Shown: positions 1 to 64,000 of the stretch, piece after piece
Layout of the letters: the number at the start of each line of letters is the position of its first letter
How positions within the stretch are numbered: the first letter of the stretch is position 1
Assembly: GCA_918797485.1 (NCBI GenBank)
Contig: CAKKNE010000002.1
Span: 5,456,001 to 5,520,000 of the forward strand
DNA from: Pelagomonas calceolata
Taxonomy: Eukaryota
Direction of reading: 5' to 3'
DNA length: 64,000 bases
Notes under the pieces: generated by a model
Database searches by the model: none
What the model was told of the DNA's origin: nothing
What the model saw: only the letters and a program-made list of their open reading frames with translations
Position numbers and translations under genes: made by a program

Positions 1-261
1 AAAAGCATGTTCATTATAGACTGCATCTGGCGACACACCTTCCGCAAGCAGTCGCCGGAGCTTCTCGACGTTCCCGGCGCGTGCGGCTTTGTGTATGGCT
101 GCCATAGGGTCAGACCAAGAGCAGCGCCCGGGTCAGCAAGAGCTTGAGGGTCAGACCAAGAGCGGCGGCCGTGAGAGGCGCTAGATATGGATGGGCCAGC
201 GAAAAGGGGCAGCCAGAGACCGCACAATAGCGCCGCTGTATCAACACTCCGGTGCCAACTT

Positions 262-285
262 GCTAGTGTCTTACAGCACGCTAGC
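262..285. promoter_or_regulatory. CTAG-flanked upstream element, copy 1
   Basis: GCTAGTGTCTTACAGCACGCTAGC upstream of the nitrilase gene. Confidence 0.7.
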
Positions 286-355
286 ACGTCGACGCGTTGC
301 GCAGATTTTGGGCCGTTTCGGCCATACCGGTGCAAGTCTAAGGCGCTCGGCGACA

Positions 356-399
356 GCATTGACGCATGCGAGGAGCCGCATTGACGCATGCGAGGAGCC
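356..399. repeat. Perfect 22-bp tandem duplication spanning the nitrilase ATG
   Basis: GCATTGACGCATGCGAGGAGCC x2. Confidence 0.9.
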
Positions 400-1356
400 G
401 TGCGACGCCTCACGCGGGTGGCAGCTCTGCATCGCGCCCTCACACGATCGACAGCCCTGCAGCACGCTGCACGACGCGCATCGATGGCGGCTGCAGCCGG
501 CAAAGCGCTCCCGCGCGTGGCAGTGGGCCAACTCAACAGCACCGGCGACCACGCGGCGAACCTGGCGCAAGCAGAAAAGCTCTGCGCGGCCGCGGCCGCG
601 GCGGGCGCCAATCTATTGTGCCTGCCCGAGGCGTTCTCCTTCATCGGCGCGAGCCCGCAAGAAACCATATCCCAGGCCGAAGCGCTGGATGGCCCGCGCC
701 TCGAACAATATAGAACGCTCGCGCGGCGCCACGGCCTCTGGCTGAGCTTGGGCGGGTTCCACGAGGCCGGCGCGCCTGGTAATCGCGTCCACAACACGCA
801 CGTCGTCGTCGACGCGGCGGGCGCCACCGTCGCGGAGTACCGCAAGATCCACTTGTTCGACGTCGACGTGCCCGGCGGCGCAACACTCTTGGAGTCTAAA
901 AGTACGACGCCCGGGAAAGCAGAGGCCGTCGTCGTCGACGCGCGCGACCAGTTGGGCTTCACGTTCGGGCTGACGACGTGCTACGACGTGCGCTTCCCCG
1001 AGCTCTACGTGGCGCTGGCGCGGCGCGGGTGCGACGCGATCCTCGTGCCGTCGGCGTTTACCGTGCCGACGGGCGAGGCGCACTGGCACCTACTACTCCG
1101 CGCGAGGGCGGTGGAGTCGCAATCCTACATTTTGGCAGCGGCCCAATCAGGCGCGCATAATGAAAAGAGGCGGTCGTACGGCCACGCGCTAGCCGTGGAC
1201 CCGTGGGGCGTCGTGGTGGCGGACGCCGGCGACGCCGCGCCATCTCTCGTCACGGTGGACCTCGACCTGGAGAAGGTGAGGTCAATTAGAGAGAAGATGC
1301 CGATCCAGGCCCACCGGCGGCGCGACGTCGTGGAGTTGCTATTGGACGATGGATAA
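388..1356 (+). CDS. Nitrilase-family amidase (Nit1/deaminated glutathione amidase-like)
   Basis: Catalytic E-K-C motifs LPEAF, YRKIHLFD, TTCYDVRFPE; SYGHALAVDPWG. Arg/Ala-rich N-terminus resembles a transit peptide; alternative start at 484. Confidence 0.9.
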   Translation: MRGAVRRLTRVAALHRALTRSTALQHAARRASMAAAAGKALPRVAVGQLNSTGDHAANLAQAEKLCAAAAAAGANLLCLPEAFSFIGASPQETISQAEALDGPRLEQYRTLARRHGLWLSLGGFHEAGAPGNRVHNTHVVVDAAGATVAEYRKIHLFDVDVPGGATLLESKSTTPGKAEAVVVDARDQLGFTFGLTTCYDVRFPELYVALARRGCDAILVPSAFTVPTGEAHWHLLLRARAVESQSYILAAAQSGAHNEKRRSYGHALAVDPWGVVVADAGDAAPSLVTVDLDLEKVRSIREKMPIQAHRRRDVVELLLDDG

Positions 1357-1592
1357 GTTATTCGCTAGAGACCCCCTTCTTCTTCCCCACCTTCTTGAGG
1401 TGGTGCACGGCGCGCTCGGCCCGGGCGGCCGTGGGGTCGCGGCGGCCCCGTCCCGGCTTCCGCTTCGGCGGCGGCGGCGGCGCGTCCTGTGTGGGATCGA
1501 CACCGTCGCGAAACGCTCTCATGAAGACGCCATCGCCGCGACCACATCGAGCCACGTTCTTTTTCACGCCGCGTCAGGACCTTCACGCGTAA

Positions 1593-1763
1593 ATCGGTAA
1601 GGGCCAGACGTGCTACATCTGCACGCAGGCCCTCCACTGGAGGACGAAGGAAGGCCTCGTGCGCATGTGTGCGTGCCGCGGGACGGCGGGCTTCGCGCAT
1701 GTGTCGTGTCTCGCGGAGCAGGCGAAGATTTTGTTCGCGGAGGCCGAGGAGAATAATTTGGGG
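1593..1763 (+). pseudogene. Truncated RING-CH (C4HC3-like) gene fragment
   Basis: Translates as KGQTCYICTQALHWRTKEGLVRMCACRGTAGFAHVSCLAEQAKILFAEAEENNLG. In-frame TAA at 1590, no start codon before the Cys motif, and the frame runs into the 3' end of the antisense gene. Confidence 0.65.
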
Positions 1764-1845
1764 GCCTCAGCGCCCGCGAGGCGGGGATTCCCTACGCGAT
1801 TAAACCGGTCTCATAGCTACTCTATTAGGCCACCGCCCAGGGAAA

Positions 1846-3948
1846 CTAGCGCGACGCCGCCATCTCCTTCTCCGCCGACACCGTGGATCCGGACGACGGC
1901 TGGAACGCCCCACCACCGCGCAACTCCGGCGACGGCGTCATCCCCGAGACGATCCCGCGGTAGAGCCACTGGAAGGGCCCCGGCGACAGGAACTTGTAGA
2001 GCGGGTCCTTCTTCGCCGTCTCCTCGAGCATGGCGATGTGCTGGTCGACGTTCACTATGGTGTTGGCCGCAATAACACCAGAAGCCGCGGCACTGGGCGT
2101 GCCGATGCCCGGGAAGCACGAGTCGCCGCACCGTAGTAGTCCATCGACCGGCGTCTTCAAATTAGGAAACGGGAACGGTATGGGCGTGAATTTGAGTAAT
2201 CCCGCGTACGGCGCGGACGTCCCCGCGGCCCAGGCCATGCCGTAAGTGCCCCTATCACGTCGTAGAAACGCCTCATGCGCCAGCGGCGACCCGACGATGT
2301 GGAATTCCGCCCGTTCCCGCGCGTCGGGGATGCAGTTCTCGAGGGCCTTCCAGAGAATATCTCCTCGTTCCTCCTTGTACGCCTCGTACTCGGCACTTCC
2401 AGGTTCTAGACTTTCCCAGGTCTCGTAGGGTTCCCCACCGGAAGAATAGACGTGGATCACGTGCTTGCCCTCGGGACACACACTTCTGTCTAGCAAAGAA
2501 GGGATGAAGAACGAACACAGGTTCTGCGAGTCCTGCATGCTTCGACCCCAGTCCTGCACGATGAGATGCGCGGGGTTCTTCGAGATCTCGTCCTCCGCAG
2601 CTCTCCAAGAAGCATGGTCGGCCAATTTTTTGCCGTTGACGACTTTCTCGGCGTCGACCGCGACGAACAGATGCAAAATCGCGCCGTGTCTAGGTAGAGT
2701 GCCTAACGTTTCCCGCCACTCCTTGAGCTCCGTGTAGCCCTTCATTTGCGGATCGAGCTGGTCTTGGGCCGGTAACAGCTTGACGGTGTCGAACGGCGTC
2801 GCGTTGCTGACAACCGCTTTTCTGGCGCGTATTATTTTACCATTCTTGAGCTTGACGCCGACCGCTCTCCCGTTCTCTACTAGGATTTCTGCCACATGGG
2901 TATTGAGGGAAATGTCCATGCCAAATTGAGCTCCGCCTCGGTGGATCGCGCGCGCGATGTTCTCCGTCCCGCCCTTCGGCACGGAATACGCGCAGCCCGG
3001 CTCGAAGAAGCGCTCGAGGATGTAGAGCATGTGCGCCGTCATGGCGCCCTTGGCCGGGAAGCCGCAGAAGATGCACATCGTGTCGATGAAGTTCCGCAGG
3101 AACGGCTCCGTGACCAATTGGTCCACCGTTTTGTGCAAGGAGTCGAACGTGAGAGGTAGGTCCGCGAAGACGTCGGGGTGGCTCAAGACGAACGGTAGCG
3201 AGCCAGCAGTCGTCGCGAGGAAGCCCGCATCTTGCCGTAAGTTTAGTAGCGATACGGCTGAGGTAGAGCCACCTAGCGTCTTGAGACGCGCCCTCAGTGC
3301 CTTAAATTCTTTGATAGCGAGCTCGCCGTCCTGGGCGTGCTCCCTTAAAGCTTCATAGAAGCCGCCCGGCGCTTCCGGATCGCCCAACTGAAAACGCCAC
3401 GACCGCACCGGCCCCGTCCCGTCGAAGTTCGAGGTCGGCACCCAATAAGCCAGACCCTGGTACGTCTCCACGGGTAGCTCGCTATCGAGAATATCGAGCA
3501 AGATGCGTAACGGGTTCAATGAAGGCTTGTCCAGCCCTTCGAAGATCGACGGCCCGACCTCGAACGAGTACTTGCCCCCATCGTGGCCATGAGTGAAGGA
3601 GTGGGCCGACCCGCCCATCTTGATGTGCGACTCCAAGACGATCGAACTTTCCCCATATTTCGCGCACATGGCTCCACAGGCCAGACCGCCCATGCCACTG
3701 CCGATGACGACGACGTCGTACTCGCCTTCGTCGCCCCCAAGACCGTCGCCCGTGCCCTTGTAGACGGGCTTCGCGTACTTCCGTTCCCGCTCCGTGTCAT
3801 AGCTAAAAGTCATGACCTTGTCGCGCGACGTCTCCTGCGTCTGCGCGACGTTTTCTGCGGTGGAATGCAGAGCCGTTGCGCGTCGTACGGGCCGCGCCAG
3901 GGGCGCCAGCGCCGCGGCGCAGCCGGCCAGCGCCACTATCCTCAACAT
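1846..3948 (-). CDS. Plastid-targeted CrtISO/phytoene-dehydrogenase-like FAD oxidoreductase
   Basis: DVVVIGSGMGGL Rossmann motif, FEVGPS, C-terminal CGDSCFPGIGTPSAAASG; signal peptide ending AAALAP. Confidence 0.88.
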   Translation of the reverse strand: MLRIVALAGCAAALAPLARPVRRATALHSTAENVAQTQETSRDKVMTFSYDTERERKYAKPVYKGTGDGLGGDEGEYDVVVIGSGMGGLACGAMCAKYGESSIVLESHIKMGGSAHSFTHGHDGGKYSFEVGPSIFEGLDKPSLNPLRILLDILDSELPVETYQGLAYWVPTSNFDGTGPVRSWRFQLGDPEAPGGFYEALREHAQDGELAIKEFKALRARLKTLGGSTSAVSLLNLRQDAGFLATTAGSLPFVLSHPDVFADLPLTFDSLHKTVDQLVTEPFLRNFIDTMCIFCGFPAKGAMTAHMLYILERFFEPGCAYSVPKGGTENIARAIHRGGAQFGMDISLNTHVAEILVENGRAVGVKLKNGKIIRARKAVVSNATPFDTVKLLPAQDQLDPQMKGYTELKEWRETLGTLPRHGAILHLFVAVDAEKVVNGKKLADHASWRAAEDEISKNPAHLIVQDWGRSMQDSQNLCSFFIPSLLDRSVCPEGKHVIHVYSSGGEPYETWESLEPGSAEYEAYKEERGDILWKALENCIPDARERAEFHIVGSPLAHEAFLRRDRGTYGMAWAAGTSAPYAGLLKFTPIPFPFPNLKTPVDGLLRCGDSCFPGIGTPSAAASGVIAANTIVNVDQHIAMLEETAKKDPLYKFLSPGPFQWLYRGIVSGMTPSPELRGGGAFQPSSGSTVSAEKEMAASR

Positions 3949-4503
3949 GATTGCGGTTGATTACAGCCTGTTTGCTGCAATGACTGTGATTTGAGATCTG
4001 CGCTTCAGCGACACCTCGTTGCGTAAAAAATGAGGTGAGCGCGCTCGACGGTGTAGCAGTGATGCTGCTGCAGCGCAAGCCTCTTGTTGCTGGCCGACGA
4101 TAGAGATATCCGCTAGATCGCACGCTTGCTGTCCTGCAAATGAATCGGGTTTCAGCGTCATCAATTCAACTCCCGGCCGGGATCGATCCGTGCGTGGTCG
4201 GCAGGACGCGTTAATGCCCAGTCCGATTTGTCCGATAAAAACCCGTGGCGCTTTCACGCAGTGAATTGGGCAGTGGCAGCTAGCTGGCGGCGCAAGCACG
4301 CAGCCAAGCCGAGCCACGTTGTCGCTGTGGCACAAATTAATCGATGCTGCAATCCCAGTTAGCAAGAACGCCGTTACTGCAGCTGTCAGGCTGTGCAGTG
4401 CCTGCAGCCCTGACAGCCAGGTGCCGCAGCGATGCAAAACGTGACGCGTAGACACTGTGCTCATAGCTGCCAGCCTCTGCTGTGCAGCTCTCGTGTCGCA
4501 GCA

Positions 4504-5394
4504 ATGCAAAACGTGACACGTAGACTTGCAGCTCTCGTGCCGACAATTGCTAGGACGCGCCGACATCTAGCCACGCAAAAACAAGGCGACTGGACAGCCG
4601 TGGCGGCGCGCGACTACGCCTCGCACCGCCAGACGTTCCAGGCCGACTACGCGCGCGAGTGCTGGCAGCGCCTCAGTTCCAGGCCGGCCGTCGCGCCCGT
4701 CGTCGCGCGGGCGGCGCGCGTCCTCGACGTCGGGTGCGGCTCGGGCGAGTTTACGCGGGAGCTGGCGAGCCATCTGCCGCACGCGTCAATCGTGGGCGTC
4801 GACATCTCGGAAGGCATGGTGCGGCACGCGGAACGGGCGAACGCCCACGAGCGCGTGAGCTACGCTGTGATCGATTTTGCGAACCAAGTCCCCTTCCGTG
4901 GCGAGAGCTTCCAGGTCGCGACGTCGACGATGGCGCTGCATTGGCCCGGGCCCGACGCAGCGTTCTTGGCCGGCGTCTCTCGTTTCATCGAGCCGGGCGG
5001 CGTCTTCTTGGCGGGCCTGCACGGCCAAGGCTCGTGTCAAGAAGGGGTCGACGCCTTCGAGAAGGTCGCGGGCCTAGACTTGGAGAGCCTCCCCACCATG
5101 TTCAAGCGCCGCTCCGCGGCTGCGTGGGAAAAAGCTCTGTGCGATGCGGGCTTCTTCGACGTCGAGGTAGAGGAGCGCACGGTCGCGACGCGCTACGCCT
5201 CGGTGGAGGATTGTCAAAGGCGCCTTGCCGCGGCCTGGCCCCCGATCTTAGCCGGACACGTCCCGGCCGCGGACGTCGACGCCCTCGTCGCGGCGGCGGC
5301 GCGGGCAATGATGGACGCCGGTGGAGTCATGACGAGCCGGCTGCTCGAGTTCTCGGCGTTCGACAGTGGTGTACCTGACGCTTTTCGACCTTGA
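4504..5394 (+). CDS. Class I SAM-dependent methyltransferase (Tam/BioC-like)
   Basis: VLDVGCGSG, GVDISEGM, STMALHW. A duplicated upstream in-frame ATG lies at 4432. Confidence 0.85.
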   Translation: MQNVTRRLAALVPTIARTRRHLATQKQGDWTAVAARDYASHRQTFQADYARECWQRLSSRPAVAPVVARAARVLDVGCGSGEFTRELASHLPHASIVGVDISEGMVRHAERANAHERVSYAVIDFANQVPFRGESFQVATSTMALHWPGPDAAFLAGVSRFIEPGGVFLAGLHGQGSCQEGVDAFEKVAGLDLESLPTMFKRRSAAAWEKALCDAGFFDVEVEERTVATRYASVEDCQRRLAAAWPPILAGHVPAADVDALVAAAARAMMDAGGVMTSRLLEFSAFDSGVPDAFRP

Positions 5395-5522
5395 GGCTCT
5401 CAATGGCTCGCTGTGGTAGCAATTGTGCAATTGTGAAAAAACCGAGCTAGCGGCTAGTTTTGTAGAGTAGTTTCCTGTTGTACTACAATTATACGAGAAC
5501 CGAACGTTACACAAAGAGACAG

Positions 5523-6755
5523 CTACCTTCCAGCACACGAGCTCGCCCGCTCGGCCACGCCGCACGCCACGACGCGATCCGGGGCGACACCCTTCCCGTT
5601 CAAGTCGCCGCCGCTGGGCGTCGCATAGCGCGCGACGGTCACGGCGACGGCGCCCTCGGCGCCCGGCGGGTCGCCGAGCGGTTGGACGGTCTGGATCACG
5701 CCCTTGCCGTAGGTTCGTGAATCCGTACCTACCACGGACGCGGCCTTGTTGTCCTGTAAAGCTGCCGTGAGCACTTCCGCGGCCGACGCGGTCTGCTTGT
5801 TGACTAGCACCGTGAGCTTCCTCCCAGAAAACGCCCCGTCCTCGACGGCGTCGTAGGCGAAGGGCTGGCCGTTCGCGGCCGTGACCGTCGTGATCTTCGC
5901 GCCCTTCGGTAGAAAGAGCCTCGCTGTTTCGACGCCGCCCTCCAAGCTTCCACCAGGGTTGCCCCGCAGATCTAAGATAAGGGGTCCTGACACCTTGTCA
6001 ACGTTTTCCTTGACTTTTGCGGCCGTGTCCAGCTGGAACGCCTTGATACGTATCGTGGATTGATCTCGTCGCACGGTCGACAGCGGCACGACCGCCCTAC
6101 TAATATCGGCCTGATTATCTTTACCATCTCTCACGTAAGCCACTTTGACGAGCGACCCCTCCTCGCCCCTTAACTTTTGGGCCGTCGACGCCGCGTCTTG
6201 TACCTTACTGGAACCAACTTGCTGGATCTCGTCGCCCGCCCTTAACCCAGCTTTATCCGCGGGCGCGCCCGGCTCCACATCAACGACGACGACTTTCCCA
6301 TTGTCGCCATCCACGACCTGCACGCCGGCACCGGCGACGACGGCGGCGTCGCCGAGCGTCGCTGATACTAATGCTTCGTACTTTTCTGGTTCTACATAGC
6401 GCGTGTAGGGGTCGCCCAGCTTCCTGAGGAGGCTGTCGACGGCGCCTCTGGCGCTTTCCGCATCTGTCGCTTGCTGTATCAAGTCGCTGCGCGCTCGGAA
6501 CCAGTCGGCTCCACCGAACGTGCGCTCGTAGTACAACTTGTCCGTGGCGCGCCAGGCCTCGGCCGCGAACCGCTGCGCGTCCGTGAATTCCTTGGCTTGG
6601 GCCGTGGATGGCATTATCAACGCTAGTGCTACGGCTGCGGTGCCGAGCGCGCGTCGCAGCAATGGCTCCGCGTGTGCCGGTCGCAGCGCTTTGTGTTTGT
6701 GCGGCGCCAGTGCAGCACTGCCGAGCAGCATTGCTGCTGCGACGAGGCGACGCAT
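5523..6755 (-). CDS. ctpA: C-terminal processing peptidase (S41A, CtpA-like), thylakoid lumen
   Basis: LGDPYT, PDZ domain, DLRGNPGG, TASAAEV, TYGKGVIQ; bipartite presequence ending AQA. Confidence 0.9.
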   Translation of the reverse strand: MRRLVAAAMLLGSAALAPHKHKALRPAHAEPLLRRALGTAAVALALIMPSTAQAKEFTDAQRFAAEAWRATDKLYYERTFGGADWFRARSDLIQQATDAESARGAVDSLLRKLGDPYTRYVEPEKYEALVSATLGDAAVVAGAGVQVVDGDNGKVVVVDVEPGAPADKAGLRAGDEIQQVGSSKVQDAASTAQKLRGEEGSLVKVAYVRDGKDNQADISRAVVPLSTVRRDQSTIRIKAFQLDTAAKVKENVDKVSGPLILDLRGNPGGSLEGGVETARLFLPKGAKITTVTAANGQPFAYDAVEDGAFSGRKLTVLVNKQTASAAEVLTAALQDNKAASVVGTDSRTYGKGVIQTVQPLGDPPGAEGAVAVTVARYATPSGGDLNGKGVAPDRVVACGVAERASSCAGR

Positions 6756-6922
6756 CAGTTTTGTTGCAGTCCTTGCTGTGTCTGTCAGTGGTCAAAGCAA
6801 TGCAGAAAATGCAGCAAGCGCGCAGCGATTGACGGATGTGGTCCAGTAGAGGCCTCTGTTGCCTCGCGTGCCTTGCAACTGCTGCGTTAGCTGCGAGGCT
6901 CGCGTGTGTCGAGGTGTGGACG

Positions 6923-6947
6923 GCTAGCGTCCTGTAAAGACACTAGC
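6923..6947. promoter_or_regulatory. CTAG-flanked upstream element, copy 2
   Basis: GCTAGCGTCCTGTAAAGACACTAGC upstream of ctpA. Confidence 0.7.
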
Positions 6948-7309
6948 AAGGCGAGATCTCTTGTGACCGAATTATCTTACTACGACGGGGCTGGGGGATG
7001 ATTGTAGTAGTGACATGACACGTGGGCGGACGGCTATCGCCGCGTTATTGTTGGAACGGGAATGCACGGCGCTATATACTGCCGCGACCGTGCTTGTAGT
7101 ACCGTACTAGTATGCCTGTGGGTGTACCGGCGACGTTCGGAGACGACAGCAATGACCGATACGCGATTCGAACGCGTAACCTTCAGGACTGGAATCTGAC
7201 GCGCTACCGTTGCGCCAATCGGTCGAAGGGTCAACCCAGGACGCCGCCGCGGTACGTCTCGAGGACGCCCTTGGGCAGGAAGTAGTGGTCGGAACGAGAA
7301 CGCGCGGCA

Positions 7310-7926
7310 CTATCGCCGCGCCCGCGCCCGCTCGAGGAACCGTATCGCGTCCGCATGGTTTAGGATCGTCGGCGAGGAAGTCCCGTCGTCGGTGAGCGAG
7401 GAGACGTCGCCCGCGTCGAGACCGGACGCCTGCCGCCGCGACGCCGCGGAGAGGTTCGGCAGCGTCCCGCCGCCGAAGCTTTGACCTGTGTGTGTTTTTG
7501 TCACCTTCCGGACCTCGATCCTCGGGCCAGTCAGTCATTATGTGCGAGACCTTTGGCGCACATAATGAAGACTGGCTTGCGGCTCGAACCCCGGCAAGCC
7601 ATCGCGGTACACAGACAAAGGTGAGTCGGGCTCGAATCTCGGGACTCGGGCGCCGACGGCGCGGCGATGTTGGCGTCAGTTCGCCGCCCCCAATCGAAAA
7701 CAAACCCGCGGTCCGTCGTGAGTCCTACATCAACTAAACTCCGCGCGATGTCCGACTTGATTCCTGAACTACGGTCGTAGCGGAAGTTCACCCTTTGGAG
7801 TTCGCCCTCGTCGAAGCGCAAAGCCGTCCGCACCTCGTAGATGCGGAGGCGCGTCGGGCGCGGGACGCCCTCCTGCGCGTTTGTGGTCGCTGCGAGGAGG
7901 GCCAGGAGCCCTCCTAGGCGCCACAT
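7310..7926 (-). CDS. Small secreted hypothetical protein, probably 2 exons (7926-7710, 7485-7310)
   Basis: Signal peptide MWRLGGLLALLAATTNA; a putative GC-AG intron at 7709-7486 joins it to a high-GC3 frame. Donor position is uncertain. Confidence 0.4.
7526..7576. repeat. Inverted repeat/hairpin inside a putative intron
   Basis: GCCAGTC-AG-TCATTATGTGCG / 10-nt loop / CGCACATAATGA-A-GACTGGC. Confidence 0.85.
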
Positions 7927-8313
7927 CGGTGGCGTTTTATCTTCTTGCGCGTCCGCTTAATTACAATTCTCAGTGGGCCTGGACTGTCCTGAAATTTTTT
8001 TACGTCCGTGTTTTTATTCGGAGCGAGAGGACGAGCTCCGAGGGTCGTCAAGACCACAATCCTGATCGTCTTTCGTCGGCCAGGTCGCGCGTTCGCGCTT
8101 GCCGCGTAAGTCCCGACAGCTTTATGTTTGCCGAGCCTAAGCATAGTAACATACTAGCTTTTGGTCCTCCAGCTTTATAGGGCCACAGTGATGCGTGTAA
8201 GGCATTAAAATCGCTGTTGTTAAGGCATTAGAATCAGACACGATCGCTACGACCGCAGCCAGCAGCTCACGTCCTCTCGAGGCGTTGGTGAGCCGTGCCA
8301 CCGAGTGGACTCC

Positions 8314-9240
8314 ATGGCGTCCGTGCTGCGGCGCGCGCGGAGCACCGTGCGGATGAATGCGCGTCGAGCCCAAAGCACGGTCCGCATGAATAACTGGGCC
8401 CAGTTTTATTGGCTCCAGTCGCGCGGCTCGAAGGCGGGCGCGTTCGGCCCGGCGCTGCTCGACCAAAATCTACAGGAATGGGGCGGCCCCGTATCACTGA
8501 TAGAGAAATCCAAAAATCACACGCTCGCGACGGCGCGCCTCCCGCCCTGGTGCGCGCGAAGGGACGGGAGACCGCCGCTCGGCGCGCTCCTCGCGTTGAT
8601 AGATCAGGTGTCGACGTTCTGTGGGCAGGCGGAATTTGATGGCAGGGGAAGGCCGGGCGTGAGTTTGTTTCTGTCGGGCGAGGTTGTGGACGAGGCGCCT
8701 TCCTTGGAATCGGGCTGTGGGATTGAAATCTCGACGAGACTCCTCAAAGGAGGCCGGACGCTCGCGTGGCTCGCCTGCGAGGTGTATGCTGATGGGGAGC
8801 TCGTGGCGCGCGCGCGCCACGCGAAGTTTCTGAAAATTGACCCGTTGCACGATTTGCTGGTGCACTCGCCTCTACATAATGCGGCGCTTCCTATACTTTC
8901 GAGGTACTACGCAAGTTTGGAACCGCACCCGTACGTCGGCGACGATACGTGCTTGGACGCTATCTTCAAACCGCGCCGTATCCAGGAAAATGCCTTCGAG
9001 GTGGATATTACAAATGACCACTGCAACGGGCTTGGGGGGCTGCACGGCGGGGCGGCCTGTATTCTGGCGGAGCACGCCGCGGGTGATGATAAGCCCCTGG
9101 CGGCGATGCACGTGTCGCTGATGCGCGGGTTGAGAGCTGGCGCCGTCGCTCGAGTTTCTCAAGAAGCGGGACGCGTTTCGATCGTGGACGGCGCGACCGG
9201 CGCGGCCTGCTACGAGGCGACGGTCTCGCCGGCGAGCTGA
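8314..9240 (+). CDS. Double hotdog-fold thioesterase (PaaI/ACOT13-like)
   Basis: PLGALLALIDQVST and CNGLGGLHGGAAC hotdog motifs. Confidence 0.8.
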   Translation: MASVLRRARSTVRMNARRAQSTVRMNNWAQFYWLQSRGSKAGAFGPALLDQNLQEWGGPVSLIEKSKNHTLATARLPPWCARRDGRPPLGALLALIDQVSTFCGQAEFDGRGRPGVSLFLSGEVVDEAPSLESGCGIEISTRLLKGGRTLAWLACEVYADGELVARARHAKFLKIDPLHDLLVHSPLHNAALPILSRYYASLEPHPYVGDDTCLDAIFKPRRIQENAFEVDITNDHCNGLGGLHGGAACILAEHAAGDDKPLAAMHVSLMRGLRAGAVARVSQEAGRVSIVDGATGAACYEATVSPAS

Positions 9241-9352
9241 CGTCGCGTCGATGGCGTGAACTCGGCCTTAGTTGTTTAATTTGGTAGACTTGTGCTCGAG
9301 GCTATAAAACCCACCGGACGGGACCCCGTGGCGCGCTTCAGGGCTCCGCGCG

Positions 9353-9375
9353 GCTAGCGGCCTGTAAGACACTAG
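9353..9375. promoter_or_regulatory. CTAG-flanked upstream element, copy 3
   Basis: GCTAGCGGCCTGTAAGACACTAG upstream of the AP2-HSF gene. Confidence 0.7.
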
Positions 9376-9547
9376 GCATCCTAGCAGCCGGCGCGCGGGC
9401 TCGGCAGGCAGCCTCGGCCCAGCCTTGCGCACCGAGCAAGCACCTCGTTGATCTGTGGTCTGTCTTGCAACAAGACCGCGCAGCAAAGACCGCAGGCGCT
9501 GGGGGGTTACATAAATTTAAGGGCCTGCCACGGGAGAGCATAATATC

Positions 9548-12500
9548 ATGAATCCGCAGCAGGGCGAGCAGCAGGGCAGCGAGCCCCCCCTGCAGATCCC
9601 TCCCGTGCGCCAGGGCTACGGCCGGCGGCCCGCGCACCGCTCGCCGCCGCCGCCCGTGCGCAAGCGCGCCGCGGCCTACATGGCGCCGGCGCGGGCGGCC
9701 CCCCGCGTGCGCCAGGACTCGCTCACCACGCTGCCGCCGCCGGCCGCGGCCGCGCCAGCGCCCGCAAAGGACGCCTGGGTCCGCTACGTGCACGTGAGCG
9801 GCGACGCGTACTGGCACAACGCCAGTACAGGCGAGTCGCGCTGGACGGCGCCCGAGGAGGCCGCGGCGCCGGCGCCGGCCGCGCCTGAGCCCGAGCCGGA
9901 GCCGCCGCGGTCGCCGAACAACAACCGCGTCGCGCCGAAGGTCGTCCCGGTGGCCCCGCCGACGCTGGCGCCGGCGCCGAGCGTCGCCGAGATCCGGGCC
10001 GCGTACCGGCGCGAGCAGGCGGCGCGGCGGCCGACCAAGCCCGTCGTGCCGCCGGCGCCGCCGTCGCCGGTGGCCTGGCCGGCGCCGTCGCCGCCGCCGA
10101 CGGCCGTGACGGCGTCGCCGCCGTCGCCCCCTTCATTAACCGCGGACCCGCCCACCGGCGCGCGCCTGTGTGGAGATCAAATTTCGGGCGCCCCACGCTG
10201 TCCCCGTGACCCCGTCGGCTCGATGGCGTGGAGGTTCACTGGTTGATTTCCAACACAGGCGCCACCTACCGGGCTTCTAGGTTCGCGGGCTGCTGCTGGG
10301 ACGCGCGCATCCGAAAGTGGCGCGCGAACATCCAAGTCAAGGGCTACCGCATCCCCCTCGGCGACTTCGACGACGAAGCCGACGCCGCGCGGGCCTACGA
10401 CGCGGCGCGGACGAAGTGGAAGGCGCTCATGAAGAGCGTCAAGGTGCCCCTCAACTTTCCCAATTCTGGCATAGACGAAAAGACGCTCGCCGCGCTGCCG
10501 CCGCTGCCCGCCTCATTACGATCGGAACTACCGCCGCCGCCGCGCCGCCAAGTCCCAAACGTCGTGTTGGCGGCGCGGCCGCCGCCGCGGCCGTCCCCGG
10601 AGAAGGGGGCCTTCCCCCGGGAGTTGTTCGCTCTAGTCGCCGATGATGTGGATGCGGCCCTGTCCAACAACTTAGTCGCGTGGTCGAGAGATGGGCAAAG
10701 GGTCGTGTTCTTGGAGCCCCAGGCCTTCGCCGAGAAGGTCTGCCCGCGCGTCTGGAACCACAACAAGTGGGCCTCGCTCACGAAGCAGCTGAACATCTAT
10801 GGGTTTCGGGCGTGCGGCGACGCGCGCAATGCAACGGAGCCGGCGTCGTACGAGCATGAATACTTCAAGAAGGGCCGTGCTGATTTATTGTCGAAGGTAA
10901 AGCGCCCGTCGCAAGACAAGCCCGCAGCAAAAAACCGGGGCAAGCGGCCCTTTTATGGGAATCAGTTCACGCGCGAGGTCGACAATACAGCAGTGTTGCC
11001 GGAGCTCGGTGCTCCGTTGGCTGATGCGCCGCACGAGGCCATCACGGAAAGCGTGTTTAGTGATAAGCCGGCGAGACTGGGCGGCACGCACCCGCCCCGT
11101 TCTGAGGACGATGACCCATCGTCCTTCAAGGCGTCGCGAGCCATAGGAGATGCCGCATGCGCGGCCGCGTTTCTGAAGCGAGGCTCTCGAGTGAAGTCGG
11201 CGGTCTCAGAGATCGCCGCCGAGCTAATTAGTGAAGATTGTAGTAGAAGGGAAGCCACTGGAAGGGTGCTGAGGTACTACTACGCCTCTTTTAAAGCCTC
11301 GGATAAGTATCCGGCGGCGAAGGCGGCCTCTCGCGACGAGTTCGAGGAGGAAGATTCGTCTTCAGGACGGGGCATGCGTTTACGGAGGCGTCGTGAACGG
11401 TCGGAGTCGCCGGAAGTAGCTCCTACGAGGGAGAAGCGGATTGATCCCGTCAACGAATTGCGGAGGGCGCTCAAGAACTGCCGGAGCATGCGCGAGTGTT
11501 TGGATCGATTAGATACGCGGACGTTGCGGGCCGTGCGCAACGCGGCGACGCATTTACTAGATGCTCGTTTGGATGACGCCCTGGCGAAGCCCGAGCCGCC
11601 TCCGAGAAAGCGCGCGCGCCCGCCTCCCGAGCCTAGAAGGCGTGCCGTGCAGCGCTACGAGCCGGAGACGCCGGAGCAGGCTTCTCGCGCTGCTTTCGAA
11701 GCTTTGCGGAGCAAGCTGCGAGATCGCGGCCAGGCGGGCCGCGACGTCCTCGCGGGCTGGACGGCGACGCGGGAGCGGAGCATGCGCCAGGACGGCACGT
11801 CGAACGGGTTCTTATATCAGTTCACGGATCCCGATGGAGAGGCTTTTATTTCATTGTCGGCCGCGGCGCGCGGCGCTTTACGACGATTGTCGAAGTCGGA
11901 CTCCGAGTCCGAGGAGGAGGAGGAGGAACCGCCCCAGAAGCATCGGTTACTAGGCGCGGAGTTCGACTACCACGTCGCTGGTTTAGGATGGTGCCGCGGC
12001 CGCGTGGCCAAGGTCGCGCGGGGCGGTCTACTGGAGATCCACTACAAGGACCTGCCGTACAACGCCGGCCGCCCCCAGGCCGCGCAGCGGCACCTCGCCG
12101 CGCGCGAGGTCGACGCCGCCGTGTCCAGCAGCAAGCCCAAGGGCGCGTCCTACTACGTCGCGCCGCAGCGCACGTTCGCGACCGGTAGAAGGGGCAGCCC
12201 GGGGCCCAAGCTCGAGAAGCCCGAGATCTATAAGTGCGGCGGCTGCGATCGAGGGTTCACGACGCTGAGCGGGCGGTCGAACCACTACCGCTACTGCGAG
12301 GCCGGAAGGGCCTTCGCGGCCGCCGAGGCGGCCGCGCGCGCGCTCGCGGCGTCGGACGACGACGTCGCCTCGTCGGCGTCGCCGACGCCGACGCCGCCGT
12401 CCTCGGACTCGCCACGCGCCGTTGGTACAACAAAGCGGTTCCCCTGCCCGGCCGGCTGCGACCGCTTCTTCACGCACGCGCCGGCGGCCGTCCAGCACGG

Positions 12501-12723
12501 GAAGACGTGCGCCGCGAAGCAGAAGGCCGCGCGGGAGAGGGCCTTCGCCCACGAGGCGTCTCCACCTCCCCCCTTCACGTCGCCGCCCGAGACGCCGCTC
12601 GCCGACGCCGAGGCCCGCGTCCTCTCGCTGGCCGAGGGCCCGCCCGACTCGCCCCGTTCTTCCGAACCGGTTCCTCCTCCGCTTCGCCAGCCGAGTTGGT
12701 GGCCTACTAATAGTGGTTCTTGA
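9548..12723 (+). CDS. Multidomain regulator WW-AP2-HSF-(MBD-like)-(Tudor-like)-2xC2HC Zn finger; exons 9548-10157 and 10259-12723
   Basis: WW: AWVRYVHVSGDAYWHNASTGESRWTAP. AP2: KWRANIQVKGYRIPLGDFDDEADAARAYDAA. HSF: AWSRDG..KWASLTKQLNIYGFR. A GC-AG intron joins the two ORFs in phase 1. Confidence 0.82.
10158..10258 (+). mobile_element. Introner-like GC-AG intron with terminal inverted repeats
   Basis: CTGTGTGGAGATCAA (from 10166) is inverted relative to TTGATTTCCAACACAG (to 10258). The 8 bp GCGCGCGC before the left TIR starts exactly at the GC donor and resembles GCGCCACC after the AG. Confidence 0.75.
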
Positions 12724-12755
12724 CTTCGTCTTCTCCTGTTTTTTATGGGAATTAC

Positions 12756-13496
12756 TCAGCGCGGCGCCGGCGCGAGCTCGAAGCTCCCGAAAAAACCACC
12801 GCCAAACCTCTCGGACCGCACAACCCTCAGCCCCGCCGCGCGCGCGAGCGCCTCGACGTCCTGGTCGTAGCGGCAGCCCTTGCCGCCGTACTTCGCCACG
12901 GCGCCGGCCGTCGCGTCGACGTACGCGCCGAGGAGCGCGTTGGACGGCCGCGCGTTCTCCAATAGCAAAATGCGGCCCGCGGGCTTGACGACGCGGCCGA
13001 GCTCGCGGAGCACCGCGACGGGCGCGTCGTAGACGCAGAGGCCGAACGTGTCCACGACGCAATCGTAGGCGCCCGTCGACAGCGGGAGCCGCGCCGCGTC
13101 GGCCTCGACGACCTCCGTTTTGAACGGAAGCGGCGCGTTCGATAGCTTGGCGCGGAGCCCGTCGAGCATGCCGCGCGACGCGTCGACGAAGGTCACCTCC
13201 GTGATGTCTCTATTGGCGGCGTAGAAGGGCGCTTGGAGGCCCGTGCCCGCGCCGACCTCGAGCACGCGGCCCGCGCACCGCGCCGCGAGGTTCCGGCGCG
13301 CGGCGGCGATGCCGAGCGCCTTGGCGGCCTGGCCGCCGTCGAGGTCGTCGTAGGAGCCCGCGTAGCGGTCGTAGTTTGCCGCGTCGTAGGCTACGGCTGC
13401 CGTCGGGACGGTGGTGATGGCGCCCAGCGCGGCGCGGCGCGTCGTCGGCCGAATCGCCGTTGCTGTTGTTAGTAGCAGCAGAGCTTTGCTGCGCAT
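12756..13496 (-). CDS. SAM-dependent methyltransferase (Methyltransf_11-type), probably plastid-targeted
   Basis: VLEVGAGTG, VDTFGLC, VKPAGRILLLE; signal peptide followed by an RR motif. Confidence 0.85.
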   Translation of the reverse strand: MRSKALLLLTTATAIRPTTRRAALGAITTVPTAAVAYDAANYDRYAGSYDDLDGGQAAKALGIAAARRNLAARCAGRVLEVGAGTGLQAPFYAANRDITEVTFVDASRGMLDGLRAKLSNAPLPFKTEVVEADAARLPLSTGAYDCVVDTFGLCVYDAPVAVLRELGRVVKPAGRILLLENARPSNALLGAYVDATAGAVAKYGGKGCRYDQDVEALARAAGLRVVRSERFGGGFFGSFELAPAPR

Positions 13497-13717
13497 TTTG
13501 TCCTTTTGCTGTGCGTGCTAGTTGCTGTGCACCACTGCTCTCTGGTGCTGTTGCACTCTTTGCACTCTCTGTGTGCACCACTGCTCTCTGGTGCTACGCT
13601 AGCTGCACTGCTGGGTTACACTGTTGCGCTACTGCGTCGCTGACTAAGAAATTGATCGCTCGCGGTCCCGCGTTGCACCCTGTTTTGCTCACCTGCGCAA
13701 AAACGCCGGAGTGCGTT

Positions 13718-13741
13718 GCTAGCGACCTGTAACACACTAGC
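13718..13741. promoter_or_regulatory. CTAG-flanked upstream element, copy 4
   Basis: GCTAGCGACCTGTAACACACTAGC in a divergent promoter. Confidence 0.7.
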
Positions 13742-13894
13742 GCAGCGCAAGTTTTTGGGCTAAAAAAAAAGGCTGCCAACTAACCGATACTGATCGTTAC
13801 CACGCTCAGAACGAGACATCGATCCAGTGCGCCAGTGCCAGGATCGCTGCGATACGTACGCCGTCGTGCAGCCGGCAGCCAAGCCAGCCATCCG

Positions 13895-14550
13895 ATGGCC
13901 CAGCAGGTCGCGCGGACCCTCCGCCGGCTAGGGACGCCCGAAGCGCTGACGGGCGCCGTCGTCCACGGCTTCGGACGAGGCAGCGCGCAGCTCGGCTTTC
14001 CGACGGCGAACTTGGAAATCGACTGGACCGACGGCGCGAAAACGCCGGCCGCGGCCCGTATTCGGACCTTCGTGGACACGCACGACACGGGCATTTATGC
14101 GGCGTGGGCCCAAGTCGCGGACGGCCCTGATAGTGGCGTCTACAAGGCGGCCGTGAGCGTGGGCTGGAACCCGTGCGCCGGCGGTGTCCCGTCACTCGCG
14201 TCGGGGCGATGGCGTTTGGGGCCACGCGTACGCCGTCGACGCGCCGCTCGCATGCACGTCCGTCGCTTTCGACCCTTCGCGCGGCGTACGCCGTCGACGC
14301 GCCGCTCGGACGCAGGCACTTCGGCGACCTCGAGCGCAAGACGGTCGAGGCGTGGCTGCTGCACGACTTCGCGGCGGACTTTTATGGAAGGACCCTGCGT
14401 TTACTAATCGTGGGCTACGTGCGGCCCGAGCTCAAGTTCGACTCGCTTGATGGTTTGGTTGCCGCTATTCGTGCGGATGGTGATTTCGTTGAAAGAGAAC
14501 TCGGCGACGCGCCCGAGGATGATGGCGGGTTCTTCGTCGCGCCTGCGTAA
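13895..14550 (+). CDS. Riboflavin kinase; exons 13895-14172 and 14316-14550
   Basis: VVHGFGRGSAQLGFPTAN, spliced SVGWNP|HFGD, FYGRTL..YVRPE; GT-AG intron at 14173-14315 restores the frame. Confidence 0.92.
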
Positions 14551-14589
14551 TAGATGTTGTATATGGACGGGTAGTAGACAAAAACACAC

Positions 14590-15438
14590 TTACGGGGACG
14601 ACTCCCGCTGCTTCTTCGCCGCCCGCCGCGCCTTGTCCGCGTCGATGGCGTCGCGGCGGCTGTTCCGATAGGCCCGGGGCAGCTCGACGAGGTCCGTGGC
14701 CGGCGCGGCGAGCCCGAGCACCGTCGCCGGGCGCGCGGCGTCGAAGGCGCGCGCGCACTCGCCCGCGAGGCGCGTGTAGCCGCCGCCCGCCAAAACGAGC
14801 GTCCGCGCGCGGCACATGTACGTCATGTCCGCGTCCGGTTCGCCGTCCGCCCGCTCGCGCACCTCGAAGCCCCGGGACCGTAACAACTGAATCGCCGCGG
14901 CGACGTAGGCCCTACTCCGCTCCGGCGGCGTTCTATGAGCATCCTTGCAGCCCGCGTGCTGCGTGGCGTAGATCAGCGTAATTACTGAACGCGGTTTGAG
15001 GCGCGCCGCGACGGCCTCGAAGAAGGGTCTTTGTAAAACGTACTTCGCGTTGCGCGCGCACGGCCGCTCGAACGCGTCGTCGCAATCCACAGTATCGCCC
15101 AGTCTCAAATGCCAGACGACCTCGTCGGCCGCCGGCGGCGCTTCCGGTGTGCGCGCGAGGCGCCTCCTAACGGCCGCGAGGAAGGCGTCCAGGTCTGATA
15201 GATGAGTCCGCTTGTGCGAGTAGTCGCACGCGAGGCTCCGGGGCCAGAAGCACGCATTATATGAAGACAGCGTGTGCGCGTAGACGTCGGAGAGGCGGTA
15301 GAAGCCCCAGCTCGCGTTGTCGCGCATGCCGACGCCCTCGACGCAAGGCTCGCAGGGGCAGGCCGCCGCGTCCCCGCCGACGACGACGCAGGGCATGCTG
15401 ACGAGGGCGAGGGCCAGGAGGGCTGTGCGCCTCCCCAT
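14590..15438 (-). CDS. Secreted protein, possible GT-B fucosyltransferase-like
   Basis: Signal peptide; WHLRLGD motif; PDADMTYM..GGGYT. Confidence 0.55.
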   Translation of the reverse strand: MGRRTALLALALVSMPCVVVGGDAAACPCEPCVEGVGMRDNASWGFYRLSDVYAHTLSSYNACFWPRSLACDYSHKRTHLSDLDAFLAAVRRRLARTPEAPPAADEVVWHLRLGDTVDCDDAFERPCARNAKYVLQRPFFEAVAARLKPRSVITLIYATQHAGCKDAHRTPPERSRAYVAAAIQLLRSRGFEVRERADGEPDADMTYMCRARTLVLAGGGYTRLAGECARAFDAARPATVLGLAAPATDLVELPRAYRNSRRDAIDADKARRAAKKQRESSP

Positions 15439-15567
15439 GTCTTGTGCTGCGCGCTGCCCGCGGCGCAGGCGTCGGTCAGGAGCCTAGATTGATGTCATGC
15501 GACCGCTTTGGGCTGCCCTGCCTCCCACGACGCCGTGCGAAGCAGCGTGCGCAAAAATTGATAGCTT

Positions 15568-15590
15568 GCTAGTGTCTTACTGCCGCTAGC
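15568..15590. promoter_or_regulatory. CTAG-flanked upstream element, copy 5
   Basis: GCTAGTGTCTTACTGCCGCTAGC. Confidence 0.7.
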
Positions 15591-15675
15591 CGCGCTGGAT
15601 TTCCTAGCGCGGGAGCCCACTCGTCCTAGAGGTGTGTGTTTGGATATTTTAAACACAATATAAATTAAGTACAGT

Positions 15676-16434
15676 CTACGGGGAACCACCATTGTGGATG
15701 AAGTCGTCTTCGAGGCCGTCAAACGCTGCCATGAGCTCAAGAACGTGGACGTGGGGAGTCTCCCAATCATTAAACTCACTCTCTTCCCAAACATAAATCC
15801 TTTGTCGTAATTCATCAAGGAAATAGGTCAGCTTGTTAAACTCATCCATCCACCTCGACCATTTGAGCTTCACTGCGCTGCTTGCCGTGTTTTGCTTATT
15901 TGCCGCACGTCCGCAATAGAATATATCTAATCGCAGATCGGGGTACATCTTCCTGAAAATGCGCGCAAAATCTTTGCACACCGGCCACCACGCGACAGAG
16001 CTTTGTACATCCTCGTAAAGCTTTTTCGCACAAACGTCCCCGTCACGTATCAAATCTAGGGCAAAAGACAGATGCTCATCACCGTCCTCATTTTCCTCGT
16101 CATCTTCGATTTCTTCAAGCAAATCGAACACCTCCCGTTGCATTTCCCTCACGTTTTCGAGGAAGCGCTGGGCGATGCCGTCTTGTTTCAAGACGAGGAA
16201 GCTGAGCACGTTTTGTAGCATATCCTCCGGCAGCCGCGAGAGCGCTCCCGTGGAGGCGCTCGGCTCCGCCAGACCGAGGGCCACGGCCTTCCCGCGCTTG
16301 AACTCGTCGTCGTCGACGACGCCGTCGTCGTGCAAGCGCTTCAATTTCCGCAGCGCGTCCTCGTCAATGGGGTAGGGACCCACCAGCGCGGAAGCGCTGG
16401 GCATGCCGGCGGCCGGCGGTCTCGTGTCGGCCAT
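15676..16434 (-). CDS. SHOCT + F-box-like protein
   Basis: LRKLKRLHDDGVVDDDEFKRGKAVAL (SHOCT); LSRLPEDMLQNVLSFL (F-box-like); AT-richer C-terminal half. Confidence 0.65.
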   Translation of the reverse strand: MADTRPPAAGMPSASALVGPYPIDEDALRKLKRLHDDGVVDDDEFKRGKAVALGLAEPSASTGALSRLPEDMLQNVLSFLVLKQDGIAQRFLENVREMQREVFDLLEEIEDDEENEDGDEHLSFALDLIRDGDVCAKKLYEDVQSSVAWWPVCKDFARIFRKMYPDLRLDIFYCGRAANKQNTASSAVKLKWSRWMDEFNKLTYFLDELRQRIYVWEESEFNDWETPHVHVLELMAAFDGLEDDFIHNGGSP

Positions 16435-16597
16435 TTTTTTTGCAGCAGGGAGAGCACTGGTGTGTTTGAAGCTCAGCAATTTATTGCGCCGGTATCAATG
16501 GTTCCTATTGCTGTCGGAGGCCCTCGTGATCGCCTCCCCTTGCGCAAACGCTACCACTACTGCTCGGCACACGCGTGGTCAACCCTCGACCCAGCTT

Positions 16598-16620
16598 GCT
16601 AGTGTGTTACGGCCGCTAGC
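16598..16620. promoter_or_regulatory. CTAG-flanked upstream element, copy 6
   Basis: GCTAGTGTGTTACGGCCGCTAGC. Confidence 0.7.
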
Positions 16621-16772
16621 GCTAGCCGTGGATCGGTCAGCGGTCACTCACGTATCGCATAACTCCGCATTGCGCTGCGTGCATCGCTGCGAAGCGCTCG
16701 CGCATCGCTGCTTGTGAAAAAACTTGCTACGTGCGGGTCTGGGCGCTCCTTCGAAGAACAAACAATCATCAA

Positions 16773-17980
16773 TTACACCTCCGAGTCCGTATGGAGCTCG
16801 TTCCACTCCTTCCGGTACTCCGCCATGGCCGACAGCGACTCCTCGGCCGGGCGGTACGTCGCGGACCGGACCGAGACGGCGACGGCGACGTCCTTGGCCG
16901 TCACGAGCGAGTACGCGTTGTCGAAGACCAGGAGCAGAGTCGTATGGTCTTTGGCGGTCCAGGCGCCGCCGAACTTGGAGCCCGCGGCGAACGTGGCCGA
17001 CGGCAGCAGCCCGACCTCGACGGCGCCGCCGCTCGCCATGCGCCGCTCGCTCACCGAGAACCGCACGTCATGCGCGCGGACGCAGAACTCCCAGCGTAGG
17101 ACGTCGTTCCCCTGCACGACGTAGGGCAGCTTGACGACGGCGCGCGGCCCCACGCGCACGCGGTCGCCGGCGACGGAGTTCCAGTCCCCAGCGTCGCCGA
17201 GCCGCGTCGCGAGCGAGTTCACGACGCGCGGAATCACTCGCTTATCGATGACGTCCGAGGCGCCGCGGAGCACCGAGTCGGACGCGAGGGCCGCGCCCGA
17301 CAGCGCGGCGAGCGCGGCCACGTCGGGACCTGCGTGGTTTTTTGGTCGTTGTCTTTGTTGACCTTCGCGGCGAACGATTGGTCTCTCGCACCACGTACTG
17401 ATGGTAGAGCCTCCTCTGACGCGTTGCTCTCCACGCCATCGACGAGACGCCGTCAAGAGTGTTTGACCACCAGCACGCCATCGCCGCGAAATGGAATCGG
17501 ACGCCGACCGGGACCCGCCACCGCGCCGGCCAGGATCGTCGCGCCCGCCGCGGCCACGCCCCGGAGCTGCGCCCCCGCGATGCCGTCACGTTTTTCCGCG
17601 GGTGCTTCGGGCGGCTTTCGGCGGCGCGGCGGTCGCGGCGGCGGCGGGCGCGCCTCGGCGGCGGCGCGGCGCCGCCGCCAGTCGTCGCGGAAGGCGACGG
17701 CCTTCTGGAGCGCGTCCTCGCGGTGCCGCGCGGCCGCGTCGTGCGACGCTTGTACGTTGTGCAGGAGGGCGCGCGACGGCTGTGACGGTGGCTCGTCTGG
17801 CTGCTTTTCTGCGGGCGACGGCTCGTCGACGCGCTGTTCTCGTGCTCGGTCCTGATCTGCCTCCTCGAGTGCTTGCGCTATGGTTCGGTCTAGGAGCGCT
17901 TCCGTGCCGGCTAACGCGGCTCCGAGGAGTTCGACTTCGTCTTCGACCGCGGCATCGGCAGCGTTCGTGAGGGCCGCCAT
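16773..17980 (-). CDS. GOLD-domain protein; exons 17980-17515 and 17329-16773
   Basis: LRWEFCVRAHDVRFSV..LLLVFDNAYS GOLD motif; GT-AG intron at 17514-17330 joins the ORFs (AVAG|PDVAAL). Confidence 0.75.
17330..17514 (-). mobile_element. Introner-like intron (185 bp) with a duplicated junction sequence
   Basis: The intron begins GTCCCGGT and exon 2 begins GTCCCGAC. Internal TTCGCGGCGA..TCGCCGCGAA inverted repeat; two CGATGGCGTG motifs. Confidence 0.65.
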
Positions 17981-18433
17981 GTTGGCGCACCGAGGGCAGC
18001 CCCCAAAACGTCGCGATGGTGGTCGGGGTGTCGTTTTCGTGCAAGGGGGGGTGAGCACGCGTCTCCGGAGCAAAAAAAACGGGACGCTTCGAGTCAATCG
18101 CCTTAACCACTCGAGTGTGCACCGAATCATCGGTGTGCCACAGTATCTAATCGGTTGAACGATACTGACAGGACTCGAACCTAGGTGCTACTCTTCGGTG
18201 AGAAGGAGTAAGCGCATCTGACGATAATTGATCTCCGGCGTCCCAGTTCTGGGAGATATCGGTAAATCTTTCGGTTATATTTTGTTTGTAAAAAAAACCC
18301 TTTTTTTGAGATTTGCCCGTCTGTGGGCGCGCCAAGGCACCAAAAACTGCCGCCGGAGCTCTTCTGCACGCAACGACGCAGCACAAACGACCCCGCCCAA
18401 AACGAGCACCCGTAAAGGCCCTCCCAGAGCCCA

Positions 18434-19180
18434 ATGCCCACCAGCCCCTCCAGCACTGCCCGCAGCGCCGCGTCGCCGTCCGCGGCCGCCAAACCGCAGC
18501 GAAACGGGCCCACAGCAGCGCGCATCTCCCTGCTAGCGGTACCGCTCCTGGCCATCGCGCTCTCGCGCCGACGCGGACCGCGCGTCTTCACGAAAGCCGA
18601 GCTCGCCCAATACGTGGACATCAAACACGGCTTAAAAGTAGCGATCTGCGGCCAGGTCTTCGACGTCACGAAGGGCGCCGAGTTCTACGCCAAGGGCGCG
18701 GGCTACGGCTTCTTCGCGGGCCGCGACGCGTCGCTGGCGTTCGCGACCGGCAACTTCAAGACGAATTTGACGGACAACGTCAGCTCGCTGGCCGACGCGC
18801 AGCTCCTCGACCTCCAGAACTGGGTCAACGACACGTACCACAAGAAGTACGTCCACGAGGGCGTCGTCGCGGGCTACTTCTACGACGCGAAGGGCCAACC
18901 GACGGAAGCCCACAAAGACTTCGACGAACGCGTCGAAAAAGCAAGGGAGGCCGCCGCGCGGCAGGCGCTCGACGTCGAGAAGTACCCGGACTGCGCGTCG
19001 CGGCGGACGCAGACGGAGCGTTCGGTCTCGTGCAAGAAGGGCCGCGTGCCGATACGCCGTCGAACAGAAACCGGCACCGAACGATGCGCCTGCGTCCTGG
19101 AACGCGACGAGGGGCTCGGCGCCAAGTACGAGAATTGCACCGTGAGCGAGGGCGGGCGGACGTCGTGCGCGCTCGGGTAG
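18434..19180 (+). CDS. Cytochrome b5-like heme/steroid-binding protein (neuferricin/MAPR family)
   Basis: AICGQVFDVTKGAEFYAKGAGYGFFAGRDASLAFATG; Cys-containing C-terminus. Confidence 0.88.
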   Translation: MPTSPSSTARSAASPSAAAKPQRNGPTAARISLLAVPLLAIALSRRRGPRVFTKAELAQYVDIKHGLKVAICGQVFDVTKGAEFYAKGAGYGFFAGRDASLAFATGNFKTNLTDNVSSLADAQLLDLQNWVNDTYHKKYVHEGVVAGYFYDAKGQPTEAHKDFDERVEKAREAAARQALDVEKYPDCASRRTQTERSVSCKKGRVPIRRRTETGTERCACVLERDEGLGAKYENCTVSEGGRTSCALG

Positions 19181-19405
19181 CAGAGGGGCCGCTCGACGGC
19201 GTATCTGCTCGGACGCAGCGCTGGAGGACGCGCTTCGTGTCATTTTCGCGGCGATGGCGTCATCTGAACTGTTCCGTCGCGGAGGCAGCGCTGCCAGGAC
19301 GTGTGAGTCTTTCGCGCCGATGCCGCGGACCTGTCGCGGAGAACGCGCGGACGTCTGAATCTTCGGGGCAGTGTGTTGTTGTAAAGCGATGTTTCTGTAA
19401 GGAAA

Positions 19406-20595
19406 TTAGTAACTCTCCCGCACGCCACCAACAGGCTCGTGCATCGCCTGCTGCCCCTCGTGGAACCACCCCGCCAGCGCGAACCGCGGCGCGTCGCCCT
19501 CGACCTGCGGAGGGGTGCACGTCGCGGCGATGGCGTATATACGGGGTAGAAGGAAAAAACAAACGGGCGCGGGAGACGAACGGCCAAGACCTCGTGCGGC
19601 ACGGCCACCGAGTCGTACATCACGAGCCGCCCCGCGAGCGGCGCGACGTCGCGCGACTCGTACTCGCCCTGGATCGGCGGGTCGGGGTTGAGCGGCGTCC
19701 GCAGCTCCTCGAGCCGCTGGAACCGCTTCGCGAGCGACGCGTCGAGGAAGAGCGACTGGAGCACGAAGTCCGCGTTCACGTAGAGCGTCGGCGACGCGTG
19801 GAACGGCCGCGACACGACGGCGTCGCCGACGCGCAGCGCGCAGTTGCCCTCCTTGTCGTGGAGCCGCGACGCCAGGAACACGGGCCGTTCCACGGGGTCG
19901 GCCGCGGAGGCCCGGAGCCAGCCGACCTGCAGGTCGCCGTCGGCCGTGGCGCCCACCTGAGCGTCGCCCGCGATCGGCCGCCGCCGCTCGTACGCGCGGA
20001 GCCGCCCGCCGGCCACGTCCCGCTCGTTCAAATAAACGAGCCAGGTGACGCTCCGGCGCGTCGGCGCGCGCCAGCCCTCCGTGCCCTTGGTCTCCTCGTG
20101 GTGCTCGTCGACGTGCCGCGCGAGCGACGCGCCGGGCGCGAAGCGCGTGTACGAGAACTCGTGGCGCGCCGGCGGCGTCCTTTGTAGATCTGCGCGGCCG
20201 AGGCGCGCCGCGCAGGCGTCCCTTACTTTATCCATCGTCGCGGCGACGCGGCTCCGCGCGGTGCCTCTACCTACCCCGAAGTCGCGCCACACGCTCCCGC
20301 GCAGGACGAAGCGCTCGTTCCTCCGCTTGAGCTTCGTGTCGCGCGTCGGCGCCTGCGTTGTTGCGAGGGTCGCGGCGATAGGCGTGTACGGACGCTGGCC
20401 ACAAACGGAGTACAAGCCGGCGTCCCACAGCTCCTCGGCGTCGCCCCGCAGCGCGGCGACGACGTCGCGCGCCAGGAAGTTGTCGACGACCGCGACGTTG
20501 CCGCGCGCGACGCTCTGAAACGCGTCGGCGGGCACCGATTCGAGCGCGGCCGTCGCGCAGATGAGTGCGCACGCGAGTGCGGCGTGCAGCTTCAT
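19406..20595 (-). CDS. 2OG-Fe(II) oxygenase (prolyl-hydroxylase-like); exons 20595-19582 and 19504-19406
   Basis: HVD facial triad, TWLVYLN, spliced PHEVLA|VEGDAPRFALAGWFHE; 77-bp GT-AG intron at 19581-19505. Confidence 0.85.
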
Positions 20596-20824
20596 TTGTG
20601 CAACGTGCAAACGTCGGCCTTCCGAGACGATCACTCGATCGCTGCGCGCCGCTCCGGTGCTCTCTTGCTTGCAGTCCGGAGCCGATCTAGTGTGCTGCTG
20701 ATGTGCGTGCAGTTTCGACGCGCGTGCGCCTCCACCGTCGTAATGCGACAAAAAGGGCTGTGCCGGAGCGCTGATAACCTAATATCCAGCGCTGTGGGTC
20801 GCAAGGCTGATCGTGCTGATCAAA

Positions 20825-20847
20825 GCTAGAGTGTTACAGGCCGCTAG
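20825..20847. promoter_or_regulatory. CTAG-flanked upstream element, copy 7
   Basis: GCTAGAGTGTTACAGGCCGCTAG in a divergent promoter. Confidence 0.7.
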
Positions 20848-20983
20848 TTACGCTGCCCACGAAGCTTGGGCAGCCTGCACACAAAGCAAACAAAGAAAAA
20901 CAAAGGACGAAAAGACACGCTCGGACGCTGCGAGTGAGACGCCGGAAGCTGGGCCAGGGGCAGCCCACACACAAAGAGGCAAA

Positions 20984-21625
20984 ATGCCCAGAAGAGGCCC
21001 GAGCGAGGCCGACCTCTACCTCCTCTACGGCTTCGCCTCGGCCCTGGTCTTCCTCATGGGCATCATCATCGTGATGCGGAGCCGGGGCCGGCGCATGTAC
21101 GACGTGGAAGCTCGAGGCGTCGCGCTCGACTGGGACGGCCTCAAGCATTTGTACCGGACGGGCACCTACGACGTGCGGGAGCGCGAGGCCTGGGACTCGC
21201 CGGCGGCGCGCGCGACGCTGACGGGCATCCCGCCGCTCAAGCGAGCGTCGAAGCAGCGCCGGGAGAGGCAGGAGCGGAAGGAGAGGAGAAGAAGGCGGCG
21301 CGAGGCGCGTGATACGCCACGGGATGACCTCGAAGCCGGCGTCGACGTCGCGGCGGCCGGCGGGAGCTGGGTGGAGGTGGAGCGGGCGCGCCGCGGGGCG
21401 GCGTCGCCCTGGGACTCGCCGCGCGCCACGGCGTCGGCGCCGGATCAAAACGGCTGGGGCCCGGACCAGATCGCCGACGAGATCCGGGCGCACATCGGCC
21501 GCCTGGACGCGGGGGCCCAGGCGACGTTCAGGCGGCGCCTGGGCGCCGCGGAGGGCGATATCGACGCGCTCGCGGACCTCAACGAGGCCGTCCAGGAGGC
21601 GGCGGCCGACTACGCGCAGGAGTAG
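20984..21625 (+). CDS. Hypothetical single-pass membrane protein
   Basis: ATG ORF with high GC3 and a hydrophobic segment LYLLYGFASALVFLMGIIIVM. Confidence 0.6.
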   Translation: MPRRGPSEADLYLLYGFASALVFLMGIIIVMRSRGRRMYDVEARGVALDWDGLKHLYRTGTYDVREREAWDSPAARATLTGIPPLKRASKQRRERQERKERRRRRREARDTPRDDLEAGVDVAAAGGSWVEVERARRGAASPWDSPRATASAPDQNGWGPDQIADEIRAHIGRLDAGAQATFRRRLGAAEGDIDALADLNEAVQEAAADYAQE

Positions 21626-22016
21626 TGTGGATGTAACTTGTATGTGGTTTTAAGCCTAGGTTGCGTCGGTGGCGTACGTGCCTGTCTTCTGTTATGGGTG
21701 GTGCCGCGCGCCCGGCCGGCCCGCGGCCAAGTCCGTCTTCAATGAAAGACGGCCTGCCCTCTAGTTTCTAGTGCTACAATTCCCGCCGGAGACCTAGGCG
21801 ACGGGCAACGCTACCCACTCCACTAGCGTCCGCTAGAGTCGTTCACAGTTCGTCGAGCAAGCGCTGCGCGTAACGCGTCGACGCCACGGCGCACGCGGCG
21901 CGTGGAGACCGGTCGCTTGCTCTACACGAATCTACCACCGTCCACACGGGCGCCTGCGTCGAAAGGGCAGCCTCGGAACGCCCGGCGGCCGCGCACGAAA
22001 CGACACCACAACAAGC

Positions 22017-24392
22017 ATGCCGCCGGCCATGTTCATCAGCGACGCCGACCGCCAGCGGAAGAGGGACGCGCAGCAGAAGCAGCGCGCGTTCCTCGAGGAG
22101 CAGCTCGCGGACCGGCGGACCGAGCGCCGCGCCGAGACGCGGCGCGAGAGACAACGCGTGCGGTCCGAGCGCGAGGAGCTCGGCCTGGACGCGGACGACG
22201 CCGCGGATTTGTTGGATGCGCGCGACCGGCGGGCGCGCCGTAATCGTAGGTCGGCGACGCCGGAGGAGCCGCGGCGCCGCGGCCGCGACAAAGAGAACAA
22301 ATCACCACGCCGGCGTTATGAGGATGACGACGACGACGGGGGCCTCGAGCCGACGCCGCCCCGCCCTCGACGCCGCCGCCGCGAGACGCACAAGGGCGCG
22401 ATGCCTGGTTTAAAGCTGGGCCGGCGCCGCCGCCGCGACGAGGACGACGAGGACGAGCGACCGGCGGCGCCGCGCATCGCCACATACAACGACGATGATG
22501 ACGACGGCGCCGCGATCCCGGGCATTGGAAGGGGCAGCCGCCGCCGCCGCGAGCCGCGCATCGCCACGTACGACGACGACGACGACGGCGCGGCGATACC
22601 GGGCATCGGGCGCGGGAGCCGCCGCAGCCGCGACGACGAGGACGAGGACGACGCGCCGCCGCGGCGGCCGCGCCGGAACGCGAAGCCGCGACGGCCGCGC
22701 CGCGACGACGACGACCTCTCGTCGCTGGCGCAGGCGTCGTTCTCGGAGGCGCGCGACAACCTGTTCGACGAGCGCCCGCGGCGGCGCCGCGGCAAGGACG
22801 ACGACGCGCCGCGGCGCCGGCGCCGGCACCCCCCGGGGTGGCCGCGCGACGACGCTTCCGACGACGACGAGGCGCCGGCGCCGCCGCGCGTCGCCTCGTA
22901 CGACGACGACGACGGCCGGACGGCCACGCCGGGGACGCCCTCGCGGTGGTCGGGGAGCGAGCGGACGGCCGCGACGCCGGGCAGCCCGCGGCGGTCCTCA
23001 CAATCGCCGAAGGCCGACAAGGGCGGCACCTTCTACCCCTACTTCGGGGGCGGGGACGCGGTCGCCGCGCGTTTGTCGCACAACAAGTCCATGCGGGCCC
23101 TCGCCGAGCTCCAGGGCGACTCGCACGAGCAGCGGGAGGCGCGGCGGAAGAAGGAGGCGGACTTCCGGAGGTTGTTGGATGAGCAGCGCCGCCGCGATGA
23201 AAGACGAAAGAAGAAGGAGGCCGACGAGAAGCGCAAACTCGACGAGAAGGACGCGGCCGAGCTCTTGGCGGCGCAGCGCAAGTACCACGCGGAGACGGTG
23301 AAGAAGTCCGGCGTCCGGCGTGTCTCGCTCCCGCCAGATGACAAAGGAGAGGGTGCGGACGACGCCGAACCGGGGCCGCCGCCCGCGGAGCCGGAAGATG
23401 AAAAAGAGGCGACGTTCCGCGACCGCGACAAGCTGCCGCGGACGCGGGGCGCGCCCAAGCCCTGGACGCGGGGCGCGCCCCGGGCCGCCACACCTCATGA
23501 TGATTTGGAAGACAGCGGCGGCCTTGAGCCGGCGATCCCGGGCATCGGGCGGGGCAGCCGCGGCAGCCGCCCGTCGACCTACGACAACTACAGCGACGAC
23601 AACGAACCGCCGCCGCGGAAGCGCAGCACGCACGACTCGACCGCAGATTTGGAAGGCATGTACCGCGAGATGCTGCGGGAACAGCGCATGCTCCGCGAGC
23701 GCGTCGAGGAGCTCGCGCGCACTTCTAGGGAGGAGGTGCGTCTGAAGCGGCGCGACCGCCGACGACCGACGCCCGACAGCGCGCGGCCGTCGACGACGGG
23801 CTCGGTACAACCGCCACCGCCAAAGCGCGCGGGCCCGCCGCCGGACACGTGGCGGCCGCGGCGCGCGGGTAGACGATCAGGCACGGCGCCGGACGACCAA
23901 GAGTTCGGGCCGCGGCGCGGCGGGCGGCGCCGCGCGGCCGCGGCCGACCGCGAGTGGCGTCATAAGGGAGAGCCGTCCCAGACGAAGTGGGGCGGCACCA
24001 TCAGTCCGAAGAAGGACCCCTGGGAGTTCAAGAAGAAGAAGCCCAAAGGGGCCGCCTTCGCTCATCAACCGACGATCCCGCGCAAGCCGCGGCCGCGCGC
24101 CTTGAAACCGCCGCCCATCCCCTTTGAAGCTCGGCAGACCGACGCTCCCAGAAGAATACGTCGTCGGCGCGGTGCACCGCCGCCGCCGCCGCGCTTCGAC
24201 CCGCGCTACGACGACCGGCAGCCGTCGCCGTCGGCGCCGCGCTACGACCCGTCGCCGCCCAAGGAAGCGCGCCAGTCGCCGGCGCGCGGCATGCAGTGGG
24301 GCCCCGAGCTCAAGTCAACCTCCGAGTTTGTGGACGACGCGCCGTTTGCTTCTCCATCACCTCCTCGGCGGACGCTGGCCGACGACTTCTAG
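22017..24392 (+). CDS. Hypothetical low-complexity coiled-coil protein (Arg/Asp-rich)
   Basis: 791-aa ORF with high GC3 and a repeated AIPGIGRGSR motif. Confidence 0.65.
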   Translation: MPPAMFISDADRQRKRDAQQKQRAFLEEQLADRRTERRAETRRERQRVRSEREELGLDADDAADLLDARDRRARRNRRSATPEEPRRRGRDKENKSPRRRYEDDDDDGGLEPTPPRPRRRRRETHKGAMPGLKLGRRRRRDEDDEDERPAAPRIATYNDDDDDGAAIPGIGRGSRRRREPRIATYDDDDDGAAIPGIGRGSRRSRDDEDEDDAPPRRPRRNAKPRRPRRDDDDLSSLAQASFSEARDNLFDERPRRRRGKDDDAPRRRRRHPPGWPRDDASDDDEAPAPPRVASYDDDDGRTATPGTPSRWSGSERTAATPGSPRRSSQSPKADKGGTFYPYFGGGDAVAARLSHNKSMRALAELQGDSHEQREARRKKEADFRRLLDEQRRRDERRKKKEADEKRKLDEKDAAELLAAQRKYHAETVKKSGVRRVSLPPDDKGEGADDAEPGPPPAEPEDEKEATFRDRDKLPRTRGAPKPWTRGAPRAATPHDDLEDSGGLEPAIPGIGRGSRGSRPSTYDNYSDDNEPPPRKRSTHDSTADLEGMYREMLREQRMLRERVEELARTSREEVRLKRRDRRRPTPDSARPSTTGSVQPPPPKRAGPPPDTWRPRRAGRRSGTAPDDQEFGPRRGGRRRAAAADREWRHKGEPSQTKWGGTISPKKDPWEFKKKKPKGAAFAHQPTIPRKPRPRALKPPPIPFEARQTDAPRRIRRRRGAPPPPPRFDPRYDDRQPSPSAPRYDPSPPKEARQSPARGMQWGPELKSTSEFVDDAPFASPSPPRRTLADDF

Positions 24393-24407
24393 CTAGATGG
24401 GTATAAA

Positions 24408-24941
24408 TTAGTACCTTGGCCAGACGACCTGCTCCGCGCCTATCCTCTCGAGGAACGAGAACCAGTCCAGCGTGGGTGCGCCGCGGAGGGCCCGGAACGC
24501 TAGTTTTGATGCCTCTGGACTGACCGGCTCGCGCGAAAGCTGGGCGTCGAGCGCCGGTCTTAGTGAGGTCGGAAGCGGCCCCGTCGGGTCGTTTTTGTTG
24601 TACAGCCGTCGCTGCTCGAGTTCGCGCATGTAGACCGCCGTCTCCGCGTTCTTGTTGATGGCCACGGTCTTGACGTTCGACGGCGACGCCGCGGTGCCGT
24701 AGGGCTTCAGCGGCCAGCGGAAGGGCAGCGCGGCGAGTCGTGCCTCGAATCCCGCCTCACTACTCACGTCGCCGATCGTCTCTCGTATCCGCGCCGCCGT
24801 GAGCTGGCAGGACGCGCCCGCGGCCGCCGGCACCGTCTTCCCGAAGCATTCCGGGCCCGCGAGCCGGCCGTAGACTTGCAAGACGTCCATGACGGGTACT
24901 GGCGACGTCGCAATCAAAACAGAGACGGCGAGGCCGATCAT
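24408..24941 (-). CDS. Hypothetical protein with signal peptide
   Basis: MIGLAVSVLIA start; ordered, conserved-looking segments FRWPLKPYG and PTGPLPTSLRP. Confidence 0.6.
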   Translation of the reverse strand: MIGLAVSVLIATSPVPVMDVLQVYGRLAGPECFGKTVPAAAGASCQLTAARIRETIGDVSSEAGFEARLAALPFRWPLKPYGTAASPSNVKTVAINKNAETAVYMRELEQRRLYNKNDPTGPLPTSLRPALDAQLSREPVSPEASKLAFRALRGAPTLDWFSFLERIGAEQVVWPRY

Positions 24942-25228
24942 CTCGAGCCGCTCTTTGTACCGGACTCCCCAGACCTCTCGCAATCAATTATCTGCGATTC
25001 GTGTGCACTGTTCGACGCCGCCCTGCCGATGACACGAGGTATGCGCTACTCTCAGCACCGTACGCCCGCTCTGCGAGAGCACACTGCTGGCAGGCTGCCA
25101 ACAGAGTACTTAGGCGTCCCGGTGAGGCCTTCCGTTGCTGCGGCTGATAGATTCTGCACGAATGCTAATTCTCTGTGCAGTCGACAGCGTGCGTTTGCTC
25201 TGTGTGACTGCTGTGAGCTTGCTTGCGC

Positions 25229-25251
25229 GCTAGCGGCATGTAACACACTAG
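25229..25251. promoter_or_regulatory. CTAG-flanked upstream element, copy 8
   Basis: GCTAGCGGCATGTAACACACTAG in a divergent promoter. Confidence 0.7.
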
Positions 25252-25453
25252 AAAGAGTAAAACAGCCATAACCTGGCGTTGCGCGCGCGCAGCGGCTGCA
25301 AAACGTCGCCCAAAACGTCGCCGTCAATAAGACACAGCATCTTCAATCTCGCAAGCGCACCGTCTAGCCAGCCCTAGGCGTACCTGAGAGCCGCCGAGCA
25401 AGAGCACCGCACCAGCACCGCCGCAGCGCCAGTAGACAGTAGAACCAAACAAA

Positions 25454-26542
25454 ATGTCCACGATCCACGTCGCCAACCTGAGCCCCGCCATACACGGCGA
25501 CATGCTGCGCTCCATCTTCGCCCACTTCGGCCCCATCGCCGACATCCGCCTTATCAGTGGACAGGGCCCCGCGTCCTACGCCTTCGTCGAGTTTAGTACG
25601 AGCGACGCCGCTGTCAAAGCCTTAGCCATGTCCGGGTCGGAATTCGACGGACGGGCCCTGCGCGTAGAGCTCGCGAACCAGAAGGGCGGGGGCGGCGCGG
25701 TCCCGCCCGCGAATCCGCAGGCCTTGTCCGCGGAGTTGTTTGTGGGGGGGTTGGCTCCCTCGATCACCGGCGACATGCTGCGGATGCACTTTAGTCGGTG
25801 GGGGGCTGTCCAAGAAGCCAACGTCATGACCCATCGCCAGACGGGCGTCAGCAAAGGCTTCGGGTTCGTTCGATTGCAGTCCCACGATCAAGCTTTGGCT
25901 TGTGTGGGTGGCGCTCCGCACATCATCGAGGGCCGGACGCTCAACGTCGAGCTGTCCAATTTAGGCAAGAACGCGGCTGGCATGCCTCCCCAAGCGCCGG
26001 CGCCCCGAAAACGCAAACACAGTGTCGATACAGGAGAGGGCGACGGTCGGGGGTTGTGCGTCCAGCAGCTGTTCGACGCCGCGCCGGCGCTGGAAGCCTA
26101 CGCCCAGAAAGTGGAAGCGGACACGCATGCGACCTGTGGCGCCTTTGGTAGTATCAGGAGCATCGGCGTCCCGCGACCGAAAGTCTCCGGTTTAGCTGTG
26201 TGGGTCGAGTTCGACGAATCGAGAGCAGCGAGGGCGGCGGCCGCGTCGCTCGCCAGTCGTACGTACGACGGGCGGACGCTCGGCGTCCGCGTTGTAGATA
26301 GTGGCGCGGCGCGGCGCGGCGCGGCCGAGGCCGCGGCGCCGTCGGATGGCGATACCGAGCGTTTGAGAGAAAAAGCGCGCTTCGAGGCCGACCAAAGTCG
26401 CCTGTTGCAGCGCCGCGTCGAGGACCTCGAATCTGAATTAGAGTCCGTCCGAGCGTCGGCGAAGAAGGACCGGGACTTCCAGAAGCAGCGCATCCAGGCG
26501 CTCGTACAACGCGTCGCCGCGCTCGAAGGGGGAGGTATTTAA
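25454..26542 (+). CDS. RNA-binding protein with three RRM domains and a C-terminal coiled coil
   Basis: RNP motifs IHVANL/YAFVEF and LFVGGL/KGFGFVRL; third, UHM-like RRM (VWVEF..YDGRTL). Confidence 0.88.
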   Translation: MSTIHVANLSPAIHGDMLRSIFAHFGPIADIRLISGQGPASYAFVEFSTSDAAVKALAMSGSEFDGRALRVELANQKGGGGAVPPANPQALSAELFVGGLAPSITGDMLRMHFSRWGAVQEANVMTHRQTGVSKGFGFVRLQSHDQALACVGGAPHIIEGRTLNVELSNLGKNAAGMPPQAPAPRKRKHSVDTGEGDGRGLCVQQLFDAAPALEAYAQKVEADTHATCGAFGSIRSIGVPRPKVSGLAVWVEFDESRAARAAAASLASRTYDGRTLGVRVVDSGAARRGAAEAAAPSDGDTERLREKARFEADQSRLLQRRVEDLESELESVRASAKKDRDFQKQRIQALVQRVAALEGGGI

Positions 26543-26545
26543 TGA

Positions 26546-27703
26546 TCATGTACTTAGGTCGCAGTCGTGGTCCGCCGCGCCCCTAGCTTTCGCCAGGTGC
26601 CCGGGGCAGACGTCGCCGAACGACCGCCTAACACCGTTGAAGAGGAGCTTTGTGGCGGCCACTTTCTCAAGGGCGTCAACCGTCTGCGCGGTCCGACACC
26701 GCTTCCACCACGTCCGAGCTTCCATCAGCAAATGGTGCCTCTTCCCGCCCCCGTTGAAGTGGAAGACCGCCGGCGTACTTCCAGTCAAAGTGTTGCGCCA
26801 CACACCGTCTACTTCCCGCAAGTGGGGCCTGGGATCACAGTTCGGCACCAGCGTATCGTCGTTGATGGAGTGCATCGCTTGAAACAATTTCGCGTGGTGG
26901 TCTAGTTGGAGGCCCGGGAAGCCCCGTCTCAAATACAATTCGGAGGCCAATTCCTGGTCATTTAATTTGTGGAAATCTACTGATGTAGCATCGGCGCCGA
27001 TGGCTCTGAGAAATTTGGCAGCTACGGAAGCTCTGCCGGCCCAACTCCCGCTATTTAGGTAGCGGTAGGGCGTTGGAGATGGTGGATATTCGTCTCGACA
27101 CGTTTTGCCCCGATCCCTCGTGACCTGCGGCCAGCACCCACATTCCGCCGAGAACACTAAGTCAGCTTTGATGGCGTCGAAGGCCTTTCGCATGGCTGAT
27201 TCCCCTTGCGTGAAGAGCACATCATAGGCGTCCGTGAACACAACAGGGCAGTCGGCCGGTAATTCCTCGACGGCTCGTAACGCCGCTCCGAGCTTTTGAC
27301 TGAGACCCTCCCACTTGACGCCCCAGCCGAGCACTCTGAGGTCCAGGCCGTTTCTTATAGCACTCTCTAGACTTCGACAGAAGCGGTCGTCCCGGCCCGG
27401 GTGCGACGCGTACGTTAATGCTACAATACCATGAGCGCACGTGTCGTTGCGGCTCGGCGGCTTCGGTGCGGGCTTTGCGGGTGGCGCGACGGTCGTTTTT
27501 TCGGAGAGCTTCGCGAAGAGGCCGCTGCTGTGGTGTGCCACGGGCTCGGGCGCGATGACGGGTTCCGGCGCGCGCGCGGCCCTTTGTGCTTGTTGCGTGA
27601 GTGCGAACTGGTAGTGCATGAAGCACCACAGGCCGACGCCTATTGCTACGAGCGCCGACACCGCGCGGCGTATGCTGCATGGTCGAGCCTGGCGCTGCCG
27701 CAT
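26546..27703 (-). CDS. PLOD/LH3 GT-domain-like glycosyltransferase, type II membrane protein
   Basis: VVFTDAYDVLF, VFSAECGCWP, YLNSGSWAG, NDQ, FHFNGGGK. Confidence 0.85.
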   Translation of the reverse strand: MRQRQARPCSIRRAVSALVAIGVGLWCFMHYQFALTQQAQRAARAPEPVIAPEPVAHHSSGLFAKLSEKTTVAPPAKPAPKPPSRNDTCAHGIVALTYASHPGRDDRFCRSLESAIRNGLDLRVLGWGVKWEGLSQKLGAALRAVEELPADCPVVFTDAYDVLFTQGESAMRKAFDAIKADLVFSAECGCWPQVTRDRGKTCRDEYPPSPTPYRYLNSGSWAGRASVAAKFLRAIGADATSVDFHKLNDQELASELYLRRGFPGLQLDHHAKLFQAMHSINDDTLVPNCDPRPHLREVDGVWRNTLTGSTPAVFHFNGGGKRHHLLMEARTWWKRCRTAQTVDALEKVAATKLLFNGVRRSFGDVCPGHLAKARGAADHDCDLST

Positions 27704-27843
27704 GGTCCTAGACCGCTGCCATTGCTCTTTTGTGTCGCTTCGCCCCGAAGGCGTATGGTAGAGCGGTTGATTCAACGGCCCTTGATCGAGCAATAGCGCG
27801 TCAAACGAGGCTGCCCAACCTTTTTTCCTGTTAATCCGCATAC

Positions 27844-27868
27844 GCTAACGTCCTGTAAAGACACTAGC
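27844..27868. promoter_or_regulatory. CTAG-flanked upstream element, copy 9
   Basis: GCTAACGTCCTGTAAAGACACTAGC in a divergent promoter. Confidence 0.7.
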
Positions 27869-27957
27869 AAGAGATTAGCAAGCTCGAAACGGTTGACTGC
27901 GCGAAGGCTCACGTATACGCCGTCGGGCAGCCTCATTCCTGCGCACGCAGCACCGAC

Positions 27958-30117
27958 ATGGACCGCCAGGCCGCCGCCGACTTCTGGCAGCGGCCGCCGC
28001 CGCCGCCCGAACCGACGCATTCGCGCATCTATGGCGGCCGATCAGCAGGGCTGCCGGGCACGAACTCCTACTGGGACAACGAGGCGCAGCGCGATCTAAC
28101 ACCACCTCCACAAAAGCTCTACCACTCGGAGACCGAACAATTCCTGCGCTGCGTCGAGGCCGTCGTTTCAGCATCGGACGCCGAAACGGCAACCTTATGC
28201 AGCTCATTACCTGACGGGGCGGCATCCAGAGACGTCTGGCAGCCTGTTGGCGACATGAGCCACGACGCAACAAAAGCATGGTACAATGAACGCCCCTTGC
28301 AGAACGCGCCGCAATTACCGAGAGACGCGACGACGCGTTTGGGAATCAGTCACGCGCGGCGCAAAGGCCTGGCGGTCGTGCCATGTGGTGGAGGCGAGTA
28401 CCGCCTACCATGTACAGCGACGCCCGAGCTCTCGCGGTTACTGGCGACGCCGCAGAACTCTCTCCTCCACATCGCGGCGTGCCGCGGGTTGGTGGCGACG
28501 GTCTCCACCTTACTTTCCAAGGGCGCGGCGCCGGATTCAAGAAATGCGGCCGGCGAGACGCCGCGCGACGTGGCACATGCGGCCGCTGCTAAACGGACGG
28601 CGTCGTCGAACGCTTTGAGTATCGTGGAAAAATTAATGAAGGCGGCGACGCCGAAGAAAGTAGAAGGGCGCGCGCGGCCGACGTGGACCGACGCGTGGTT
28701 CGCGGTCCGCGACGCGCCCGACGAGGAAGCTCGAGCCGTGTTGGTCGAGTGCCTCGGAATGGACGGTAATTTGGAGAGGGGCTACGCGGCGGAGACGGTG
28801 CGGCCGGCGTTATCGGTGGAGGACAAGCGGAACATGAAGCTCATGCAGGACCGCGCGACGGCCACAACGAGGGCGCGGCACCTCGCCGCGCGCCTCGCCA
28901 AAAGGTTGGAGGAGCCTGATAGGGACGCTATTCAATTGAAAGCTGCGCTCAAACTCCAGCGCGCTTATAGGGCAAGGCACCGTCTCAAAAACGACGCCGC
29001 GGCGTCACAAAGAGCCCGGTCCCACTGGGCGACGGCGGCGCGGAAGAGCAAGGCCCTGACGGGCGACGCCGCGGCGCGTAAAATGAGAGACGGGAGAGAA
29101 GCGCTTGTGAATCGAAGGCGCCTCGGCCAAAGGGAATGGTACGACTTCTGCGGCGCGACGGTCGGGTTCACGCTGGCGCACCTCGCGGCAGCTAGGGACA
29201 AGCCGTTATGTTTGGCGTTGTTGGTGAAGGCCGGGGCCGATCCCGACGGCCCGGCCATCGCGGCAATTCAAAAACGCGACGAGGTCACGCCGCGGACGCT
29301 CGCGCGGGACGCAAATTCAAGGCGCTGCCTCGCTGTTTTAGGTGAAAGCTTAGATGTGCCTCCCCCGCCGCCGCACCCGAACCGGTGCCCCCATTTGGGG
29401 GGAGCGACGATGCGTTCTGTATTAGGACCGCCGCCCCAGTTTAGGAAAGCGGCGCCGAGGGATGTGTGGTACCGGACCTTCGACGACGTGCGGGACTCTC
29501 CGGACGAACAGGCGGCCCAAGCCATTGAAGCTTTTGCGAAGAATGCATCGGGCCGCTGGGGCCTCGACGCGCGGCGCTTGGACGGCTACGGGCCCGACGC
29601 GGCTCGTACGTTGGCGCACGCCGCCGCAGCTAGAGGCAAAGTTCGAACAATCGCCGCGCTGCGCGACGCCGGCGCGAATCTTGAGCTGCGGGACGTTAAT
29701 GGATTCACGTGCTTCGATTTGCTGGCGCGCGCGGCCGCGACAACCGCGGACTTCCACAGCGTCGCGGCCGCCGTCGGCATCCAAATACCGGAGGTGGCGC
29801 CGCCGCCTCAAAAGCGCGACCCGCGGCTCGCCAAGGACCGGTGCTGGCAGGCGTTGGTGGATGCGCTGCGCGACCCCGAGCGGAAGGAGGCCGCGTGCCT
29901 GCCTTTGGCTCATGCTCTCGCGGGCTACGGCGGCGCGGACGCCTTCGGCCGGACGGCGTGGCACCGCCCGCACGGCGACTCGCGCACGGTGGTAGCTCTG
30001 GCCTCGGGGCGCGGGTTCCGGAAGGTCATGGGCATGCTTGGGCGGACTGGCGTCGCAGCCCGCGACACTGGGGAGCTCGGCGTGCCAGGCGCGGGGGGGC
30101 TCGTGGCGGCGCGATAA
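27958..30117 (+). CDS. Ankyrin-repeat protein with IQ motif
   Basis: SLLHIAACRG, TLAHLAAARD, TLAHAAAARG; AALKLQRAYRA. Confidence 0.75.
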   Translation: MDRQAAADFWQRPPPPPEPTHSRIYGGRSAGLPGTNSYWDNEAQRDLTPPPQKLYHSETEQFLRCVEAVVSASDAETATLCSSLPDGAASRDVWQPVGDMSHDATKAWYNERPLQNAPQLPRDATTRLGISHARRKGLAVVPCGGGEYRLPCTATPELSRLLATPQNSLLHIAACRGLVATVSTLLSKGAAPDSRNAAGETPRDVAHAAAAKRTASSNALSIVEKLMKAATPKKVEGRARPTWTDAWFAVRDAPDEEARAVLVECLGMDGNLERGYAAETVRPALSVEDKRNMKLMQDRATATTRARHLAARLAKRLEEPDRDAIQLKAALKLQRAYRARHRLKNDAAASQRARSHWATAARKSKALTGDAAARKMRDGREALVNRRRLGQREWYDFCGATVGFTLAHLAAARDKPLCLALLVKAGADPDGPAIAAIQKRDEVTPRTLARDANSRRCLAVLGESLDVPPPPPHPNRCPHLGGATMRSVLGPPPQFRKAAPRDVWYRTFDDVRDSPDEQAAQAIEAFAKNASGRWGLDARRLDGYGPDAARTLAHAAAARGKVRTIAALRDAGANLELRDVNGFTCFDLLARAAATTADFHSVAAAVGIQIPEVAPPPQKRDPRLAKDRCWQALVDALRDPERKEAACLPLAHALAGYGGADAFGRTAWHRPHGDSRTVVALASGRGFRKVMGMLGRTGVAARDTGELGVPGAGGLVAAR

Positions 30118-30238
30118 GGTTTCGTTTTTGTACTAGTGCGTGAATGGACCGCCGTTGTAGACACCCTCTGCGGATATTATTTATACGAGGCTATGAAAAA
30201 TGTACTAGTAGGCGAGCGCTGAGACGCGCGCCACAAGA

Positions 30239-31075
30239 TCAGAGCTCCATGAACTCGGGCTTGCCGCCGCGCCGCCTCAACTTCTTGCGCCGCTCGCGGT
30301 CCGCCTTGCGCGCCCACATCTTGCAGGGGTGGGACTCCGCGTTGCCCTCGACGGCGCAGAAGCTGTCGTGCATTTTCGTCACTTCGTCCCTGTTGCCGGC
30401 GTCACGAATGCGCGGCATCGGCAATGGATTGCCGGCCTCCAGCGCTGCGCGGCGCTCCGCGATCTCGACGCAGAGCGGCGTCTCTGCTTTTTCGGAATCG
30501 CACCAGAAGTCGTGCATCGCCTCCATCTCGGCCTGGACCTCGGGGTCCGGCGGTGGTACCTCCTTCGGTACCCCCCTCGGCGGCGGCGGCCCTCTCGCCC
30601 GGGGCGGCGGCATCCGCGGTTTCTTCCATTGGGGCGGCGGCGGCGGCTTTTTGGCCGCGGCGCCGGGCGGCGGCACGGGCGGTTTCTTCGCGCCGCCCGG
30701 CGGCGGCATCGGGGGCTTCTTCGCGGCCCCGGGCGGCGGCCGTGGCGGGGGCGGTTTGTCTCCCTTTGGCGGCGGCATGGGCGGTTTCTTGCCGGCGGCC
30801 GGTGGCACGGGCGGCTTTTTCGGGGGCGGCGGCGGGCGCGGCGGGCGCTCCTTTTTGGTGGGCGCGTCCTTTTTGGCGTCGCCTTTGGGCGGCGGCGGTG
30901 GCGCCCGCGGCGGCAGCTTCGCATCCTTGGACGCGGCGTCGGCGCCGGGCGACGGCGGCGCCTCTTTTTTGGCAGCAGCGGGGTCCTCCTTCTGGCCGTC
31001 GCCGGACAACCAGCTCCCCCAGGAGCCCGCGGCGGCGGACGTGCACAGCAATGCCACGAGCATGCGGCGAAGCAT
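30239..31075 (-). CDS. Secreted Pro/Lys-rich protein with repeated MHD(F/S)xC module
   Basis: Signal peptide, KKPPxPPP repeats, MHDFWC..PLC and MHDSFC..PC. Confidence 0.7.
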   Translation of the reverse strand: MLRRMLVALLCTSAAAGSWGSWLSGDGQKEDPAAAKKEAPPSPGADAASKDAKLPPRAPPPPPKGDAKKDAPTKKERPPRPPPPPKKPPVPPAAGKKPPMPPPKGDKPPPPRPPPGAAKKPPMPPPGGAKKPPVPPPGAAAKKPPPPPQWKKPRMPPPRARGPPPPRGVPKEVPPPDPEVQAEMEAMHDFWCDSEKAETPLCVEIAERRAALEAGNPLPMPRIRDAGNRDEVTKMHDSFCAVEGNAESHPCKMWARKADRERRKKLRRRGGKPEFMEL

Positions 31076-31198
31076 GGTGGCTAGTTCGGTTTCAGACGAG
31101 GGCAGCGATTTCAGCCGCGAACCTGCAACTGAGCCGCTCTGAGGCTCACCGCCTCAAGCTCGCGATTTTCGGCCGCGTGTCGAATTATATAAATCGAT

Positions 31199-31220
31199 CT
31201 AGCGGCCTTAAAGACACTAG
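31199..31220. promoter_or_regulatory. CTAG-flanked upstream element, copy 10
   Basis: CTAGCGGCCTTAAAGACACTAG in a divergent promoter. Confidence 0.7.
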
Positions 31221-31441
31221 TCCGGCACTCGAGCTGCAGCTGCTCTGCCGCTTTTTGCTCGCGCTGCGTGCAGCGTTAGGACCTACGTAGAGCCACGGCT
31301 CTCCCTTGACGCCATCGCTGCGCAGCGGTGCACCCTGTGCCTTTTGATTTAAGGTGTAGCACAAGCAATCCAGCCCCAATCTCAGCCGCGCGCGCCGGGC
31401 CCAAGGCGGCCGCAAAAAACACCAGATCTCTGTCAGCAGCG

Positions 31442-32509
31442 ATGAACAACGCCCGCGCCCCCTCCGGTTCATTAATAGCCTGCGATTCCAATGATGTCGT
31501 GAAAACCGCGAAGAACCAAAGAAAAAACAGAGTACTGGTCCAGCTGCCCGGTTTGTTGTCTCCACTAAGTGCGGGCGCGATCGGCACGCTGAAAAACATA
31601 GACGGAGAAACGCCGTCACTATCGTTAGATCTGCCCGACGGCTCGTCCCTCGAACTCACGGGACGGCGCCAGACCTCGTCAAGGGCGTTTATGAGTCTAA
31701 AAATGGGCGACGACGTGTTAGGTGTCAAAGATGTGTTTGAAACATTAATAGTCTTCGACTGCGACCAGGACTTGACAGATGCGCAAGCGGGAGACGCTTC
31801 TGCATTGAAAGGGCCCCCCGACTTCGAGTATGGTCTCTCAGCCGTCGCGGCGGCGGGCAAGGCCGCGAAGGCGCCTTCGCGGCGGTCTGGTGTCGTCTGC
31901 GATTCCAGTGGAGACGAAGAGGATGATGACGACCTGGACATTTTGGAGACGGAGCCGGGAAGTCGGCGGAGTTCCGGAAGGGCAAGGAAGCAGGTCAGTT
32001 ATAATGTCGGTAATGATGACGACGACGAGGAGGAGGAGGACGACGATGATGGAGGTGATTTTGATTTGGATGACGAGGTCCCTCTGAGTCCACCGCCCAA
32101 ACCCAAACGGAAAAAACGGGAGGAGGAGTTCGATCTCGACGACGAGGTTCCAATTAGTCCACCTAAGCCCAAGCCGAAGCCGCGGGCGCGCAAGGTCTCT
32201 GAACCAAAGCCCAAGGCCAAGCCGAAAAAGCGCGCTTCTTCGGACGACGACGTCGTGGAGCTCTCGTCCGACGACGACAAGCCAGCGCCGAAGAAACGCA
32301 AATCCAAAGCCGACTCCGACTCGGACAACGACTTCGAGGCCGACTCGCAGTCGCCCGTCAAGCCGCGGTCGTCGTCGTCGCGGGCGCGGAAGAAGGTGGG
32401 GTCGTACGCTATCGACGACGACGACGACGACGACGACGAGCCCGCGGCGGCCGAGGAGGACTCGGACGCGCCGATGGAGGACGACGACGACGACTTTGAA
32501 TTCGAGTAA
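31442..32509 (+). CDS. RHL1: RHL1-like DNA topoisomerase VI accessory protein
   Basis: DVVK..RKNRVLVQLPGLLSPLSAGAIGTL..PSLSLDLPDG..DVFETLIVF resembles the plant RHL1 core as I recall it; acidic/basic tail. Confidence 0.7.
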   Translation: MNNARAPSGSLIACDSNDVVKTAKNQRKNRVLVQLPGLLSPLSAGAIGTLKNIDGETPSLSLDLPDGSSLELTGRRQTSSRAFMSLKMGDDVLGVKDVFETLIVFDCDQDLTDAQAGDASALKGPPDFEYGLSAVAAAGKAAKAPSRRSGVVCDSSGDEEDDDDLDILETEPGSRRSSGRARKQVSYNVGNDDDDEEEEDDDDGGDFDLDDEVPLSPPPKPKRKKREEEFDLDDEVPISPPKPKPKPRARKVSEPKPKAKPKKRASSDDDVVELSSDDDKPAPKKRKSKADSDSDNDFEADSQSPVKPRSSSSRARKKVGSYAIDDDDDDDDEPAAAEEDSDAPMEDDDDDFEFE

Positions 32510-32556
32510 GGTTGTTCTCGTAGCTCTTGACCCTTCGCGCGCGTTTTTTCCAGCTT

Positions 32557-32588
32557 GCTAGTGTCTCACCTGAGCACAGCCGCTAAGC
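32557..32588. promoter_or_regulatory. CTAG-flanked upstream element, copy 11 (long-spacer variant)
   Basis: GCTAGTGTCTCACCTGAGCACAGCCGCTAAGC upstream of TenA. Confidence 0.5.
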
Positions 32589-32829
32589 TTGGCAGCAGCT
32601 CGCGTTTGGCAGCTACGCCACTTACAGATTGCGCCGAGCCGTGTGATTGCAGGGAGTCGTAAAGCGAACCCCACGCTCCGAGGTGCATCGCTTTTTTGCA
32701 TCTTAGTGCATCGATTTGATTGCTGCAGCAACTCTGCCACCTTGTTGCTGCAACTCTACGCGGAGCATCGATCTGCATTCTGCTCGCTGCAATCGCACAG
32801 ATAATCGTCCTAGCTGCTGTACACCAACG

Positions 32830-33564
32830 ATGGATGCAATGCCGCACACCAGCGCCATGTGGGCGGCCGCCGACGCCAGCGTGCGCGCGTCGGCGAAGCA
32901 TCCGTTTCTGCTAGCGATGCTCGACGGCACGCTGGCGCCGGTCAAGTTCGAGTACTACATCCGCCAGGACTCGAAGTATTTGCTCGACTTCGGGCTCGCG
33001 CTGCGGCGGCTCGCGGCCCTGGCGGGCGACGAGGAGGAGGCACTGGCTCTGAACAATTTCGCCGACGGCGCCGATATTGCCGAGCGGAGCCTCCACGCGT
33101 CGTTCTTCGCGGCCTGGGGCTTGGGCGAAGACGCCCTCGCGAAGGATGAACAAGCTCCAACGACTCTAGCGTACACGTCGTTTTTGTTGAGATGCGTCGC
33201 CGACGGGTATCGCGAGGGGCTGGCCGCGCTGCTGCCGTGCTTTTGGGTATACCACGACGTTGGCGTCAAGATGCTCGAGTTGCGCGCCACGACGTACCGC
33301 GACGCGACGCGGGCGCCGCAGCTCGACGCGTGGATCGACATGTACGGCGGCGACGCCTTCGCCGACGCCGTCAAGCGCTACCGCGCGCTCGTAGAACGCG
33401 CGGCGGCGGGTGCGGACGAGGCGACGCGCGCGCGCATGACCTACAACTTCCGCCGCGCGTGCGACCTCGAGTGGATGTTCTGGAAGGCGGCGCTCGACGA
33501 GACGCGATGGCCGACCTACGTCTCTGCGGTGCCGATGGTGAGCATGGATAGCATGGACGTGTAG
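32830..33564 (+). CDS. TenA/thiaminase II family protein
   Basis: HPFL..GTL..FEYYIRQD, LLPCFWVY with the catalytic Cys, WIDMY, LEWMFW. Confidence 0.9.
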   Translation: MDAMPHTSAMWAAADASVRASAKHPFLLAMLDGTLAPVKFEYYIRQDSKYLLDFGLALRRLAALAGDEEEALALNNFADGADIAERSLHASFFAAWGLGEDALAKDEQAPTTLAYTSFLLRCVADGYREGLAALLPCFWVYHDVGVKMLELRATTYRDATRAPQLDAWIDMYGGDAFADAVKRYRALVERAAAGADEATRARMTYNFRRACDLEWMFWKAALDETRWPTYVSAVPMVSMDSMDV

Positions 33565-33642
33565 TCTCTAGCCTATAAGTGATCCTGATTGTATTTAACT
33601 GGACCTTAGAAGTGACCTTAGGGTACCCCGCGCGAGGCGCCC

Positions 33643-35166
33643 TCACCGCGTCTTCTCCCAGTCCTGAGGCTGAGGCTGAGGCTCTTCGTCCGAGTCGGAC
33701 TCGTCGTCCTCCTCGCCGCCGCCGATCCAGCTGCGGCAGCGGTCGGCCGCCGTGTTCGCCGTGAGGGTCGAGAGCCACTTGATGGAGGGCCGGGGGCAAC
33801 TCTTGCTGGTGACGGGGCCCGAGAGCATGCGGTAGACCGTCGCGGCGCCGGCGGCCCGCAGTTTGTCGTGCGCCGACAGGTAGCGCGAGAAGTAGCAGAG
33901 CGAGTGTTCCATGTCCACAGCCGTAAGGGGCCTGCGCCGGCCGTCCTTGACCTGGTACGGGAACGCGAGGCCGAGCTTGGCGAATTCGGCGTCAGCGTTC
34001 TTGGCGAGCCAGGCGATGCGCGCGACGACCTCCTCGTCGTCTAGCCGCTTCGCCTTCCAGAGCGCGAGGACCATGTTCTTGGGGCCCGGACCGAAGGAGC
34101 AGAACTCTTCCATGCTCGACACGTCGAGCCGCGGCGCGAATTTCGTGAAATCACTCTTGCAGACGCCGTAGGCGAACGTCAGGAGGCCCTGGCCGCCGAC
34201 GAACTGCCCCGCGCCGGAGAGCAGTTGGACGGCCGCGCACGCCTCCTTCCAGGTCTCGGACGCGGCGAGCTCGGCGACGACGCTGTCGATCTGCTTGAGG
34301 CGCTGGTCGTAGTAGGAATCCACGAGGCGCCTGCCCTGGACCTGGTAGCTCGCTGAGAAGAATGGGCCCGGTTCGTTGCGCATGATTGGCTTTGCGAATC
34401 GGATGAAGTTCTTGACCTCCTCACGGTTGGCCGGGAGGTTGAGGCCCTTCATTTGACCCTTGGACATGCGGAACCAGTCCCCGGGCGTCTGTTCCGTCCA
34501 GCGGCGGAGGAAGTCTACTCGCCAGCCGTCCATCTCCGCGACGCACATGGAGAGAGCCGCCGCGATGCCCTCGGGCGACTCGAGCGTGAGGCCCAGGTGC
34601 TCGATCTTGGCCCGCACGAAGTCCCCCGTCACGCGGTCTCCCGAGTCCAGATAGCGGCCGACGTTGCCCCACTTGGCCACCTCCATGAGTTTCTTCCCAA
34701 AACCCCAGCCTCCTTGGCCCTCCGTCGGCAACTCCGCGGGCGGCAGCTCCACGCCGCTGCCGACGACGCGTTCTCGCGGATACATGCGGCGGCGCTGCGT
34801 CGCCCGGAACCAGAGGAACTCGTAGTAGAGCTTGGCGACGCGCTTGTCCCGCGGGGCGCCACATTCTGCGCTCGTCGGCCCGCTGCCGCCGGATCTCTTC
34901 TGCTTCTTGCGCACGGGCGTGCCGGCCGGCGCGTCGTCGTCGTACGAGTCGTCGTCGCTGCTGCTCTCGTCTTCCATCGGCTGCTCGCGGAGCAACAGGC
35001 GCTCCGGTATTTGCGTCTCTTCGCCGTCGTCGAAGCTCACGTTCCACGTCGTCTCGCCGAGGCGCTTGTCCAGCGTGCCCCTGGCAGGTCCAGCCTTGTA
35101 CTGCACCCAGGCAACGTCTCCATTCTTCCAGACCTTCGCAGCGACGCGGCGGCTCCTGCTGCTCAT
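33643..35166 (-). CDS. Tudor-like domain + aGPT-Pplase1/HMUDK-helical-like DNA-modification domain
   Basis: N-terminal GDVAWVQY..WNVSFDDGEE; KWGNVGRYLD, SFGPGP, LTAVDMEHSLCYFSRY. Confidence 0.65.
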   Translation of the reverse strand: MSSRSRRVAAKVWKNGDVAWVQYKAGPARGTLDKRLGETTWNVSFDDGEETQIPERLLLREQPMEDESSSDDDSYDDDAPAGTPVRKKQKRSGGSGPTSAECGAPRDKRVAKLYYEFLWFRATQRRRMYPRERVVGSGVELPPAELPTEGQGGWGFGKKLMEVAKWGNVGRYLDSGDRVTGDFVRAKIEHLGLTLESPEGIAAALSMCVAEMDGWRVDFLRRWTEQTPGDWFRMSKGQMKGLNLPANREEVKNFIRFAKPIMRNEPGPFFSASYQVQGRRLVDSYYDQRLKQIDSVVAELAASETWKEACAAVQLLSGAGQFVGGQGLLTFAYGVCKSDFTKFAPRLDVSSMEEFCSFGPGPKNMVLALWKAKRLDDEEVVARIAWLAKNADAEFAKLGLAFPYQVKDGRRRPLTAVDMEHSLCYFSRYLSAHDKLRAAGAATVYRMLSGPVTSKSCPRPSIKWLSTLTANTAADRCRSWIGGGEEDDESDSDEEPQPQPQDWEKTR

Positions 35167-35242
35167 GATGAGATGCAATCGCTTGCAGATTAGGCAAGTA
35201 GGCAACACAGGGGCAGCTTTTTTTTGGGAGAGCCCGAAGCCT

Positions 35243-35265
35243 GCTAGCGCATGTAAGACACTAGC
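35243..35265. promoter_or_regulatory. CTAG-flanked upstream element, copy 12
   Basis: GCTAGCGCATGTAAGACACTAGC in a divergent promoter. Confidence 0.7.
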
Positions 35266-35394
35266 AAGCCTTACAGCTTGGCAAGTGGTGCAGCTTGCCT
35301 TGCTTGCAACTAATCGCGTCTAGAACACTCGCGCTGCAGCGCATCGATCACCGACAGCCGTGCGGAGCATCGATTTTGCAAAGCAACACCTAGG

Positions 35395-36255
35395 ATGCGC
35401 CTGCTGACCCTGCTCCTCGCCACCACGATGGCCACGATGGCCGCAGCTCTCCGCAAGGTCCTCGTCACGGGCGCCAACAAGGGCATCGGGAAAAGAATAG
35501 CGACACGAATTCTCACCGACGTCGAGGACAGCTTCGTTTATTTGGGCGCGCGAGACGCGGGCCGCGGCGCCGACGCCGTGGCCGACATATTAGCGGAGTA
35601 TCCGCAAGCCGAGGGCCGCCTCGAGCTCCTGGAGCTCGACACGGAGTCGGACGCCTCCGTACAAGCGGCGGCGGCGAAGGTCGATTCCTTGTGGGGCCTC
35701 TGCAATAATGCCGGCGTCGGGTTTGGTAGAACCATCGCGGACACGCTCTCCCCCAATTACTACGGTAGTAAACGCGTCTGCCAGGCGTTCCTGCCCAAGG
35801 TCGAGAGCCGGATCTGCAACATCGGCTCGGCGTCGGCGCCGAACTTCGTCAGCGGCCTCGGCGACGCATCCCTCAAGGCCTTCTTCACGTCGTCGGACAC
35901 GTCCCTCGAGGACCTGGAGAAGAAGCTTGATGAGTATTCCGCCGCGCCGGATTACGAGGGCGTCGCCTACGGCCTCTCGAAGGCGTCTTTGCATGTCCTG
36001 ACGATGCAGCTCCAGAAGGCGCACCCCTCGTTGTTCATCAACACGTGCTCGCCGGGCTACGTCCTCACCGATTTAACAGCTGGCATGGGCGCCTCGAAGA
36101 CGCCGGAGCAGTCGAACTGCCACGTCGCGCCGCTCCACATCTTGTTCGGCGACGACGTCGCCCACGGCTGGTACTACGGGAGTGATGCGGTCCGGTCGCC
36201 GCTCGACGTCTACCGCGGGCCCGGCGACGCGCCGTACGAGAGCGATACTTGGTAA
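35395..36255 (+). CDS. Short-chain dehydrogenase/reductase (carbonyl reductase-like)
   Basis: VTGANKGIG, NNAG, YGLSK, PGYVLTDL. Confidence 0.9.
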   Translation: MRLLTLLLATTMATMAAALRKVLVTGANKGIGKRIATRILTDVEDSFVYLGARDAGRGADAVADILAEYPQAEGRLELLELDTESDASVQAAAAKVDSLWGLCNNAGVGFGRTIADTLSPNYYGSKRVCQAFLPKVESRICNIGSASAPNFVSGLGDASLKAFFTSSDTSLEDLEKKLDEYSAAPDYEGVAYGLSKASLHVLTMQLQKAHPSLFINTCSPGYVLTDLTAGMGASKTPEQSNCHVAPLHILFGDDVAHGWYYGSDAVRSPLDVYRGPGDAPYESDTW

Positions 36256-36266
36256 CACATCACAAT

Positions 36267-37232
36267 TTACGTAGGAAGCCGCCGCTGTGCTGCGAGTTGG
36301 CAGTAGCGCGAGGCGACCGAGTCCTTGAAGTGCCGCCGCGCGAGCGCCTGCGCGAGGTCCGGGGACTCGCGGAGGACCGCGGCGCGGGCCGCACTACATG
36401 TGCGCAGTGCGGCCGGGTCCGGCGCGGCGGCGCCGTACTCGGCGACCTGGCGCTCGTGCCGTGTGACGGCGGCCGCGTAGAGCGCCGCGTCGCGGGGCGC
36501 GCGCGCCTCGACGGCCCGCCGGAGCCACGAAGGGATGGCTCGGCCGCGAGGGGTCTCGCGCGCGCGCGCCGTCGGCAGGAGGCACGCGGCCTCAGGCGGC
36601 CAGCCGAGCGCCGCCGCGAAGAGCGCGAGGGACACGTTCATGGCTTCCGTGAGACCCACGACAAAGGGCGCGAGCGCGTCTTCCGGTGGCCCTGTGCCGA
36701 GGACGTCCTCGTACTCGCGGAGCCCTGTGCCCTTCGTCTGGTCGGTGAAGCGCGCGTCGTAGGCGTCCAGCAGTTCCGCGAATGCCGCGGGCGTCGAGGC
36801 CGCCGGGTCCTGGAGCAGGGCACGCGCCTTCGCGAGCAGCGTCGGGTTCCTAACGAAGGGCGGGCGGAAGAAGTAGGAGATGAGCGAGAGGGTGCGGTCG
36901 GCGGGATCGCGCAGCATCACAAAAAGCTTGGAACAGTTCGCGGCTCGAAACGGCGCCGACCCGTGGAGCGCGTACGCGCGGGCCGTGCCGTGCCGCCAGG
37001 GCGGGAACGCGCCCTTGAGGCGCGCGTCGGCGCGGCCGCAGCGCTCCGGGAAGACGCCTCGCCGCTGCGCGCATTCGAAGAAGCCCGCGGCCGTCGTCGA
37101 GCCCACCTTGTGCAGCTTGAGGAAGATCGGCGGTGCGTCGCCGCGCGCCGCGCCGGCGGCCGGCCGCTCGCTGAGGCAGACACCGACTGCGAAAGCTATC
37201 AGTGCCTGGCGGCTCGATGCGCTGCCTTGCAT
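36267..37232 (-). CDS. Golgi-type carbohydrate sulfotransferase (Gal-3-O-sulfotransferase-like)
   Basis: 5'-PSB motif FLKLHKVGSTT; 3'-PB motif LRDPADRTLS; DAALY. Confidence 0.8.
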   Translation of the reverse strand: MQGSASSRQALIAFAVGVCLSERPAAGAARGDAPPIFLKLHKVGSTTAAGFFECAQRRGVFPERCGRADARLKGAFPPWRHGTARAYALHGSAPFRAANCSKLFVMLRDPADRTLSLISYFFRPPFVRNPTLLAKARALLQDPAASTPAAFAELLDAYDARFTDQTKGTGLREYEDVLGTGPPEDALAPFVVGLTEAMNVSLALFAAALGWPPEAACLLPTARARETPRGRAIPSWLRRAVEARAPRDAALYAAAVTRHERQVAEYGAAAPDPAALRTCSAARAAVLRESPDLAQALARRHFKDSVASRYCQLAAQRRLPT

Positions 37233-37575
37233 GTTGATGCAATCGATTTGAAAAGGCGACAGGGCAGCCCTCCCTCACTGTGGTCGTTGCGGATCCATGT
37301 GCATGGCGTCGTGGGCAGCACACACTTTGGACCCTGGAATCTGAAAATTAATAGCAACCATGCTAGCGTGCGGGCTGCCGCTTTCAGCGAAGCTGTGACG
37401 AGTCGGGACGCCTGCGAGTCGCTGAACCAGCGATCCATGTCACCACAAAACCCGTCCTAACCTACTAGTCGGCGACGCTCACCAAAACAAGCAGCTAAAA
37501 TCGCCGCGCGCAAGCCCACAGCTGCGCCGCAACAGCCAAACACTCGTCCGCAACAGCCAAACAGTCGTCGCAACC

Positions 37576-37971
37576 ATGTCCGCCACCCTCGAAGAGCTCG
37601 AGAAGCAGGCCGCCGAGAAGACCAAGAGTCTCGAGACGGAAACGGTCCACCGCATCCGCATCACGCTCACGTCGCGCGACGTCAAAGCGCTGGAGACGGT
37701 CTGCGCCAACCTCAAAAGGGGCGCCGTCGACAAGAAGTTGAAAGTGAGCGGCCCTGTGCGCATGCCGACGAAAAAGCTGCGCATCACGACGCGCAAGTCG
37801 CCCTGCGGCGAGGGTACCAACTCGTGGGACCGCTTCGAGATGCGCATCCACAAGCGCGTCATCGACCTCCACTCGCCGTCCGAGGTCGTGAAGCAGATCA
37901 CGTCTATCCCCATCGAGTCCGGCGTCGAGGTCGAGGTGACGATCGCGGACGCCGAGGAGACGACGAAGTAA
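37576..37971 (+). CDS. RPS20: 40S ribosomal protein S20 (uS10)
   Basis: [46 protein letters not shown]. Confidence 0.98.
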
Positions 37972-38137
37972 GCGCTTCGCCGTCGCTCGGGCGCGCCCGT
38001 CGGGCGGCACCTCACCCTGACCGTGTTGGTCGGGGGAGGCCAGCGGACCATCTGTGTCCAGCCGTCTCACTTCTCGCGTGGCCTAGGCTTATATTTAACT
38101 ACCGCGTTCGCATCTACAAATACCACAGTTAAACAAA

Positions 38138-38851
38138 TCACCCCCTCGCCGCACTGTACGTCCGCCGCGCCGGCACTGACACGAGTTCACGACTGGGCAG
38201 GAAGACGCCCGTCAGTTTACCACCATAACAACAGCCCGTGTCCAGCCCGATGGCGAAGGGGAATTTTTGCAAACCGCGCCGCGCGTCGTGGCCGAAGATC
38301 ACGAGCGGCGCCTCATCTCTTAGTTCCGCCCAGGACGCGTCGCCGGGCTTTGCAGAAGGCGCGCCTCCCTCAAGGGACCGCATCGTCGTCATGTGTTGTG
38401 GAGACTGGTCCTCCAGCTTTGTGGAGGGCCTCAGCCCGGCGTGCACAACAATTGCATCGACATGCGGCAGCGTGAGCGTGTGCGGTAAGTTACGAAGCCA
38501 CGCCGCATCATCAGTACTCATGTCTCTCACATACGAATACTCGTCCTTCAACTCATCCACCCCATCGAACAACCGCAAACATTTGTCGTCGTGGTTGCCG
38601 CGCACTGCCCAAATTTCATGCTCGCGGCAGTAGCGGATCACCTCGAGCGATTTGGGACCCTTGTTCACAAGGTCGCCTACCAATACAAGTCGCGTCGCCC
38701 CGTCGTCGTACTGCGCCTTCCTCAGGAGATCCTGGAGCTCGTCGAGGCAGCCGTGCACGTCGCCAACCACGAAATAGCGGGCCGCCGCCGGCGCCGTCGC
38801 GTGGCGCACCGGTCTCGCGCCGCCGACTAAGGTGCTCAGGAAGGCGCCCAT
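38138..38851 (-). CDS. ApaH-like metallophosphoesterase
   Basis: GDVHGC, GDLVNKG, RGNHD, HAG, FGHD, LDTGC; possible N-myristoylation start MGAFLS. Confidence 0.9.
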   Translation of the reverse strand: MGAFLSTLVGGARPVRHATAPAAARYFVVGDVHGCLDELQDLLRKAQYDDGATRLVLVGDLVNKGPKSLEVIRYCREHEIWAVRGNHDDKCLRLFDGVDELKDEYSYVRDMSTDDAAWLRNLPHTLTLPHVDAIVVHAGLRPSTKLEDQSPQHMTTMRSLEGGAPSAKPGDASWAELRDEAPLVIFGHDARRGLQKFPFAIGLDTGCCYGGKLTGVFLPSRELVSVPARRTYSAARG

Positions 38852-39057
38852 GACGCGGCGCATCGATTTGTGAGCTCTGCACCGCTTGCGCCCGCACAGC
38901 TGTGGCGCTTAGGCAGCCCAGGTGTGGAGGCGCCCTGCACTCGCGAGTTTCAGCGCCGCAGCGGTGGCGTGCTCGGTACGACGGATCGATTAGATGCCGC
39001 GTGGCGATCGGGGGTGCCAGAGCGTCCTTGTTTGCCGTTTTTTAGCTGAGCTTGCGA

Positions 39058-39080
39058 GCTAGCGGCCTGTAACACACTAG
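39058..39080. promoter_or_regulatory. CTAG-flanked upstream element, copy 13
   Basis: GCTAGCGGCCTGTAACACACTAG in a divergent promoter. Confidence 0.7.
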
Positions 39081-39280
39081 GCAGCATGCAAAAAGCAGCT
39101 GAAGTGCCACTTACGCTGCCGTAGAGATCAAAATCCGGACTCGTCAGTTTTCCTCTGTGAAGCCAACATACGTGCGCGACGCTGCATACGGCAATCAGCT
39201 GCCTACACTGGGCAGCAGCCACTCAGCACCACTCAGCATCAGCACTCAGCAGCGCTCAAGCAGCAGTCGGTCAAAGCAAA

Positions 39281-40135
39281 ATGTATGCCACCCTCAAGCA
39301 GTTCGGCCTCCCAGCCGTCGCCGGCTCGACGGCGGTATTGGCGAGCCACCCGCTGGAGCTCGTGAAGAGCCGCCTGCAGCTCGACAACGAGTTACGGGCG
39401 CGAGGCGCGAAGTCACAATATAACGGCTGGCTCGACTGCGTCAAGACGTCGTGGGCGCGGGGCGGCGCGCGGGACCTGTGGCGCGGCGTCCAGTTCGGCG
39501 TGGCGCGGGAATTCGTCTTCAACGCCGCGCGCATCGGGAGCTTTGATTTCTTTAAAGTCCTCCTCGCGGATTTCCCGCCGATCTTCGCGGGCTTCTGCAG
39601 CGGCGCGCTGGGCGGCTGCGTGGCTAATCCCGTAGAGGTGCTCAAGGTCCGCGCCCAAGCGTTGGGCGGCTTGACGGGCCACCAACATCACAAGTCGGAC
39701 GTGGGCCTCGTCTCCACATTACGGCGCGTCGCGCACGAGGAGGGCGGGCGGACGCTCGCGACGACGGGCCTCGGCACGTCCATCGTGCGCGGCATGCTCG
39801 GGCCCGGCACGCAGCTGCCCTGCTACTACGAGCTCAAGCGGCGGTGCTCCCTGATAGGTTTCGAGGGCCCCCTGGCCCACGGCTTCTGCTCCGCGGCGTC
39901 CGCAGGGGCGTCCATCCTCTTCTGCAACCCGGCGGACGTCGTGCGGACGCGATTATATAACCAGCCCCCCGGCAAGGCGAGATACCGCCACGCCGGCGAC
40001 GCGGTCGCGAAGATTCTGGCGACGGAGGGCCCGCTCGGCTTCTACAAGGGCGCGCTCAGCCACTACGCGCGGCTCGGGCCGCATTTGGTACTGGTGTTCC
40101 TCGTGCTGGAGCGGTTGAGGGTTGTCGTCCCGTAA
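39281..40135 (+). CDS. Mitochondrial carrier (SLC25; Oac1/SLC25A34-35-like)
   Basis: Three Px[DE]xx[KR] signatures: HPLELVK, NPVEVLK, NPADVVR. Confidence 0.9.
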   Translation: MYATLKQFGLPAVAGSTAVLASHPLELVKSRLQLDNELRARGAKSQYNGWLDCVKTSWARGGARDLWRGVQFGVAREFVFNAARIGSFDFFKVLLADFPPIFAGFCSGALGGCVANPVEVLKVRAQALGGLTGHQHHKSDVGLVSTLRRVAHEEGGRTLATTGLGTSIVRGMLGPGTQLPCYYELKRRCSLIGFEGPLAHGFCSAASAGASILFCNPADVVRTRLYNQPPGKARYRHAGDAVAKILATEGPLGFYKGALSHYARLGPHLVLVFLVLERLRVVVP

Positions 40136-40232
40136 CGGAACCGGCACCGCCACGCTATCGAGCAGGCGTCGCGTCGATGGCGTGGAGGTCGACGCGACGA
40201 TCCAGGGCAAATTAATATGTAGTAGTATGTGC

Positions 40233-41528
40233 TTAGACCTCGACGACGGGGTCCGCCGAGCCGAAGGGGTCGTCGTTGTTCGAAGCGCTAGCGCCACCAC
40301 CCGTCGAAGATGCAGTTGAACGCTGGGACTGGTACTCGTAGGCCTGGCGCGCGGCCGAACGCCGCCGTCGCGCCTCGAGCTCGCCGAAGAAGCCGCCCAG
40401 CTCCTCGTATAAACATTGGGCCGCGGGCGGCTGCTTGACGCGACCTCTCAAAACATCGGCAGGAGCGACCTTCTTGCCGTAGAACTTGAGATTTACATCA
40501 TCCCGCACGCGCAGATTCGCGCCGTTCAACGAGATGCCCCCATAAAAACCGCGCGTCTGCGAGTACGTCGTGGAAGTCGTCGCCGACGCGTCCGAAGCAC
40601 CGAGCACCTCACCGGACGCCGAGCGACCAAGGGGCCCCAGGGCTAGTGACGCGTCGAACCCCACACTGATCTTGGTGGTATGTGCATCTGCCAATTCGGT
40701 AACAGCGGTGTCGTCGAGAGCTGTCACCGTGTCGGAAATCCCGATGCCGAACATGGCCCCGAAGGACAAGCCTAGCGTGCCGACCGCACACGGGGCGCTC
40801 CACGACCCGTCCGGTAGCTTCGCAATGACTAGTCCCGTACCCACCCTTAAACCACCAATCATCGCCATCTTGGCGATTGTGAGAAAGAGTAACCCTCGAG
40901 CGCCTTGCAACTGATCATGGAACACCTGGGCGTCCTTCTCCCAAAAATTCACATTGTCTCCTAGTAGATTCCTTAGGGTAATGCCTGCCTTCCGGACTTC
41001 CCCTCCTAATGTGAAGCGTAGAGGCGAATTCAGATAGCGTGTAGACGCGTCGTTATCAATGTGATTGGCCTTGTTCTGATTAGAGTTCGAATCGATCCAC
41101 TGCTGCTGGTAGGGCTGGACCTGCGACGCACACGCAGCGCACACCTTCTGCGGGTCGCGCGTAGCGTAGCCACAGAGCCCCTCCCACTGCGGCGGCATCA
41201 ACATACTTCGCTGCGTGCAGTTGTAGCAGAAGACGCCGCCACAATATCTACAGTGGTGCCTCCGCGCGAACGTCTCGAACCGCGATCGGCAGGTGGGACA
41301 TTGATCAACAGCGGCATCAGGCTGCCAGGCCGGCGGCCGCTCCTTGAGTTGGGGTGCGGGCGGCTCGCTGGCGCGCCGTTCGACGATATCGTCCCTGGAA
41401 CTGGTCGTCCGTCTCGGCTGGTCGCTTCTTCTAGGGAAGCTCTCTGTGGTTGAGCGGCGGCGCGGGAAGTCCTCGGTCGACGCCGCGGGGGCGAAGTCGT
41501 CGAAGCCGCCGGCGTCGAAGTTGGACAT
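40233..41528 (-). CDS. FYVE zinc finger + SYLF/Ysc84 domain protein
   Basis: WQPD..CPTC..RRHHCRYCGGVFC; GTGLVIAKLPDGSWSAP..GFYGGISLNG. Confidence 0.9.
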   Translation of the reverse strand: MSNFDAGGFDDFAPAASTEDFPRRRSTTESFPRRSDQPRRTTSSRDDIVERRASEPPAPQLKERPPAWQPDAAVDQCPTCRSRFETFARRHHCRYCGGVFCYNCTQRSMLMPPQWEGLCGYATRDPQKVCAACASQVQPYQQQWIDSNSNQNKANHIDNDASTRYLNSPLRFTLGGEVRKAGITLRNLLGDNVNFWEKDAQVFHDQLQGARGLLFLTIAKMAMIGGLRVGTGLVIAKLPDGSWSAPCAVGTLGLSFGAMFGIGISDTVTALDDTAVTELADAHTTKISVGFDASLALGPLGRSASGEVLGASDASATTSTTYSQTRGFYGGISLNGANLRVRDDVNLKFYGKKVAPADVLRGRVKQPPAAQCLYEELGGFFGELEARRRRSAARQAYEYQSQRSTASSTGGGASASNNDDPFGSADPVVEV

Positions 41529-41695
41529 CTTCGTCTCGGGGAGGCTGTGCTTTTTACCAGGCGCTCGAGCTCGGCTCAAATTGCTCCGGGGGCTAGTTGC
41601 CGCTAGAAGCAATGGCTGGTGTGCCAGCCTCGGTCGTACGGCGCTTGGGGGGTGCTTAATCCAGCGCAAACTTTGCAAAAGCCGGCGCCGAACGC

Positions 41696-41719
41696 GCTAG
41701 CGTCCAGTAAGACACTAGC
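41696..41719. promoter_or_regulatory. CTAG-flanked upstream element, copy 14
   Basis: GCTAGCGTCCAGTAAGACACTAGC in a divergent promoter. Confidence 0.7.
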
Positions 41720-41957
41720 CAGAGGACGGCCATCGACTTGCTCCGCTGCGTGTGTGTCGCTTAGCGTTGTCGGCTGCATACGTTTAGCTCACAAAAAATC
41801 ACCGTTCAATCACTCGCTGCGCCTCCGCCGACGCCGAGCCGCGCCGCGCCGCCAAAACACCCGCCGAGCAGCGCCGCCGCCAACCAGCCAGCCGCGCGCC
41901 GACGCCGCGCCGAGCGCCGCCAACCAGCCGCGCGCCGAAGCGCCGCCGCCACCACCC

Positions 41958-42536
41958 ATGGCGGACACGGGCTTCAGCGCCTGCGCCGCGGAGAACTGCA
42001 ACGCTTCGTATGATGAGCTCCTGACGAACATCAGCCCCTACGCCTGGGCCTACGCTGGAATAGCGTTAGGCCTCGGCCTGAGCGTCGTCGGCGCGGCCTG
42101 GGGTATTTGGTTGACGGGCTCGAGTTTAGTGGGCGCGGCGGTCAAGGCGCCGCGCATCCGCTCGAAGAACCTCATCAGCGTCATCTTCTGCGAGGCCACC
42201 GCGATTTACGGCGTCATCCTCGCCATCCTGCTCCTCTCCAAAATCGGCGACGGCTCCGAGGGCTCTTCCGGGAGTCTCCCGGAGGACTGGAACTACAACC
42301 AGTGGTATTTTGCCGGTTATTCATTGTTCGCGAGCGGGCTGGGCGTCGGGCTCACGAACGTCGCGTCCGGTGTGAGCGTCGGCATCGCGGGCTCGGCCTG
42401 CGCGCTCGCCGACGCGCAAGATGGATCTCTTTTCGTCAAGATCCTGATCGTGGAGATCTTCGCGTCAGCGCTGGGCATCTTCGGGATCATCGTGGGGATC
42501 ATTCAGAGCAACGATGCTGAATTCCCGTCGACGTAG
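41958..42536 (+). CDS. VMA16: V-ATPase proteolipid subunit c'' (Vma16/ATP6V0B)
   Basis: GAAWGI..APRIRSKNLISVIFCEATAIYG; FVKILIVEIF. Confidence 0.95.
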   Translation: MADTGFSACAAENCNASYDELLTNISPYAWAYAGIALGLGLSVVGAAWGIWLTGSSLVGAAVKAPRIRSKNLISVIFCEATAIYGVILAILLLSKIGDGSEGSSGSLPEDWNYNQWYFAGYSLFASGLGVGLTNVASGVSVGIAGSACALADAQDGSLFVKILIVEIFASALGIFGIIVGIIQSNDAEFPST

Positions 42537-42594
42537 TCGAGGGCAGACTGGTAACAAGTGTTTAGTTGAAACAGGCTTCTTTGCATTCACATTG

Positions 42595-43962
42595 TTAATA
42601 CAGGTGCCCATCTTTCAGGGCCCCCAGACTACTCTCTCCCCCGGGCCCAATCGAGTACGTTCGAAAGTAGAACGGACTCCCGGCCGAGGGTCTCCTCGCC
42701 CCTCTCTCTCTCCAATTGGCCGCGTCCCAAAGGCCCCACACGAGGCGGTCCAGAAGCAGCGGCGGCGGCAGCGGCGCGGCGTCGGGATCGTCGGCCGGCA
42801 CCCCGCATAAGGTTTTGAGCCCGTGGCCGTCGTCCACCTCGACCAGCGAAGCACACGCGGTTTGCGCCTTGGCGAGCAGCGCCCTCGAGTCTGCAATATC
42901 CACAACGGTGTCGCGCTTCCCGTGGACGACGACATACGGCCCCCCCTCCGGATGACCATGGTCTCCAGACGTTGATGCATCCCAGGCGGGCGGCGCTGTG
43001 CCGCCTGGGTAAAATCGTCGCTCGGGGAATCTTCTGCGCAGGTGTAGAAGAGGAAGACGAATATGTGGGTCACTTCCTCGCCGAAAAGGAAATTCGCGCG
43101 ATGGGTCTCGCAAGATCCGGTGCATAATGTTCCGGTGCGCGGGGCACAGGAGCACCGCCGGACCAATCCAGAAGCCTCGACTAATCAGATCCAGGCACAG
43201 CGCCCCGCCGAAGCTCGAGCCCACGATTACGTCGGGCTTGAAGGCGGCGAGCGCCTCGCGCTGAAGCTCGAGGCACTCCTCGTAGTCGTGCACGAAGCTC
43301 GTGGCCGTCGCGCTGTTCGGCATGGCAACGCAGAGGCTGTGCTCGAACCGCTCCGCCAAATAACGGGCCTTGAGGCCGTGCGGGCCGCTCTCGAGGCCGT
43401 GCACGAAGAGGACGCGGGGCGGACGCGCGGCCTTGCGCGCGGCCTCCTCGCGCCTGACTGCCTCGCGCGCGCGACTGGCTGCCTCGCGCGCGCGCCTGGC
43501 TGCCTCGCGCGCCGGCCTGGCTGCCTCGCGCGCCGCGGCCTCGCGCGCCGCGGCCTCGACCTTGGCCTTGGCCTCCTCGAGGGCCGCTGCCGACGGCGCG
43601 CCGGGCGCCTCGAAGTCGCGGAAAGCTCCAATATCAGACGTATTTTCGACGACTACCATCATCGGCGCGCCGACCGGAACCGCCGTGCCCGCGGGCTGCA
43701 AATGCTTGGCGACGACGCCGTCGTCCCGCGCTTCGAAGTCCACGGTCGCCTTGTCCGTCTCGACCTCCGCTATCGAATCGCCCGCGCCGAAGGCTTCTCC
43801 TTCCTCGACGTTCCACTTCACGAGGGTCCCCAACTCCATCGTTGGGCTCAGCGCGGGCAGACCGACGACGTTGTGCGACGGGTAGGAGAGCGGGCGCCGC
43901 GCGAGGCCCGCGGGCGCTGCCCGGGGCAGCGCAGCGCGCGCGCCGCGCAGCAGGCGCAGCAT
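42595..43962 (-). CDS. Mitochondrial lipoyl domain fused to an alpha/beta hydrolase
   Basis: Transit peptide; LPALSPTM..VETDKATVDFE (lipoyl-Lys); HGLES, GSSFGG, HGKRDTVV, DDGHGL. Confidence 0.8.
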   Translation of the reverse strand: MLRLLRGARAALPRAAPAGLARRPLSYPSHNVVGLPALSPTMELGTLVKWNVEEGEAFGAGDSIAEVETDKATVDFEARDDGVVAKHLQPAGTAVPVGAPMMVVVENTSDIGAFRDFEAPGAPSAAALEEAKAKVEAAAREAAAREAARPAREAARRAREAASRAREAVRREEAARKAARPPRVLFVHGLESGPHGLKARYLAERFEHSLCVAMPNSATATSFVHDYEECLELQREALAAFKPDVIVGSSFGGALCLDLISRGFWIGPAVLLCPAHRNIMHRILRDPSREFPFRRGSDPHIRLPLLHLRRRFPERRFYPGGTAPPAWDASTSGDHGHPEGGPYVVVHGKRDTVVDIADSRALLAKAQTACASLVEVDDGHGLKTLCGVPADDPDAAPLPPPLLLDRLVWGLWDAANWRERGARRPSAGSPFYFRTYSIGPGGESSLGALKDGHLY

Positions 43963-44320
43963 TCCCCCAGGCGAGCGTGCGTTTTACGACGAGCGTGCGC
44001 TGCTCACTCGGCTGCAGCAGTTTACAAGTCGTACCCTCTGGGTACTCGTACCACGACTGCAGCCAATCGGCTGCCCTTCGCCGCGATCCCGGGCGGAACC
44101 CAGCACGGCAGGGAGATGAAATCTGCCATGTGCGGGTTTTACACGCGCTGGGCCAAGCCGGAGGTATATGTAGCTCGCGAAGAGCCCTGCGAGAGGCTAT
44201 TGGAAATCGTTTTTCCCGGCGCTCGGGTGCGGGGTGCGTATGCAGCGCCTCGTTGGGATATTGCCAAAGGCCATAGCGCGACGCTGTGGCACCGCCGCTG
44301 CCCCAATAGCGCGCAAGGGG

Positions 44321-44815
44321 ATGGTGCGTCGAGGAGGACTCCGCCGGGCGGCGAACGTGGTCGTGCGGGAGGCCCGCGCCGCGCGGAAGCAGGTCACAGT
44401 GATGGGCGGCGCCTCCACGCCCGCCGCCGCGAAGATGCGCCCCGTGGCGCACACGCCGGGGCAGCTCGCGGCGGCGGCGGCGTTCGTGCAGGCCTGGCAA
44501 GCGCCGACGCCGGCGCCCGTCGCCGACGACGCGGCGTCGTCGTCGATGGCGTCCTTCGACGACGAGGGCGGTACGCCGTCGCGGCGCACGCTCAGCTTCG
44601 CGGAGAGCGAGACCTTCTCCGAGACGGAGAGCTCGCCGGGCGCGCCGAGCCCGCCGCGCCCGCGACGACGGCCGTGGCGGCATATACACCTCGCGCTGCT
44701 GGCCTGCGCGCTGGCCTCGGGCCGCGCGTCGTTCCGGCGCGAACCCCCGAGGCCGGCGGGAAAGGTGCTCCTACCGGTGCGCGGAGTAGGCCTCGCGGAC
44801 CGGCTGCTCATGTAA
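44321..44815 (+). CDS. Hypothetical protein
   Basis: High-GC3 ATG ORF divergent from the lipoyl-hydrolase gene; no recognisable domain. Confidence 0.45.
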   Translation: MVRRGGLRRAANVVVREARAARKQVTVMGGASTPAAAKMRPVAHTPGQLAAAAAFVQAWQAPTPAPVADDAASSSMASFDDEGGTPSRRTLSFAESETFSETESSPGAPSPPRPRRRPWRHIHLALLACALASGRASFRREPPRPAGKVLLPVRGVGLADRLLM

Positions 44816-44828
44816 AATACAACATTGT

Positions 44829-46157
44829 TTACAAAACCACGCCGCGCGCGATCGTGCGCTTCTTGTCGATCCGCTTGCGGAACTTCCGCCACTCGCAGAG
44901 CTGCACCTGGAGGTCGTAGATCGTGAGCGCGTCACTAATGGCGCCCGCCGGCACCGACGGGAACCGCGCGCGCGTCCGCGCGGCGACCCAGGCCGCCATC
45001 GGCGCGAGGCGCGGCTCCACGTCCTGCGACGCGAGGTGGTCGAAGAGCACTTTCAGGCGCCGTTTCCGGACGGCGTCCCCGCCGCCGCGCGCCCCAAATA
45101 AGTAGTTGAACGCCTCGTCGGCGCCGTCGCCCACCTCGCAGCTCTCGTCGAGGATGCGGAGCTCGGGCCGCCACAAGTGGTTCGTCACCAAGAGGACCTT
45201 GGACATCGTCGGCCCGATGCGGTCGAAGCCCCTATACAACGCGTCGAGGGACCGCATGGAGCACCTGCCCGACGACACAGACGGCCACGCCGCGAGGCCG
45301 ATCTTCGCGAAGTGCGCCATGCGTCTACATATATACGCCGGGTAGCGCTCGCCGCCCTCGCCGCGCTGCGGGTACGAGTTGAACGCCTTCGTGTGCAGCT
45401 TGAGACCGCGGTCGCGCCACGCTACAACTTTCTCGTAGAGCGCGCCGCCCTCCACAAAGGCTGTATCGGGATCTAGGATGCGCGCGCCGCGCCGCTCCTC
45501 GCCTTCATACACCTGATCGGTGTCGAGCGCCCGACTAAAGTAGGGGTACACGACACTCTGGAAGAGCGGGCACCACCTACTTCCAGAAAAGGCCGTCGCC
45601 AGCACGAACTTTTCTTTGTCATTTAAATCCGGCGCCGTCCTTAGCTTCGTCATGAGGAAGAGCTCCATCTCGCAGGTGACGGTGTGCCAGGGCACCCACC
45701 GATCTCCAGCAGCCGGCCCATCCAAGAACTTCGCCATGAGTTGGGAGCAGGACGCGACGTCGTCTGGAGACTGAGTATCGATGCGGCGCATCTCGTTATC
45801 AAAGGCCTCGAAACTCTCATCCACAATCTTGCCGGCCTGCCACCGGAGCTGGCACAGCAAGAACTGTAATAAGTGAGCCAGTTCCTTCTGGTTGATCTTC
45901 GCGCCCGCCATCTCCCTGGCGCTGATCGCCGCCGCTTCGTTTTCTTTCTTCTTCTTTTTTTTGGGCGGCTTCTCGTCCCTCCACAACTTCGGCGCCTCCC
46001 TCCACAAGATGGGCCGCGGCGGTGGCGACGGCGGGCGCGGTTCTACAGGTTGAGGGGTGACTTTGTGCAGGCCGAGCCGCGGCATGGGTTCCGTGGCTTT
46101 TTGGGGCTTCTGCTTCTGGCGCTGCGGCGGCGGCGCTTGAGCTGGGTGGGAGTCCAT
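44829..46157 (-). CDS. aGPT-Pplase/HhH-fold DNA-modification-like protein
   Basis: NLS-like PKKKKKK; HhH-like GFDRIGPTMSK; EVGDGA; LTIYDLQVQLCEWRKF. Confidence 0.6.
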   Translation of the reverse strand: MDSHPAQAPPPQRQKQKPQKATEPMPRLGLHKVTPQPVEPRPPSPPPRPILWREAPKLWRDEKPPKKKKKKENEAAAISAREMAGAKINQKELAHLLQFLLCQLRWQAGKIVDESFEAFDNEMRRIDTQSPDDVASCSQLMAKFLDGPAAGDRWVPWHTVTCEMELFLMTKLRTAPDLNDKEKFVLATAFSGSRWCPLFQSVVYPYFSRALDTDQVYEGEERRGARILDPDTAFVEGGALYEKVVAWRDRGLKLHTKAFNSYPQRGEGGERYPAYICRRMAHFAKIGLAAWPSVSSGRCSMRSLDALYRGFDRIGPTMSKVLLVTNHLWRPELRILDESCEVGDGADEAFNYLFGARGGGDAVRKRRLKVLFDHLASQDVEPRLAPMAAWVAARTRARFPSVPAGAISDALTIYDLQVQLCEWRKFRKRIDKKRTIARGVVL

Positions 46158-46255
46158 GGCGTGCAAGACTTTGTGGCGTATCAAGCGCTGGGCAACCCCA
46201 CGAATCTCCGGTCGTTCGTTTCACTGCGAAACTGCTCTCTTTCAGGCTCTCAAGA

Positions 46256-46290
46256 GCTAGCGTGCTCGGAGAGCGCATAGACACACTAGC
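46256..46290. promoter_or_regulatory. CTAG-flanked upstream element, copy 15 (long-spacer variant)
   Basis: GCTAGCGTGCTCGGAGAGCGCATAGACACACTAGC in a divergent promoter. Confidence 0.5.
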
Positions 46291-46413
46291 ATTCATGCAT
46301 TCATCCGCTCTTCACGCCGATAGCGACCGTATCACTCACTTCCAGCCTCGTTGTGGCGCAGCAAATAGCTCGCCGCACCTCCACGCCCGTCTCCGCGGCC
46401 GCCGCGGGCACCT

Positions 46414-46614
46414 ATGCTGCCCTGGTACCAGCAGGCTAGGGTCCTGCGCAAGCTCACAATAAGCGCGACGGGCTTGACCGCGTTCGTGTGCGTCCTCCAC
46501 GCGGACTACGGTGAGAAGCCGCACGCCTTTAGTTGGTTGCAATCGTACTACCGGGCCGAGGTCGTCGAGCCTTTACAACGGCAGTACGCGCGCTTAACAA
46601 AGAAGGATGACTAG
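46414..46614 (+). CDS. Small single-TM protein (66 aa)
   Basis: ATG ORF 124 bp downstream of the promoter element; hydrophobic segment followed by ADYGEKPHAFSWLQ. Confidence 0.55.
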   Translation: MLPWYQQARVLRKLTISATGLTAFVCVLHADYGEKPHAFSWLQSYYRAEVVEPLQRQYARLTKKDD

Positions 46615-46711
46615 GCCGGACATGGTCTCCGTGCTAAGCCAAGGCGAGAGTAACTGTGGGAGAAAAGCTTTGAGGGATCTGAAGTGGCGCCAGCGCCAGA
46701 CCGGGAAGACG

Positions 46712-48016
46712 ATGTATGAGCTCGAGATCAATGCCGACCATACTCTGGTACTACAACAAAACCTCGCCTCGGAAAATGATGGAACGGGCACGGGCGGCAC
46801 GGTCTGGCCGGCGGCGCACATGCTCGCGCGGTACCTCGCGAAGAGGCGCTTTCCTAGTGGATGGACGTGTCTAGATCTAGGTACTGGCACGGGCGCCGCC
46901 GGGTTATCAGCGGCTGCGTTGGGCGCCTCGAAGGTCGCCCTCACGGACTTGAGCCACGCGCTGGACATGGCGCGTGTTAATGTGGAACGGAACGATAGCA
47001 ATGCTGAAGTTTTTGCGCTGGACTGGTCAAATCCGAGAGATTCGGAGGCCTTCGATCTCGTCCAACAGTACGATGTCGTGCTCGCGGCGGAGTGTATCCT
47101 ACCAAAGTTGTACCCGCTGGAGCCCTTCGTTGGTTGCCTCGATAATGTGATTGGTCCTTCGACCGAAGCTTTAGTGGCTGTGGAGCTAAGGACGTGGCAC
47201 GAGTTCGATCCTAAATCAAGGTTCGTGGAGTTATGCGCTTCGCAAGGTCTGAGAGTGGAGACAATCACCGAAGGTCTGGACCCTGACTTCATAGCGGACG
47301 ACCTCGAGATTTGGCGCGTGACGCGCGGCGCATCCACAGAAAAGCAGCACGACTGGGTCCAGGTGACGAAGTGGGACGCGGATGAAGTAAGGCTGGACTG
47401 CGATCTCAAAGAGGGGCGCTTTTCTGTTTCTCACGTCCAGCAGCGGAACATTTCGGAGCGGACGTGGCCGTCGTCGATCGCTTCGAGTCGGGCCGTCGTG
47501 ACGGGGTTTTGGGACATTAATAGAGGTGCGCGCGTGCTGGAACTTGGCTCAGGTGGCGGCCTCGCGGCCTGCGTGCTGGCTCGATTGGGGTGCGTAGTCA
47601 CGGCGACGGATTTGCCGGCGAATCTCCCTCACTTGGAAGCGTCCTTAGCAAGGAACGGCGTCCTCGCCAAGGTCCAGGTGCGTCCCTTAGATTGGAGCCA
47701 GTCTCCTGCAAGTGTCGTGCCGTTCCTGGACGAAAGGTGGGATGTCCTGCTGCTCAACGACTGCGCCTACGACGCGGGCGCTTGCGTGCATCTCGCGCGG
47801 ACCGTCGCCGCCTTGTGCTACGCGAATCCCCGAATGCAAATTTTGGTAGCGAACGAGCCGCGGACGGCCCTCGAGGCCTTTTTGCGGGCGCTGGGCCGCT
47901 TCGACTGGTGCCCGCTGTTGGCGCCGTGCCTCGACGCGTCGTCGGCACTCTGGCACGTGGACTGTTTGCCTCCTTCCAGACAGCCGTGTGCGGCCGTGGC
48001 GTTGTACCAGAGCTGA
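46712..48016 (+). CDS. Tandem double Methyltransf_16 (METTL21-like) protein methyltransferase
   Basis: TGGTVWPAA..DLGTGTG..LTD..LDW and TWPSS..ELGSGGG..ATD..LDW. Upstream in-frame ATGs at 46607 and 46622. Confidence 0.85.
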   Translation: MYELEINADHTLVLQQNLASENDGTGTGGTVWPAAHMLARYLAKRRFPSGWTCLDLGTGTGAAGLSAAALGASKVALTDLSHALDMARVNVERNDSNAEVFALDWSNPRDSEAFDLVQQYDVVLAAECILPKLYPLEPFVGCLDNVIGPSTEALVAVELRTWHEFDPKSRFVELCASQGLRVETITEGLDPDFIADDLEIWRVTRGASTEKQHDWVQVTKWDADEVRLDCDLKEGRFSVSHVQQRNISERTWPSSIASSRAVVTGFWDINRGARVLELGSGGGLAACVLARLGCVVTATDLPANLPHLEASLARNGVLAKVQVRPLDWSQSPASVVPFLDERWDVLLLNDCAYDAGACVHLARTVAALCYANPRMQILVANEPRTALEAFLRALGRFDWCPLLAPCLDASSALWHVDCLPPSRQPCAAVALYQS

Positions 48017-48073
48017 CACCGACGCGACGTCTCCTCGACGGCGTGGCGGCGCACGGCTTGTACCAGAGCTGAC
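48002..48073. repeat. 16-bp direct repeat spanning a stop codon
   Basis: TTGTACCAGAGCTGAC at 48002 and 48058. Confidence 0.85.
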
Positions 48074-48133
48074 CCGCGCCGTCGACGCGACGTCGTGGAG
48101 AGTAATTCCCAGGATAACTTTAGGAGCACTAGA

Positions 48134-48712
48134 CTAGGCCTCGCCCCAGTCGATGTCGACGCGCGTCACGCGCGGCTGCTCGGCCAATAAGGTGCGCGTC
48201 ACGTTCGCCTTCGACGGCGCCTCGCCCTCGGGCGCCTCGTTGTTCACGTAGTAGCCGATACGTAAAAATTCTTGGCCCCGGTACGCGCAGCAGACGAGCA
48301 CCACCGTCACGCCTAAGAGGTCCGCGGCCGGGATTTTGGCCGGGTCCGGCGCGTCCGCCGAGAGCACAAATCTAGAAGTGCCCGCCGGCACGGGGCCCAC
48401 CTCGACGTCCGCCAGCGTTTGGTCTCTGGCGCTGTCGTCCGCTGAACCAACATAAACGACCGACCATTCCAAATCGCCCGGTAAAGCTCTCGTACTTTCA
48501 AACGTAATTTCAAAATCCAGGTCATCCCCAAAGTTCGCCGGGTTCTTGAGCGGGGCGACGTTCGCCACGGACACGGGAGAGGGCTGCGTCTGCTTCACCT
48601 GCGGCGGCGGCTCGTGCGAGGCCGCCGGCGCGTCGTCGGCGAGGAAGTCGTTGTCGTCCTCCATGGGCTCGTCCTCGTCGGAGCGCGGCTCGTCCGCCGC
48701 GAAGTCGGCCAT
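48134..48712 (-). CDS. ASF1: Histone chaperone ASF1
   Basis: NPANF..FEITFE..DLEWSVVYVGSA..DQTL..VGPVP..EFLRIGYYVNNE..PRVT. Confidence 0.95.
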   Translation of the reverse strand: MADFAADEPRSDEDEPMEDDNDFLADDAPAASHEPPPQVKQTQPSPVSVANVAPLKNPANFGDDLDFEITFESTRALPGDLEWSVVYVGSADDSARDQTLADVEVGPVPAGTSRFVLSADAPDPAKIPAADLLGVTVVLVCCAYRGQEFLRIGYYVNNEAPEGEAPSKANVTRTLLAEQPRVTRVDIDWGEA

Positions 48713-48906
48713 CTTCTCCGTGGCGCGCGGCTCTTGTTCGGCTGTGGCGCGCAGGTCGTCCCTTGGCGCGCTGACGTGCGGCGGGCGGGTGCGGCGCAGC
48801 CGAGCGCTCACGCGTGACAGCGCGGGCAAAAAGCAAGTGCCACACGGCCACCGGGGTGATCCGTTTCGCACTCCGTTGCGCGAGCACTCAAATCGGCCGC
48901 GGGCTT

Positions 48907-48930
48907 GCTAGTATCTCTACAGTCCGCTAG
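48907..48930. promoter_or_regulatory. CTAG-flanked upstream element, copy 16
   Basis: GCTAGTATCTCTACAGTCCGCTAG in a divergent promoter. Confidence 0.65.
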
Positions 48931-49107
48931 GTTGAATCGAATTAACTTTTTCGAGCACAGCGGCAAATCTGTGGCGCTGCACACGCTCCCGAGTGGATTT
49001 CGTACGTTATTGATGCTCGAAACCACAGCGCAGTCCAACTTGCCGTGAGTTTTTGGCCATAATTAAGCTTAGCAGGTCCTGCTCGCGGCAGCGAACCCGT
49101 CGCAGCG

Positions 49108-49962
49108 ATGGAAGACACCGATTCGACGCAGCAGGAGCAGCAAGTTCTTGTGGCAACTATGGAATTGCCTGGCCCTGTCGGAAAATCCGCGGAACGAGGT
49201 GACCTGCAAGCCGTCGAGGCTTGGCTCGAGGGGCCGTCCTCAGGGATCGATGCCATGGACAGCTATCGGTGGACTCTTCTCCATCACGCGTGTTTGGCAA
49301 ATCCGATAACCGCGGATAGTGTGGCGGTAGCTGAGTACCTTCTGTCCCGCGGTGCGTCAGTGAACATCGGAGATTCTTCAGTGTTGCACTGTGCGGTTGC
49401 GCGCCCTTCCACTAGTCACGCAACCGACATGATCGGTCTACTCCTGCGCGCTGGGGCTGATGTTGACGCCAGGGACGATGATAGCATGTCTCCGATCGCG
49501 TGGGCCATGGACGAGATCATGAGTAACCGCAGTGAAAGTGATCTGACGAGGGCGCTGGAATGCGTGGTTCAGCTGTTGAGGCACGGCGCGTCGTTAGCTG
49601 ACGGTCATTTTGGTTTGAAAAATAATGAGCATGTACATAGTGAGCCCCGTTCGCTCGAGGATTTTTTGGCTTTTCGAACAGAATTTGAAGGCCTCACCAC
49701 CAACAGGCACTGGATCGATTGCCAAGCCATCGTCACCGGTGTGAAAACGGCCGGGAGCTGGCGGGCGTTCCGCGACGATAAGACCAATCCGTGGCGAGCC
49801 TACGAGCGCGTGCCGCGCAAGGCTGTGCTCCGCCTGCGGTCCCTCGTCGCGCGCAAACGCGCGAAGACCACCAACCCCCTGTTCAACGCCCTGTTCGCCA
49901 GTCCCAACGAGATCGTCTGGCACGTGCTGGGCTTCTGGCGCGTGCGTATCCCGTCGGAGTAA
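49108..49962 (+). CDS. Ankyrin-repeat protein
   Basis: WTLLHHAC, SVLHCAV, LLRAGADVDARD; C-terminal LRLRSL..PNEIVWHVLGFW. Confidence 0.8.
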   Translation: MEDTDSTQQEQQVLVATMELPGPVGKSAERGDLQAVEAWLEGPSSGIDAMDSYRWTLLHHACLANPITADSVAVAEYLLSRGASVNIGDSSVLHCAVARPSTSHATDMIGLLLRAGADVDARDDDSMSPIAWAMDEIMSNRSESDLTRALECVVQLLRHGASLADGHFGLKNNEHVHSEPRSLEDFLAFRTEFEGLTTNRHWIDCQAIVTGVKTAGSWRAFRDDKTNPWRAYERVPRKAVLRLRSLVARKRAKTTNPLFNALFASPNEIVWHVLGFWRVRIPSE

Positions 49963-49973
49963 GTGTATTTGTA

Positions 49974-50864
49974 TTATTCACTATCGTCGTCGCTCGCGGA
50001 CACGTCGAAGGCCGCGCCCTGCACCTCAGTTATTTCTGGGTCGTCGCTGCGCGGCCAGGGCCCCGGCGCCAGCGCGCTGAGCGTCCGCGACCGCGCCGCG
50101 CCGCCGAAGACGGCGACGGGGCCGTGGGCGACCTCGTAGCGCGCCGCGTACTCGCCGCGCTCCGTGTCATGGCACTGCGCGCACCGGAACCCGCGCTCCG
50201 TCAGCTGGAGCCACACGCCGCCGTTTTGTATCGCGACCGTGCCCTGACAAACAGATAGCCTCCAATTTCCCGGTAATAGGTCAGCAAGGTGCTGCGCGTC
50301 CCGCCGCATCTCGCCCTCCAGAGTTAATGAAGGTGCCTCGAAGTCGAGCCAGTCCGCGTCCCAGTTCTGCGTCGTCTCGACCCAGCTCGGCGGCGTGCCC
50401 GTCGCGGGTCTCTCACCTTTCTCGAAGTCCGCCGACCAGCGGTACCAGCCGTTCGACGCGCCGACGAGTTCGAGAGCGACTCGTCGTCTCGAATGCACCA
50501 GTAAACACGCCTCATCAAAACCATCCGTGAAGCGCGGGACGGGCCGGCCCGCTCGCGCTCTGTATAGTTTCCATTGCGAGAGGACCCGTTCGAGGTCGTC
50601 CATGGACCGCAAATCATCTAACGTCACGAGGTCGTCGTTCTGGGACTTAGGATGCTGCGGCCAGCTCCAGCGCCGCGCCGCGAGGCGCCTCAGTCTAGTG
50701 CCGTCTTTTATAATATCTCGGGCGCCCGCGCAGCACGCCGCGAGCTGCGCAGTCGCCGCGGCGTCGAGGCGTTCGAGAACGAGGATAGGGTCTACCGGGA
50801 AGAGCCGGGCCATTTGTTTCGCCGTGTTGGCCTTCTGGCGCTGTGCTCGCGTGCGGCTGAACAT
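49974..50864 (-). CDS. Hypothetical protein (weak F-box-like N-terminus)
   Basis: ATG ORF divergent from the next gene; LFPVDPILVLERLD. Confidence 0.55.
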   Translation of the reverse strand: MFSRTRAQRQKANTAKQMARLFPVDPILVLERLDAAATAQLAACCAGARDIIKDGTRLRRLAARRWSWPQHPKSQNDDLVTLDDLRSMDDLERVLSQWKLYRARAGRPVPRFTDGFDEACLLVHSRRRVALELVGASNGWYRWSADFEKGERPATGTPPSWVETTQNWDADWLDFEAPSLTLEGEMRRDAQHLADLLPGNWRLSVCQGTVAIQNGGVWLQLTERGFRCAQCHDTERGEYAARYEVAHGPVAVFGGAARSRTLSALAPGPWPRSDDPEITEVQGAAFDVSASDDDSE

Positions 50865-51099
50865 GGTCCTTTTTCGTTTGCGCTGCCGACGATGTGGGTC
50901 CGGCGCGGGTGCCCTTGCGCTGTGCGGCTCCGATGCCCGAGTGCACGAGCAGCCCTACGCCTGAGACAGCCCACCAACACCAGCACTGGAGCAAGACAAG
51001 CTGCGCCTCAATAGCGATATTTCAAACCTCAACCAGGCACAAATTTGCCTCCCAAAGAAGGCGTGGCCGTGCGTTGCAACAAAAACACTCTGGCTCCGC

Positions 51100-51120
51100 C
51101 TAGTGTGTCACCAACGCTAG
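51100..51120. promoter_or_regulatory. CTAG-flanked upstream element, copy 17
   Basis: CTAGTGTGTCACCAACGCTAG in a divergent promoter. Confidence 0.55.
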
Positions 51121-51374
51121 TTGCGTTTTTTGGCAATTTGCCCCGCTGCACGCGTAGCGTTGGACTCAGTGCGTCAAAATTGCCGTGCGGGTGCCTAAGT
51201 TTCACACCTGAGCCGCAGCAATAGAAACGCGCCAAAACGCAGTGCCAGCATTGCTGCCAGTGTGCAGCCTGCTGCAAGCACCCACGCCGCGTCGCAGCAA
51301 GCGCAGTATTGGCGCGTGATCAGTGGAGCAGCGTTGCAGCAAGCACAGCAATTGGCACGTGATCACTGCAAGCA

Positions 51375-52187
51375 ATGGCGGCACTCGACGAGACGGACGC
51401 CGCCGAGGACAATGAGGACATCTTCGACCCGGGCCTCTTCCTCAACGAGGACTACGTCGAGCACGCCTACGAGCTAGGAGACGGCGCCCAGCAAACGTGC
51501 CTCTGCCTCGAGGGCGCGTCGACGGACCACGATTTGACGGGTCAGGTCGTCTGGCCGGTGTCGGTCGCGCTCGCGCGTTTTGTGGCCGCGCGTCTGGATT
51601 CATTGAAGGGCCGGCGCGTCGTCGAGGTCGGCGCGGGCACGGCGCTCGCGGGCCTCGCGGCGGCCCGCGCCGCTTGCGCGAGTGTTGTGCTGACGGACGG
51701 CTCCGACGTGATCATGCAATTGCTCGAGCGCGCGCTGGCGTCATCAAACGTGACCGCAACTCTAAAAGCGCCGACGTCCGCGCGCAAGCTGCTCTGGGGC
51801 GACCGCGCGTCCTTCGACGGCATTGGAACTTGTGATGTCGTCCTGGGCGCGGACGTCGTGTGCTGGCCGCGCCTCGTGGAGCCTTTACTACAAACCGTGC
51901 GCGCGTTATTGCGGGGGTCGGACGACGGCGTGTTTTACTGCGGTTTTGTTAGTAGGAGCCAATTGACGGAGCGGCTCTTCTTCGAGAAAAGCGAGCGTTT
52001 TGGTTTTGTGATACGCGAGCACACTCTAGAATCCTTCCTGCCGGACCCCGTGCCCGAGGCCTGTCGCTCGAATATGGAGTTGAGGGTACTCGAGCTCCGG
52101 CTCCGCGGCGACGCGCGCGGCGCGCCGGACGTCTTCGCTTCGGACGACCCGGCGAATGCTGAAGCCACGGGCGACATCGCGTGTTGA
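51375..52187 (+). CDS. Methyltransf_16 family protein methyltransferase
   Basis: TDHDLTGQVVWP, EVGAGT, LTDG, LLWG, GADV. Confidence 0.88.
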   Translation: MAALDETDAAEDNEDIFDPGLFLNEDYVEHAYELGDGAQQTCLCLEGASTDHDLTGQVVWPVSVALARFVAARLDSLKGRRVVEVGAGTALAGLAAARAACASVVLTDGSDVIMQLLERALASSNVTATLKAPTSARKLLWGDRASFDGIGTCDVVLGADVVCWPRLVEPLLQTVRALLRGSDDGVFYCGFVSRSQLTERLFFEKSERFGFVIREHTLESFLPDPVPEACRSNMELRVLELRLRGDARGAPDVFASDDPANAEATGDIAC

Positions 52188-52260
52188 GACTTGTGGCGCC
52201 AGACCCACGCCATCGACGCGGCACCTTTGTGCTGAGAGAACATTGTAATATTTAATTGTG

Positions 52261-53010
52261 CTACCGCCGTCGGCCGCGCCCTCGCCCACGCCCCCGCGGC
52301 GCGCGGCCGCGGCCTCGAGGCGCCCACCGCGTCGCCGGCGGCGGCGGCTCGGCCATGGATACGACGGGCGGCGGCAGTTCATCCGCGACCCGCCGGAAGC
52401 GCACGAGGTCGACGGCGACGTCCCGTGAATTGTCCGCATGGAACGCGTACGTTTTTGGCAAATCAAAACGCAGCTCGGCGACGACGTCCGCGGCCGCGCC
52501 CCACTCGTGCGCTCGTTTCAGGAGGAAGGCGCGCGTCGACGTCTTGTGCAGCGAGTAGACCACGTCACATAATGAGAGAGCGGCCCTTACAAAAGCAGCG
52601 TCGATTCCCTTTTTCCGCGTGCCGAAGGGTGGGTTCATGACGCACGTGTCGAAGGCGTTGCGCAGCGGGAGTTGCGCGTTATCATCAATGCGACACCTCA
52701 CAAAATCGACGACGTGGTCGACGTCGCATTCTGCGATGTTAGTTCTCGCCAAAGCAAGGGCGTCCTCGTCGCAATCCACACCGACCACAATGCTAGCACC
52801 CGCCAGCGCGCAGGCGCAGCTCAATATACCCGTGCCGCAGCCCAGATCTAAGACACGCTTGTCCAAGACGTCGTCCTGTATGTGTGTGATGATGGCGGCG
52901 CCGAGTTCGGCCGACGTCGCGTACTGTTCTAGTTCGAACTTTATTTGATCGGTGTCGAACGGTTTCAGCTGTTGGAGTGCTGCTTCTAACGAGAAGTCCT
53001 TCTTTCCCAT
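52261..53010 (-). CDS. METTL5: METTL5-like rRNA N6-adenine methyltransferase
   Basis: LEQYAT, DLGCGTG, MNPPFGT, VYSLHKTSTR, FDLPKTYAFH; RG-rich tail. Confidence 0.92.
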   Translation of the reverse strand: MGKKDFSLEAALQQLKPFDTDQIKFELEQYATSAELGAAIITHIQDDVLDKRVLDLGCGTGILSCACALAGASIVVGVDCDEDALALARTNIAECDVDHVVDFVRCRIDDNAQLPLRNAFDTCVMNPPFGTRKKGIDAAFVRAALSLCDVVYSLHKTSTRAFLLKRAHEWGAAADVVAELRFDLPKTYAFHADNSRDVAVDLVRFRRVADELPPPVVSMAEPPPPATRWAPRGRGRAPRGRGRGRGRRR

Positions 53011-53190
53011 CTCTTGTGCTGCGCTGCTGCACTGAGGCTGCAGTGCTGCTGCTCAGGCTAGGTATTCACTGCAGCTGGTCATCCACTGTCTGCACGGATG
53101 CATCCAGCAGCGCAGCCGTCTGTGCGCGTAGCGTTCCAGTTCACAGCAAGACGTCCCGTACCCTGGCTTTTGCCGGCGTGCAAACATGGT

Positions 53191-53214
53191 GCTAGCGGCC
53201 TGTAAGACACTAGC
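53191..53214. promoter_or_regulatory. CTAG-flanked upstream element, copy 18 (consensus)
   Basis: GCTAGCGGCCTGTAAGACACTAGC upstream of METTL5. Confidence 0.7.
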
Positions 53215-53936
53215 CCGCATTTCAAACGGGACCCCTCTCCCTTTGTTTTCTTTGTCTAAGCCTCGGAAGTCACCCTCGACGCCTCTCGATACGGCTGCTT
53301 GATCCTCGATAACTACTCGCTTCGAGTTTGCAAAGGCGCATCGGGAACCGGGACGAACTCGACGGTCGATTATAGTTGGCAGGTTCAAAATCTCGTGGCA
53401 CCGCCCTGGCCTGAATACCTTTACTTTTCCCACCGACGCCGACGACTAACAAAGACACAGCGATGAGATAATCAAAGGCCTAGAGGCCATCGGCACGGGA
53501 AATAACACCGATGCCGCGCGTGCTCCTCCTACTGACGTTCCTGAACGCCGGCGTTGTCGCCGCCAATCCGACGGCGGGCCGCTGGAATGTTTCGGCGTTC
53601 CGCCGCCGCGCCGTCGGCCGCCAGCGTTACGCGTGGCCGATTTTGAAGATCAGACCTCCCAAGGCCTGGAGTTAACCGCACCGTCGTCCGCCTATGATTC
53701 CGGGAAAAGAAGGGTGGCGTCGTGCTTCGGCGGCCTCGCGGCCTACTCCCCGGACATCTTCCGGACATGCGAGTATGCGCCTCCATCGAACGACCCCGAG
53801 GGCTGAGACTTGGGCCGGCACGTAGGCTAGCCGACCGGTTGGTCTCGCGCGAGAGGGCCACGCGACGGTCAGGCAGGAGCCAGCACAGGCCGCTTTGGCC
53901 TCCACGCGCCGTAAAACTGCCGCAAAAAATGGCAGA

Positions 53937-53957
53937 GCTAGCGCCCTAAGACACTAG
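53937..53957. promoter_or_regulatory. CTAG-flanked upstream element, copy 19
   Basis: GCTAGCGCCCTAAGACACTAG upstream of the 1499-aa gene. Confidence 0.65.
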
Positions 53958-54149
53958 GCAGCTAGAGCCCTGGAGTAGTTTTGCGAAGCCAGCCGGTGCG
54001 AGCCACACGCTCCGTCGGCCATCGGTCAGCCGCGTTTCCAGCTCTCTCCCACCCCTATAAGGCCTGAGCAGCCATAGAGCCAGCTCAGGCGCACGCCCAG
54101 CCATCGGCGACCCCAGCCAAAGAGAGGTCTCTTAAACCAAAACACAAAA

Positions 54150-57100
54150 ATGCGCCTCACCGTCACGGACCACACGCGGGGCGACGCGAAAGAAGTCCGG
54201 GCCGAGGTCGCGACGACGCAGTTGGGCGCCGTCGTCGAGAAGGCATTACAGGCGACGTACGGCGCGGGCAAAGCCCCGCCGCTCTGCTCCATCACCGCGA
54301 CGGTCAACGGCGTTACTAAAGCCTTCGATACCATTATAGAAGAAAAAGACTCCATAGACGTCCACCCGCTCCTCGCGCCCGGCGGTCCACTAGTTGTCCT
54401 ATTGGCGGACGAGTCCGGTGCCGTTTTTGCCACAGCGGTCCAAGAAGTCCCCGAAGGCGAAGCCTCAAGGGACTTCTTCGAGTCCGTCGTTCTGTTCGCC
54501 GTGGACATGGCCTTTTCGAAGCATGCGGCCGCGCAGGGCTGGGCGTCGGAGCCGGTGCTACGAGGCATCTCCAAAGGCTCATATAGGATGGAGCTCCAGG
54601 TCTGTCTCGAGGACAACTTGCCGTCCGATTGTACCGGAAAAGCCGCCTGCCAGGCCGTGGAAGGGAACACTTTTACACCGATGGCCTATCAAACAATCAC
54701 GCTCGAAGACACACTAGAGCAGGTCTGTCGCAAAGCCTTTGCGAGCAGGCATGGAGCGTGCTGCTGCATCCGGTGCGACCTGCGCGGGTTCCGGGCACCG
54801 GCGGCCACGGAAGTGGTCGTCGCTCTGTCGATCACGGGACGGCCCGAGCCCGCCATCACGGCCAAATTACTCGATGCGGATCTAGCGGGAGTCGCTTCGA
54901 GAGACGTCCTGCGGAAGATCCTGAAAACCCGCTTTTTGGAAGCCGAAAAACCCGCGAATTACGAATTTGATCTCCAGCCGGCGTCGGCGCTGGATTTGTT
55001 GTTTGGCCAGGCGAACCACGTCAAGGAGGGTACGGTAGATAGGTTGCTGGACGCGCCGGATGTGGTCTTAAAGTGTCGCGCGACGGACGCGGCGGCACCG
55101 TGTGGAGCTTTTCTAGACGCTTCGTTAGATGACCCGTTGCCCGTCGCGCCGTCGTTACCTCCCTCCTCGACGTTGTGTGCGCAATCTCGACGAGGCGGCT
55201 CCATCACTCGGTTAAGGCACAAGCGCGTCGACTGTCGCGTCGAGAGCTACCTCCCCGAGGACGAAAGGCCGGCGGAAGAGATGAACGCAGCTATTTCTCG
55301 AGGACAACAACAAGCGAAATTAGCACCTCTGTCCAAAACGCCGGTTCAGAAGACGCCCAGGGAGGTCCTTGTGCTGTTGCGGGACCGAGACGGCGCCTTG
55401 GCGTATGAAGCTTTTCCTTTACAACAAAAAGGCTCCATACCAGCGGTCGTCCTAGCGGAGGAAGCTCTGGCCGAATTCAGGAGGGCCAACAACCTCGCTG
55501 AGTCCAATGAGCGCCTGACGGGCCTGAAGTGTTGCGTGGGACCGCCGGGCATTGAGAACGACGCTACTACTATTATTGATACGTTCTTGGAGACGGCGAA
55601 ACCACTACAATCATCGAAGGAGATGGACCCTCGAGAATCCTTAGATGCGGTGCTCCGACGGAACGTAGAGATGAGTCGGGACGCCTTCGATAAGACCGGG
55701 AGACGATATGCCGTGTTGTGGTGCGCGTCCCCGAGACAGTTAGTTTCCAGTTGCACGGTGCAGCTCCGAGTCGTCGCGCAGCGCAAGGTGGCTTTTTCGA
55801 TGCAGCGGCGCTGGCGCGGCGTCGACGTGCTGGCCATGGAGACGTCACAAGTCGTGAAACGCGTCGTGAGCGGCTTGGAGGATGAGAAGCCCTTCGAGCG
55901 GTGGGCGCCGGCCTACACGCCGTCGGTCGCCGACGTCGAGGCCTGGTTCGCGTCCGGGAACTCCGTCTACGTGTCTCTGACTGCTTCTGATTCGACCTTA
56001 TCGACGCGACCTTGCAGGAACGGCGGCACGACGATCCAGGAGGTCATGATGTCCACAACGAGTCCGAAACGCATCACATTGGACGTCTACGCCGATGAAT
56101 TGGATGTGGAGTTTCCCTCCACACCAGACGCCGCCACGACAATCGCGTGGCGCGCCGCCTCGCAAGGATTGGGTTTCTTCGAGTCCGAGAATACTAGTAT
56201 AGACTTTGTGCTCTGCCAGGAGCTTTCTAGTACTTTGAAGAGGGCGGTCAAATCGGTCGGATATGCGGCGACGCTCCAAGCGCCGTGGGCCGGTCATGAA
56301 CGAAAATGGCGGCTGGGTGTACTTTGGTTGGCCGTTTGTAGGAAGTGTACGGAGTATTTGAGAGATGGTGCTTCAGAAAGAGACGACCTCGTCGCGAGGG
56401 TCGCGGAGGCGGCAGCCCAAGGTCTAAGAGGGAGACAGCCGGCTTTATCCTTGTTACATGCGGTCATCGTGGCTCGGTTCGCGAACGCGTCGCACGAAGA
56501 AAAGCCGCAGAAGCTCTTGGGCGTGACGGTCGAGGGCGCGCGGACTTCGGTAGAGATACGGGCGGGCATGCTGACGGCGCCGTTGCAGGGCCCCGACTTC
56601 ACGGGCTATGACGCGGACCAGCAGAAGCAGCTCCAGACGTCTCTCGTGAGGACGGCCAAGGCCTTCTCGGTTATATCCGACGATCATGCTTCATTCCTAA
56701 GGGAGAAATTACAAATGAACGCGTCGCACGACGACGATCTGTGCATGCGAGCTTTGCACGGGTTAGATGACCCGAAAGTCACGCCCATCAAATACGATGA
56801 TGATGAGTTACTTATATCGATCTTGGCTCAAGTGCCGTCGAAATTACCGTGCTTCGAGGTCGTTCCTACGCAAGTGGTGGAAGCGCCGGAACCGGAGCCG
56901 GAACCATCAAAGAAGAAGCGGAAGGCCAGAAGGCGACGACGGCGCGCGACGCCCGTCTCCGAGGACGACGAGGGCGACGAGGCCGCGTGCGCGGCGGCGG
57001 ACTTGGCGCGGACGTCGAGCAAGGCCGACGCATTAATTGAGGCGGTCGACGCGTCGGTGGCGCGCTTCGACGGGTTGTCGGCGTCCGTGCGAGCTTTGGC

Positions 57101-58649
57101 GGACCGCCAGGCGGCCGAGGAGGCGTGCGCCGCGGCGCGCGCGGCGCTCGATGCCGCGGATTGTATCGCCGCGGCGGCCGCGGCTCAAAAAGCGCTCGAC
57201 GCGGCCGACGCGCGGGCCGCGGCGGCCGCCGCGAAGGCGGCGCGCGACGCCATCGAGGCCAAACAAAGGGAGCTCGAGGCCGCCTCGGGCGAGTGGACGA
57301 CGACGACCACCAAACGCGACCGCAAGGCCGAGCGCCGGGCCGCCGCCGAGCGCGAGCGCAAGGAAAAGGCGCGCCGCGCGGCGGAGGCGGCCGATCGCGA
57401 GCGCGCCGCCGCCGCCGAGCGCGAGCGCGCCGCCGCGGCCGAGCGGGAGCGCGCCGCCGCCGCGGAACGCGCGGCCGCCGCGGAGCGCGAGCGCATCGCC
57501 GCCGACGAGCGCGAGCGCCTGGAACGGGCGCGCCTCGCGGCGGAGGCCGCGGAGAAGGAGCGCGCCGCGGCGGAAAAGGCCGCGGCGGCGGCCGCCGCCG
57601 CCGAGCGCGTCGCGCGCGAGCGCGCCGCCGCGGAGGCCAAGGAGCGCGACCGCCGGGACCGGGCCGCGGCGGCCGAGGCCGCGGCGGCGGCGGCGGCCGC
57701 GACCGCGCCGCCGCCGCCCGCCGCGTCGCCTGTGAAGGGCCCGCCGGCGCCGAAGCCCGACGACCTGGCCGCCTTCCCGAAGATGGCTGCAAGCAGCGCG
57801 AAGGCGAAGCCGGCGAAACCCGCCGCGCCGGCGAAGGCCGCCGCGGCACCGGCGAAACCCGCTTCGAAGCTGAACGCGAGCGCGGGCGAGTGGAAGCCGT
57901 CCTTTGTGCCTGCGCCGGCCGCGAAGCCCGCGAAGCCCGCGAAGGCGTCGGACTACGAGCCGCGACGGCCAGCGCCGGCGCGGGAGTCCGACTACGAGCC
58001 TGCGAAGGCGAACCGGCCATCTCGCCGCGCGAACAAAAAAGGGGCCCGGCCGCCGGCCGTCGCGCCTTTGCCGGCGACCGCGCCGACGCCCGCCCGCCCG
58101 GCGTCGCCCGCAGCCGCAGCCGCGCCCGCGCGGGCCCGCCCGGCCTCTCCCGCGCTGCCAGCGAAGCCGGCCGCGGCGCCCGCGCTCGCCGGGCCCGCTG
58201 CTCCGGCGCCGGCGCCCGCTGCCGCTCCGGCGCCGGCGCCCGCCGCGGCGCCGGCCGCGGCACCTGCGCAGAAGTCGCTCTTCGACGCCAAGGAGGGCAA
58301 CTGGGGCGACGACTCCGACTCCGACGACGCGCCGCGCGAGCGCGCCGAGCCCGCGTTTGAGGAGAAGCCCGCGGCGGAGCCCGCCGCCGAGAAGCCGGCG
58401 CGGTGGCCCCGAGCGCAAGCTCCTCGCAAGTCGCCGCGGGCCGCCAAGCCGGCGAAGTCCGCCGCGAAGCCGAAGCCGGGCGCGAAGCCCAAGCCGGCGC
58501 CCACGAATCCGGCGGCCGCCACGGCGCCGACCAAATCAGTCCCCCAATTCAAGACGGCGAAACCACCACGGGGCAAGAAGAAGAAGTCCGACCCGGCCTT
58601 TGATAGAGCCGGCTTCGAGAGGCGCGGCTTCGGCATCTTTGAGGGCTAG
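54150..58649 (+). CDS. Large hypothetical protein (1499 aa) with an Ala/Glu/Arg coiled coil and Pro/Ala tail
   Basis: Uninterrupted ORF; PAM2-like SKLNASAGEWKP near the C-terminus. Confidence 0.75.
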   Translation: MRLTVTDHTRGDAKEVRAEVATTQLGAVVEKALQATYGAGKAPPLCSITATVNGVTKAFDTIIEEKDSIDVHPLLAPGGPLVVLLADESGAVFATAVQEVPEGEASRDFFESVVLFAVDMAFSKHAAAQGWASEPVLRGISKGSYRMELQVCLEDNLPSDCTGKAACQAVEGNTFTPMAYQTITLEDTLEQVCRKAFASRHGACCCIRCDLRGFRAPAATEVVVALSITGRPEPAITAKLLDADLAGVASRDVLRKILKTRFLEAEKPANYEFDLQPASALDLLFGQANHVKEGTVDRLLDAPDVVLKCRATDAAAPCGAFLDASLDDPLPVAPSLPPSSTLCAQSRRGGSITRLRHKRVDCRVESYLPEDERPAEEMNAAISRGQQQAKLAPLSKTPVQKTPREVLVLLRDRDGALAYEAFPLQQKGSIPAVVLAEEALAEFRRANNLAESNERLTGLKCCVGPPGIENDATTIIDTFLETAKPLQSSKEMDPRESLDAVLRRNVEMSRDAFDKTGRRYAVLWCASPRQLVSSCTVQLRVVAQRKVAFSMQRRWRGVDVLAMETSQVVKRVVSGLEDEKPFERWAPAYTPSVADVEAWFASGNSVYVSLTASDSTLSTRPCRNGGTTIQEVMMSTTSPKRITLDVYADELDVEFPSTPDAATTIAWRAASQGLGFFESENTSIDFVLCQELSSTLKRAVKSVGYAATLQAPWAGHERKWRLGVLWLAVCRKCTEYLRDGASERDDLVARVAEAAAQGLRGRQPALSLLHAVIVARFANASHEEKPQKLLGVTVEGARTSVEIRAGMLTAPLQGPDFTGYDADQQKQLQTSLVRTAKAFSVISDDHASFLREKLQMNASHDDDLCMRALHGLDDPKVTPIKYDDDELLISILAQVPSKLPCFEVVPTQVVEAPEPEPEPSKKKRKARRRRRRATPVSEDDEGDEAACAAADLARTSSKADALIEAVDASVARFDGLSASVRALADRQAAEEACAAARAALDAADCIAAAAAAQKALDAADARAAAAAAKAARDAIEAKQRELEAASGEWTTTTTKRDRKAERRAAAERERKEKARRAAEAADRERAAAAERERAAAAERERAAAAERAAAAERERIAADERERLERARLAAEAAEKERAAAEKAAAAAAAAERVARERAAAEAKERDRRDRAAAAEAAAAAAAATAPPPPAASPVKGPPAPKPDDLAAFPKMAASSAKAKPAKPAAPAKAAAAPAKPASKLNASAGEWKPSFVPAPAAKPAKPAKASDYEPRRPAPARESDYEPAKANRPSRRANKKGARPPAVAPLPATAPTPARPASPAAAAAPARARPASPALPAKPAAAPALAGPAAPAPAPAAAPAPAPAAAPAAAPAQKSLFDAKEGNWGDDSDSDDAPRERAEPAFEEKPAAEPAAEKPARWPRAQAPRKSPRAAKPAKSAAKPKPGAKPKPAPTNPAAATAPTKSVPQFKTAKPPRGKKKKSDPAFDRAGFERRGFGIFEG

Positions 58650-58719
58650 TAGTAGCCAGTTAATGTTCGTTTCAGAGATAGTATGTTCGTTCAACAGATA
58701 CCGTTTAACAAATACCCCC

Positions 58720-61134
58720 CTACCGCGACGTGTTCGCGAGCTCGGCCGCCGCCGCTCTCAGTAATACCCTTTGCAGACTCGCGAGCGTTGTCGGAGGGAG
58801 CGCTGCCAACGAGGCGGCGTCGAACACGGCACAAGTCGCCGCCGCTTCGTTGCCGGCTCTAGCTGTGAACCGGCGCGGCCTTTTCAGTAAGAAATCGACG
58901 TACCCCGCAAAAGCCCCCGCGTTGACCACAAGCCCGACGCCGTCGCGCTCCTGGAAGGCGCCCGTCTCGAGGTCGTTCGTGATCTGTCTCAATGAAAGCG
59001 CGCCCGTGACGACGCAGAAGAAGGACGCGCCCTCCTCGCCTAATTCAAAAGCCGCTTCTCCGGCCTTCAAGCGCACCTCCTTGACGCCGGCGTCGCGCAG
59101 CGCCGCCTCCGTCGTCTCCAAATCAGAACTTTCCAGCACGACTCTTGCTAGATAGCGCGCTGCCGCTCTAGATAATGGCAGCCCGGTCGATAGGCCGCGC
59201 GGGCTCCTCGGATCGTCGAACGAGAGCGCCCGCGCGGCCGCCCCGTTCCCGCGCCCGCCGGGCATCGACGCCGCCCGCTGGGGCAACAGGAAGCGCCGCG
59301 GCTGGTCGCCGTCGTCGTCGATGAGAACGCGACGGCGAGGGTGCTCCGGCGTCGGAGCCTGAAGCTGCCGCCCCTCGGCCCAGCGCACCGCCTCGTCCAT
59401 GGATTGGAACGTCCGCACACTACTCCCGCCGGCTTCGTAGACGCCGTGGATCCGCAGCAACGCGTCATTTTTAACTCCAAGACCGGCTAAGGCCACGCCG
59501 AAGCCTTTTGCCTGGGCCATCGACGCGAGCGGCCGGAAGCACGCCCGACACGCACTGGCGTCCAGGCCATCGACCAACCGGCAGTCCAGGACGACGACTC
59601 TACTAGCGTGGTCCTGGGACGCTTCAAACAGCGACGACGTCTCGTCGTCGTCGTCCGCCCTTCTCAAGGCCTTCTTGATGCGCGCCAATAAAGACGCCGC
59701 CGTCCCCCACCAGATCCGTCCTCGCAACTCCAAAACGATTAAGCGCGATCTCAAAACTCTAAGCTTCCGCGCGTCTCTAGGTGCCCTTGGTGCACCCAAG
59801 GACGATCTTATAACGCGCTGCGGCGCGTCGGCTTCGATCTGCGCCGCCACGGTGGTGAAGGCGCACGCCGCACAACCTGTAACTAAACCTCGCACCAGCC
59901 CCAAAGCCTGGATCGCCCCTAATGTAATCCAGACCGAGGCGTACTCGGATCTCGTCGACCACTTGTGTCTAGATTGTAATAACCATTCATCCATCAGATC
60001 GACGCCGACAAACGCGAGTGTTGCCGCAAAAAAAAACAACGGTAGCGCGCCCAATAAATCTAGTTTTGTGGCACCAGCTATCACCTCGCAAACAACGACA
60101 ACTAACCCCGCGATACGTGAACGACATCCCGCGCGGCACGTGAAGATCGTCTGCGAGAAGATGTAGCTCCCCGTGAAGCCGCCCAGCATCCCGGCGACCG
60201 TGTTCGACACGCCTACGGTAGTTAATTCCGCGTCCATGTCGAGAGGCTTTCCTAGATCCACCTCAATAGCTGCGACGTCGAGGCACGACGAGAAGCCGAC
60301 CACGACGACCATGCTGCACCAGATCGGGAATAGTTGTGGTAAAGCATGCCAGGAAACTCGATCAAGGTCGTACAACGCGACGACGTCGCGCAGGTCCGCC
60401 ACATCCGTACTGGAGTCGTTCGCGAAGAGCCAGCCATCAGTTCTCGCATCTTTGAGGGAGTAGCCTGTCGTGTATACGATGAGGTAGAAGGCGAGCGGCA
60501 TGGCGACCATAGTTAACGGCAGCTTTGTCCCATTTTTGTCGTGCTTGGCGACCCTTGATAGTAGAATGCCTCCCAATAAACCGGGTGCCGCTAATACTAA
60601 TCGCCAGGGCGGCGAGTATAGTTGGGGCCAGTCCCTCGGGCCGTTCAAGGGTACACCAATGCATAGGGATAAACCAGCCTCGATGCAAAACAGGCCGATG
60701 AAGGCGAGGTAGCCGCCGAGCACCGGCAGCGGCAGGTAGCTCACCAGCCAAGTCATGCGCGCGCGGCCGACGCCGACCAGGACCAGTCCTAACAATGCCG
60801 TACTCAACCCCAACCCACACAGCGCCGTCGCGGCGACGTCGTGCGCCGTGCCATCTATTGACCGTGCGACGTCTGTGGCCATCTTACTCAAAAAAATCAA
60901 ACCGGCGTCCTGGACCTGGCCGATCGCGAAGGGCAGCGTGCTTCGCCACGAGAACACGCACTGGTGCACCGCCGCGGACAGGACGACGGCCTTCGCGAGC
61001 GGCGCGGCGACATCCACATAGGCGCCATCACTAAAAATGACCGCCGCGTATCCAAACAACGCGGGAATGGCCAGGATGGCATTGATAACACCATATAGTA
61101 CGCCTCTCGCGGCGTCCGCTGCCCGCTGCACCAT
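58720..61134 (-). CDS. SulP/SLC26 transporter with STAS and cNMP-binding domains
   Basis: PFAIGQVQDAG, FSSCLDVAAIE, GFTGSYIFSQT; STAS VVLD..LDASA; C-terminal cNMP-like domain. Confidence 0.9.
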   Translation of the reverse strand: MVQRAADAARGVLYGVINAILAIPALFGYAAVIFSDGAYVDVAAPLAKAVVLSAAVHQCVFSWRSTLPFAIGQVQDAGLIFLSKMATDVARSIDGTAHDVAATALCGLGLSTALLGLVLVGVGRARMTWLVSYLPLPVLGGYLAFIGLFCIEAGLSLCIGVPLNGPRDWPQLYSPPWRLVLAAPGLLGGILLSRVAKHDKNGTKLPLTMVAMPLAFYLIVYTTGYSLKDARTDGWLFANDSSTDVADLRDVVALYDLDRVSWHALPQLFPIWCSMVVVVGFSSCLDVAAIEVDLGKPLDMDAELTTVGVSNTVAGMLGGFTGSYIFSQTIFTCRAGCRSRIAGLVVVVCEVIAGATKLDLLGALPLFFFAATLAFVGVDLMDEWLLQSRHKWSTRSEYASVWITLGAIQALGLVRGLVTGCAACAFTTVAAQIEADAPQRVIRSSLGAPRAPRDARKLRVLRSRLIVLELRGRIWWGTAASLLARIKKALRRADDDDETSSLFEASQDHASRVVVLDCRLVDGLDASACRACFRPLASMAQAKGFGVALAGLGVKNDALLRIHGVYEAGGSSVRTFQSMDEAVRWAEGRQLQAPTPEHPRRRVLIDDDGDQPRRFLLPQRAASMPGGRGNGAAARALSFDDPRSPRGLSTGLPLSRAAARYLARVVLESSDLETTEAALRDAGVKEVRLKAGEAAFELGEEGASFFCVVTGALSLRQITNDLETGAFQERDGVGLVVNAGAFAGYVDFLLKRPRRFTARAGNEAAATCAVFDAASLAALPPTTLASLQRVLLRAAAAELANTSR

Positions 61135-61613
61135 CTCTACTGCCCGCGCGCAACTGCTGCCCCAGCCGCGGATTACGTTGCAGATTGCACTACTGAATGA
61201 CTTGCGTCATGCCGTTGCAGTAATAGCGATGCGCGCCTCGCGTCAGGGCGGCGATGCTCTTCCATTCACCATCACACCACTCGAAGCTAGTACTTCAGGA
61301 AAGCGGGCCTACGAGTCGTCACGGCGAAGAAGACCCCTGGGCGAGAGTCGTGCACCCGAAAAGCGACGTGCGGCCAACCCCGCACGCAAGCAAAAGACAA
61401 GCTTGGAGCGCCTGCCAAACTGGGCCGTGCGTTCCGGCCCACGAGCGCGGAACGAGCGCGAGGCAGCCGCAAGAAGCCGTCGACCGTGCGAGGCGAGCGG
61501 GCAGCGCGACGCGTATCGGTAGACACGCCACAGTAGCTACCTGGGCAGCTTGCAAGCTTTGGGGCAGCTCGCATTCCGCGCACGGATCGCGACAGGCTGC
61601 CCGAGTAGACGAG

Positions 61614-62807
61614 ATGGCCGACTACTGGCAGCAAAAGGACGCGAGCCGCCCGGAAGACGAGTGGCAGCTGCCGCTCGACCACCCGGACAACCCGGACAAT
61701 CCTGAGTCTCAAGGCAACAAGCTCAAGGCGGCGACCCAGGCGTTGAGCGACCGCCTCGCCCAGGAAAAGCACTCCCTCGGGAAAAGGGATGAACTCATGG
61801 TCTTCACGTACCAGGGCGATTTGGAACGCGTTAGATTTGTTTTGAAGGCGGAGCGCGCCCCGGACATTAACATGCGGGACTTTGGGGGCTATAACCTCGT
61901 GGCGCTGGCGGCGGAGGCCGGCCACGTCGACATTTTGAGGGAGGTGGCCCAAGCCGGCGCGTCCATCGACAATGTGGACTACCGCGGCCACGCGCCGATC
62001 CACCATGCCGCGTTGCACGACCACGTCGAGTGCGCGCACGAACTTGTTCGAAGAAGGGCATCATTGGATGTGAGAGATCGGAGCATGGGCCAGACGGCCT
62101 TGCACCTCGCTTGCAAGGAGGGGCACGACCGTATTTTGAGGTTGTTGTTGGATGGCGGCGCTCGTACGGACTTGAACGATTTTAAAGACAGAAGTTGTCG
62201 CGAAATCGCCGAGTGGTTCGGCCATAGTGAAATTGTGAGAATGTTGGATCTCCATCGACCGAAGGAAGAACGACCAAAGATAGACCAGCTGTACCTCGCT
62301 AATTTGATACCTGAAAGAGCCACAGCACCTCTAGAGCCGTTCAAATTGTTAGATTGGCTCGCGTCCGATCCGGGCCTCGATGTGAAGGACCCGCGGTTGC
62401 TCGAAGCCATGGAACGGCTGCATCGCTCGAAGTATAGGAGTAGATACGCGATCGCGCGGGCCGATCTGAAAGATCTGAGGGAGCTCGGTCTGCGGGGCTC
62501 GGACGCGACGCGCGTGCACAAACGAGCTCTCGCGGAGCTGCCCGACGCTGTCGATGAAGGTGTGTTGGCAGCCAATCAAAAGGTCGAGGACGAGAAGGCT
62601 CGACAAATACTGATGAAAGCGGCGAGCGAGCTGCTGGACACGGAAACAGTTAATGACGAGGCGTCCGTCGCGTCGCAGGCGTCGAAGGCGTCGCAAGCCT
62701 CCAAGGCGTCGCAGCGGAGTATGCGGAGCCGACGACGGTCCGGCGCCCCTTCGCCGCCGCGGCGACGATCTCAGGGTAGTGTGGATGGTAACTTGACGAG
62801 TCTGTAG
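61614..62807 (+). CDS. Ankyrin-repeat protein (possible SAM-like C-terminal domain)
   Basis: APIHHAA, TALHLACKEGH repeats; DLRELGL. Confidence 0.8.
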   Translation: MADYWQQKDASRPEDEWQLPLDHPDNPDNPESQGNKLKAATQALSDRLAQEKHSLGKRDELMVFTYQGDLERVRFVLKAERAPDINMRDFGGYNLVALAAEAGHVDILREVAQAGASIDNVDYRGHAPIHHAALHDHVECAHELVRRRASLDVRDRSMGQTALHLACKEGHDRILRLLLDGGARTDLNDFKDRSCREIAEWFGHSEIVRMLDLHRPKEERPKIDQLYLANLIPERATAPLEPFKLLDWLASDPGLDVKDPRLLEAMERLHRSKYRSRYAIARADLKDLRELGLRGSDATRVHKRALAELPDAVDEGVLAANQKVEDEKARQILMKAASELLDTETVNDEASVASQASKASQASKASQRSMRSRRRSGAPSPPRRRSQGSVDGNLTSL

Positions 62808-62834
62808 AAAACGGACGAATTACCCATAGGAACC

Positions 62835-64000
62835 CTAGGAAGCTTCTTCAAAGTCGAAGCGCACCTTGACGAAGGCCTGGCCCCCGCCCTTTGTCCAGAG
62901 CGTCAGGCTTTCTGAAAGCAGGGGGATGGTCAGGTCGCGCGCGAGCTTGACCTCCTGCACCGGCAGCGACACGTGGCCGAGGTAGTCGTCGCCGGACACG
63001 GTGTCGTCGTCCCAGAATTCTAGAGTGACCACGGCGAGCTCCGGCACGGCGAGAGGAAACGAAAACGTCTCGTTGAACGTAGGAGATTTCGTGTTGTTCG
63101 CCGTCTTCGACTTGCGATGACCACGGTCCTGCTTCGGGCCTCCAGCAATACTGACCACGCAGTAGACGTCGGGCGCCTCCTCCATGCCCCAGCCCTTCGT
63201 CCAGCCTCTCGCACTCTTCAAATTTACTTTCAGCGTCTGCTTGATCGGCAGGGACTGCGTCCTTAAACCGGAAGCGTACTGGTCGAGTTCCTCGAAAGAT
63301 GATTCACGAAGAAACTGGGGCTTGGGCACATACCCACAACCGCCCTTGCGCAGGAAGAAGCCCCAGTTCGTGTACAGGGGGTTATCTTCGGGTGTCACTT
63401 GCATGTTTAGGGCTACAATTTGGCAGCCCGTCGCCCACGCGTCGCTCGGGTCGTAGTTGTCCGACTTGATGCGGTGGCCCGCCGGGTAGACGCGAGCGAG
63501 GGCGCTTCTAGTCCAAGCTTCCATCGCGCCCGGCCGCGCTTCCTCGCTACTTCCGGGCGAGTGTAAGGAGTGCTCGATGGCACTTAGTTCCTTCTTCAGA
63601 CCTTTCTTGACCTTCAAGCCCGCGAGCTTCTTGTGCTTGCGCTCGTTCCAACTGCTGGACGTGACGAAGGGCTCCTTGCCCGTCAATTGAGTAATGGTAA
63701 CGTCTTTCAGGGATTTTGTTTTCGTGTTCCTCACATAGATTAAATCCCGCAGGAAGGTCGCGACCTCCTCTTCCGGAGCCTCCTCCTCTATATTAGCTTT
63801 GGCGGCCTCGAGGTGCTCGGCCAGCGCCTCCTCCTCGTCCTTGCTGCGCCGTTTGTGCTTCTTCGCCACCTTGGCCTCATCCTCGTCGTCCTTGTCCTTG
63901 TCCTTATCGTCGTCCTTGCGCTTGTCGCGAATGATGACCTTACCTTTCAATGACTCCGGCGTAATCAGATCCCCTTCCTTCGGGATGTACAACTTGTCCC
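62835..64000 (-). CDS. Phosphoinositide phospholipase C, 3' part (end of X, Y and C2 domains); runs off the window edge
   Basis: TPESLKGKVII, RVYPAGHRIKSDNYDP, GCQIVALNMQ, GYVPKP, C2 domain. Confidence 0.92.
   Translation of the reverse strand, partial: DKLYIPKEGDLITPESLKGKVIIRDKRKDDDKDKDKDDEDEAKVAKKHKRRSKDEEEALAEHLEAAKANIEEEAPEEEVATFLRDLIYVRNTKTKSLKDVTITQLTGKEPFVTSSSWNERKHKKLAGLKVKKGLKKELSAIEHSLHSPGSSEEARPGAMEAWTRSALARVYPAGHRIKSDNYDPSDAWATGCQIVALNMQVTPEDNPLYTNWGFFLRKGGCGYVPKPQFLRESSFEELDQYASGLRTQSLPIKQTLKVNLKSARGWTKGWGMEEAPDVYCVVSIAGGPKQDRGHRKSKTANNTKSPTFNETFSFPLAVPELAVVTLEFWDDDTVSGDDYLGHVSLPVQEVKLARDLTIPLLSESLTLWTKGGGQAFVKVRFDFEEAS

What the first reader, a model, noticed from the sequence alone, without database searches (positions are those of the whole stretch)
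262..53957. A ~24-bp CTAG...CTAG element marks most promoters: candidate general (bidirectional) promoter or chromatin-organising element
Seen in the sequence: consensus GCTAGCGNCCTGTAA(G/C)ACACTAG(C) occurs 19 times (262, 6923, 9353, 13718, 15568, 16598, 20825, 25229, 27844, 31199, 32557, 35243, 39058, 41696, 46256, 48907, 51100, 53191, 53937), with a degenerate copy near 8136-8158. Every copy is intergenic and about 80-290 bp upstream of a start codon. It is usually a single copy shared by a divergent gene pair, occurs in either orientation, and I found no full copy in a CDS or between convergent genes. The flanking genes are functionally unrelated, so this is not a pathway regulon. The two CTAG half-sites are usually 13-15 bp apart. 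Inference: a long bipartite site for an abundant general factor that organises the nucleosome-free region and bidirectional initiation. I do not recognise it as TATA, Inr or another known stramenopile motif. An alternative is a domesticated transposon end or footprint.
Basis: partly seen in the sequence, partly recalled or inferred. Interest (0 to 1): 0.9.

Follow-up and report, generated by a model that had tools for sequence, protein, structure and literature searches.

The report
Master promoter anchor in a picoalga
A 22-base DNA word sits once, in either direction, just upstream of about two thirds of the predicted genes in this stretch of a tiny marine alga (likely Pelagomonas calceolata) and recurs in wild relatives, and it likely marks where an abundant protein holds promoters open and lines up nucleosomes for transcription on both sides.

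Summary
In detail: 19 copies at the stated places, none in a CDS (chance 0.1 or less per 64 kb); the 20th 'degenerate' copy is not supported. 30 of 45 predicted genes have a copy upstream, in either orientation. The window is pelagophyte, likely Pelagomonas calceolata. In marine metagenome loci, 0 of 98 sites fall in predicted CDS and distances to ATG match on both sides (medians 177 and 170 bp). Three RNA 5' pile-ups lie 33-53 bp outside copies. Four gene pairs at 74-87% identity keep the site in place, one of them flipped. T-tracts at 0-30 bp and a CG dip at 130-160 bp follow the motif, not the ATG, on both sides. No TSD, Helitron end, hairpin, Rfam hit or RNA pile-up on the motif. But 10 of 143 copies share a longer left extension, so some copies spread by copying. 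Best reading (0.6): the site of a general regulatory factor that anchors an open promoter and phased nucleosomes, probably seeded from a repeat and kept by selection. No protein or chromatin data were tested. Five literal pieces of the motif occur in 0 papers of the library.

The parts
263..284 (-). motif copy, upstream of nitrilase-family gene (+)
   Evidence: (35.7 bits)
6924..6946 (+). motif copy, upstream of S41 peptidase (-); tRNA gene 7153-7224 on the other side
9335..9353 (+). longer left extension shared with unrelated loci (L006, L012, L028, L053, L062, L080, L109)
   Evidence: score 36; shuffle max 26
9354..9375 (+). motif copy, tandem gap, gene start on the ACACTAG side
13719..13740 (+). 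motif copy, divergent pair (methyltransferase / riboflavin kinase)
15569..15589 (-). motif copy, tandem gap
15590..15618 (-). longer left extension (same family as at 9335)
   Evidence: score 41
16599..16619 (-). motif copy, tandem gap by prediction
20826..20847 (-). motif copy, divergent pair
25230..25251 (+). motif copy, divergent pair (unknown / RRM protein)
27845..27867 (+). motif copy (left half variant), divergent pair
31199..31220 (+). motif copy, divergent pair
32558..32586 (-). motif copy with long (21 bp) spacer, tandem gap, upstream of TenA gene
   Evidence: (21.7 bits)
35244..35264 (+). motif copy, divergent pair
39059..39080 (+). motif copy, divergent pair (phosphoesterase / mitochondrial carrier)
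41655..41655 (-). RNA 5' pile-up of FYVE/Ysc84 gene, 42 bp from the motif
   Evidence: run X22, 9 of 24 molecules
41697..41718 (+). motif copy, divergent pair (FYVE-Ysc84 / V-ATPase proteolipid)
46257..46289 (+). motif copy with long (25 bp) spacer, divergent pair
   Evidence: (19.9 bits)
48908..48930 (-). motif copy, divergent pair (ASF1 / ankyrin protein)
51100..51120 (-). motif copy, divergent pair
51173..51173 (+). RNA 5' pile-up, 53 bp from the motif
   Evidence: run X21, 6 of 14 molecules
53192..53213 (+). motif copy identical to the commonest form; upstream of a methyltransferase (-)
   Evidence: dozens of DNA contigs of run X1 carry it with unrelated flanks
53899..53905 (-). RNA 5' pile-up of a minus-strand polyA transcript with no long ORF, 33-39 bp from the motif
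   Evidence: (all three RNA runs, one sample)
53938..53957 (+). motif copy between that transcript and the gene starting at 54150

Best explanation
The element occurs once per promoter, in either orientation, outside coding sequence and just upstream of RNA starts, and is likely the binding site of an abundant general regulatory factor that holds the promoter open and sets nucleosomes in register on both sides. Shown: position, single copy, free orientation, retention across relatives, a motif-anchored mirror register in the flanks, and longer relic copies. Inferred: (1) a protein or complex reads two half-sites (CTAGCG and TGTAA[G/C]ACACTAG) with a tolerant linker, as spacers of 12-25 bp occur; (2) with the short T-tracts next to it, it would exclude nucleosomes and act as a barrier from which remodelers space nucleosomes outward, leaving the CG dip at 130-160 bp and features about 180-190 bp apart; (3) polymerase II then starts about 35-55 bp beyond the edge, on whichever side a gene lies; (4) a site this long is unlikely to arise by point mutation thousands of times, so it was probably spread as the end of a longer repeat, whose remains survive on about 7% of copies, then trimmed and kept by selection.
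For: 0 of 19 window copies and 0 of 98 metagenome sites in predicted CDS, although 69% of the loci is coding; 84 of 98 have a gene start pointing away within 600 bp; ATG distance median 177 (n=57, min 50) on the CTAGCG side and 170 (n=59, min 56) on the other. Tandem cases in the window put the gene on either side (3 vs 3, counting 6924 and 53192). Scores split cleanly: nothing between 7.9 and 19.9 bits, so no trail of decayed relics. RNA 5' pile-ups 42, 53 and 33-39 bp outside three copies; no RNA loose-end pile on a motif among the rows shown. Four locus pairs with homologous genes at 74-87% identity carry the site at the same place; three keep orientation and differ only in the free 2-4 bases while 100-bp flanks range 52-83% (unrelated baseline 52%); in L027/L058 it lies 92 vs 93 bp from the conserved 5' block but inverted. 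About 2 pairs are expected among 121 loci if every site were shared by every sampled genome (7,260 pairs / about 3,500 sites; my arithmetic). CG frequency 0.085 (95% CI 0.078-0.092) at 130-160 bp against 0.111 and 0.125 on either side, on both flanks; the dip persists where the ATG is 200 bp or more away (depth 0.053, CI 0.031-0.073, n=63) and under 125 bp (0.024, CI 0.004-0.045, n=33), and the ATG-anchored profile has no such dip. T-runs peak at 0-30 bp. Longer extension in 10 of 143 (null 0.3%).
Against: No binding, MNase, ATAC or reporter data were tested. Only 3 RNA 5' pile-ups relate to copies, all on the CTAGCG side, two of them in one run each, from a single sample, and they are read ends, not caps; 3 other 'end' piles shown are inside genes and 24 rows were not shown. 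15 of 45 predicted genes lack it, among them highly covered RPS20. 2 of 49 fully resolved metagenome sites lie between two predicted gene ends. The loci were selected on 18 fixed bases, so conservation of those bases in pairs is forced; only the pair count and position are informative, and only 2 of 64 parts of the collection were scanned. The CG dip is not significant in the 99 flanks without a predicted start (0.014, CI -0.004 to 0.029). Long-range CG periodicity is weak and trend-confounded, and the side-to-side correlation (0.87) has a high jitter null (mean 0.67; 0 of 200 reach it). Information content (about 35 bits on 25 sites, inflated by the pattern) far exceeds the 12-13 bits needed to mark such sites, which also fits copying.
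Confidence: 0.6

Rival explanations
1. A bidirectional core-promoter element that recruits the initiation machinery directly at a fixed distance (SNAPc/PSE-like or a TFIID-independent activator like ZNF143), rather than acting mainly through nucleosomes.
For: RNA 5' pile-ups cluster 33-53 bp from the edge; TATAA is rare in the flanks; long high-information site.
Against: Orientation is free and can flip; spacer varies 12-25 bp; one third of genes lack it; the register reaches about 300 bp into coding DNA.
Confidence: 0.15
2. A structural site placed in promoters because they are open: replication origin, fork barrier, cohesin/condensin anchor or insulator, not needed for transcription.
For: One copy per gap, asymmetric sequence, free orientation, absent from some active promoters. 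Sap1 sites act as polar fork barriers as well as NDR makers (PMC5371812, passages).
Against: About one per 3.4 kb in the window is far denser than known sequence-defined origins (recalled); fixed distance to gene 5' regions on both sides.
Confidence: 0.12
3. A non-functional relic: the 3' end of a 5'-truncated non-LTR element or the end of a short DNA element that inserts into open promoters.
For: Constant right end, variable-length shared left extension in 10 of 143; AAGC units in the first 30 bp of the right flank in 71 of 143 against 32 of 143 on the left; right-flank variants that look like loop inversions between CTAGs; excess information.
Against: No TSD above noise in 1,008 tests, T follows CTAG in 2 of 143; no decayed or half-length copies in the window; one per gap; kept in place where flanks are at unrelated-level identity; 133 of 143 have no extension.
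Confidence: 0.09
4. An RNA-level or single-strand feature (hairpin, cruciform, relict spliced leader, small RNA).
For: Imperfect inverted ends around a central imperfect palindrome (sequence).
Against: Folding z-scores -0.5 to +1.0 for three copies and -0.04 to +0.6 for three extended copies; no Rfam match except one tRNA; lies upstream of RNA 5' ends and in both orientations.
Confidence: 0.03

Closest known systems
Yeast general regulatory factor sites (Reb1, Abf1, Cbf1, Rap1; PMC2897762 passages)
   Same: Promoters of unrelated genes, near T-tracts, lineage-specific repertoires; Abf1's site is bipartite (recalled).
   Different: Much longer (22 bp or more, variable spacer), present at about two thirds of genes in the window, unrelated sequence (recalled comparison, no motif database available); no chromatin data here.
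S. pombe Sap1 site and Tf1/Tf2 LTRs (PMC5371812 passages)
   Same: One factor makes most promoter NDRs and its site is also part of a mobile element; closest analogue for a site shared by promoters and repeat relics.
   Different: No factor, fork barrier or parent element identified here; the extension is under about 50 bp.
Human ZNF143/Staf SBS in bidirectional promoters (PMC3082894 abstract)
   Same: Long site shared by head-to-head genes, inherently bidirectional.
   Different: Covers only a subset of pairs in human; sequence differs (recalled); binding and reporter proof exist there, none here.
REST RE1 / CTCF long zinc-finger sites spread by transposons (recalled, not read)
   Same: Two half-sites with tolerated spacer changes, high information, copying origin, nucleosome phasing for CTCF (the last noted in PMC5728721 passages).
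   Different: Those are not general promoter marks; no C2H2 factor linked here.
Oomycete INR, FPR, DPEP core promoters (PMC3599244 passages)
   Same: Stramenopile, TATA-poor promoters with lineage-specific long motifs.
   Different: Those are oriented core elements; this one is orientation-free and upstream of RNA starts; the paper's main text holds no CTAG string.
Pelagophyte introner elements (10.1101/2021.10.25.465678 section 17)
   Same: Repeated, transposon-derived sequence in the same species.
   Different: Introners are about 210-bp introns with splice sites and TIRs (n=956); this is 22 bp, intergenic, about ten times as frequent by extrapolation.

Membership tests
General regulatory factor site (Reb1/Abf1/Sap1 type) | Enriched in promoters of functionally unrelated genes, excluded from CDS | tested here: met
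   0 of 19 and 0 of 98 in CDS; 30 of 45 genes
General regulatory factor site (Reb1/Abf1/Sap1 type) | Orientation-independent, shared by divergent genes | tested here: met
   symmetric ATG distances; flipped copy at the same place
General regulatory factor site (Reb1/Abf1/Sap1 type) | Lies a short way upstream of the transcription start | tested here: inconclusive
   3 pile-ups at 33-53 bp, RNA-seq ends of one sample, all on one side
General regulatory factor site (Reb1/Abf1/Sap1 type) | Conserved in place across related species | tested here: met
   4 pairs, loci selected on the motif
General regulatory factor site (Reb1/Abf1/Sap1 type) | Nucleosome depletion in vivo and phasing from the site | not testable with these tools
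   only a sequence proxy: motif-anchored CG dip and T-tracts
General regulatory factor site (Reb1/Abf1/Sap1 type) | Bound by an abundant, essential factor | not testable with these tools
   no factor sought or identified
Known TF motif (JASPAR/CIS-BP) | Significant match to a catalogued matrix | not testable with these tools
   no motif library on hand; literal search gave 0 papers
Oomycete INR/FPR/DPEP | Oriented element at or just after the start site | tested here: not met
Helitron 3' end | CTAG followed by T, preceded by a GC-rich hairpin | tested here: not met
   T in 2 of 143; no stable hairpin
MITE / DNA transposon insertion | Target-site duplication and terminal inverted repeats around a discrete element | tested here: not met
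   best of 1,008 TSD tests is 3 of 143 copies; CTAG itself as a fixed TSD cannot be excluded
5'-truncated non-LTR element / SINE end | Fixed 3' end with short-repeat tail, variable 5' extension, parent element | tested here: inconclusive
   extension in 10 of 143; one CAAG unit directly after in 33 and two in 4 of 143; no parent found, genome not held
Relict spliced leader | Sense to the gene and present at mRNA 5' ends | tested here: not met
Introner element | About 210-bp intron with splice sites and TIRs | tested here: not met

The most novel reading that the evidence does not exclude
The end of a mobile element was captured as the master promoter anchor of a eukaryote: one 22-27 bp site, still spread by copying and able to flip, now sets the open region, start sites and nucleosome register for most genes of one of the most abundant ocean algae.
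Probability: 0.3. Interest if true: 0.9.

Novelty: new variant of a known kind. Interest (0 to 1): 0.68.

Why it matters
Core promoters of algal stramenopiles are barely described, and the P. calceolata genome paper's main text has no hit for motif or promoter. A single long site at about two thirds of genes (roughly 9,600 copies if the window's density holds over 32.4 Mb) would give a ready minimal bidirectional promoter for engineering and a marker for gene and TSS annotation in pelagophyte MAGs. It also offers a candidate for what anchors the unusually well-positioned nucleosomes of linker-methylated marine algae (PMC5728721 and PMC9246332 passages), and a testable case of a repeat end becoming a genome-wide promoter code.

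Tried and rejected
No whole genome is held, so genome-wide counts are extrapolated. Viral contigs: 0 hits for two motif patterns and for the second repeat's end. Prokaryote genomes: 4 hits in 596 Gb, all in marine MAGs and 101-2,147 bp from a contig end, next to bacterial or archaeal genes further in; read as chimeric joins, not a prokaryotic feature. Rfam: only a tRNA. Direct and tandem repeat finders showed no larger element around the copies. Hairpin, TSD, inverted flanks and Helitron end tests were negative. A second short repeat found 25-170 bp to the right of the motif in L047, L051, L092, L096 resembles the extended form by eye, but its alignment score (22) does not beat shuffles (max 25 of 2,000), so kinship is not shown. 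Long-range CG periodicity was inconclusive. A sigma-70 scan was irrelevant and empty. A protein comparison of the right-hand genes of L027 and L058 was run in the wrong frame and gave nothing; ORF lists suggest different genes there. A base-level RNA profile across two copies was not obtained, so whether one copy fires in both directions, and whether transcripts stop at the next copy, stays open. Presence in Aureococcus or other pelagophyte genera could not be tested; of 10 locus proteins looked up, 2 tied to P. calceolata by name, 7 gave no species name among the members listed and 1 was absent. Earlier findings of this scan: nothing in three look-ups. Literature searches; none described the motif; supplements of the genome paper were not examined and could list it among ab initio repeats.


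Full report
Observation. Markov simulations give 0.1 or fewer per 64 kb. A two-block matrix finds exactly these 19 at 19.9 bits or more and nothing else above 7.9; the proposed copy at 8136 scores under 6 and is unverified. The CTAG-to-CTAG spacer is 13-15 bp in 16 copies, 12 in one, 21 and 25 in two. With a codon model trained on the window's own genes, no copy is in a CDS; 13 of 18 divergent, 4 of 7 tandem and 0 of 19 convergent gaps hold one, and 30 of 45 predicted genes have one upstream. Convergent gaps are short, so their emptiness alone is weak. Flanking genes are unrelated by Pfam.

Organism. The window is a gene-dense, 64% GC eukaryote. Its ASF1 is 71% identical to a cluster that holds Aureococcus proteins, and its proteins lie on a 6.14-Mb NCBI contig. 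Two of ten proteins from motif-bearing loci match or cluster with named Pelagomonas calceolata proteins. That species has a 32.4-Mb, 63% GC genome with 16,667 genes (10.1101/2021.10.25.465678, passages and section 17). I infer P. calceolata or a close sister. No whole genome was held.

Spread. In DNA contigs of run X1, which may be the window's own source, 36 contigs run on with other letters before 53191, and 21 and 45 behind 53213 and 53214, with flank agreement of only 0.36-0.42: many copies, unrelated flanks. A strict pattern hit 123 stretches (121 loci) in 2 of 64 parts of the metagenome collection, about 7,400 in all by the tool's estimate; one exact 22-mer makes up 34 of 127 matches. 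Loci of 3 kb or more hold 53 sites in 200.5 kb, 21 beyond the one selected per locus. Viral contigs have none; 596 Gb of prokaryote genomes have 4, all near contig ends of marine MAGs.

Position. After dropping four loci that duplicate others (L029, L058, L070, L118) and loci under 1 kb, 0 of 98 sites fall in predicted CDS (69% coding), 84 have a gene start pointing away, and 2 of 49 resolved sites lie between two gene ends. ATG distances are alike on both sides (median 177 and 170 bp, none under 50). Stranded polyA reads of one sample show 5' pile-ups 42 bp (run X22), 53 bp (X21) and 33-39 bp (all three runs) outside three copies, each on the CTAGCG side; three other piles shown are inside genes, 24 rows were hidden, and RPS20 starts at 37494 with no full copy and the highest depth. 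So the motif lies upstream of transcripts, but is not needed by every gene.

Conservation. Four locus pairs share homologous genes at 74-87% identity. Three carry the site at the same place and orientation, differing only in the free bases, with flanks from 52% (unrelated level) to 83%. In L027/L058 the site is 92 vs 93 bp from the conserved 5' block of the same gene but inverted, and the gene on the far side appears to differ. The fixed bases were forced by the search, but about 2 pairs would be expected only if all sites were shared by all sampled genomes (my arithmetic), which a neutral relic would not allow at this divergence.

Register. Outward from both edges there are T-runs at 0-30 bp, a CG rise near 105, a CG dip with GAGAGC/GCTCTC and CA/TG excess at 130-165, a peak near 285 and a dip near 335. 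The dip holds where the ATG is far (n=63) or near (n=33), is absent from the ATG-anchored profile, and is not significant in 99 flanks without a predicted start. A spacing of 180-190 bp is nucleosome scale; that reading is inference. Several marine algae have very well positioned nucleosomes with linker methylation (PMC5728721 and PMC9246332, passages; Huff and Zilberman 2014 not read, and its inclusion of Aureococcus is recalled). Longer-range periodicity was inconclusive.

Origin. There is no TSD signal, T follows the right CTAG in 2 of 143, no stable hairpin forms and Rfam has no match. But 10 of 143 copies, two in the window, share a left extension of up to about 45 bp with internal deletions, AAGC units are commoner on the right (71 vs 32 of 143), and information content (about 35 bits, inflated) is far above the 12-13 bits needed. 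Some copies were therefore made by copying a longer sequence. The parent was not found; a look-alike second repeat failed a shuffle test.

Mechanism. I favour (0.6) a general-regulatory-factor site: two half-sites with a tolerant linker bind an abundant factor, which with the T-tracts would open the promoter, phase nucleosomes outward and let polymerase II start 35-55 bp beyond the edge on either side; the site was probably seeded from a repeat and kept by selection. Rivals: direct bidirectional core element (0.15), structural site such as origin, barrier or insulator (0.12), neutral relic (0.09), RNA or hairpin feature (0.03). No step involving a protein or chromatin was tested.

Comparison. 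It works like yeast Reb1/Abf1 sites (PMC2897762, passages), Sap1 with its Tf1 link (PMC5371812, passages) and ZNF143 sites (PMC3082894, abstract), but membership rests on untested binding and chromatin features. It is not the oomycete INR/FPR/DPEP (PMC3599244, passages), a Helitron end, an introner or a spliced leader. Five literal pieces occur in 0 papers; the published genome paper's main text has 0 hits for motif, promoter, upstream or CTAG (PMC9481584, term search only); a Hi-C preprint that mentions Pelagomonas has 0 hits for motif (10.1101/2025.04.21.649811, passages); searches listed nothing on it (listings only). Supplements were not seen, and subscription papers are not in the library.

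Verdict. Real, apparently undescribed, and best filed as a new variant of a known kind: unusually long, unusually prevalent, with signs of a copied origin. Interest 0.68.

Noticed in passing
window 40137-40205 (relatives at about 9233-9258, 17420-17451, 48017-48052): A second short repeat at gene 3' ends: DNA contig depth up to about 29,000 against about 16 (roughly 1,800 copies) and many polyA reads from other loci carry it. Possibly an introner/MITE relative or a 3' UTR element.
   Followed up: partly
window about 53250-53905, minus strand: Well-covered polyA transcript (about 55x in all three RNA runs) between two motif copies with no ORF over 85 aa; candidate lncRNA or small-protein gene.
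   Followed up: partly
window 37232-37576: RPS20 divergent promoter lacks a full copy but has a lone left half at 37362 and a CTAG at 37465, 29 bp before a sharp RNA 5' pile-up at 37494.
   Followed up: partly
L047:~820-920, L051:~2160-2290, L092:~340-400, L096:~160-280: Short repeat with a constant 3' end and variable 5' ends, sometimes in tandem, always on the ACACTAG side of a motif and in the same orientation.
   Followed up: partly
L004/L026; L009/L011/L065/L116; L042/L099/L119 flanks: Three further small repeat families within 250 bp of motif copies.
   Followed up: no
L122, L123, L124, L125 (G001-G004): Prokaryotic MAG contigs whose ends carry motif copies and eukaryote-like genes; likely chimeric pelagophyte DNA in GTDB representatives.
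   Followed up: partly
window 42760-42779 and 48687-48707: Reads join these two places over a 20-base shared stretch, seen also in one DNA contig; probably a paralogue or shared short sequence elsewhere.
   Followed up: no
window 33643-35166 (-): Gene with a 5-hmdU DNA kinase helical domain (PF18723), a family known from DNA base modification (role recalled).
   Followed up: no
window 10429-12723 (+): HSF-type DNA-binding protein with a weak C2H2 hit; no link to the motif shown.
   Followed up: no
window 1599-1762 and L020:11665-11828: 164-bp stretch at 94.5% identity, part of a repeated zinc-finger-like gene fragment family.
   Followed up: no

Follow-up and report, generated by a model that had tools for sequence, protein, structure and literature searches.

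What does a phage-type base-modification domain do in a microalga when it is joined to a Tudor barrel and altered beside its putative catalytic cysteine? The question is raised by a gene of Pelagomonas calceolata in a stretch of 64,000 nucleotides, called the window here (contig CAKKNE010000002.1, positions 5,456,001 to 5,520,000). From the letters alone, an initial annotation described a Tudor-like barrel and a basic NLS-like stretch in front of an aGPT-Pplase1-like domain of HhH-glycosylase-like fold. It noted three family motifs in order, with CY in place of the usual CE in the third, and proposed a chromatin-targeted, possibly non-catalytic reader of a modified base. The features are as follows (window positions).

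33643..35166, minus strand: single-exon gene for 507 residues, Tudor barrel plus aGPT-Pplase clade 1-like domain of the CY branch (open reading frame and stranded RNA)
34978..35136, minus strand: Tudor-type β-barrel, residues 11–63 (model with Foldseek, profile against the PDB)
34894..34917, minus strand: basic NLS-like patch PVRKKQKR, residues 84–91, after an acidic linker (from the sequence, function presumed)
33712..34854, minus strand: helical HhH-glycosylase-like core, residues 105–485, PF18723 (Pfam, hhalign, model and fold searches)
34645..34674, minus strand: motif I, KWGNVGRYLD, residues 165–174, with N168, R171, L173 and D174 near-invariant in both the CY and CE branches
33880..33927, minus strand: predicted catalytic helix LTAVDMEHSLCYFSRY, residues 414–429, with D418, E420, H421, C424 and Y425 (gap-free match to PUGT, conservation)

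The interval corresponds to exactly one open reading frame of 507 codons, with the ATG at 35166 and the TGA at 33643–33645. The surroundings are gene-dense (GC ~64%), and the gene is flanked by a TenA/THI-4 gene on one side and that of a short-chain dehydrogenase (SDR) on the other. Stranded polyA reads from one sample cover it in all four runs at a depth similar to that of the neighbours, and no intron joint is present within the gene in these reads. First mates lie on the plus strand over the gene and on the minus strand over plus-strand neighbours; thus the RNA derives from the minus strand. A contig from a culture run covers 33602–35228 without a single difference to the window. A pseudogene or chance reading frame was rejected because of the transcription, dN/dS values below 1 and the conservation of the motifs.

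An apparent RNA joint between 33402 and 34033 was rejected as an intron, as its sides are 21 bases long and its loose ends are foreign. At 33402 and 34033–34056, two short stretches are common to reads and contigs of another transcript and mimic a 630-base joint. At 33866–33945, transcript contigs of the same organism contain a paralog of the gene that resembles the library protein P0142. This relative has a core ~50% identical to that of the window protein and is clustered with a Pelagomonas calceolata protein. The loose ends in same-organism runs read, by eye, as its LRFPFQQDA. Contig depths are unfit for ranking genes, and the high depth of the paralog contig was left unused.

PF18723 (HMUDK_hel) matches residues 270–435 with an E-value of 4.7e-12 (46.3 bits, cut-off 25), and the match to phrog_2396 is weak. 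Profiles of 21 CY-type proteins and of 17 CE-type clade 1 proteins align at 99.9% (hhalign) over 273 columns that include all three motifs. Thus, the whole core and its motifs are homologous to CE-type clade 1. Against the profile of the 17 CE-type proteins the reading frame scores 79.6 bits, the best of 500 shuffles 3.8. Since 12 of these 17 proteins were found with the window protein itself, the Pfam match is the independent test. The motifs KWGNVGRYLD (165–174), SFGPGP (357–362) and LTAVDMEHSLCYFSRY (414–429) follow one another collinearly with CE-type clade 1 and contain N-x-x-R-x-L-D, the HhH G-x-F-x-x-x-Q, GPG and [EQ]-[HN]-x-x-C; the exchange of CE for CY is C424-Y425. In domain, motif order and exchange the initial annotation was correct.

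The family was reportedly defined by Iyer et al. 2013 (NAR 41:7635), who are said to have listed or predicted eukaryotic clade 1 members. The literature search gave no paper that deals with algal members or with Tudor fusions; Iyer et al. 2013 may already describe this architecture. Lee et al. 2018 (PMC5889632) mention clade 1 homologues from basidiomycete fungi; like the algal protein, these are cellular members of the family.

The model of the core, built from 61 sequences, has a pLDDT of 94.9 and a pTM of 0.92. Foldseek places three chains of PUGT, the clade 2 enzyme PaMx11 gp46, at the top of the PDB (E-values 2.1e-3 to 7.8e-3, none reaching 0.001) and SP10 gp186 first among viral models (1.1e-3). 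In VIA-align, ranks 1–23 are all of the HhH superfamily. Queuine-salvage hydrolases reach Z-scores of 9.2 (r.m.s. deviation 5.0, 235 aligned) and 8.9, PUGT reaches 8.1 (4.5, 218 aligned), and OGG, AlkA and Nth types come after PUGT. The HhH-glycosylase-like fold is thus recovered, with match scores that are modest for a helical protein. ESM Atlas matches scored 0.86 and serve as leads only. No significant match came from sequence searches of the PDB, whether the query was the window protein, a CE relative or the CY profile.

The core shares its profile, motifs, full-length collinearity and predicted fold with the phage clade 1 proteins M6 gp55, PaMx11 gp50, ViI gp160 and the C-terminal domain of SP10 gp186. 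The branch has C-Y where these have C-E, and RHLD or RYLD where they have RELD; it lacks Y-R-L and the Asp that follows the HhH, and it has acquired Q-x-Q-G and a helical extension at the C-terminus. The window gene, furthermore, has the Tudor barrel and the NLS-like patch and no kinase neighbour. As the canonical pocket (Glu after Cys, Y-R-L, Asp after the HhH) is absent, the protein belongs to a variant branch and is not a canonical clade 1 member. Profile, motifs and fold place it in aGPT-Pplase clade 1 as a variant, within an algal branch of its own.

The clade 2 enzymes (PF18724, ADDT) include PUGT (PDB 8Z2M/8Z2N), M6 gp51 and the DADT of SH-Ab 15599. They have the same fold class and the same Glu-x-x-x-Cys helix, but the window protein is only ~13% identical and has no PF18724 match at E-values up to 1. 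Profile alignments of clade 2 with the CY branch (hhalign 7%) and with clade 1 (35%) are weak. The helix itself aligns without gaps: E243-T244-I-L-C247-K248 of PUGT corresponds to E420-H421-S-L-C424-Y425, and the spacing to the preceding R-P matches. In SH-Ab 15599 the same positions are E222/T223/C226, so Cys and the Glu four residues upstream are kept and Thr is replaced by His. Mutation of the Cys or a nearby Glu inactivates M6 gp51 and ViI gp247 (PMC8989533). The metal of PUGT is bound by E243 and T244, and an attack on C6 has been proposed for its C247 (PMC11472151). The SH-Ab 15599 enzyme requires E222/T223 and the Cys, and its G227, directly after the Cys, acts with D238 as the switch of the donor from diamine to glycine (PMC13458397, 2026).

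The residue after the Cys is Lys, Gly or Val among nine clade 2 proteins. As this position helps to set the donor, the change from CE to CY alters a likely donor-pocket site and spares the likely catalytic residues. In the window protein, the metal-binding Thr is replaced by His, the donor-selecting Lys/Gly by Tyr and K150 by Gln. With Tyr at a proven donor-selecting position, its predicted chemistry is unlike that of the phage enzymes. D174 is the likely counterpart of PUGT D24, a mapping taken from the weak 35% alignment. The retained Cys and Glu positions suggest that the protein is likely an active enzyme and not a dead reader, and by analogy it may work like clade 2 transferases without being one of them.

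The conservation of the branch agrees with this view of the helix. A library clustered at 50% identity gave 91 matches. The motif is visible in 63, as E-H-x-x-C-Y in 45, x-x-C-E in 14 and another form in four; the other 28 are mostly fragments. After removal of 14 close relatives, 35 CY rows were counted and compared with 12 CE rows. C424 is kept in 34/35, E420 in 34/34, H421 in 33/34, D418 in 34/34, D174 in 25/26, R171 in 25/25 and Y425 in 31/35, across proteins with as little as 22–30% identity. In the CE rows, the Glu after the Cys (12/12), Y211/R212 (11/11) and D330 (12/12) are invariant. All of these are lost in the CY branch, which gains Q275, Q277 and W306. The pocket of the CY branch has undergone coordinated remodelling.

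In a rapid maximum-likelihood tree built from 46 cores, 29 CY rows are separated from 17 CE rows with an SH-aLRT of 100; this tree is unrooted and provisional, with several long branches. Named CY members come from a pelagophyte, the diatom Thalassionema nitzschioides and the prasinophyte Cymbomonas tetramitiformis, and most members are metagenome proteins. A tblastn search with the core gave no match in 50,697 phage records. In viral contigs, none of 18 matches to the CY pattern was confirmed. Of five pattern matches in prokaryote genomes, the only one to pass, and weakly (E-value 5e-4), is an FGE-sulfatase-domain protein without PF18723 and was rejected. Both pattern scans require near-exact motifs, so absence from viral contigs and prokaryotes is unproven. 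A search for longer, fused forms among proteins of 1730–4940 residues found none.

The N-terminal barrel is weak in Pfam when taken alone (Tudor_3, E-value 0.16). It models with a pLDDT of about 80 and matches the Tudor domains of PHF1 and MTF2 in Foldseek. This model was built from 17 close relatives and used only for the Tudor domain, as the core is poor in it (pLDDT 53). A profile of eight related N-termini finds KDM4C (E-value 8.8e-6) and 53BP1 (0.0035) in the PDB. The barrel fold and the F-D-D-G strand pattern are those of the Tudor readers 53BP1, KDM4 and PHF1 and of the plant PTM/DIR17-like domains (PF21743). The Tudor-like barrel that had been claimed is therefore present, and so is the basic stretch, PVRKKQKR; close relatives retain a basic patch.

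The methyl-lysine cage of 53BP1 consists of W1495, Y1502, F1519, D1521 and Y1523 (PMC5974088). The corresponding residues Y23, A28, F45, D47 and E49, mapped via a short profile alignment, are compatible at three of five positions (Y23, F45 and D47). Ala28 and Glu49 stand where 53BP1 has Y1502 and Y1523; a number of other alleles retain Tyr at the Y1502 position. Chromatin targeting is a proposal, and the cage of the window allele is incomplete. Among the 14 CY proteins that were scanned, five have a PTM/DIR17 Tudor above the Pfam cut-off, and in the diatom protein it is matched four times; many CY proteins have no Tudor domain that could be seen. The PTM/DIR17 Tudor is also present in two canonical CE-type proteins (P0092 and P0103). 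As these lie outside the CY branch, the fusion may have arisen twice or be older than the split.

Taken together, the gene may encode a nuclear, active clade 1 enzyme that modifies DNA pyrimidines and is recruited to chromatin by its Tudor domain, a reading to which we give somewhat less than an even chance. The Tudor domain would bring the enzyme to chromatin. By analogy with clade 2, a pyrimidine of the C5-hydroxymethyl type, either 5-hmU or an activated form, would be turned out of the DNA by the helical core. A divalent metal would be held on this base by E420 and H421, possibly with the help of D418, and the addition of C424 to C6 would drive off the C5 leaving group. A small nucleophile joined to the exocyclic methylene would then complete the hypermodified base. 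The choice of a donor or leaving group unlike that of the phage enzymes may lie with Y425 and the other pocket changes specific to the branch. The data show the gene, its transcription, the fold model, the conserved motifs, the Tudor fusion and a fast, mosaic evolution; catalysis, substrate, product and a place in the nucleus and on chromatin are inferred.

This writer of a modified base is consistent with the gap-free helix, with the essential role of Cys, Glu and Thr and the donor-setting role of the next residue in clade 2, and with the near-invariance of E420, H421, C424, D418, R171 and D174. The leading Foldseek matches, PUGT and SP10 gp186, and the Tudor fusions in CY and CE proteins fit as well. 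SP10 has a kinase–clade 1 fusion, and a clade 2 gene is undetected in Table 3 of PMC5889632, which makes clade 1 the candidate transferase of that phage. On the other side, M6 gp55 is dispensable for the glycine adduct, and the supplementary passages on gp55 and gp160 report no product of their own. That the fold works in phage 5-hmU hypermodification, as the initial annotation held, applies to clade 2; for clade 1, neither an assay nor an activity in any organism was found in the literature. No TET/JBP protein, 5-hmdU kinase or dUMP hydroxymethylase was detected among the 44 other window ORFs scanned, 40 of which were picked from 78 coding-like frames. The CE-invariant residues (equivalents of Y211, R212, D330 and E425) are lost, the alignment with clade 2 is weak, no structure match reaches 0.001, and PUGT is about level with the queuine-salvage hydrolases. 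The many CY members without a visible Tudor domain and the incomplete cage of this allele also count against the reading. For the DNA of pelagophytes and diatoms, neither 5-hmU nor hypermodified T is reported in the literature found.

Eukaryotes are known to have few hypermodified DNA bases, and the gene hints at DNA base chemistry in plankton that has gone unmeasured. As the gene is intron-less and expressed and its model is confident, both the function of clade 1 enzymes and the possible presence of such a base in abundant phytoplankton are testable in a culturable alga.

The same cysteine could serve removal instead of addition. An eraser or repair enzyme would use the Cys–C6 chemistry to strip or hydrolyze an oxidized C5 group (5-hmU, 5-hmC, formyl or carboxyl) and would need no kinase partner. 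Thiol-assisted loss of C5 substituents is part of cytosine methyltransferase chemistry. Cys and Glu are retained in spite of the loss of residues that do not vary in the kinase-linked CE rows, no kinase is encoded nearby, and clade 1 is dispensable for the M6 adduct. However, no such activity is reported for enzymes of this fold in the literature found, and the fast turnover of alleles described below is unusual for housekeeping repair. Such an enzyme is unlikely, though by no means far-fetched.

Five of 18 metagenome loci have the neighbours of the window (L006, L007, L014, L015 and L016). The gene is 82, 61, 58, 78 and 72% identical to that of the window at these loci, with dN/dS values of 0.43, 0.67, 0.70, 0.40 and 0.54, respectively. 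The SDR neighbour is 91–93% identical, with dN/dS of 0.07–0.09. Other neighbours have 0.07–0.12, with the exception of two short TenA pieces (0.33 and 0.9). Two core types, ~58% identical and differing most at residues 161–285, are present at the locus. They occur with two Tudor types in all four pairings (P0001, P0009, P0016 and P0015, the last a single sequence), and L006 carries a third Tudor type, although metagenome chimeras could cause some of this mosaicism. However, in a culture run labelled as the same organism, a contig is ~94% identical over 33636–34962 and skips the Tudor-coding part (34962–35170), where the record has a different sequence. In no 50-codon window of the gene does pN exceed pS, and diversifying selection at the locus is therefore only suggested. 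The mosaic alleles add a puzzle at the population level.

At L015 (645–680), the gene lies directly against a counterpart of the window gene at 31328–32506, with no TenA gene between. A two-Tudor paralog type (P0018, L012) is found in related metagenomes (loci L008–L013); like the P0142-like paralog, it looks more conserved than the window locus. Identities within groups (A 60–99%, B 91–100%, C 96–100%) were not counted as evidence, as the comparison is biased: B and C each stem from one 90% cluster.

A wider form of the writer reading would cover all three microalgal lineages. The eukaryote-only branch would write an undescribed base at Tudor-selected histone marks without a kinase step. One pelagophyte paralog would consist of deeply divergent, recombining alleles that swap reader and specificity modules, similar to an epigenetic self-marking or antiviral system under balancing selection. 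As a whole, this picture is unlikely.

A defence protein would recognize modified bases in the DNA of invading viruses and trap or alter them, and an arms race would diversify its alleles. The dN/dS values of 0.40–0.70, compared with 0.07–0.12 in most neighbour comparisons, and the shuffling of three Tudor types and two deep core types at one locus are in line with this. Relaxed constraint on a paralog also accounts for these rates, though, and the missing excess of pN, the conserved appearance of paralogs B and C and a Tudor domain that points to host chromatin argue against it. We regard defence as improbable.

The non-catalytic reader of the initial annotation was derived from the change of CE to CY, which does not support it: E420, H421 and C424 match essential clade 2 residues and are near-invariant in the branch. 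The loss of the CE-type invariant pocket residues, the lack of partner enzymes among the 44 ORFs and the lack of demonstrated clade 1 catalysis in the literature would suit such a protein. However, a buried Cys with Glu and His is kept in nearly every CY member from three algal lineages, and the residue after the Cys is not Glu in active clade 2 enzymes either. A dead reader is quite improbable.

A base-excision glycosylase or nucleotide hydrolase of the OGG, AlkA or QNG1 type, to which the VIA-align ranking with its leading queuine-salvage hydrolases would point, is highly improbable, as identity to these matches is 6–13%, the sequence motifs are those of PF18723, and F322 and GPGP occupy, by inferred mapping, what we take to be the lyase-Lys and Asp positions of HhH-GPD glycosylases.

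The rest of the window provides some minor observations. A 2OG-Fe(II) oxygenase (PF13640, E-value 5e-8) is encoded at 19243–20778 (minus strand), 13 kb away; it is not of the TET/JBP family, and a link to the gene is without evidence. The 851-codon frame at 21837–24389 (plus strand; 74% GC, strong A-over-T skew) has no Pfam match and is probably of low complexity or coiled-coil. The 1523-codon frame at 54078–58646 (plus strand) has no Pfam match at an E-value of 0.001. At 31328–32506 (plus strand), a 393-residue acidic/basic low-complexity protein has a weak DTHCT-like match (E-value 0.014). This protein is conserved in relatives, with 96% identity over 160 codons in L015.

What the first reader, a model, noticed from the sequence alone, without database searches (positions are those of the whole stretch)
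44829..46157. Second aGPT-Pplase/AADT-like gene, with an intact CE motif, 10 kb away
Seen: HhH-like GFDRIGPTMSK, EVGDGA (GPGA-like), C-terminal LTIYDLQVQLCEWRKF, and a poly-Lys NLS-like stretch. Two highly diverged members in 64 kb suggest an expanded nuclear family. Inference: this alga may write or process an undescribed DNA base modification, and this copy is the better catalytic candidate.
Basis: partly seen in the sequence, partly recalled or inferred. Interest (0 to 1): 0.7.

Follow-up and report, generated by a model that had tools for sequence, protein, structure and literature searches.

The report
Algal offshoot of phage DNA-modifying family
This is a real, transcribed algal gene from an unannotated eukaryotic branch of a phage protein family tied to modified thymine in DNA; it has relatives in dinoflagellates, whose DNA is rich in such a base, and it likely acts on a modified DNA base, but it lacks the glutamate that the known amino-acid-attaching enzymes need.

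Summary
The ORF, its motifs and the paralogue 9.7 kb away are real, and both genes are transcribed. Pfam misses the protein. Profile comparison (probability 90%, E 1.7e-6) and fold searches place it next to phage aGPT-Pplase clade 1 (PF18723), not the amino acid:DNA transferases (AADT, PF18724; 1.6%).

AADT uses Glu-x-x-x-Cys followed by Lys. CE is the clade-1 signature, and M6's clade-1 protein was dispensable in reconstitution. Here the AADT Glu is Gln (67 of 67 relatives); the neighbouring gene keeps it.

The family is found in pelagophytes and a dictyochophyte. It also has a 30-member clade whose four named members are dinoflagellates, organisms with abundant 5-hydroxymethyluracil (5hmU). 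Some relatives carry MBD-like or Tudor-like domains.

Best reading (0.45): a nuclear base-flipping enzyme using Cys421 on a C5-modified pyrimidine, probably 5hmU. Substrate and product are unshown. No 5hmU kinase was seen in the window, and the genome was unavailable. The scan's notes held nothing on this family. Verdict: new variant of a known kind.

The parts
44829..46157 (-). The gene in question: intronless, 442 aa; Pro/Lys-rich N-terminal ~85 aa, then an all-helical HhH-fold domain related to aGPT-Pplase clade 1 (PF18723)
45945..45962 (-). Run of six lysines (residues 66-71), possible nuclear localisation signal
   Evidence: sequence; function inferred
45663..45698 (-). Family motif W154-x-P156-x-H158...E165, in place of the clade-1 F-x-N-x-x-R-x-x-D motif
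45198..45230 (-). HhH hairpin GFDRIGPTMSK (G315, T317, K320 conserved)
45120..45137 (-). EVGDGA, aligned to clade-1 GPG; Gly343 and Gly345 at the positions where AADT has its conserved Asp
44880..44927 (-). Last-helix motif with Q417 (AADT Glu243 position), C421 (AADT Cys247 position) and E422
33643..35166 (-). Paralogue: PF18723 member of another subfamily, keeping E-H-S-L-C and N-x-x-R-x-x-D but with CY in place of CE; transcribed

Best explanation
The gene encodes a transcribed 442-residue protein of a eukaryotic offshoot of the phage aGPT-Pplase clade-1 family, with a predicted helix-hairpin-helix fold, that likely works in the nucleus by flipping a C5-modified pyrimidine (most likely 5-hydroxymethyluracil) out of DNA and attacking its C6 with Cys421. 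Shown: the ORF, transcription, purifying selection, clade-1 rather than AADT affinity, the conserved Cys in the AADT Cys register, and Gln in place of the AADT Glu. Predicted: the fold. Inferred: nuclear DNA binding (HhH hairpin, lysine run, MBD-like and Tudor-like partners in relatives), base flipping and a covalent Cys adduct (by analogy to PUGT), and 5hmU as substrate (from the phage context and the dinoflagellate clade). It is probably not an amino-acid transferase on phosphorylated 5hmU: the metal-binding Glu/Thr and the phosphate-pocket helix are missing. My preferred outcome is turnover of the C5 group (removal, or reduction back to thymine) over adding a new one; that last step is a guess.
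For: Profile vs 18 phage clade-1 sequences: probability 89.9, E 1.7e-6, 221 columns, score 52.8 against a maximum of 19.9 in 30 block-shuffled controls and 12.5 reversed; vs 24 AADTs 1.6%. Atlas top hits are PF18723 clusters at 0.96-0.97. AlphaFold model pLDDT 94. Its top 8 viral matches are 6 named clade-1 proteins and 2 unnamed, best E 7.3e-4. Best PDB match is PUGT: Z 10.3, rmsd 4.1, 221 aligned; Z 9.7 in the wide search. PUGT flips a base and attacks C6 with Cys247; C421 is kept in 65 of 67 rows across pelagophytes and the dinoflagellate clade. All 4 named members among 13 looked-up rows of the 30-row clade are dinoflagellates, where 5hmU is 22-45% of thymidine (PMC11572971). A hand-picked stretch of P0126 matches MBD2 at E 7.8e-5. 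Pfam MBD is weak in P0135 and P0167 and Agenet weak in P0027. In L093 an orthologue lies about 150 bases behind a canonical PF18723 gene (E 3e-28) that also has Gln at -4. Borohydride turns the AADT intermediate into thymidine, and these phages convert part of their 5hmU to thymine (PMC8989533).
Against: No activity is reported for any clade-1 protein in the passages I read; M6 gp55 was dispensable, and the SP10 kinase works without its C-terminal part. PUGT, QNG1 and AGOG are nearly tied (Z 10.3, 9.6, 9.0), and the tool warns that Z under about 13 for helical proteins may mean only a common arrangement; Foldseek on the PDB found nothing at E<=0.001. The dinoflagellate clade alone matches clade 1 at only 2.5%. 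The clade-1 N/R/D triad is lost, so the substrate may differ. No 5hmU kinase was found in the window, and the ten listed Atlas look-alike clusters of M6 gp54 are 96-100% viral. I found no paper on 5hmU in pelagophytes. In Amphidinium 5hmU fell only 15-20% in S phase, described as replication-coupled dilution, which gives no sign of active erasure. This protein has no accessory reader domain itself.
Confidence: 0.45

Rival explanations
1. It is a non-catalytic DNA or chromatin binder (a reader of a modified base or a scaffold). The conserved Cys, Gln and Glu would then be structural or used for recognition.
For: Clade 1 was dispensable in reconstitution and Pfam calls it the kinase's helical domain. 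The AADT Glu is Gln and the AADT Asp position is Gly. Mag2, titled only a glycosylase homolog in the PDB listing (recalled as catalytically inactive), shares the fold (Z 7.3-7.6). C421 is Ser or Ala in 2 of 67 rows.
Against: Many polar residues stay nearly invariant across lineages at about 25% identity (Q103, H158, E165, T256, T317, K320, Q417, C421, E422), which is more typical of an active site (inference).
Confidence: 0.2
2. It is a DNA glycosylase or lyase for an oxidised or mismatched pyrimidine, in the manner of MBD4, with a rebuilt active site (K320, E165 or E422).
For: HhH glycosylases fill most of the structural hit list (AGOG Z 9.0, Mag1 8.0). MBD-like fusions occur in 4 of 30 rows of the dinoflagellate clade; the MBD plus HhH layout of MBD4 is recalled, not from a call.
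Against: The HhH position that holds the catalytic Lys in bifunctional glycosylases (recalled) is Thr in 66 of 67 rows. The Asp position is Gly; D344 is kept in 32 of 37 rows outside the dinoflagellate clade but is mostly V, T or I inside it. Sequence affinity is to PF18723, with no solved glycosylase found by sequence.
Confidence: 0.17
3. It acts on RNA or a free modified nucleotide, like the queuine salvage hydrolase QNG1, not on genomic DNA.
For: QNG1 ties with PUGT structurally (Z 9.5-9.6 over about 240 residues).
Against: Chromatin-type partner domains in relatives. Phage relatives sit beside thymidylate synthase or dUMP hydroxymethylase genes.
Confidence: 0.1
4. It is a true amino acid or amine:DNA transferase acting on phosphorylated 5hmU.
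For: Cys in register with Cys247; PUGT is the top PDB hit. Phage SP10 makes glutamylthymine and is listed with a clade-1 domain but no clade-2 gene (PMC5889632 Table 3), so clade 1 may transfer groups.
Against: The essential Glu is Gln in 67 of 67 rows; profile match to AADT 1.6%. The structural alignment stops at PUGT residue 258, before Lys261, Asp262 and Glu265 of the phosphate pocket. No kinase was seen in the window.
Confidence: 0.08

Closest known systems
aGPT-Pplase clade 1 / Pfam PF18723 HMUDK_hel (M6 gp55, phiW-14 gp72, SP10 gp186 C-terminal domain, phiRSL1 ORF231)
   Same: Profile homology over 221 columns; top viral fold matches; CE motif, G-x-G loop and K-x-x-T-x-A-[FY] segment. 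Gln at -4 also occurs in 4 of 18 phage members and in the three 'QFQLCE' proteins of L093, L124 and L125.
   Different: Below the Pfam cut-off (0 of 77 relatives pass, 3 give weak hits). N-x-x-R-x-x-D is replaced by P-x-H...E; Thr in place of Phe in the HhH; no kinase or dUMP hydroxymethylase beside it; found only in eukaryote-type records here.
Amino acid:DNA transferase, PF18724 (M6 gp51; PaMx11 gp46/PUGT, PDB 8z2m and 8z2n)
   Same: Fold (Z 9.7-10.3, rmsd 4.1-4.4, 9-10% identity) and Cys register.
   Different: Glu243 is Gln, Thr244 is Val, Trp146 is Thr; the Asp175 and Lys150 positions are Gly and Val (K320 lies one residue off); the phosphate-pocket helix is not aligned; profile match 1.6%.
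HhH glycosylases and relatives (AGOG, Mag1/AlkA, endonuclease III, OGG1) and QNG1/DUF2419
   Same: Two-lobed helical HhH fold (Z 5.3-9.6).
   Different: Canonical catalytic Lys and Asp positions (recalled) are Thr and Gly; a conserved Cys-Glu helix is shared with PF18723 instead.
Dinoflagellate TET/JBP 5hmU system (PMC11572971)
   Same: A possible source of substrate for the dinoflagellate relatives.
   Different: That paper concerns the writer of 5hmU. My term searches in its main text for reader, removal and MBD found nothing; no link to this family is shown.

Membership tests
aGPT-Pplase clade 1 (PF18723) | Pfam score at or above the curated cut-off (25 bits) | tested here: not met
   No hit for the protein; best relative P0011 24.2 bits, 0 of 77 pass
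aGPT-Pplase clade 1 (PF18723) | Domain-wide homology by profile-profile comparison | tested here: met
   Probability 89.9, E 1.7e-6, score 52.8 vs shuffled maximum 19.9
aGPT-Pplase clade 1 (PF18723) | All-helical HhH fold like clade-1 proteins | tested here: met
   Predicted model pLDDT 94; top viral matches are clade 1, best E 7.3e-4, TM 0.42
aGPT-Pplase clade 1 (PF18723) | C-terminal CE motif and G-P-G loop | tested here: met
   C421 65/67, E422 67/67; G343-x-G345 66/67, middle residue not Pro
aGPT-Pplase clade 1 (PF18723) | N-terminal F-x-N-x-x-R-x-x-D motif (N, R, D near-invariant in the phage set) | tested here: not met
   Aligned positions are P156, T159, C162
aGPT-Pplase clade 1 (PF18723) | Occurrence with 5hmU kinase or dUMP hydroxymethylase genes | tested here: inconclusive
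   None in 43 window ORFs scanned or by tblastn with gp54; genome not held
Amino acid:DNA transferase (PF18724) | Catalytic Cys (Cys247) | tested here: met
   C421 in register
Amino acid:DNA transferase (PF18724) | Essential Glu four residues before the Cys, with Thr, binding metal | tested here: not met
   Q417 in 67/67 and V418 in 66/67, against E in 24/24 AADTs
Amino acid:DNA transferase (PF18724) | FGPW motif with Trp146 and Lys150; acidic phosphate pocket (Asp262, Glu265) | tested here: not met
   T317 and V321 by sequence alignment; structural alignment ends at PUGT 258
Amino acid:DNA transferase (PF18724) | Transfer of an amino acid or amine to 5-PmdU DNA | not testable with these tools
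   Needs an in vitro assay
HhH-GPD DNA glycosylase | HhH fold | tested here: met
HhH-GPD DNA glycosylase | Catalytic Asp after the GPD loop; Lys two residues after the second HhH Gly in bifunctional members (positions recalled) | tested here: inconclusive
   Gly and Thr by sequence alignment, but no residue-level structural superposition was available and D344, E165, E422 or K320 could substitute

The most novel reading that the evidence does not exclude
Pelagophytes and dinoflagellates share a phage-derived, chromatin-targeted enzyme family that processes 5-hydroxymethyluracil in nuclear DNA by covalent cysteine catalysis, either erasing it or turning it into an undescribed base. It would be the missing downstream enzyme of the dinoflagellate 5hmU mark and would point to the unknown job of phage clade-1 proteins.
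Probability: 0.3. Interest if true: 0.88.

Novelty: new variant of a known kind. Interest (0 to 1): 0.58.

Why it matters
Dinoflagellates replace 22-45% of thymidine with 5hmU and its writer is known (PMC11572971), but in the passages I read nothing is named that reads or processes it. This subfamily falls below the Pfam cut-off, has named members in four dinoflagellates, keeps the catalytic cysteine, and is sometimes fused to MBD-like domains. That makes it a concrete candidate to assay. A small intronless pelagophyte member is an easy protein to express. A result would also bear on what phage clade-1 proteins do. The mere presence of PF18723 in stramenopiles is probably already in print (recalled from the Pfam text and Iyer et al. 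2013, which I could not open), and that limits the novelty.

Tried and rejected
Whole-genome paralogue count and kinase or TET/JBP search: impossible, no genome held. Direct comparison of the two window genes: not significant. Sequence searches of the PDB: only chance hits. Foldseek on the PDB: nothing at E<=0.001. Viral or prokaryotic members of this subfamily: none by pattern scans (0 of 28 viral stretches; 0 of 4 prokaryote-genome stretches) or by tblastn in phages; these scans are insensitive, so absence is not shown. Neighbouring gene's family in viruses: none (0 of 48 stretches). A PDB-wide structural search for the neighbour's model never ran. An Atlas look-up of the MBD-like region did not complete. 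A recalled dinoflagellate spliced-leader motif was found in 0 of 123 loci, so the metagenome transcripts were not assigned that way. A superfamily tree could not place the subfamily's origin: long branches meet. The careful family tree did not finish and the quick tree was used. 'Recent tandem duplication' is rejected. 'Conserved cluster' is not shown: 1 of 34 metagenome loci had a PF18723 neighbour, only 7 of the 34 were 4.5 kb or longer, and L093 shares no other gene with the window. Fused kinase or TET domains: none in the 77 relatives or those rescanned. Iyer et al. 2013 is not held. Library searches found no paper on eukaryotic members or this subfamily; most subscription papers are not searched. 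Scan notes: one unrelated hit, otherwise nothing.

Full report
Observation. The exact protein is on record in NCBI, UniRef and MMETSP. Four poly(A) runs from one sample cover it on the expected strand with no splice joints; 110-287 reads were laid per run on 3.4 kb, and depth is near zero over the last ~250 bases. dN/dS against five orthologous loci is 0.07-0.35. The other member lies at 33643-35166, passes the PF18723 cut-off, is transcribed and is 9,662 bases away. The other neighbours scanned are ordinary eukaryotic genes (43 ORFs). No genome is held. From named relatives the host is inferred to be a pelagophyte alga.

Family. The protein has no Pfam or PHROG hit. Searches gave 40 and 146 relatives, reduced to 67 non-redundant full domains out of 124. 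The quick tree splits them into 37 and 30 rows. The 37 rows hold the orthologues (Aureococcus, Chrysophaeum, Aureoumbra), a second pelagophyte paralogue group (Pelagomonas P0226, Aureococcus) and Pseudopedinella. Of the 30-row clade I looked up 13 rows; 4 carry names, all dinoflagellates (two Symbiodinium, Polykrikos, Gonyaulax). No viral or prokaryotic member was found by insensitive scans.

Which known family. Four lines point to aGPT-Pplase clade 1 (PF18723). Weak Pfam hits appear in 3 of 77 relatives. The Atlas top hits are PF18723 clusters at 0.96-0.97. The AlphaFold model (pLDDT 94) has clade-1 proteins as its best viral matches. A profile comparison with 18 phage clade-1 sequences gives probability 89.9 and score 52.8, against 19.9 at most for 30 shuffles; against 24 AADTs it gives 1.6%. 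M6 gp51 was confirmed as PF18724 and gp55 as PF18723. In the PDB the best match is the AADT PUGT (Z 10.3, rmsd 4.1, 221 residues), nearly tied with QNG1 (9.6) and AGOG (9.0). None of the listed PDB rows is a clade-1 protein, so this shows the superfamily only.

The catalytic argument. In PUGT, Cys247 attacks C6 and Glu243 with Thr244 binds a metal next to O4 (PMC11472151; I read the abstract and outline, Results parts 1-2 of 3, and the reaction scheme). Mutating the Cys or the nearby Glu abolishes AADT activity, and M6 gp55 was not needed (PMC8989533; passages plus sections 15 and 23; supplements not seen). In my alignments AADTs read E-T-x-L-C-K (E, C, K each 24 of 24). Phage clade 1 has CE in 17 of 18, with E (10) or Q (4) at -4. 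The neighbour's family reads E-H-x-L-C-Y. This family reads Q-V-x-L-C-E with Q in 67 of 67. So CE is not the AADT pair, and on AADT criteria the neighbour is the closer match. This family has also replaced the clade-1 N-x-x-R-x-x-D motif with a conserved P156, H158, E165 set, has Thr and Lys in the HhH, and has Gly where AADT keeps an Asp. It is a rebuilt site around a kept cysteine, not a decayed one.

Context. Relatives carry chromatin-type partners. MBD-like repeats occur in 4 of 30 dinoflagellate-clade rows (seeds picked by eye; independent support MBD2 E 7.8e-5 and weak Pfam MBD). A Tudor-like domain occurs in 11 of 67 rows and an unnamed 50-residue NPK domain in 8 of 67, both by profiles seeded from the same set. 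The window's protein has none of these. In metagenome locus L093 an 81%-identical orthologue lies about 150 bases behind a canonical PF18723 gene with Gln at -4, whose nearest relatives are phage proteins; one of these (L124) lies near a thymidylate-synthase-family gene. Pelagophytes thus hold at least three deeply separate subfamilies, whose mutual order the tree cannot resolve. Linkage was seen in 1 of 34 loci, most of them too short to tell. P0009 and P0268 share a contig length of 53,529, which hints at another case but was not checked.

Mechanism. Most likely (0.45) this is a nuclear base-flipping enzyme that forms a Cys421 adduct with a C5-modified pyrimidine, probably 5hmU. Dinoflagellate DNA holds 22-45% 5hmU made by TET/JBP enzymes (PMC11572971, passages). 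Against this: no clade-1 activity is reported in what I read, no kinase was seen, I found no report of 5hmU in pelagophytes, and the cell-cycle data show dilution, not erasure. Rivals are a non-catalytic reader (0.2), a glycosylase (0.17), an RNA or nucleotide enzyme (0.1) and a true AADT (0.08).

Novelty. It works like, and descends from, aGPT-Pplase clade 1, but fails the Pfam cut-off and one defining motif; it is not an AADT. That PF18723 occurs in fungi and stramenopiles I recall from the Pfam text and Iyer et al. 2013, which is not held; its supplement may already list this subfamily. Library searches found no paper on it or on dinoflagellate members; PMC4738411 and PMC13092281 (passages) do not cover it. 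The scan's notes had nothing relevant. Verdict: new variant of a known kind, interest 0.58.

Noticed in passing
L093:8333-9661 (+): A canonical PF18723 gene (E 3e-28) of a third subfamily, directly upstream of the orthologue. It groups with two phage proteins (L124, L125) at support 100, which suggests a separate gain from phage.
   Followed up: partly
L124:5923-10508 and L125:5947-12713: Phage clade-1 genes with Gln at -4. L124 has a thymidylate-synthase-family and an HD-domain gene nearby; L125 has a weak TET-associated glycosyltransferase hit and a P-loop ORF. No AADT hit among the 16 ORFs scanned.
   Followed up: partly
window 34810-35166 (-): The N-terminus of the neighbouring PF18723 gene looks Tudor/SH3-like by eye, but had no Pfam hit and no hit to my Tudor-like profile.
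   Followed up: partly
proteins P0007, P0008, P0012-P0015, P0021, P0088: A ~50-residue domain starting NPK, once or twice, at either end, in pelagophyte-side and dinoflagellate-clade relatives; no convincing Pfam name.
   Followed up: partly
window 33402-34056: RNA reads in all four runs show a joint skipping 630 bases with non-canonical ends, loose ends at 33382 and 34056, and a T>C difference at 34042 in the same reads. It may be a structural allele, an insertion or a library artefact at the 3' end of the neighbouring gene.
   Followed up: no
window 42595-43962 (-): One frame joins a biotin/lipoyl-carrier domain to an alpha/beta hydrolase (UPF0227-like) domain.
   Followed up: no
window 46607-48016 (+), 51363-52187 (+), 52261-53052 (-), 48134-48907 (-): The gene is head-to-head with a two-domain METTL21-type lysine methyltransferase; two more methyltransferases and an ASF1 histone chaperone lie within 7 kb.
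   Followed up: no
window 44174-44815 (+): An ORF without Pfam hit that ends 14 bases from this gene's stop, with low RNA depth, and is conserved in L090, L091 and L098.
   Followed up: no
PMC5889632 Table 3: The table lists M6 gp51 as clade 1 and gp55 as clade 2; the Pfam scan and PMC8989533 give the reverse.
   Followed up: yes
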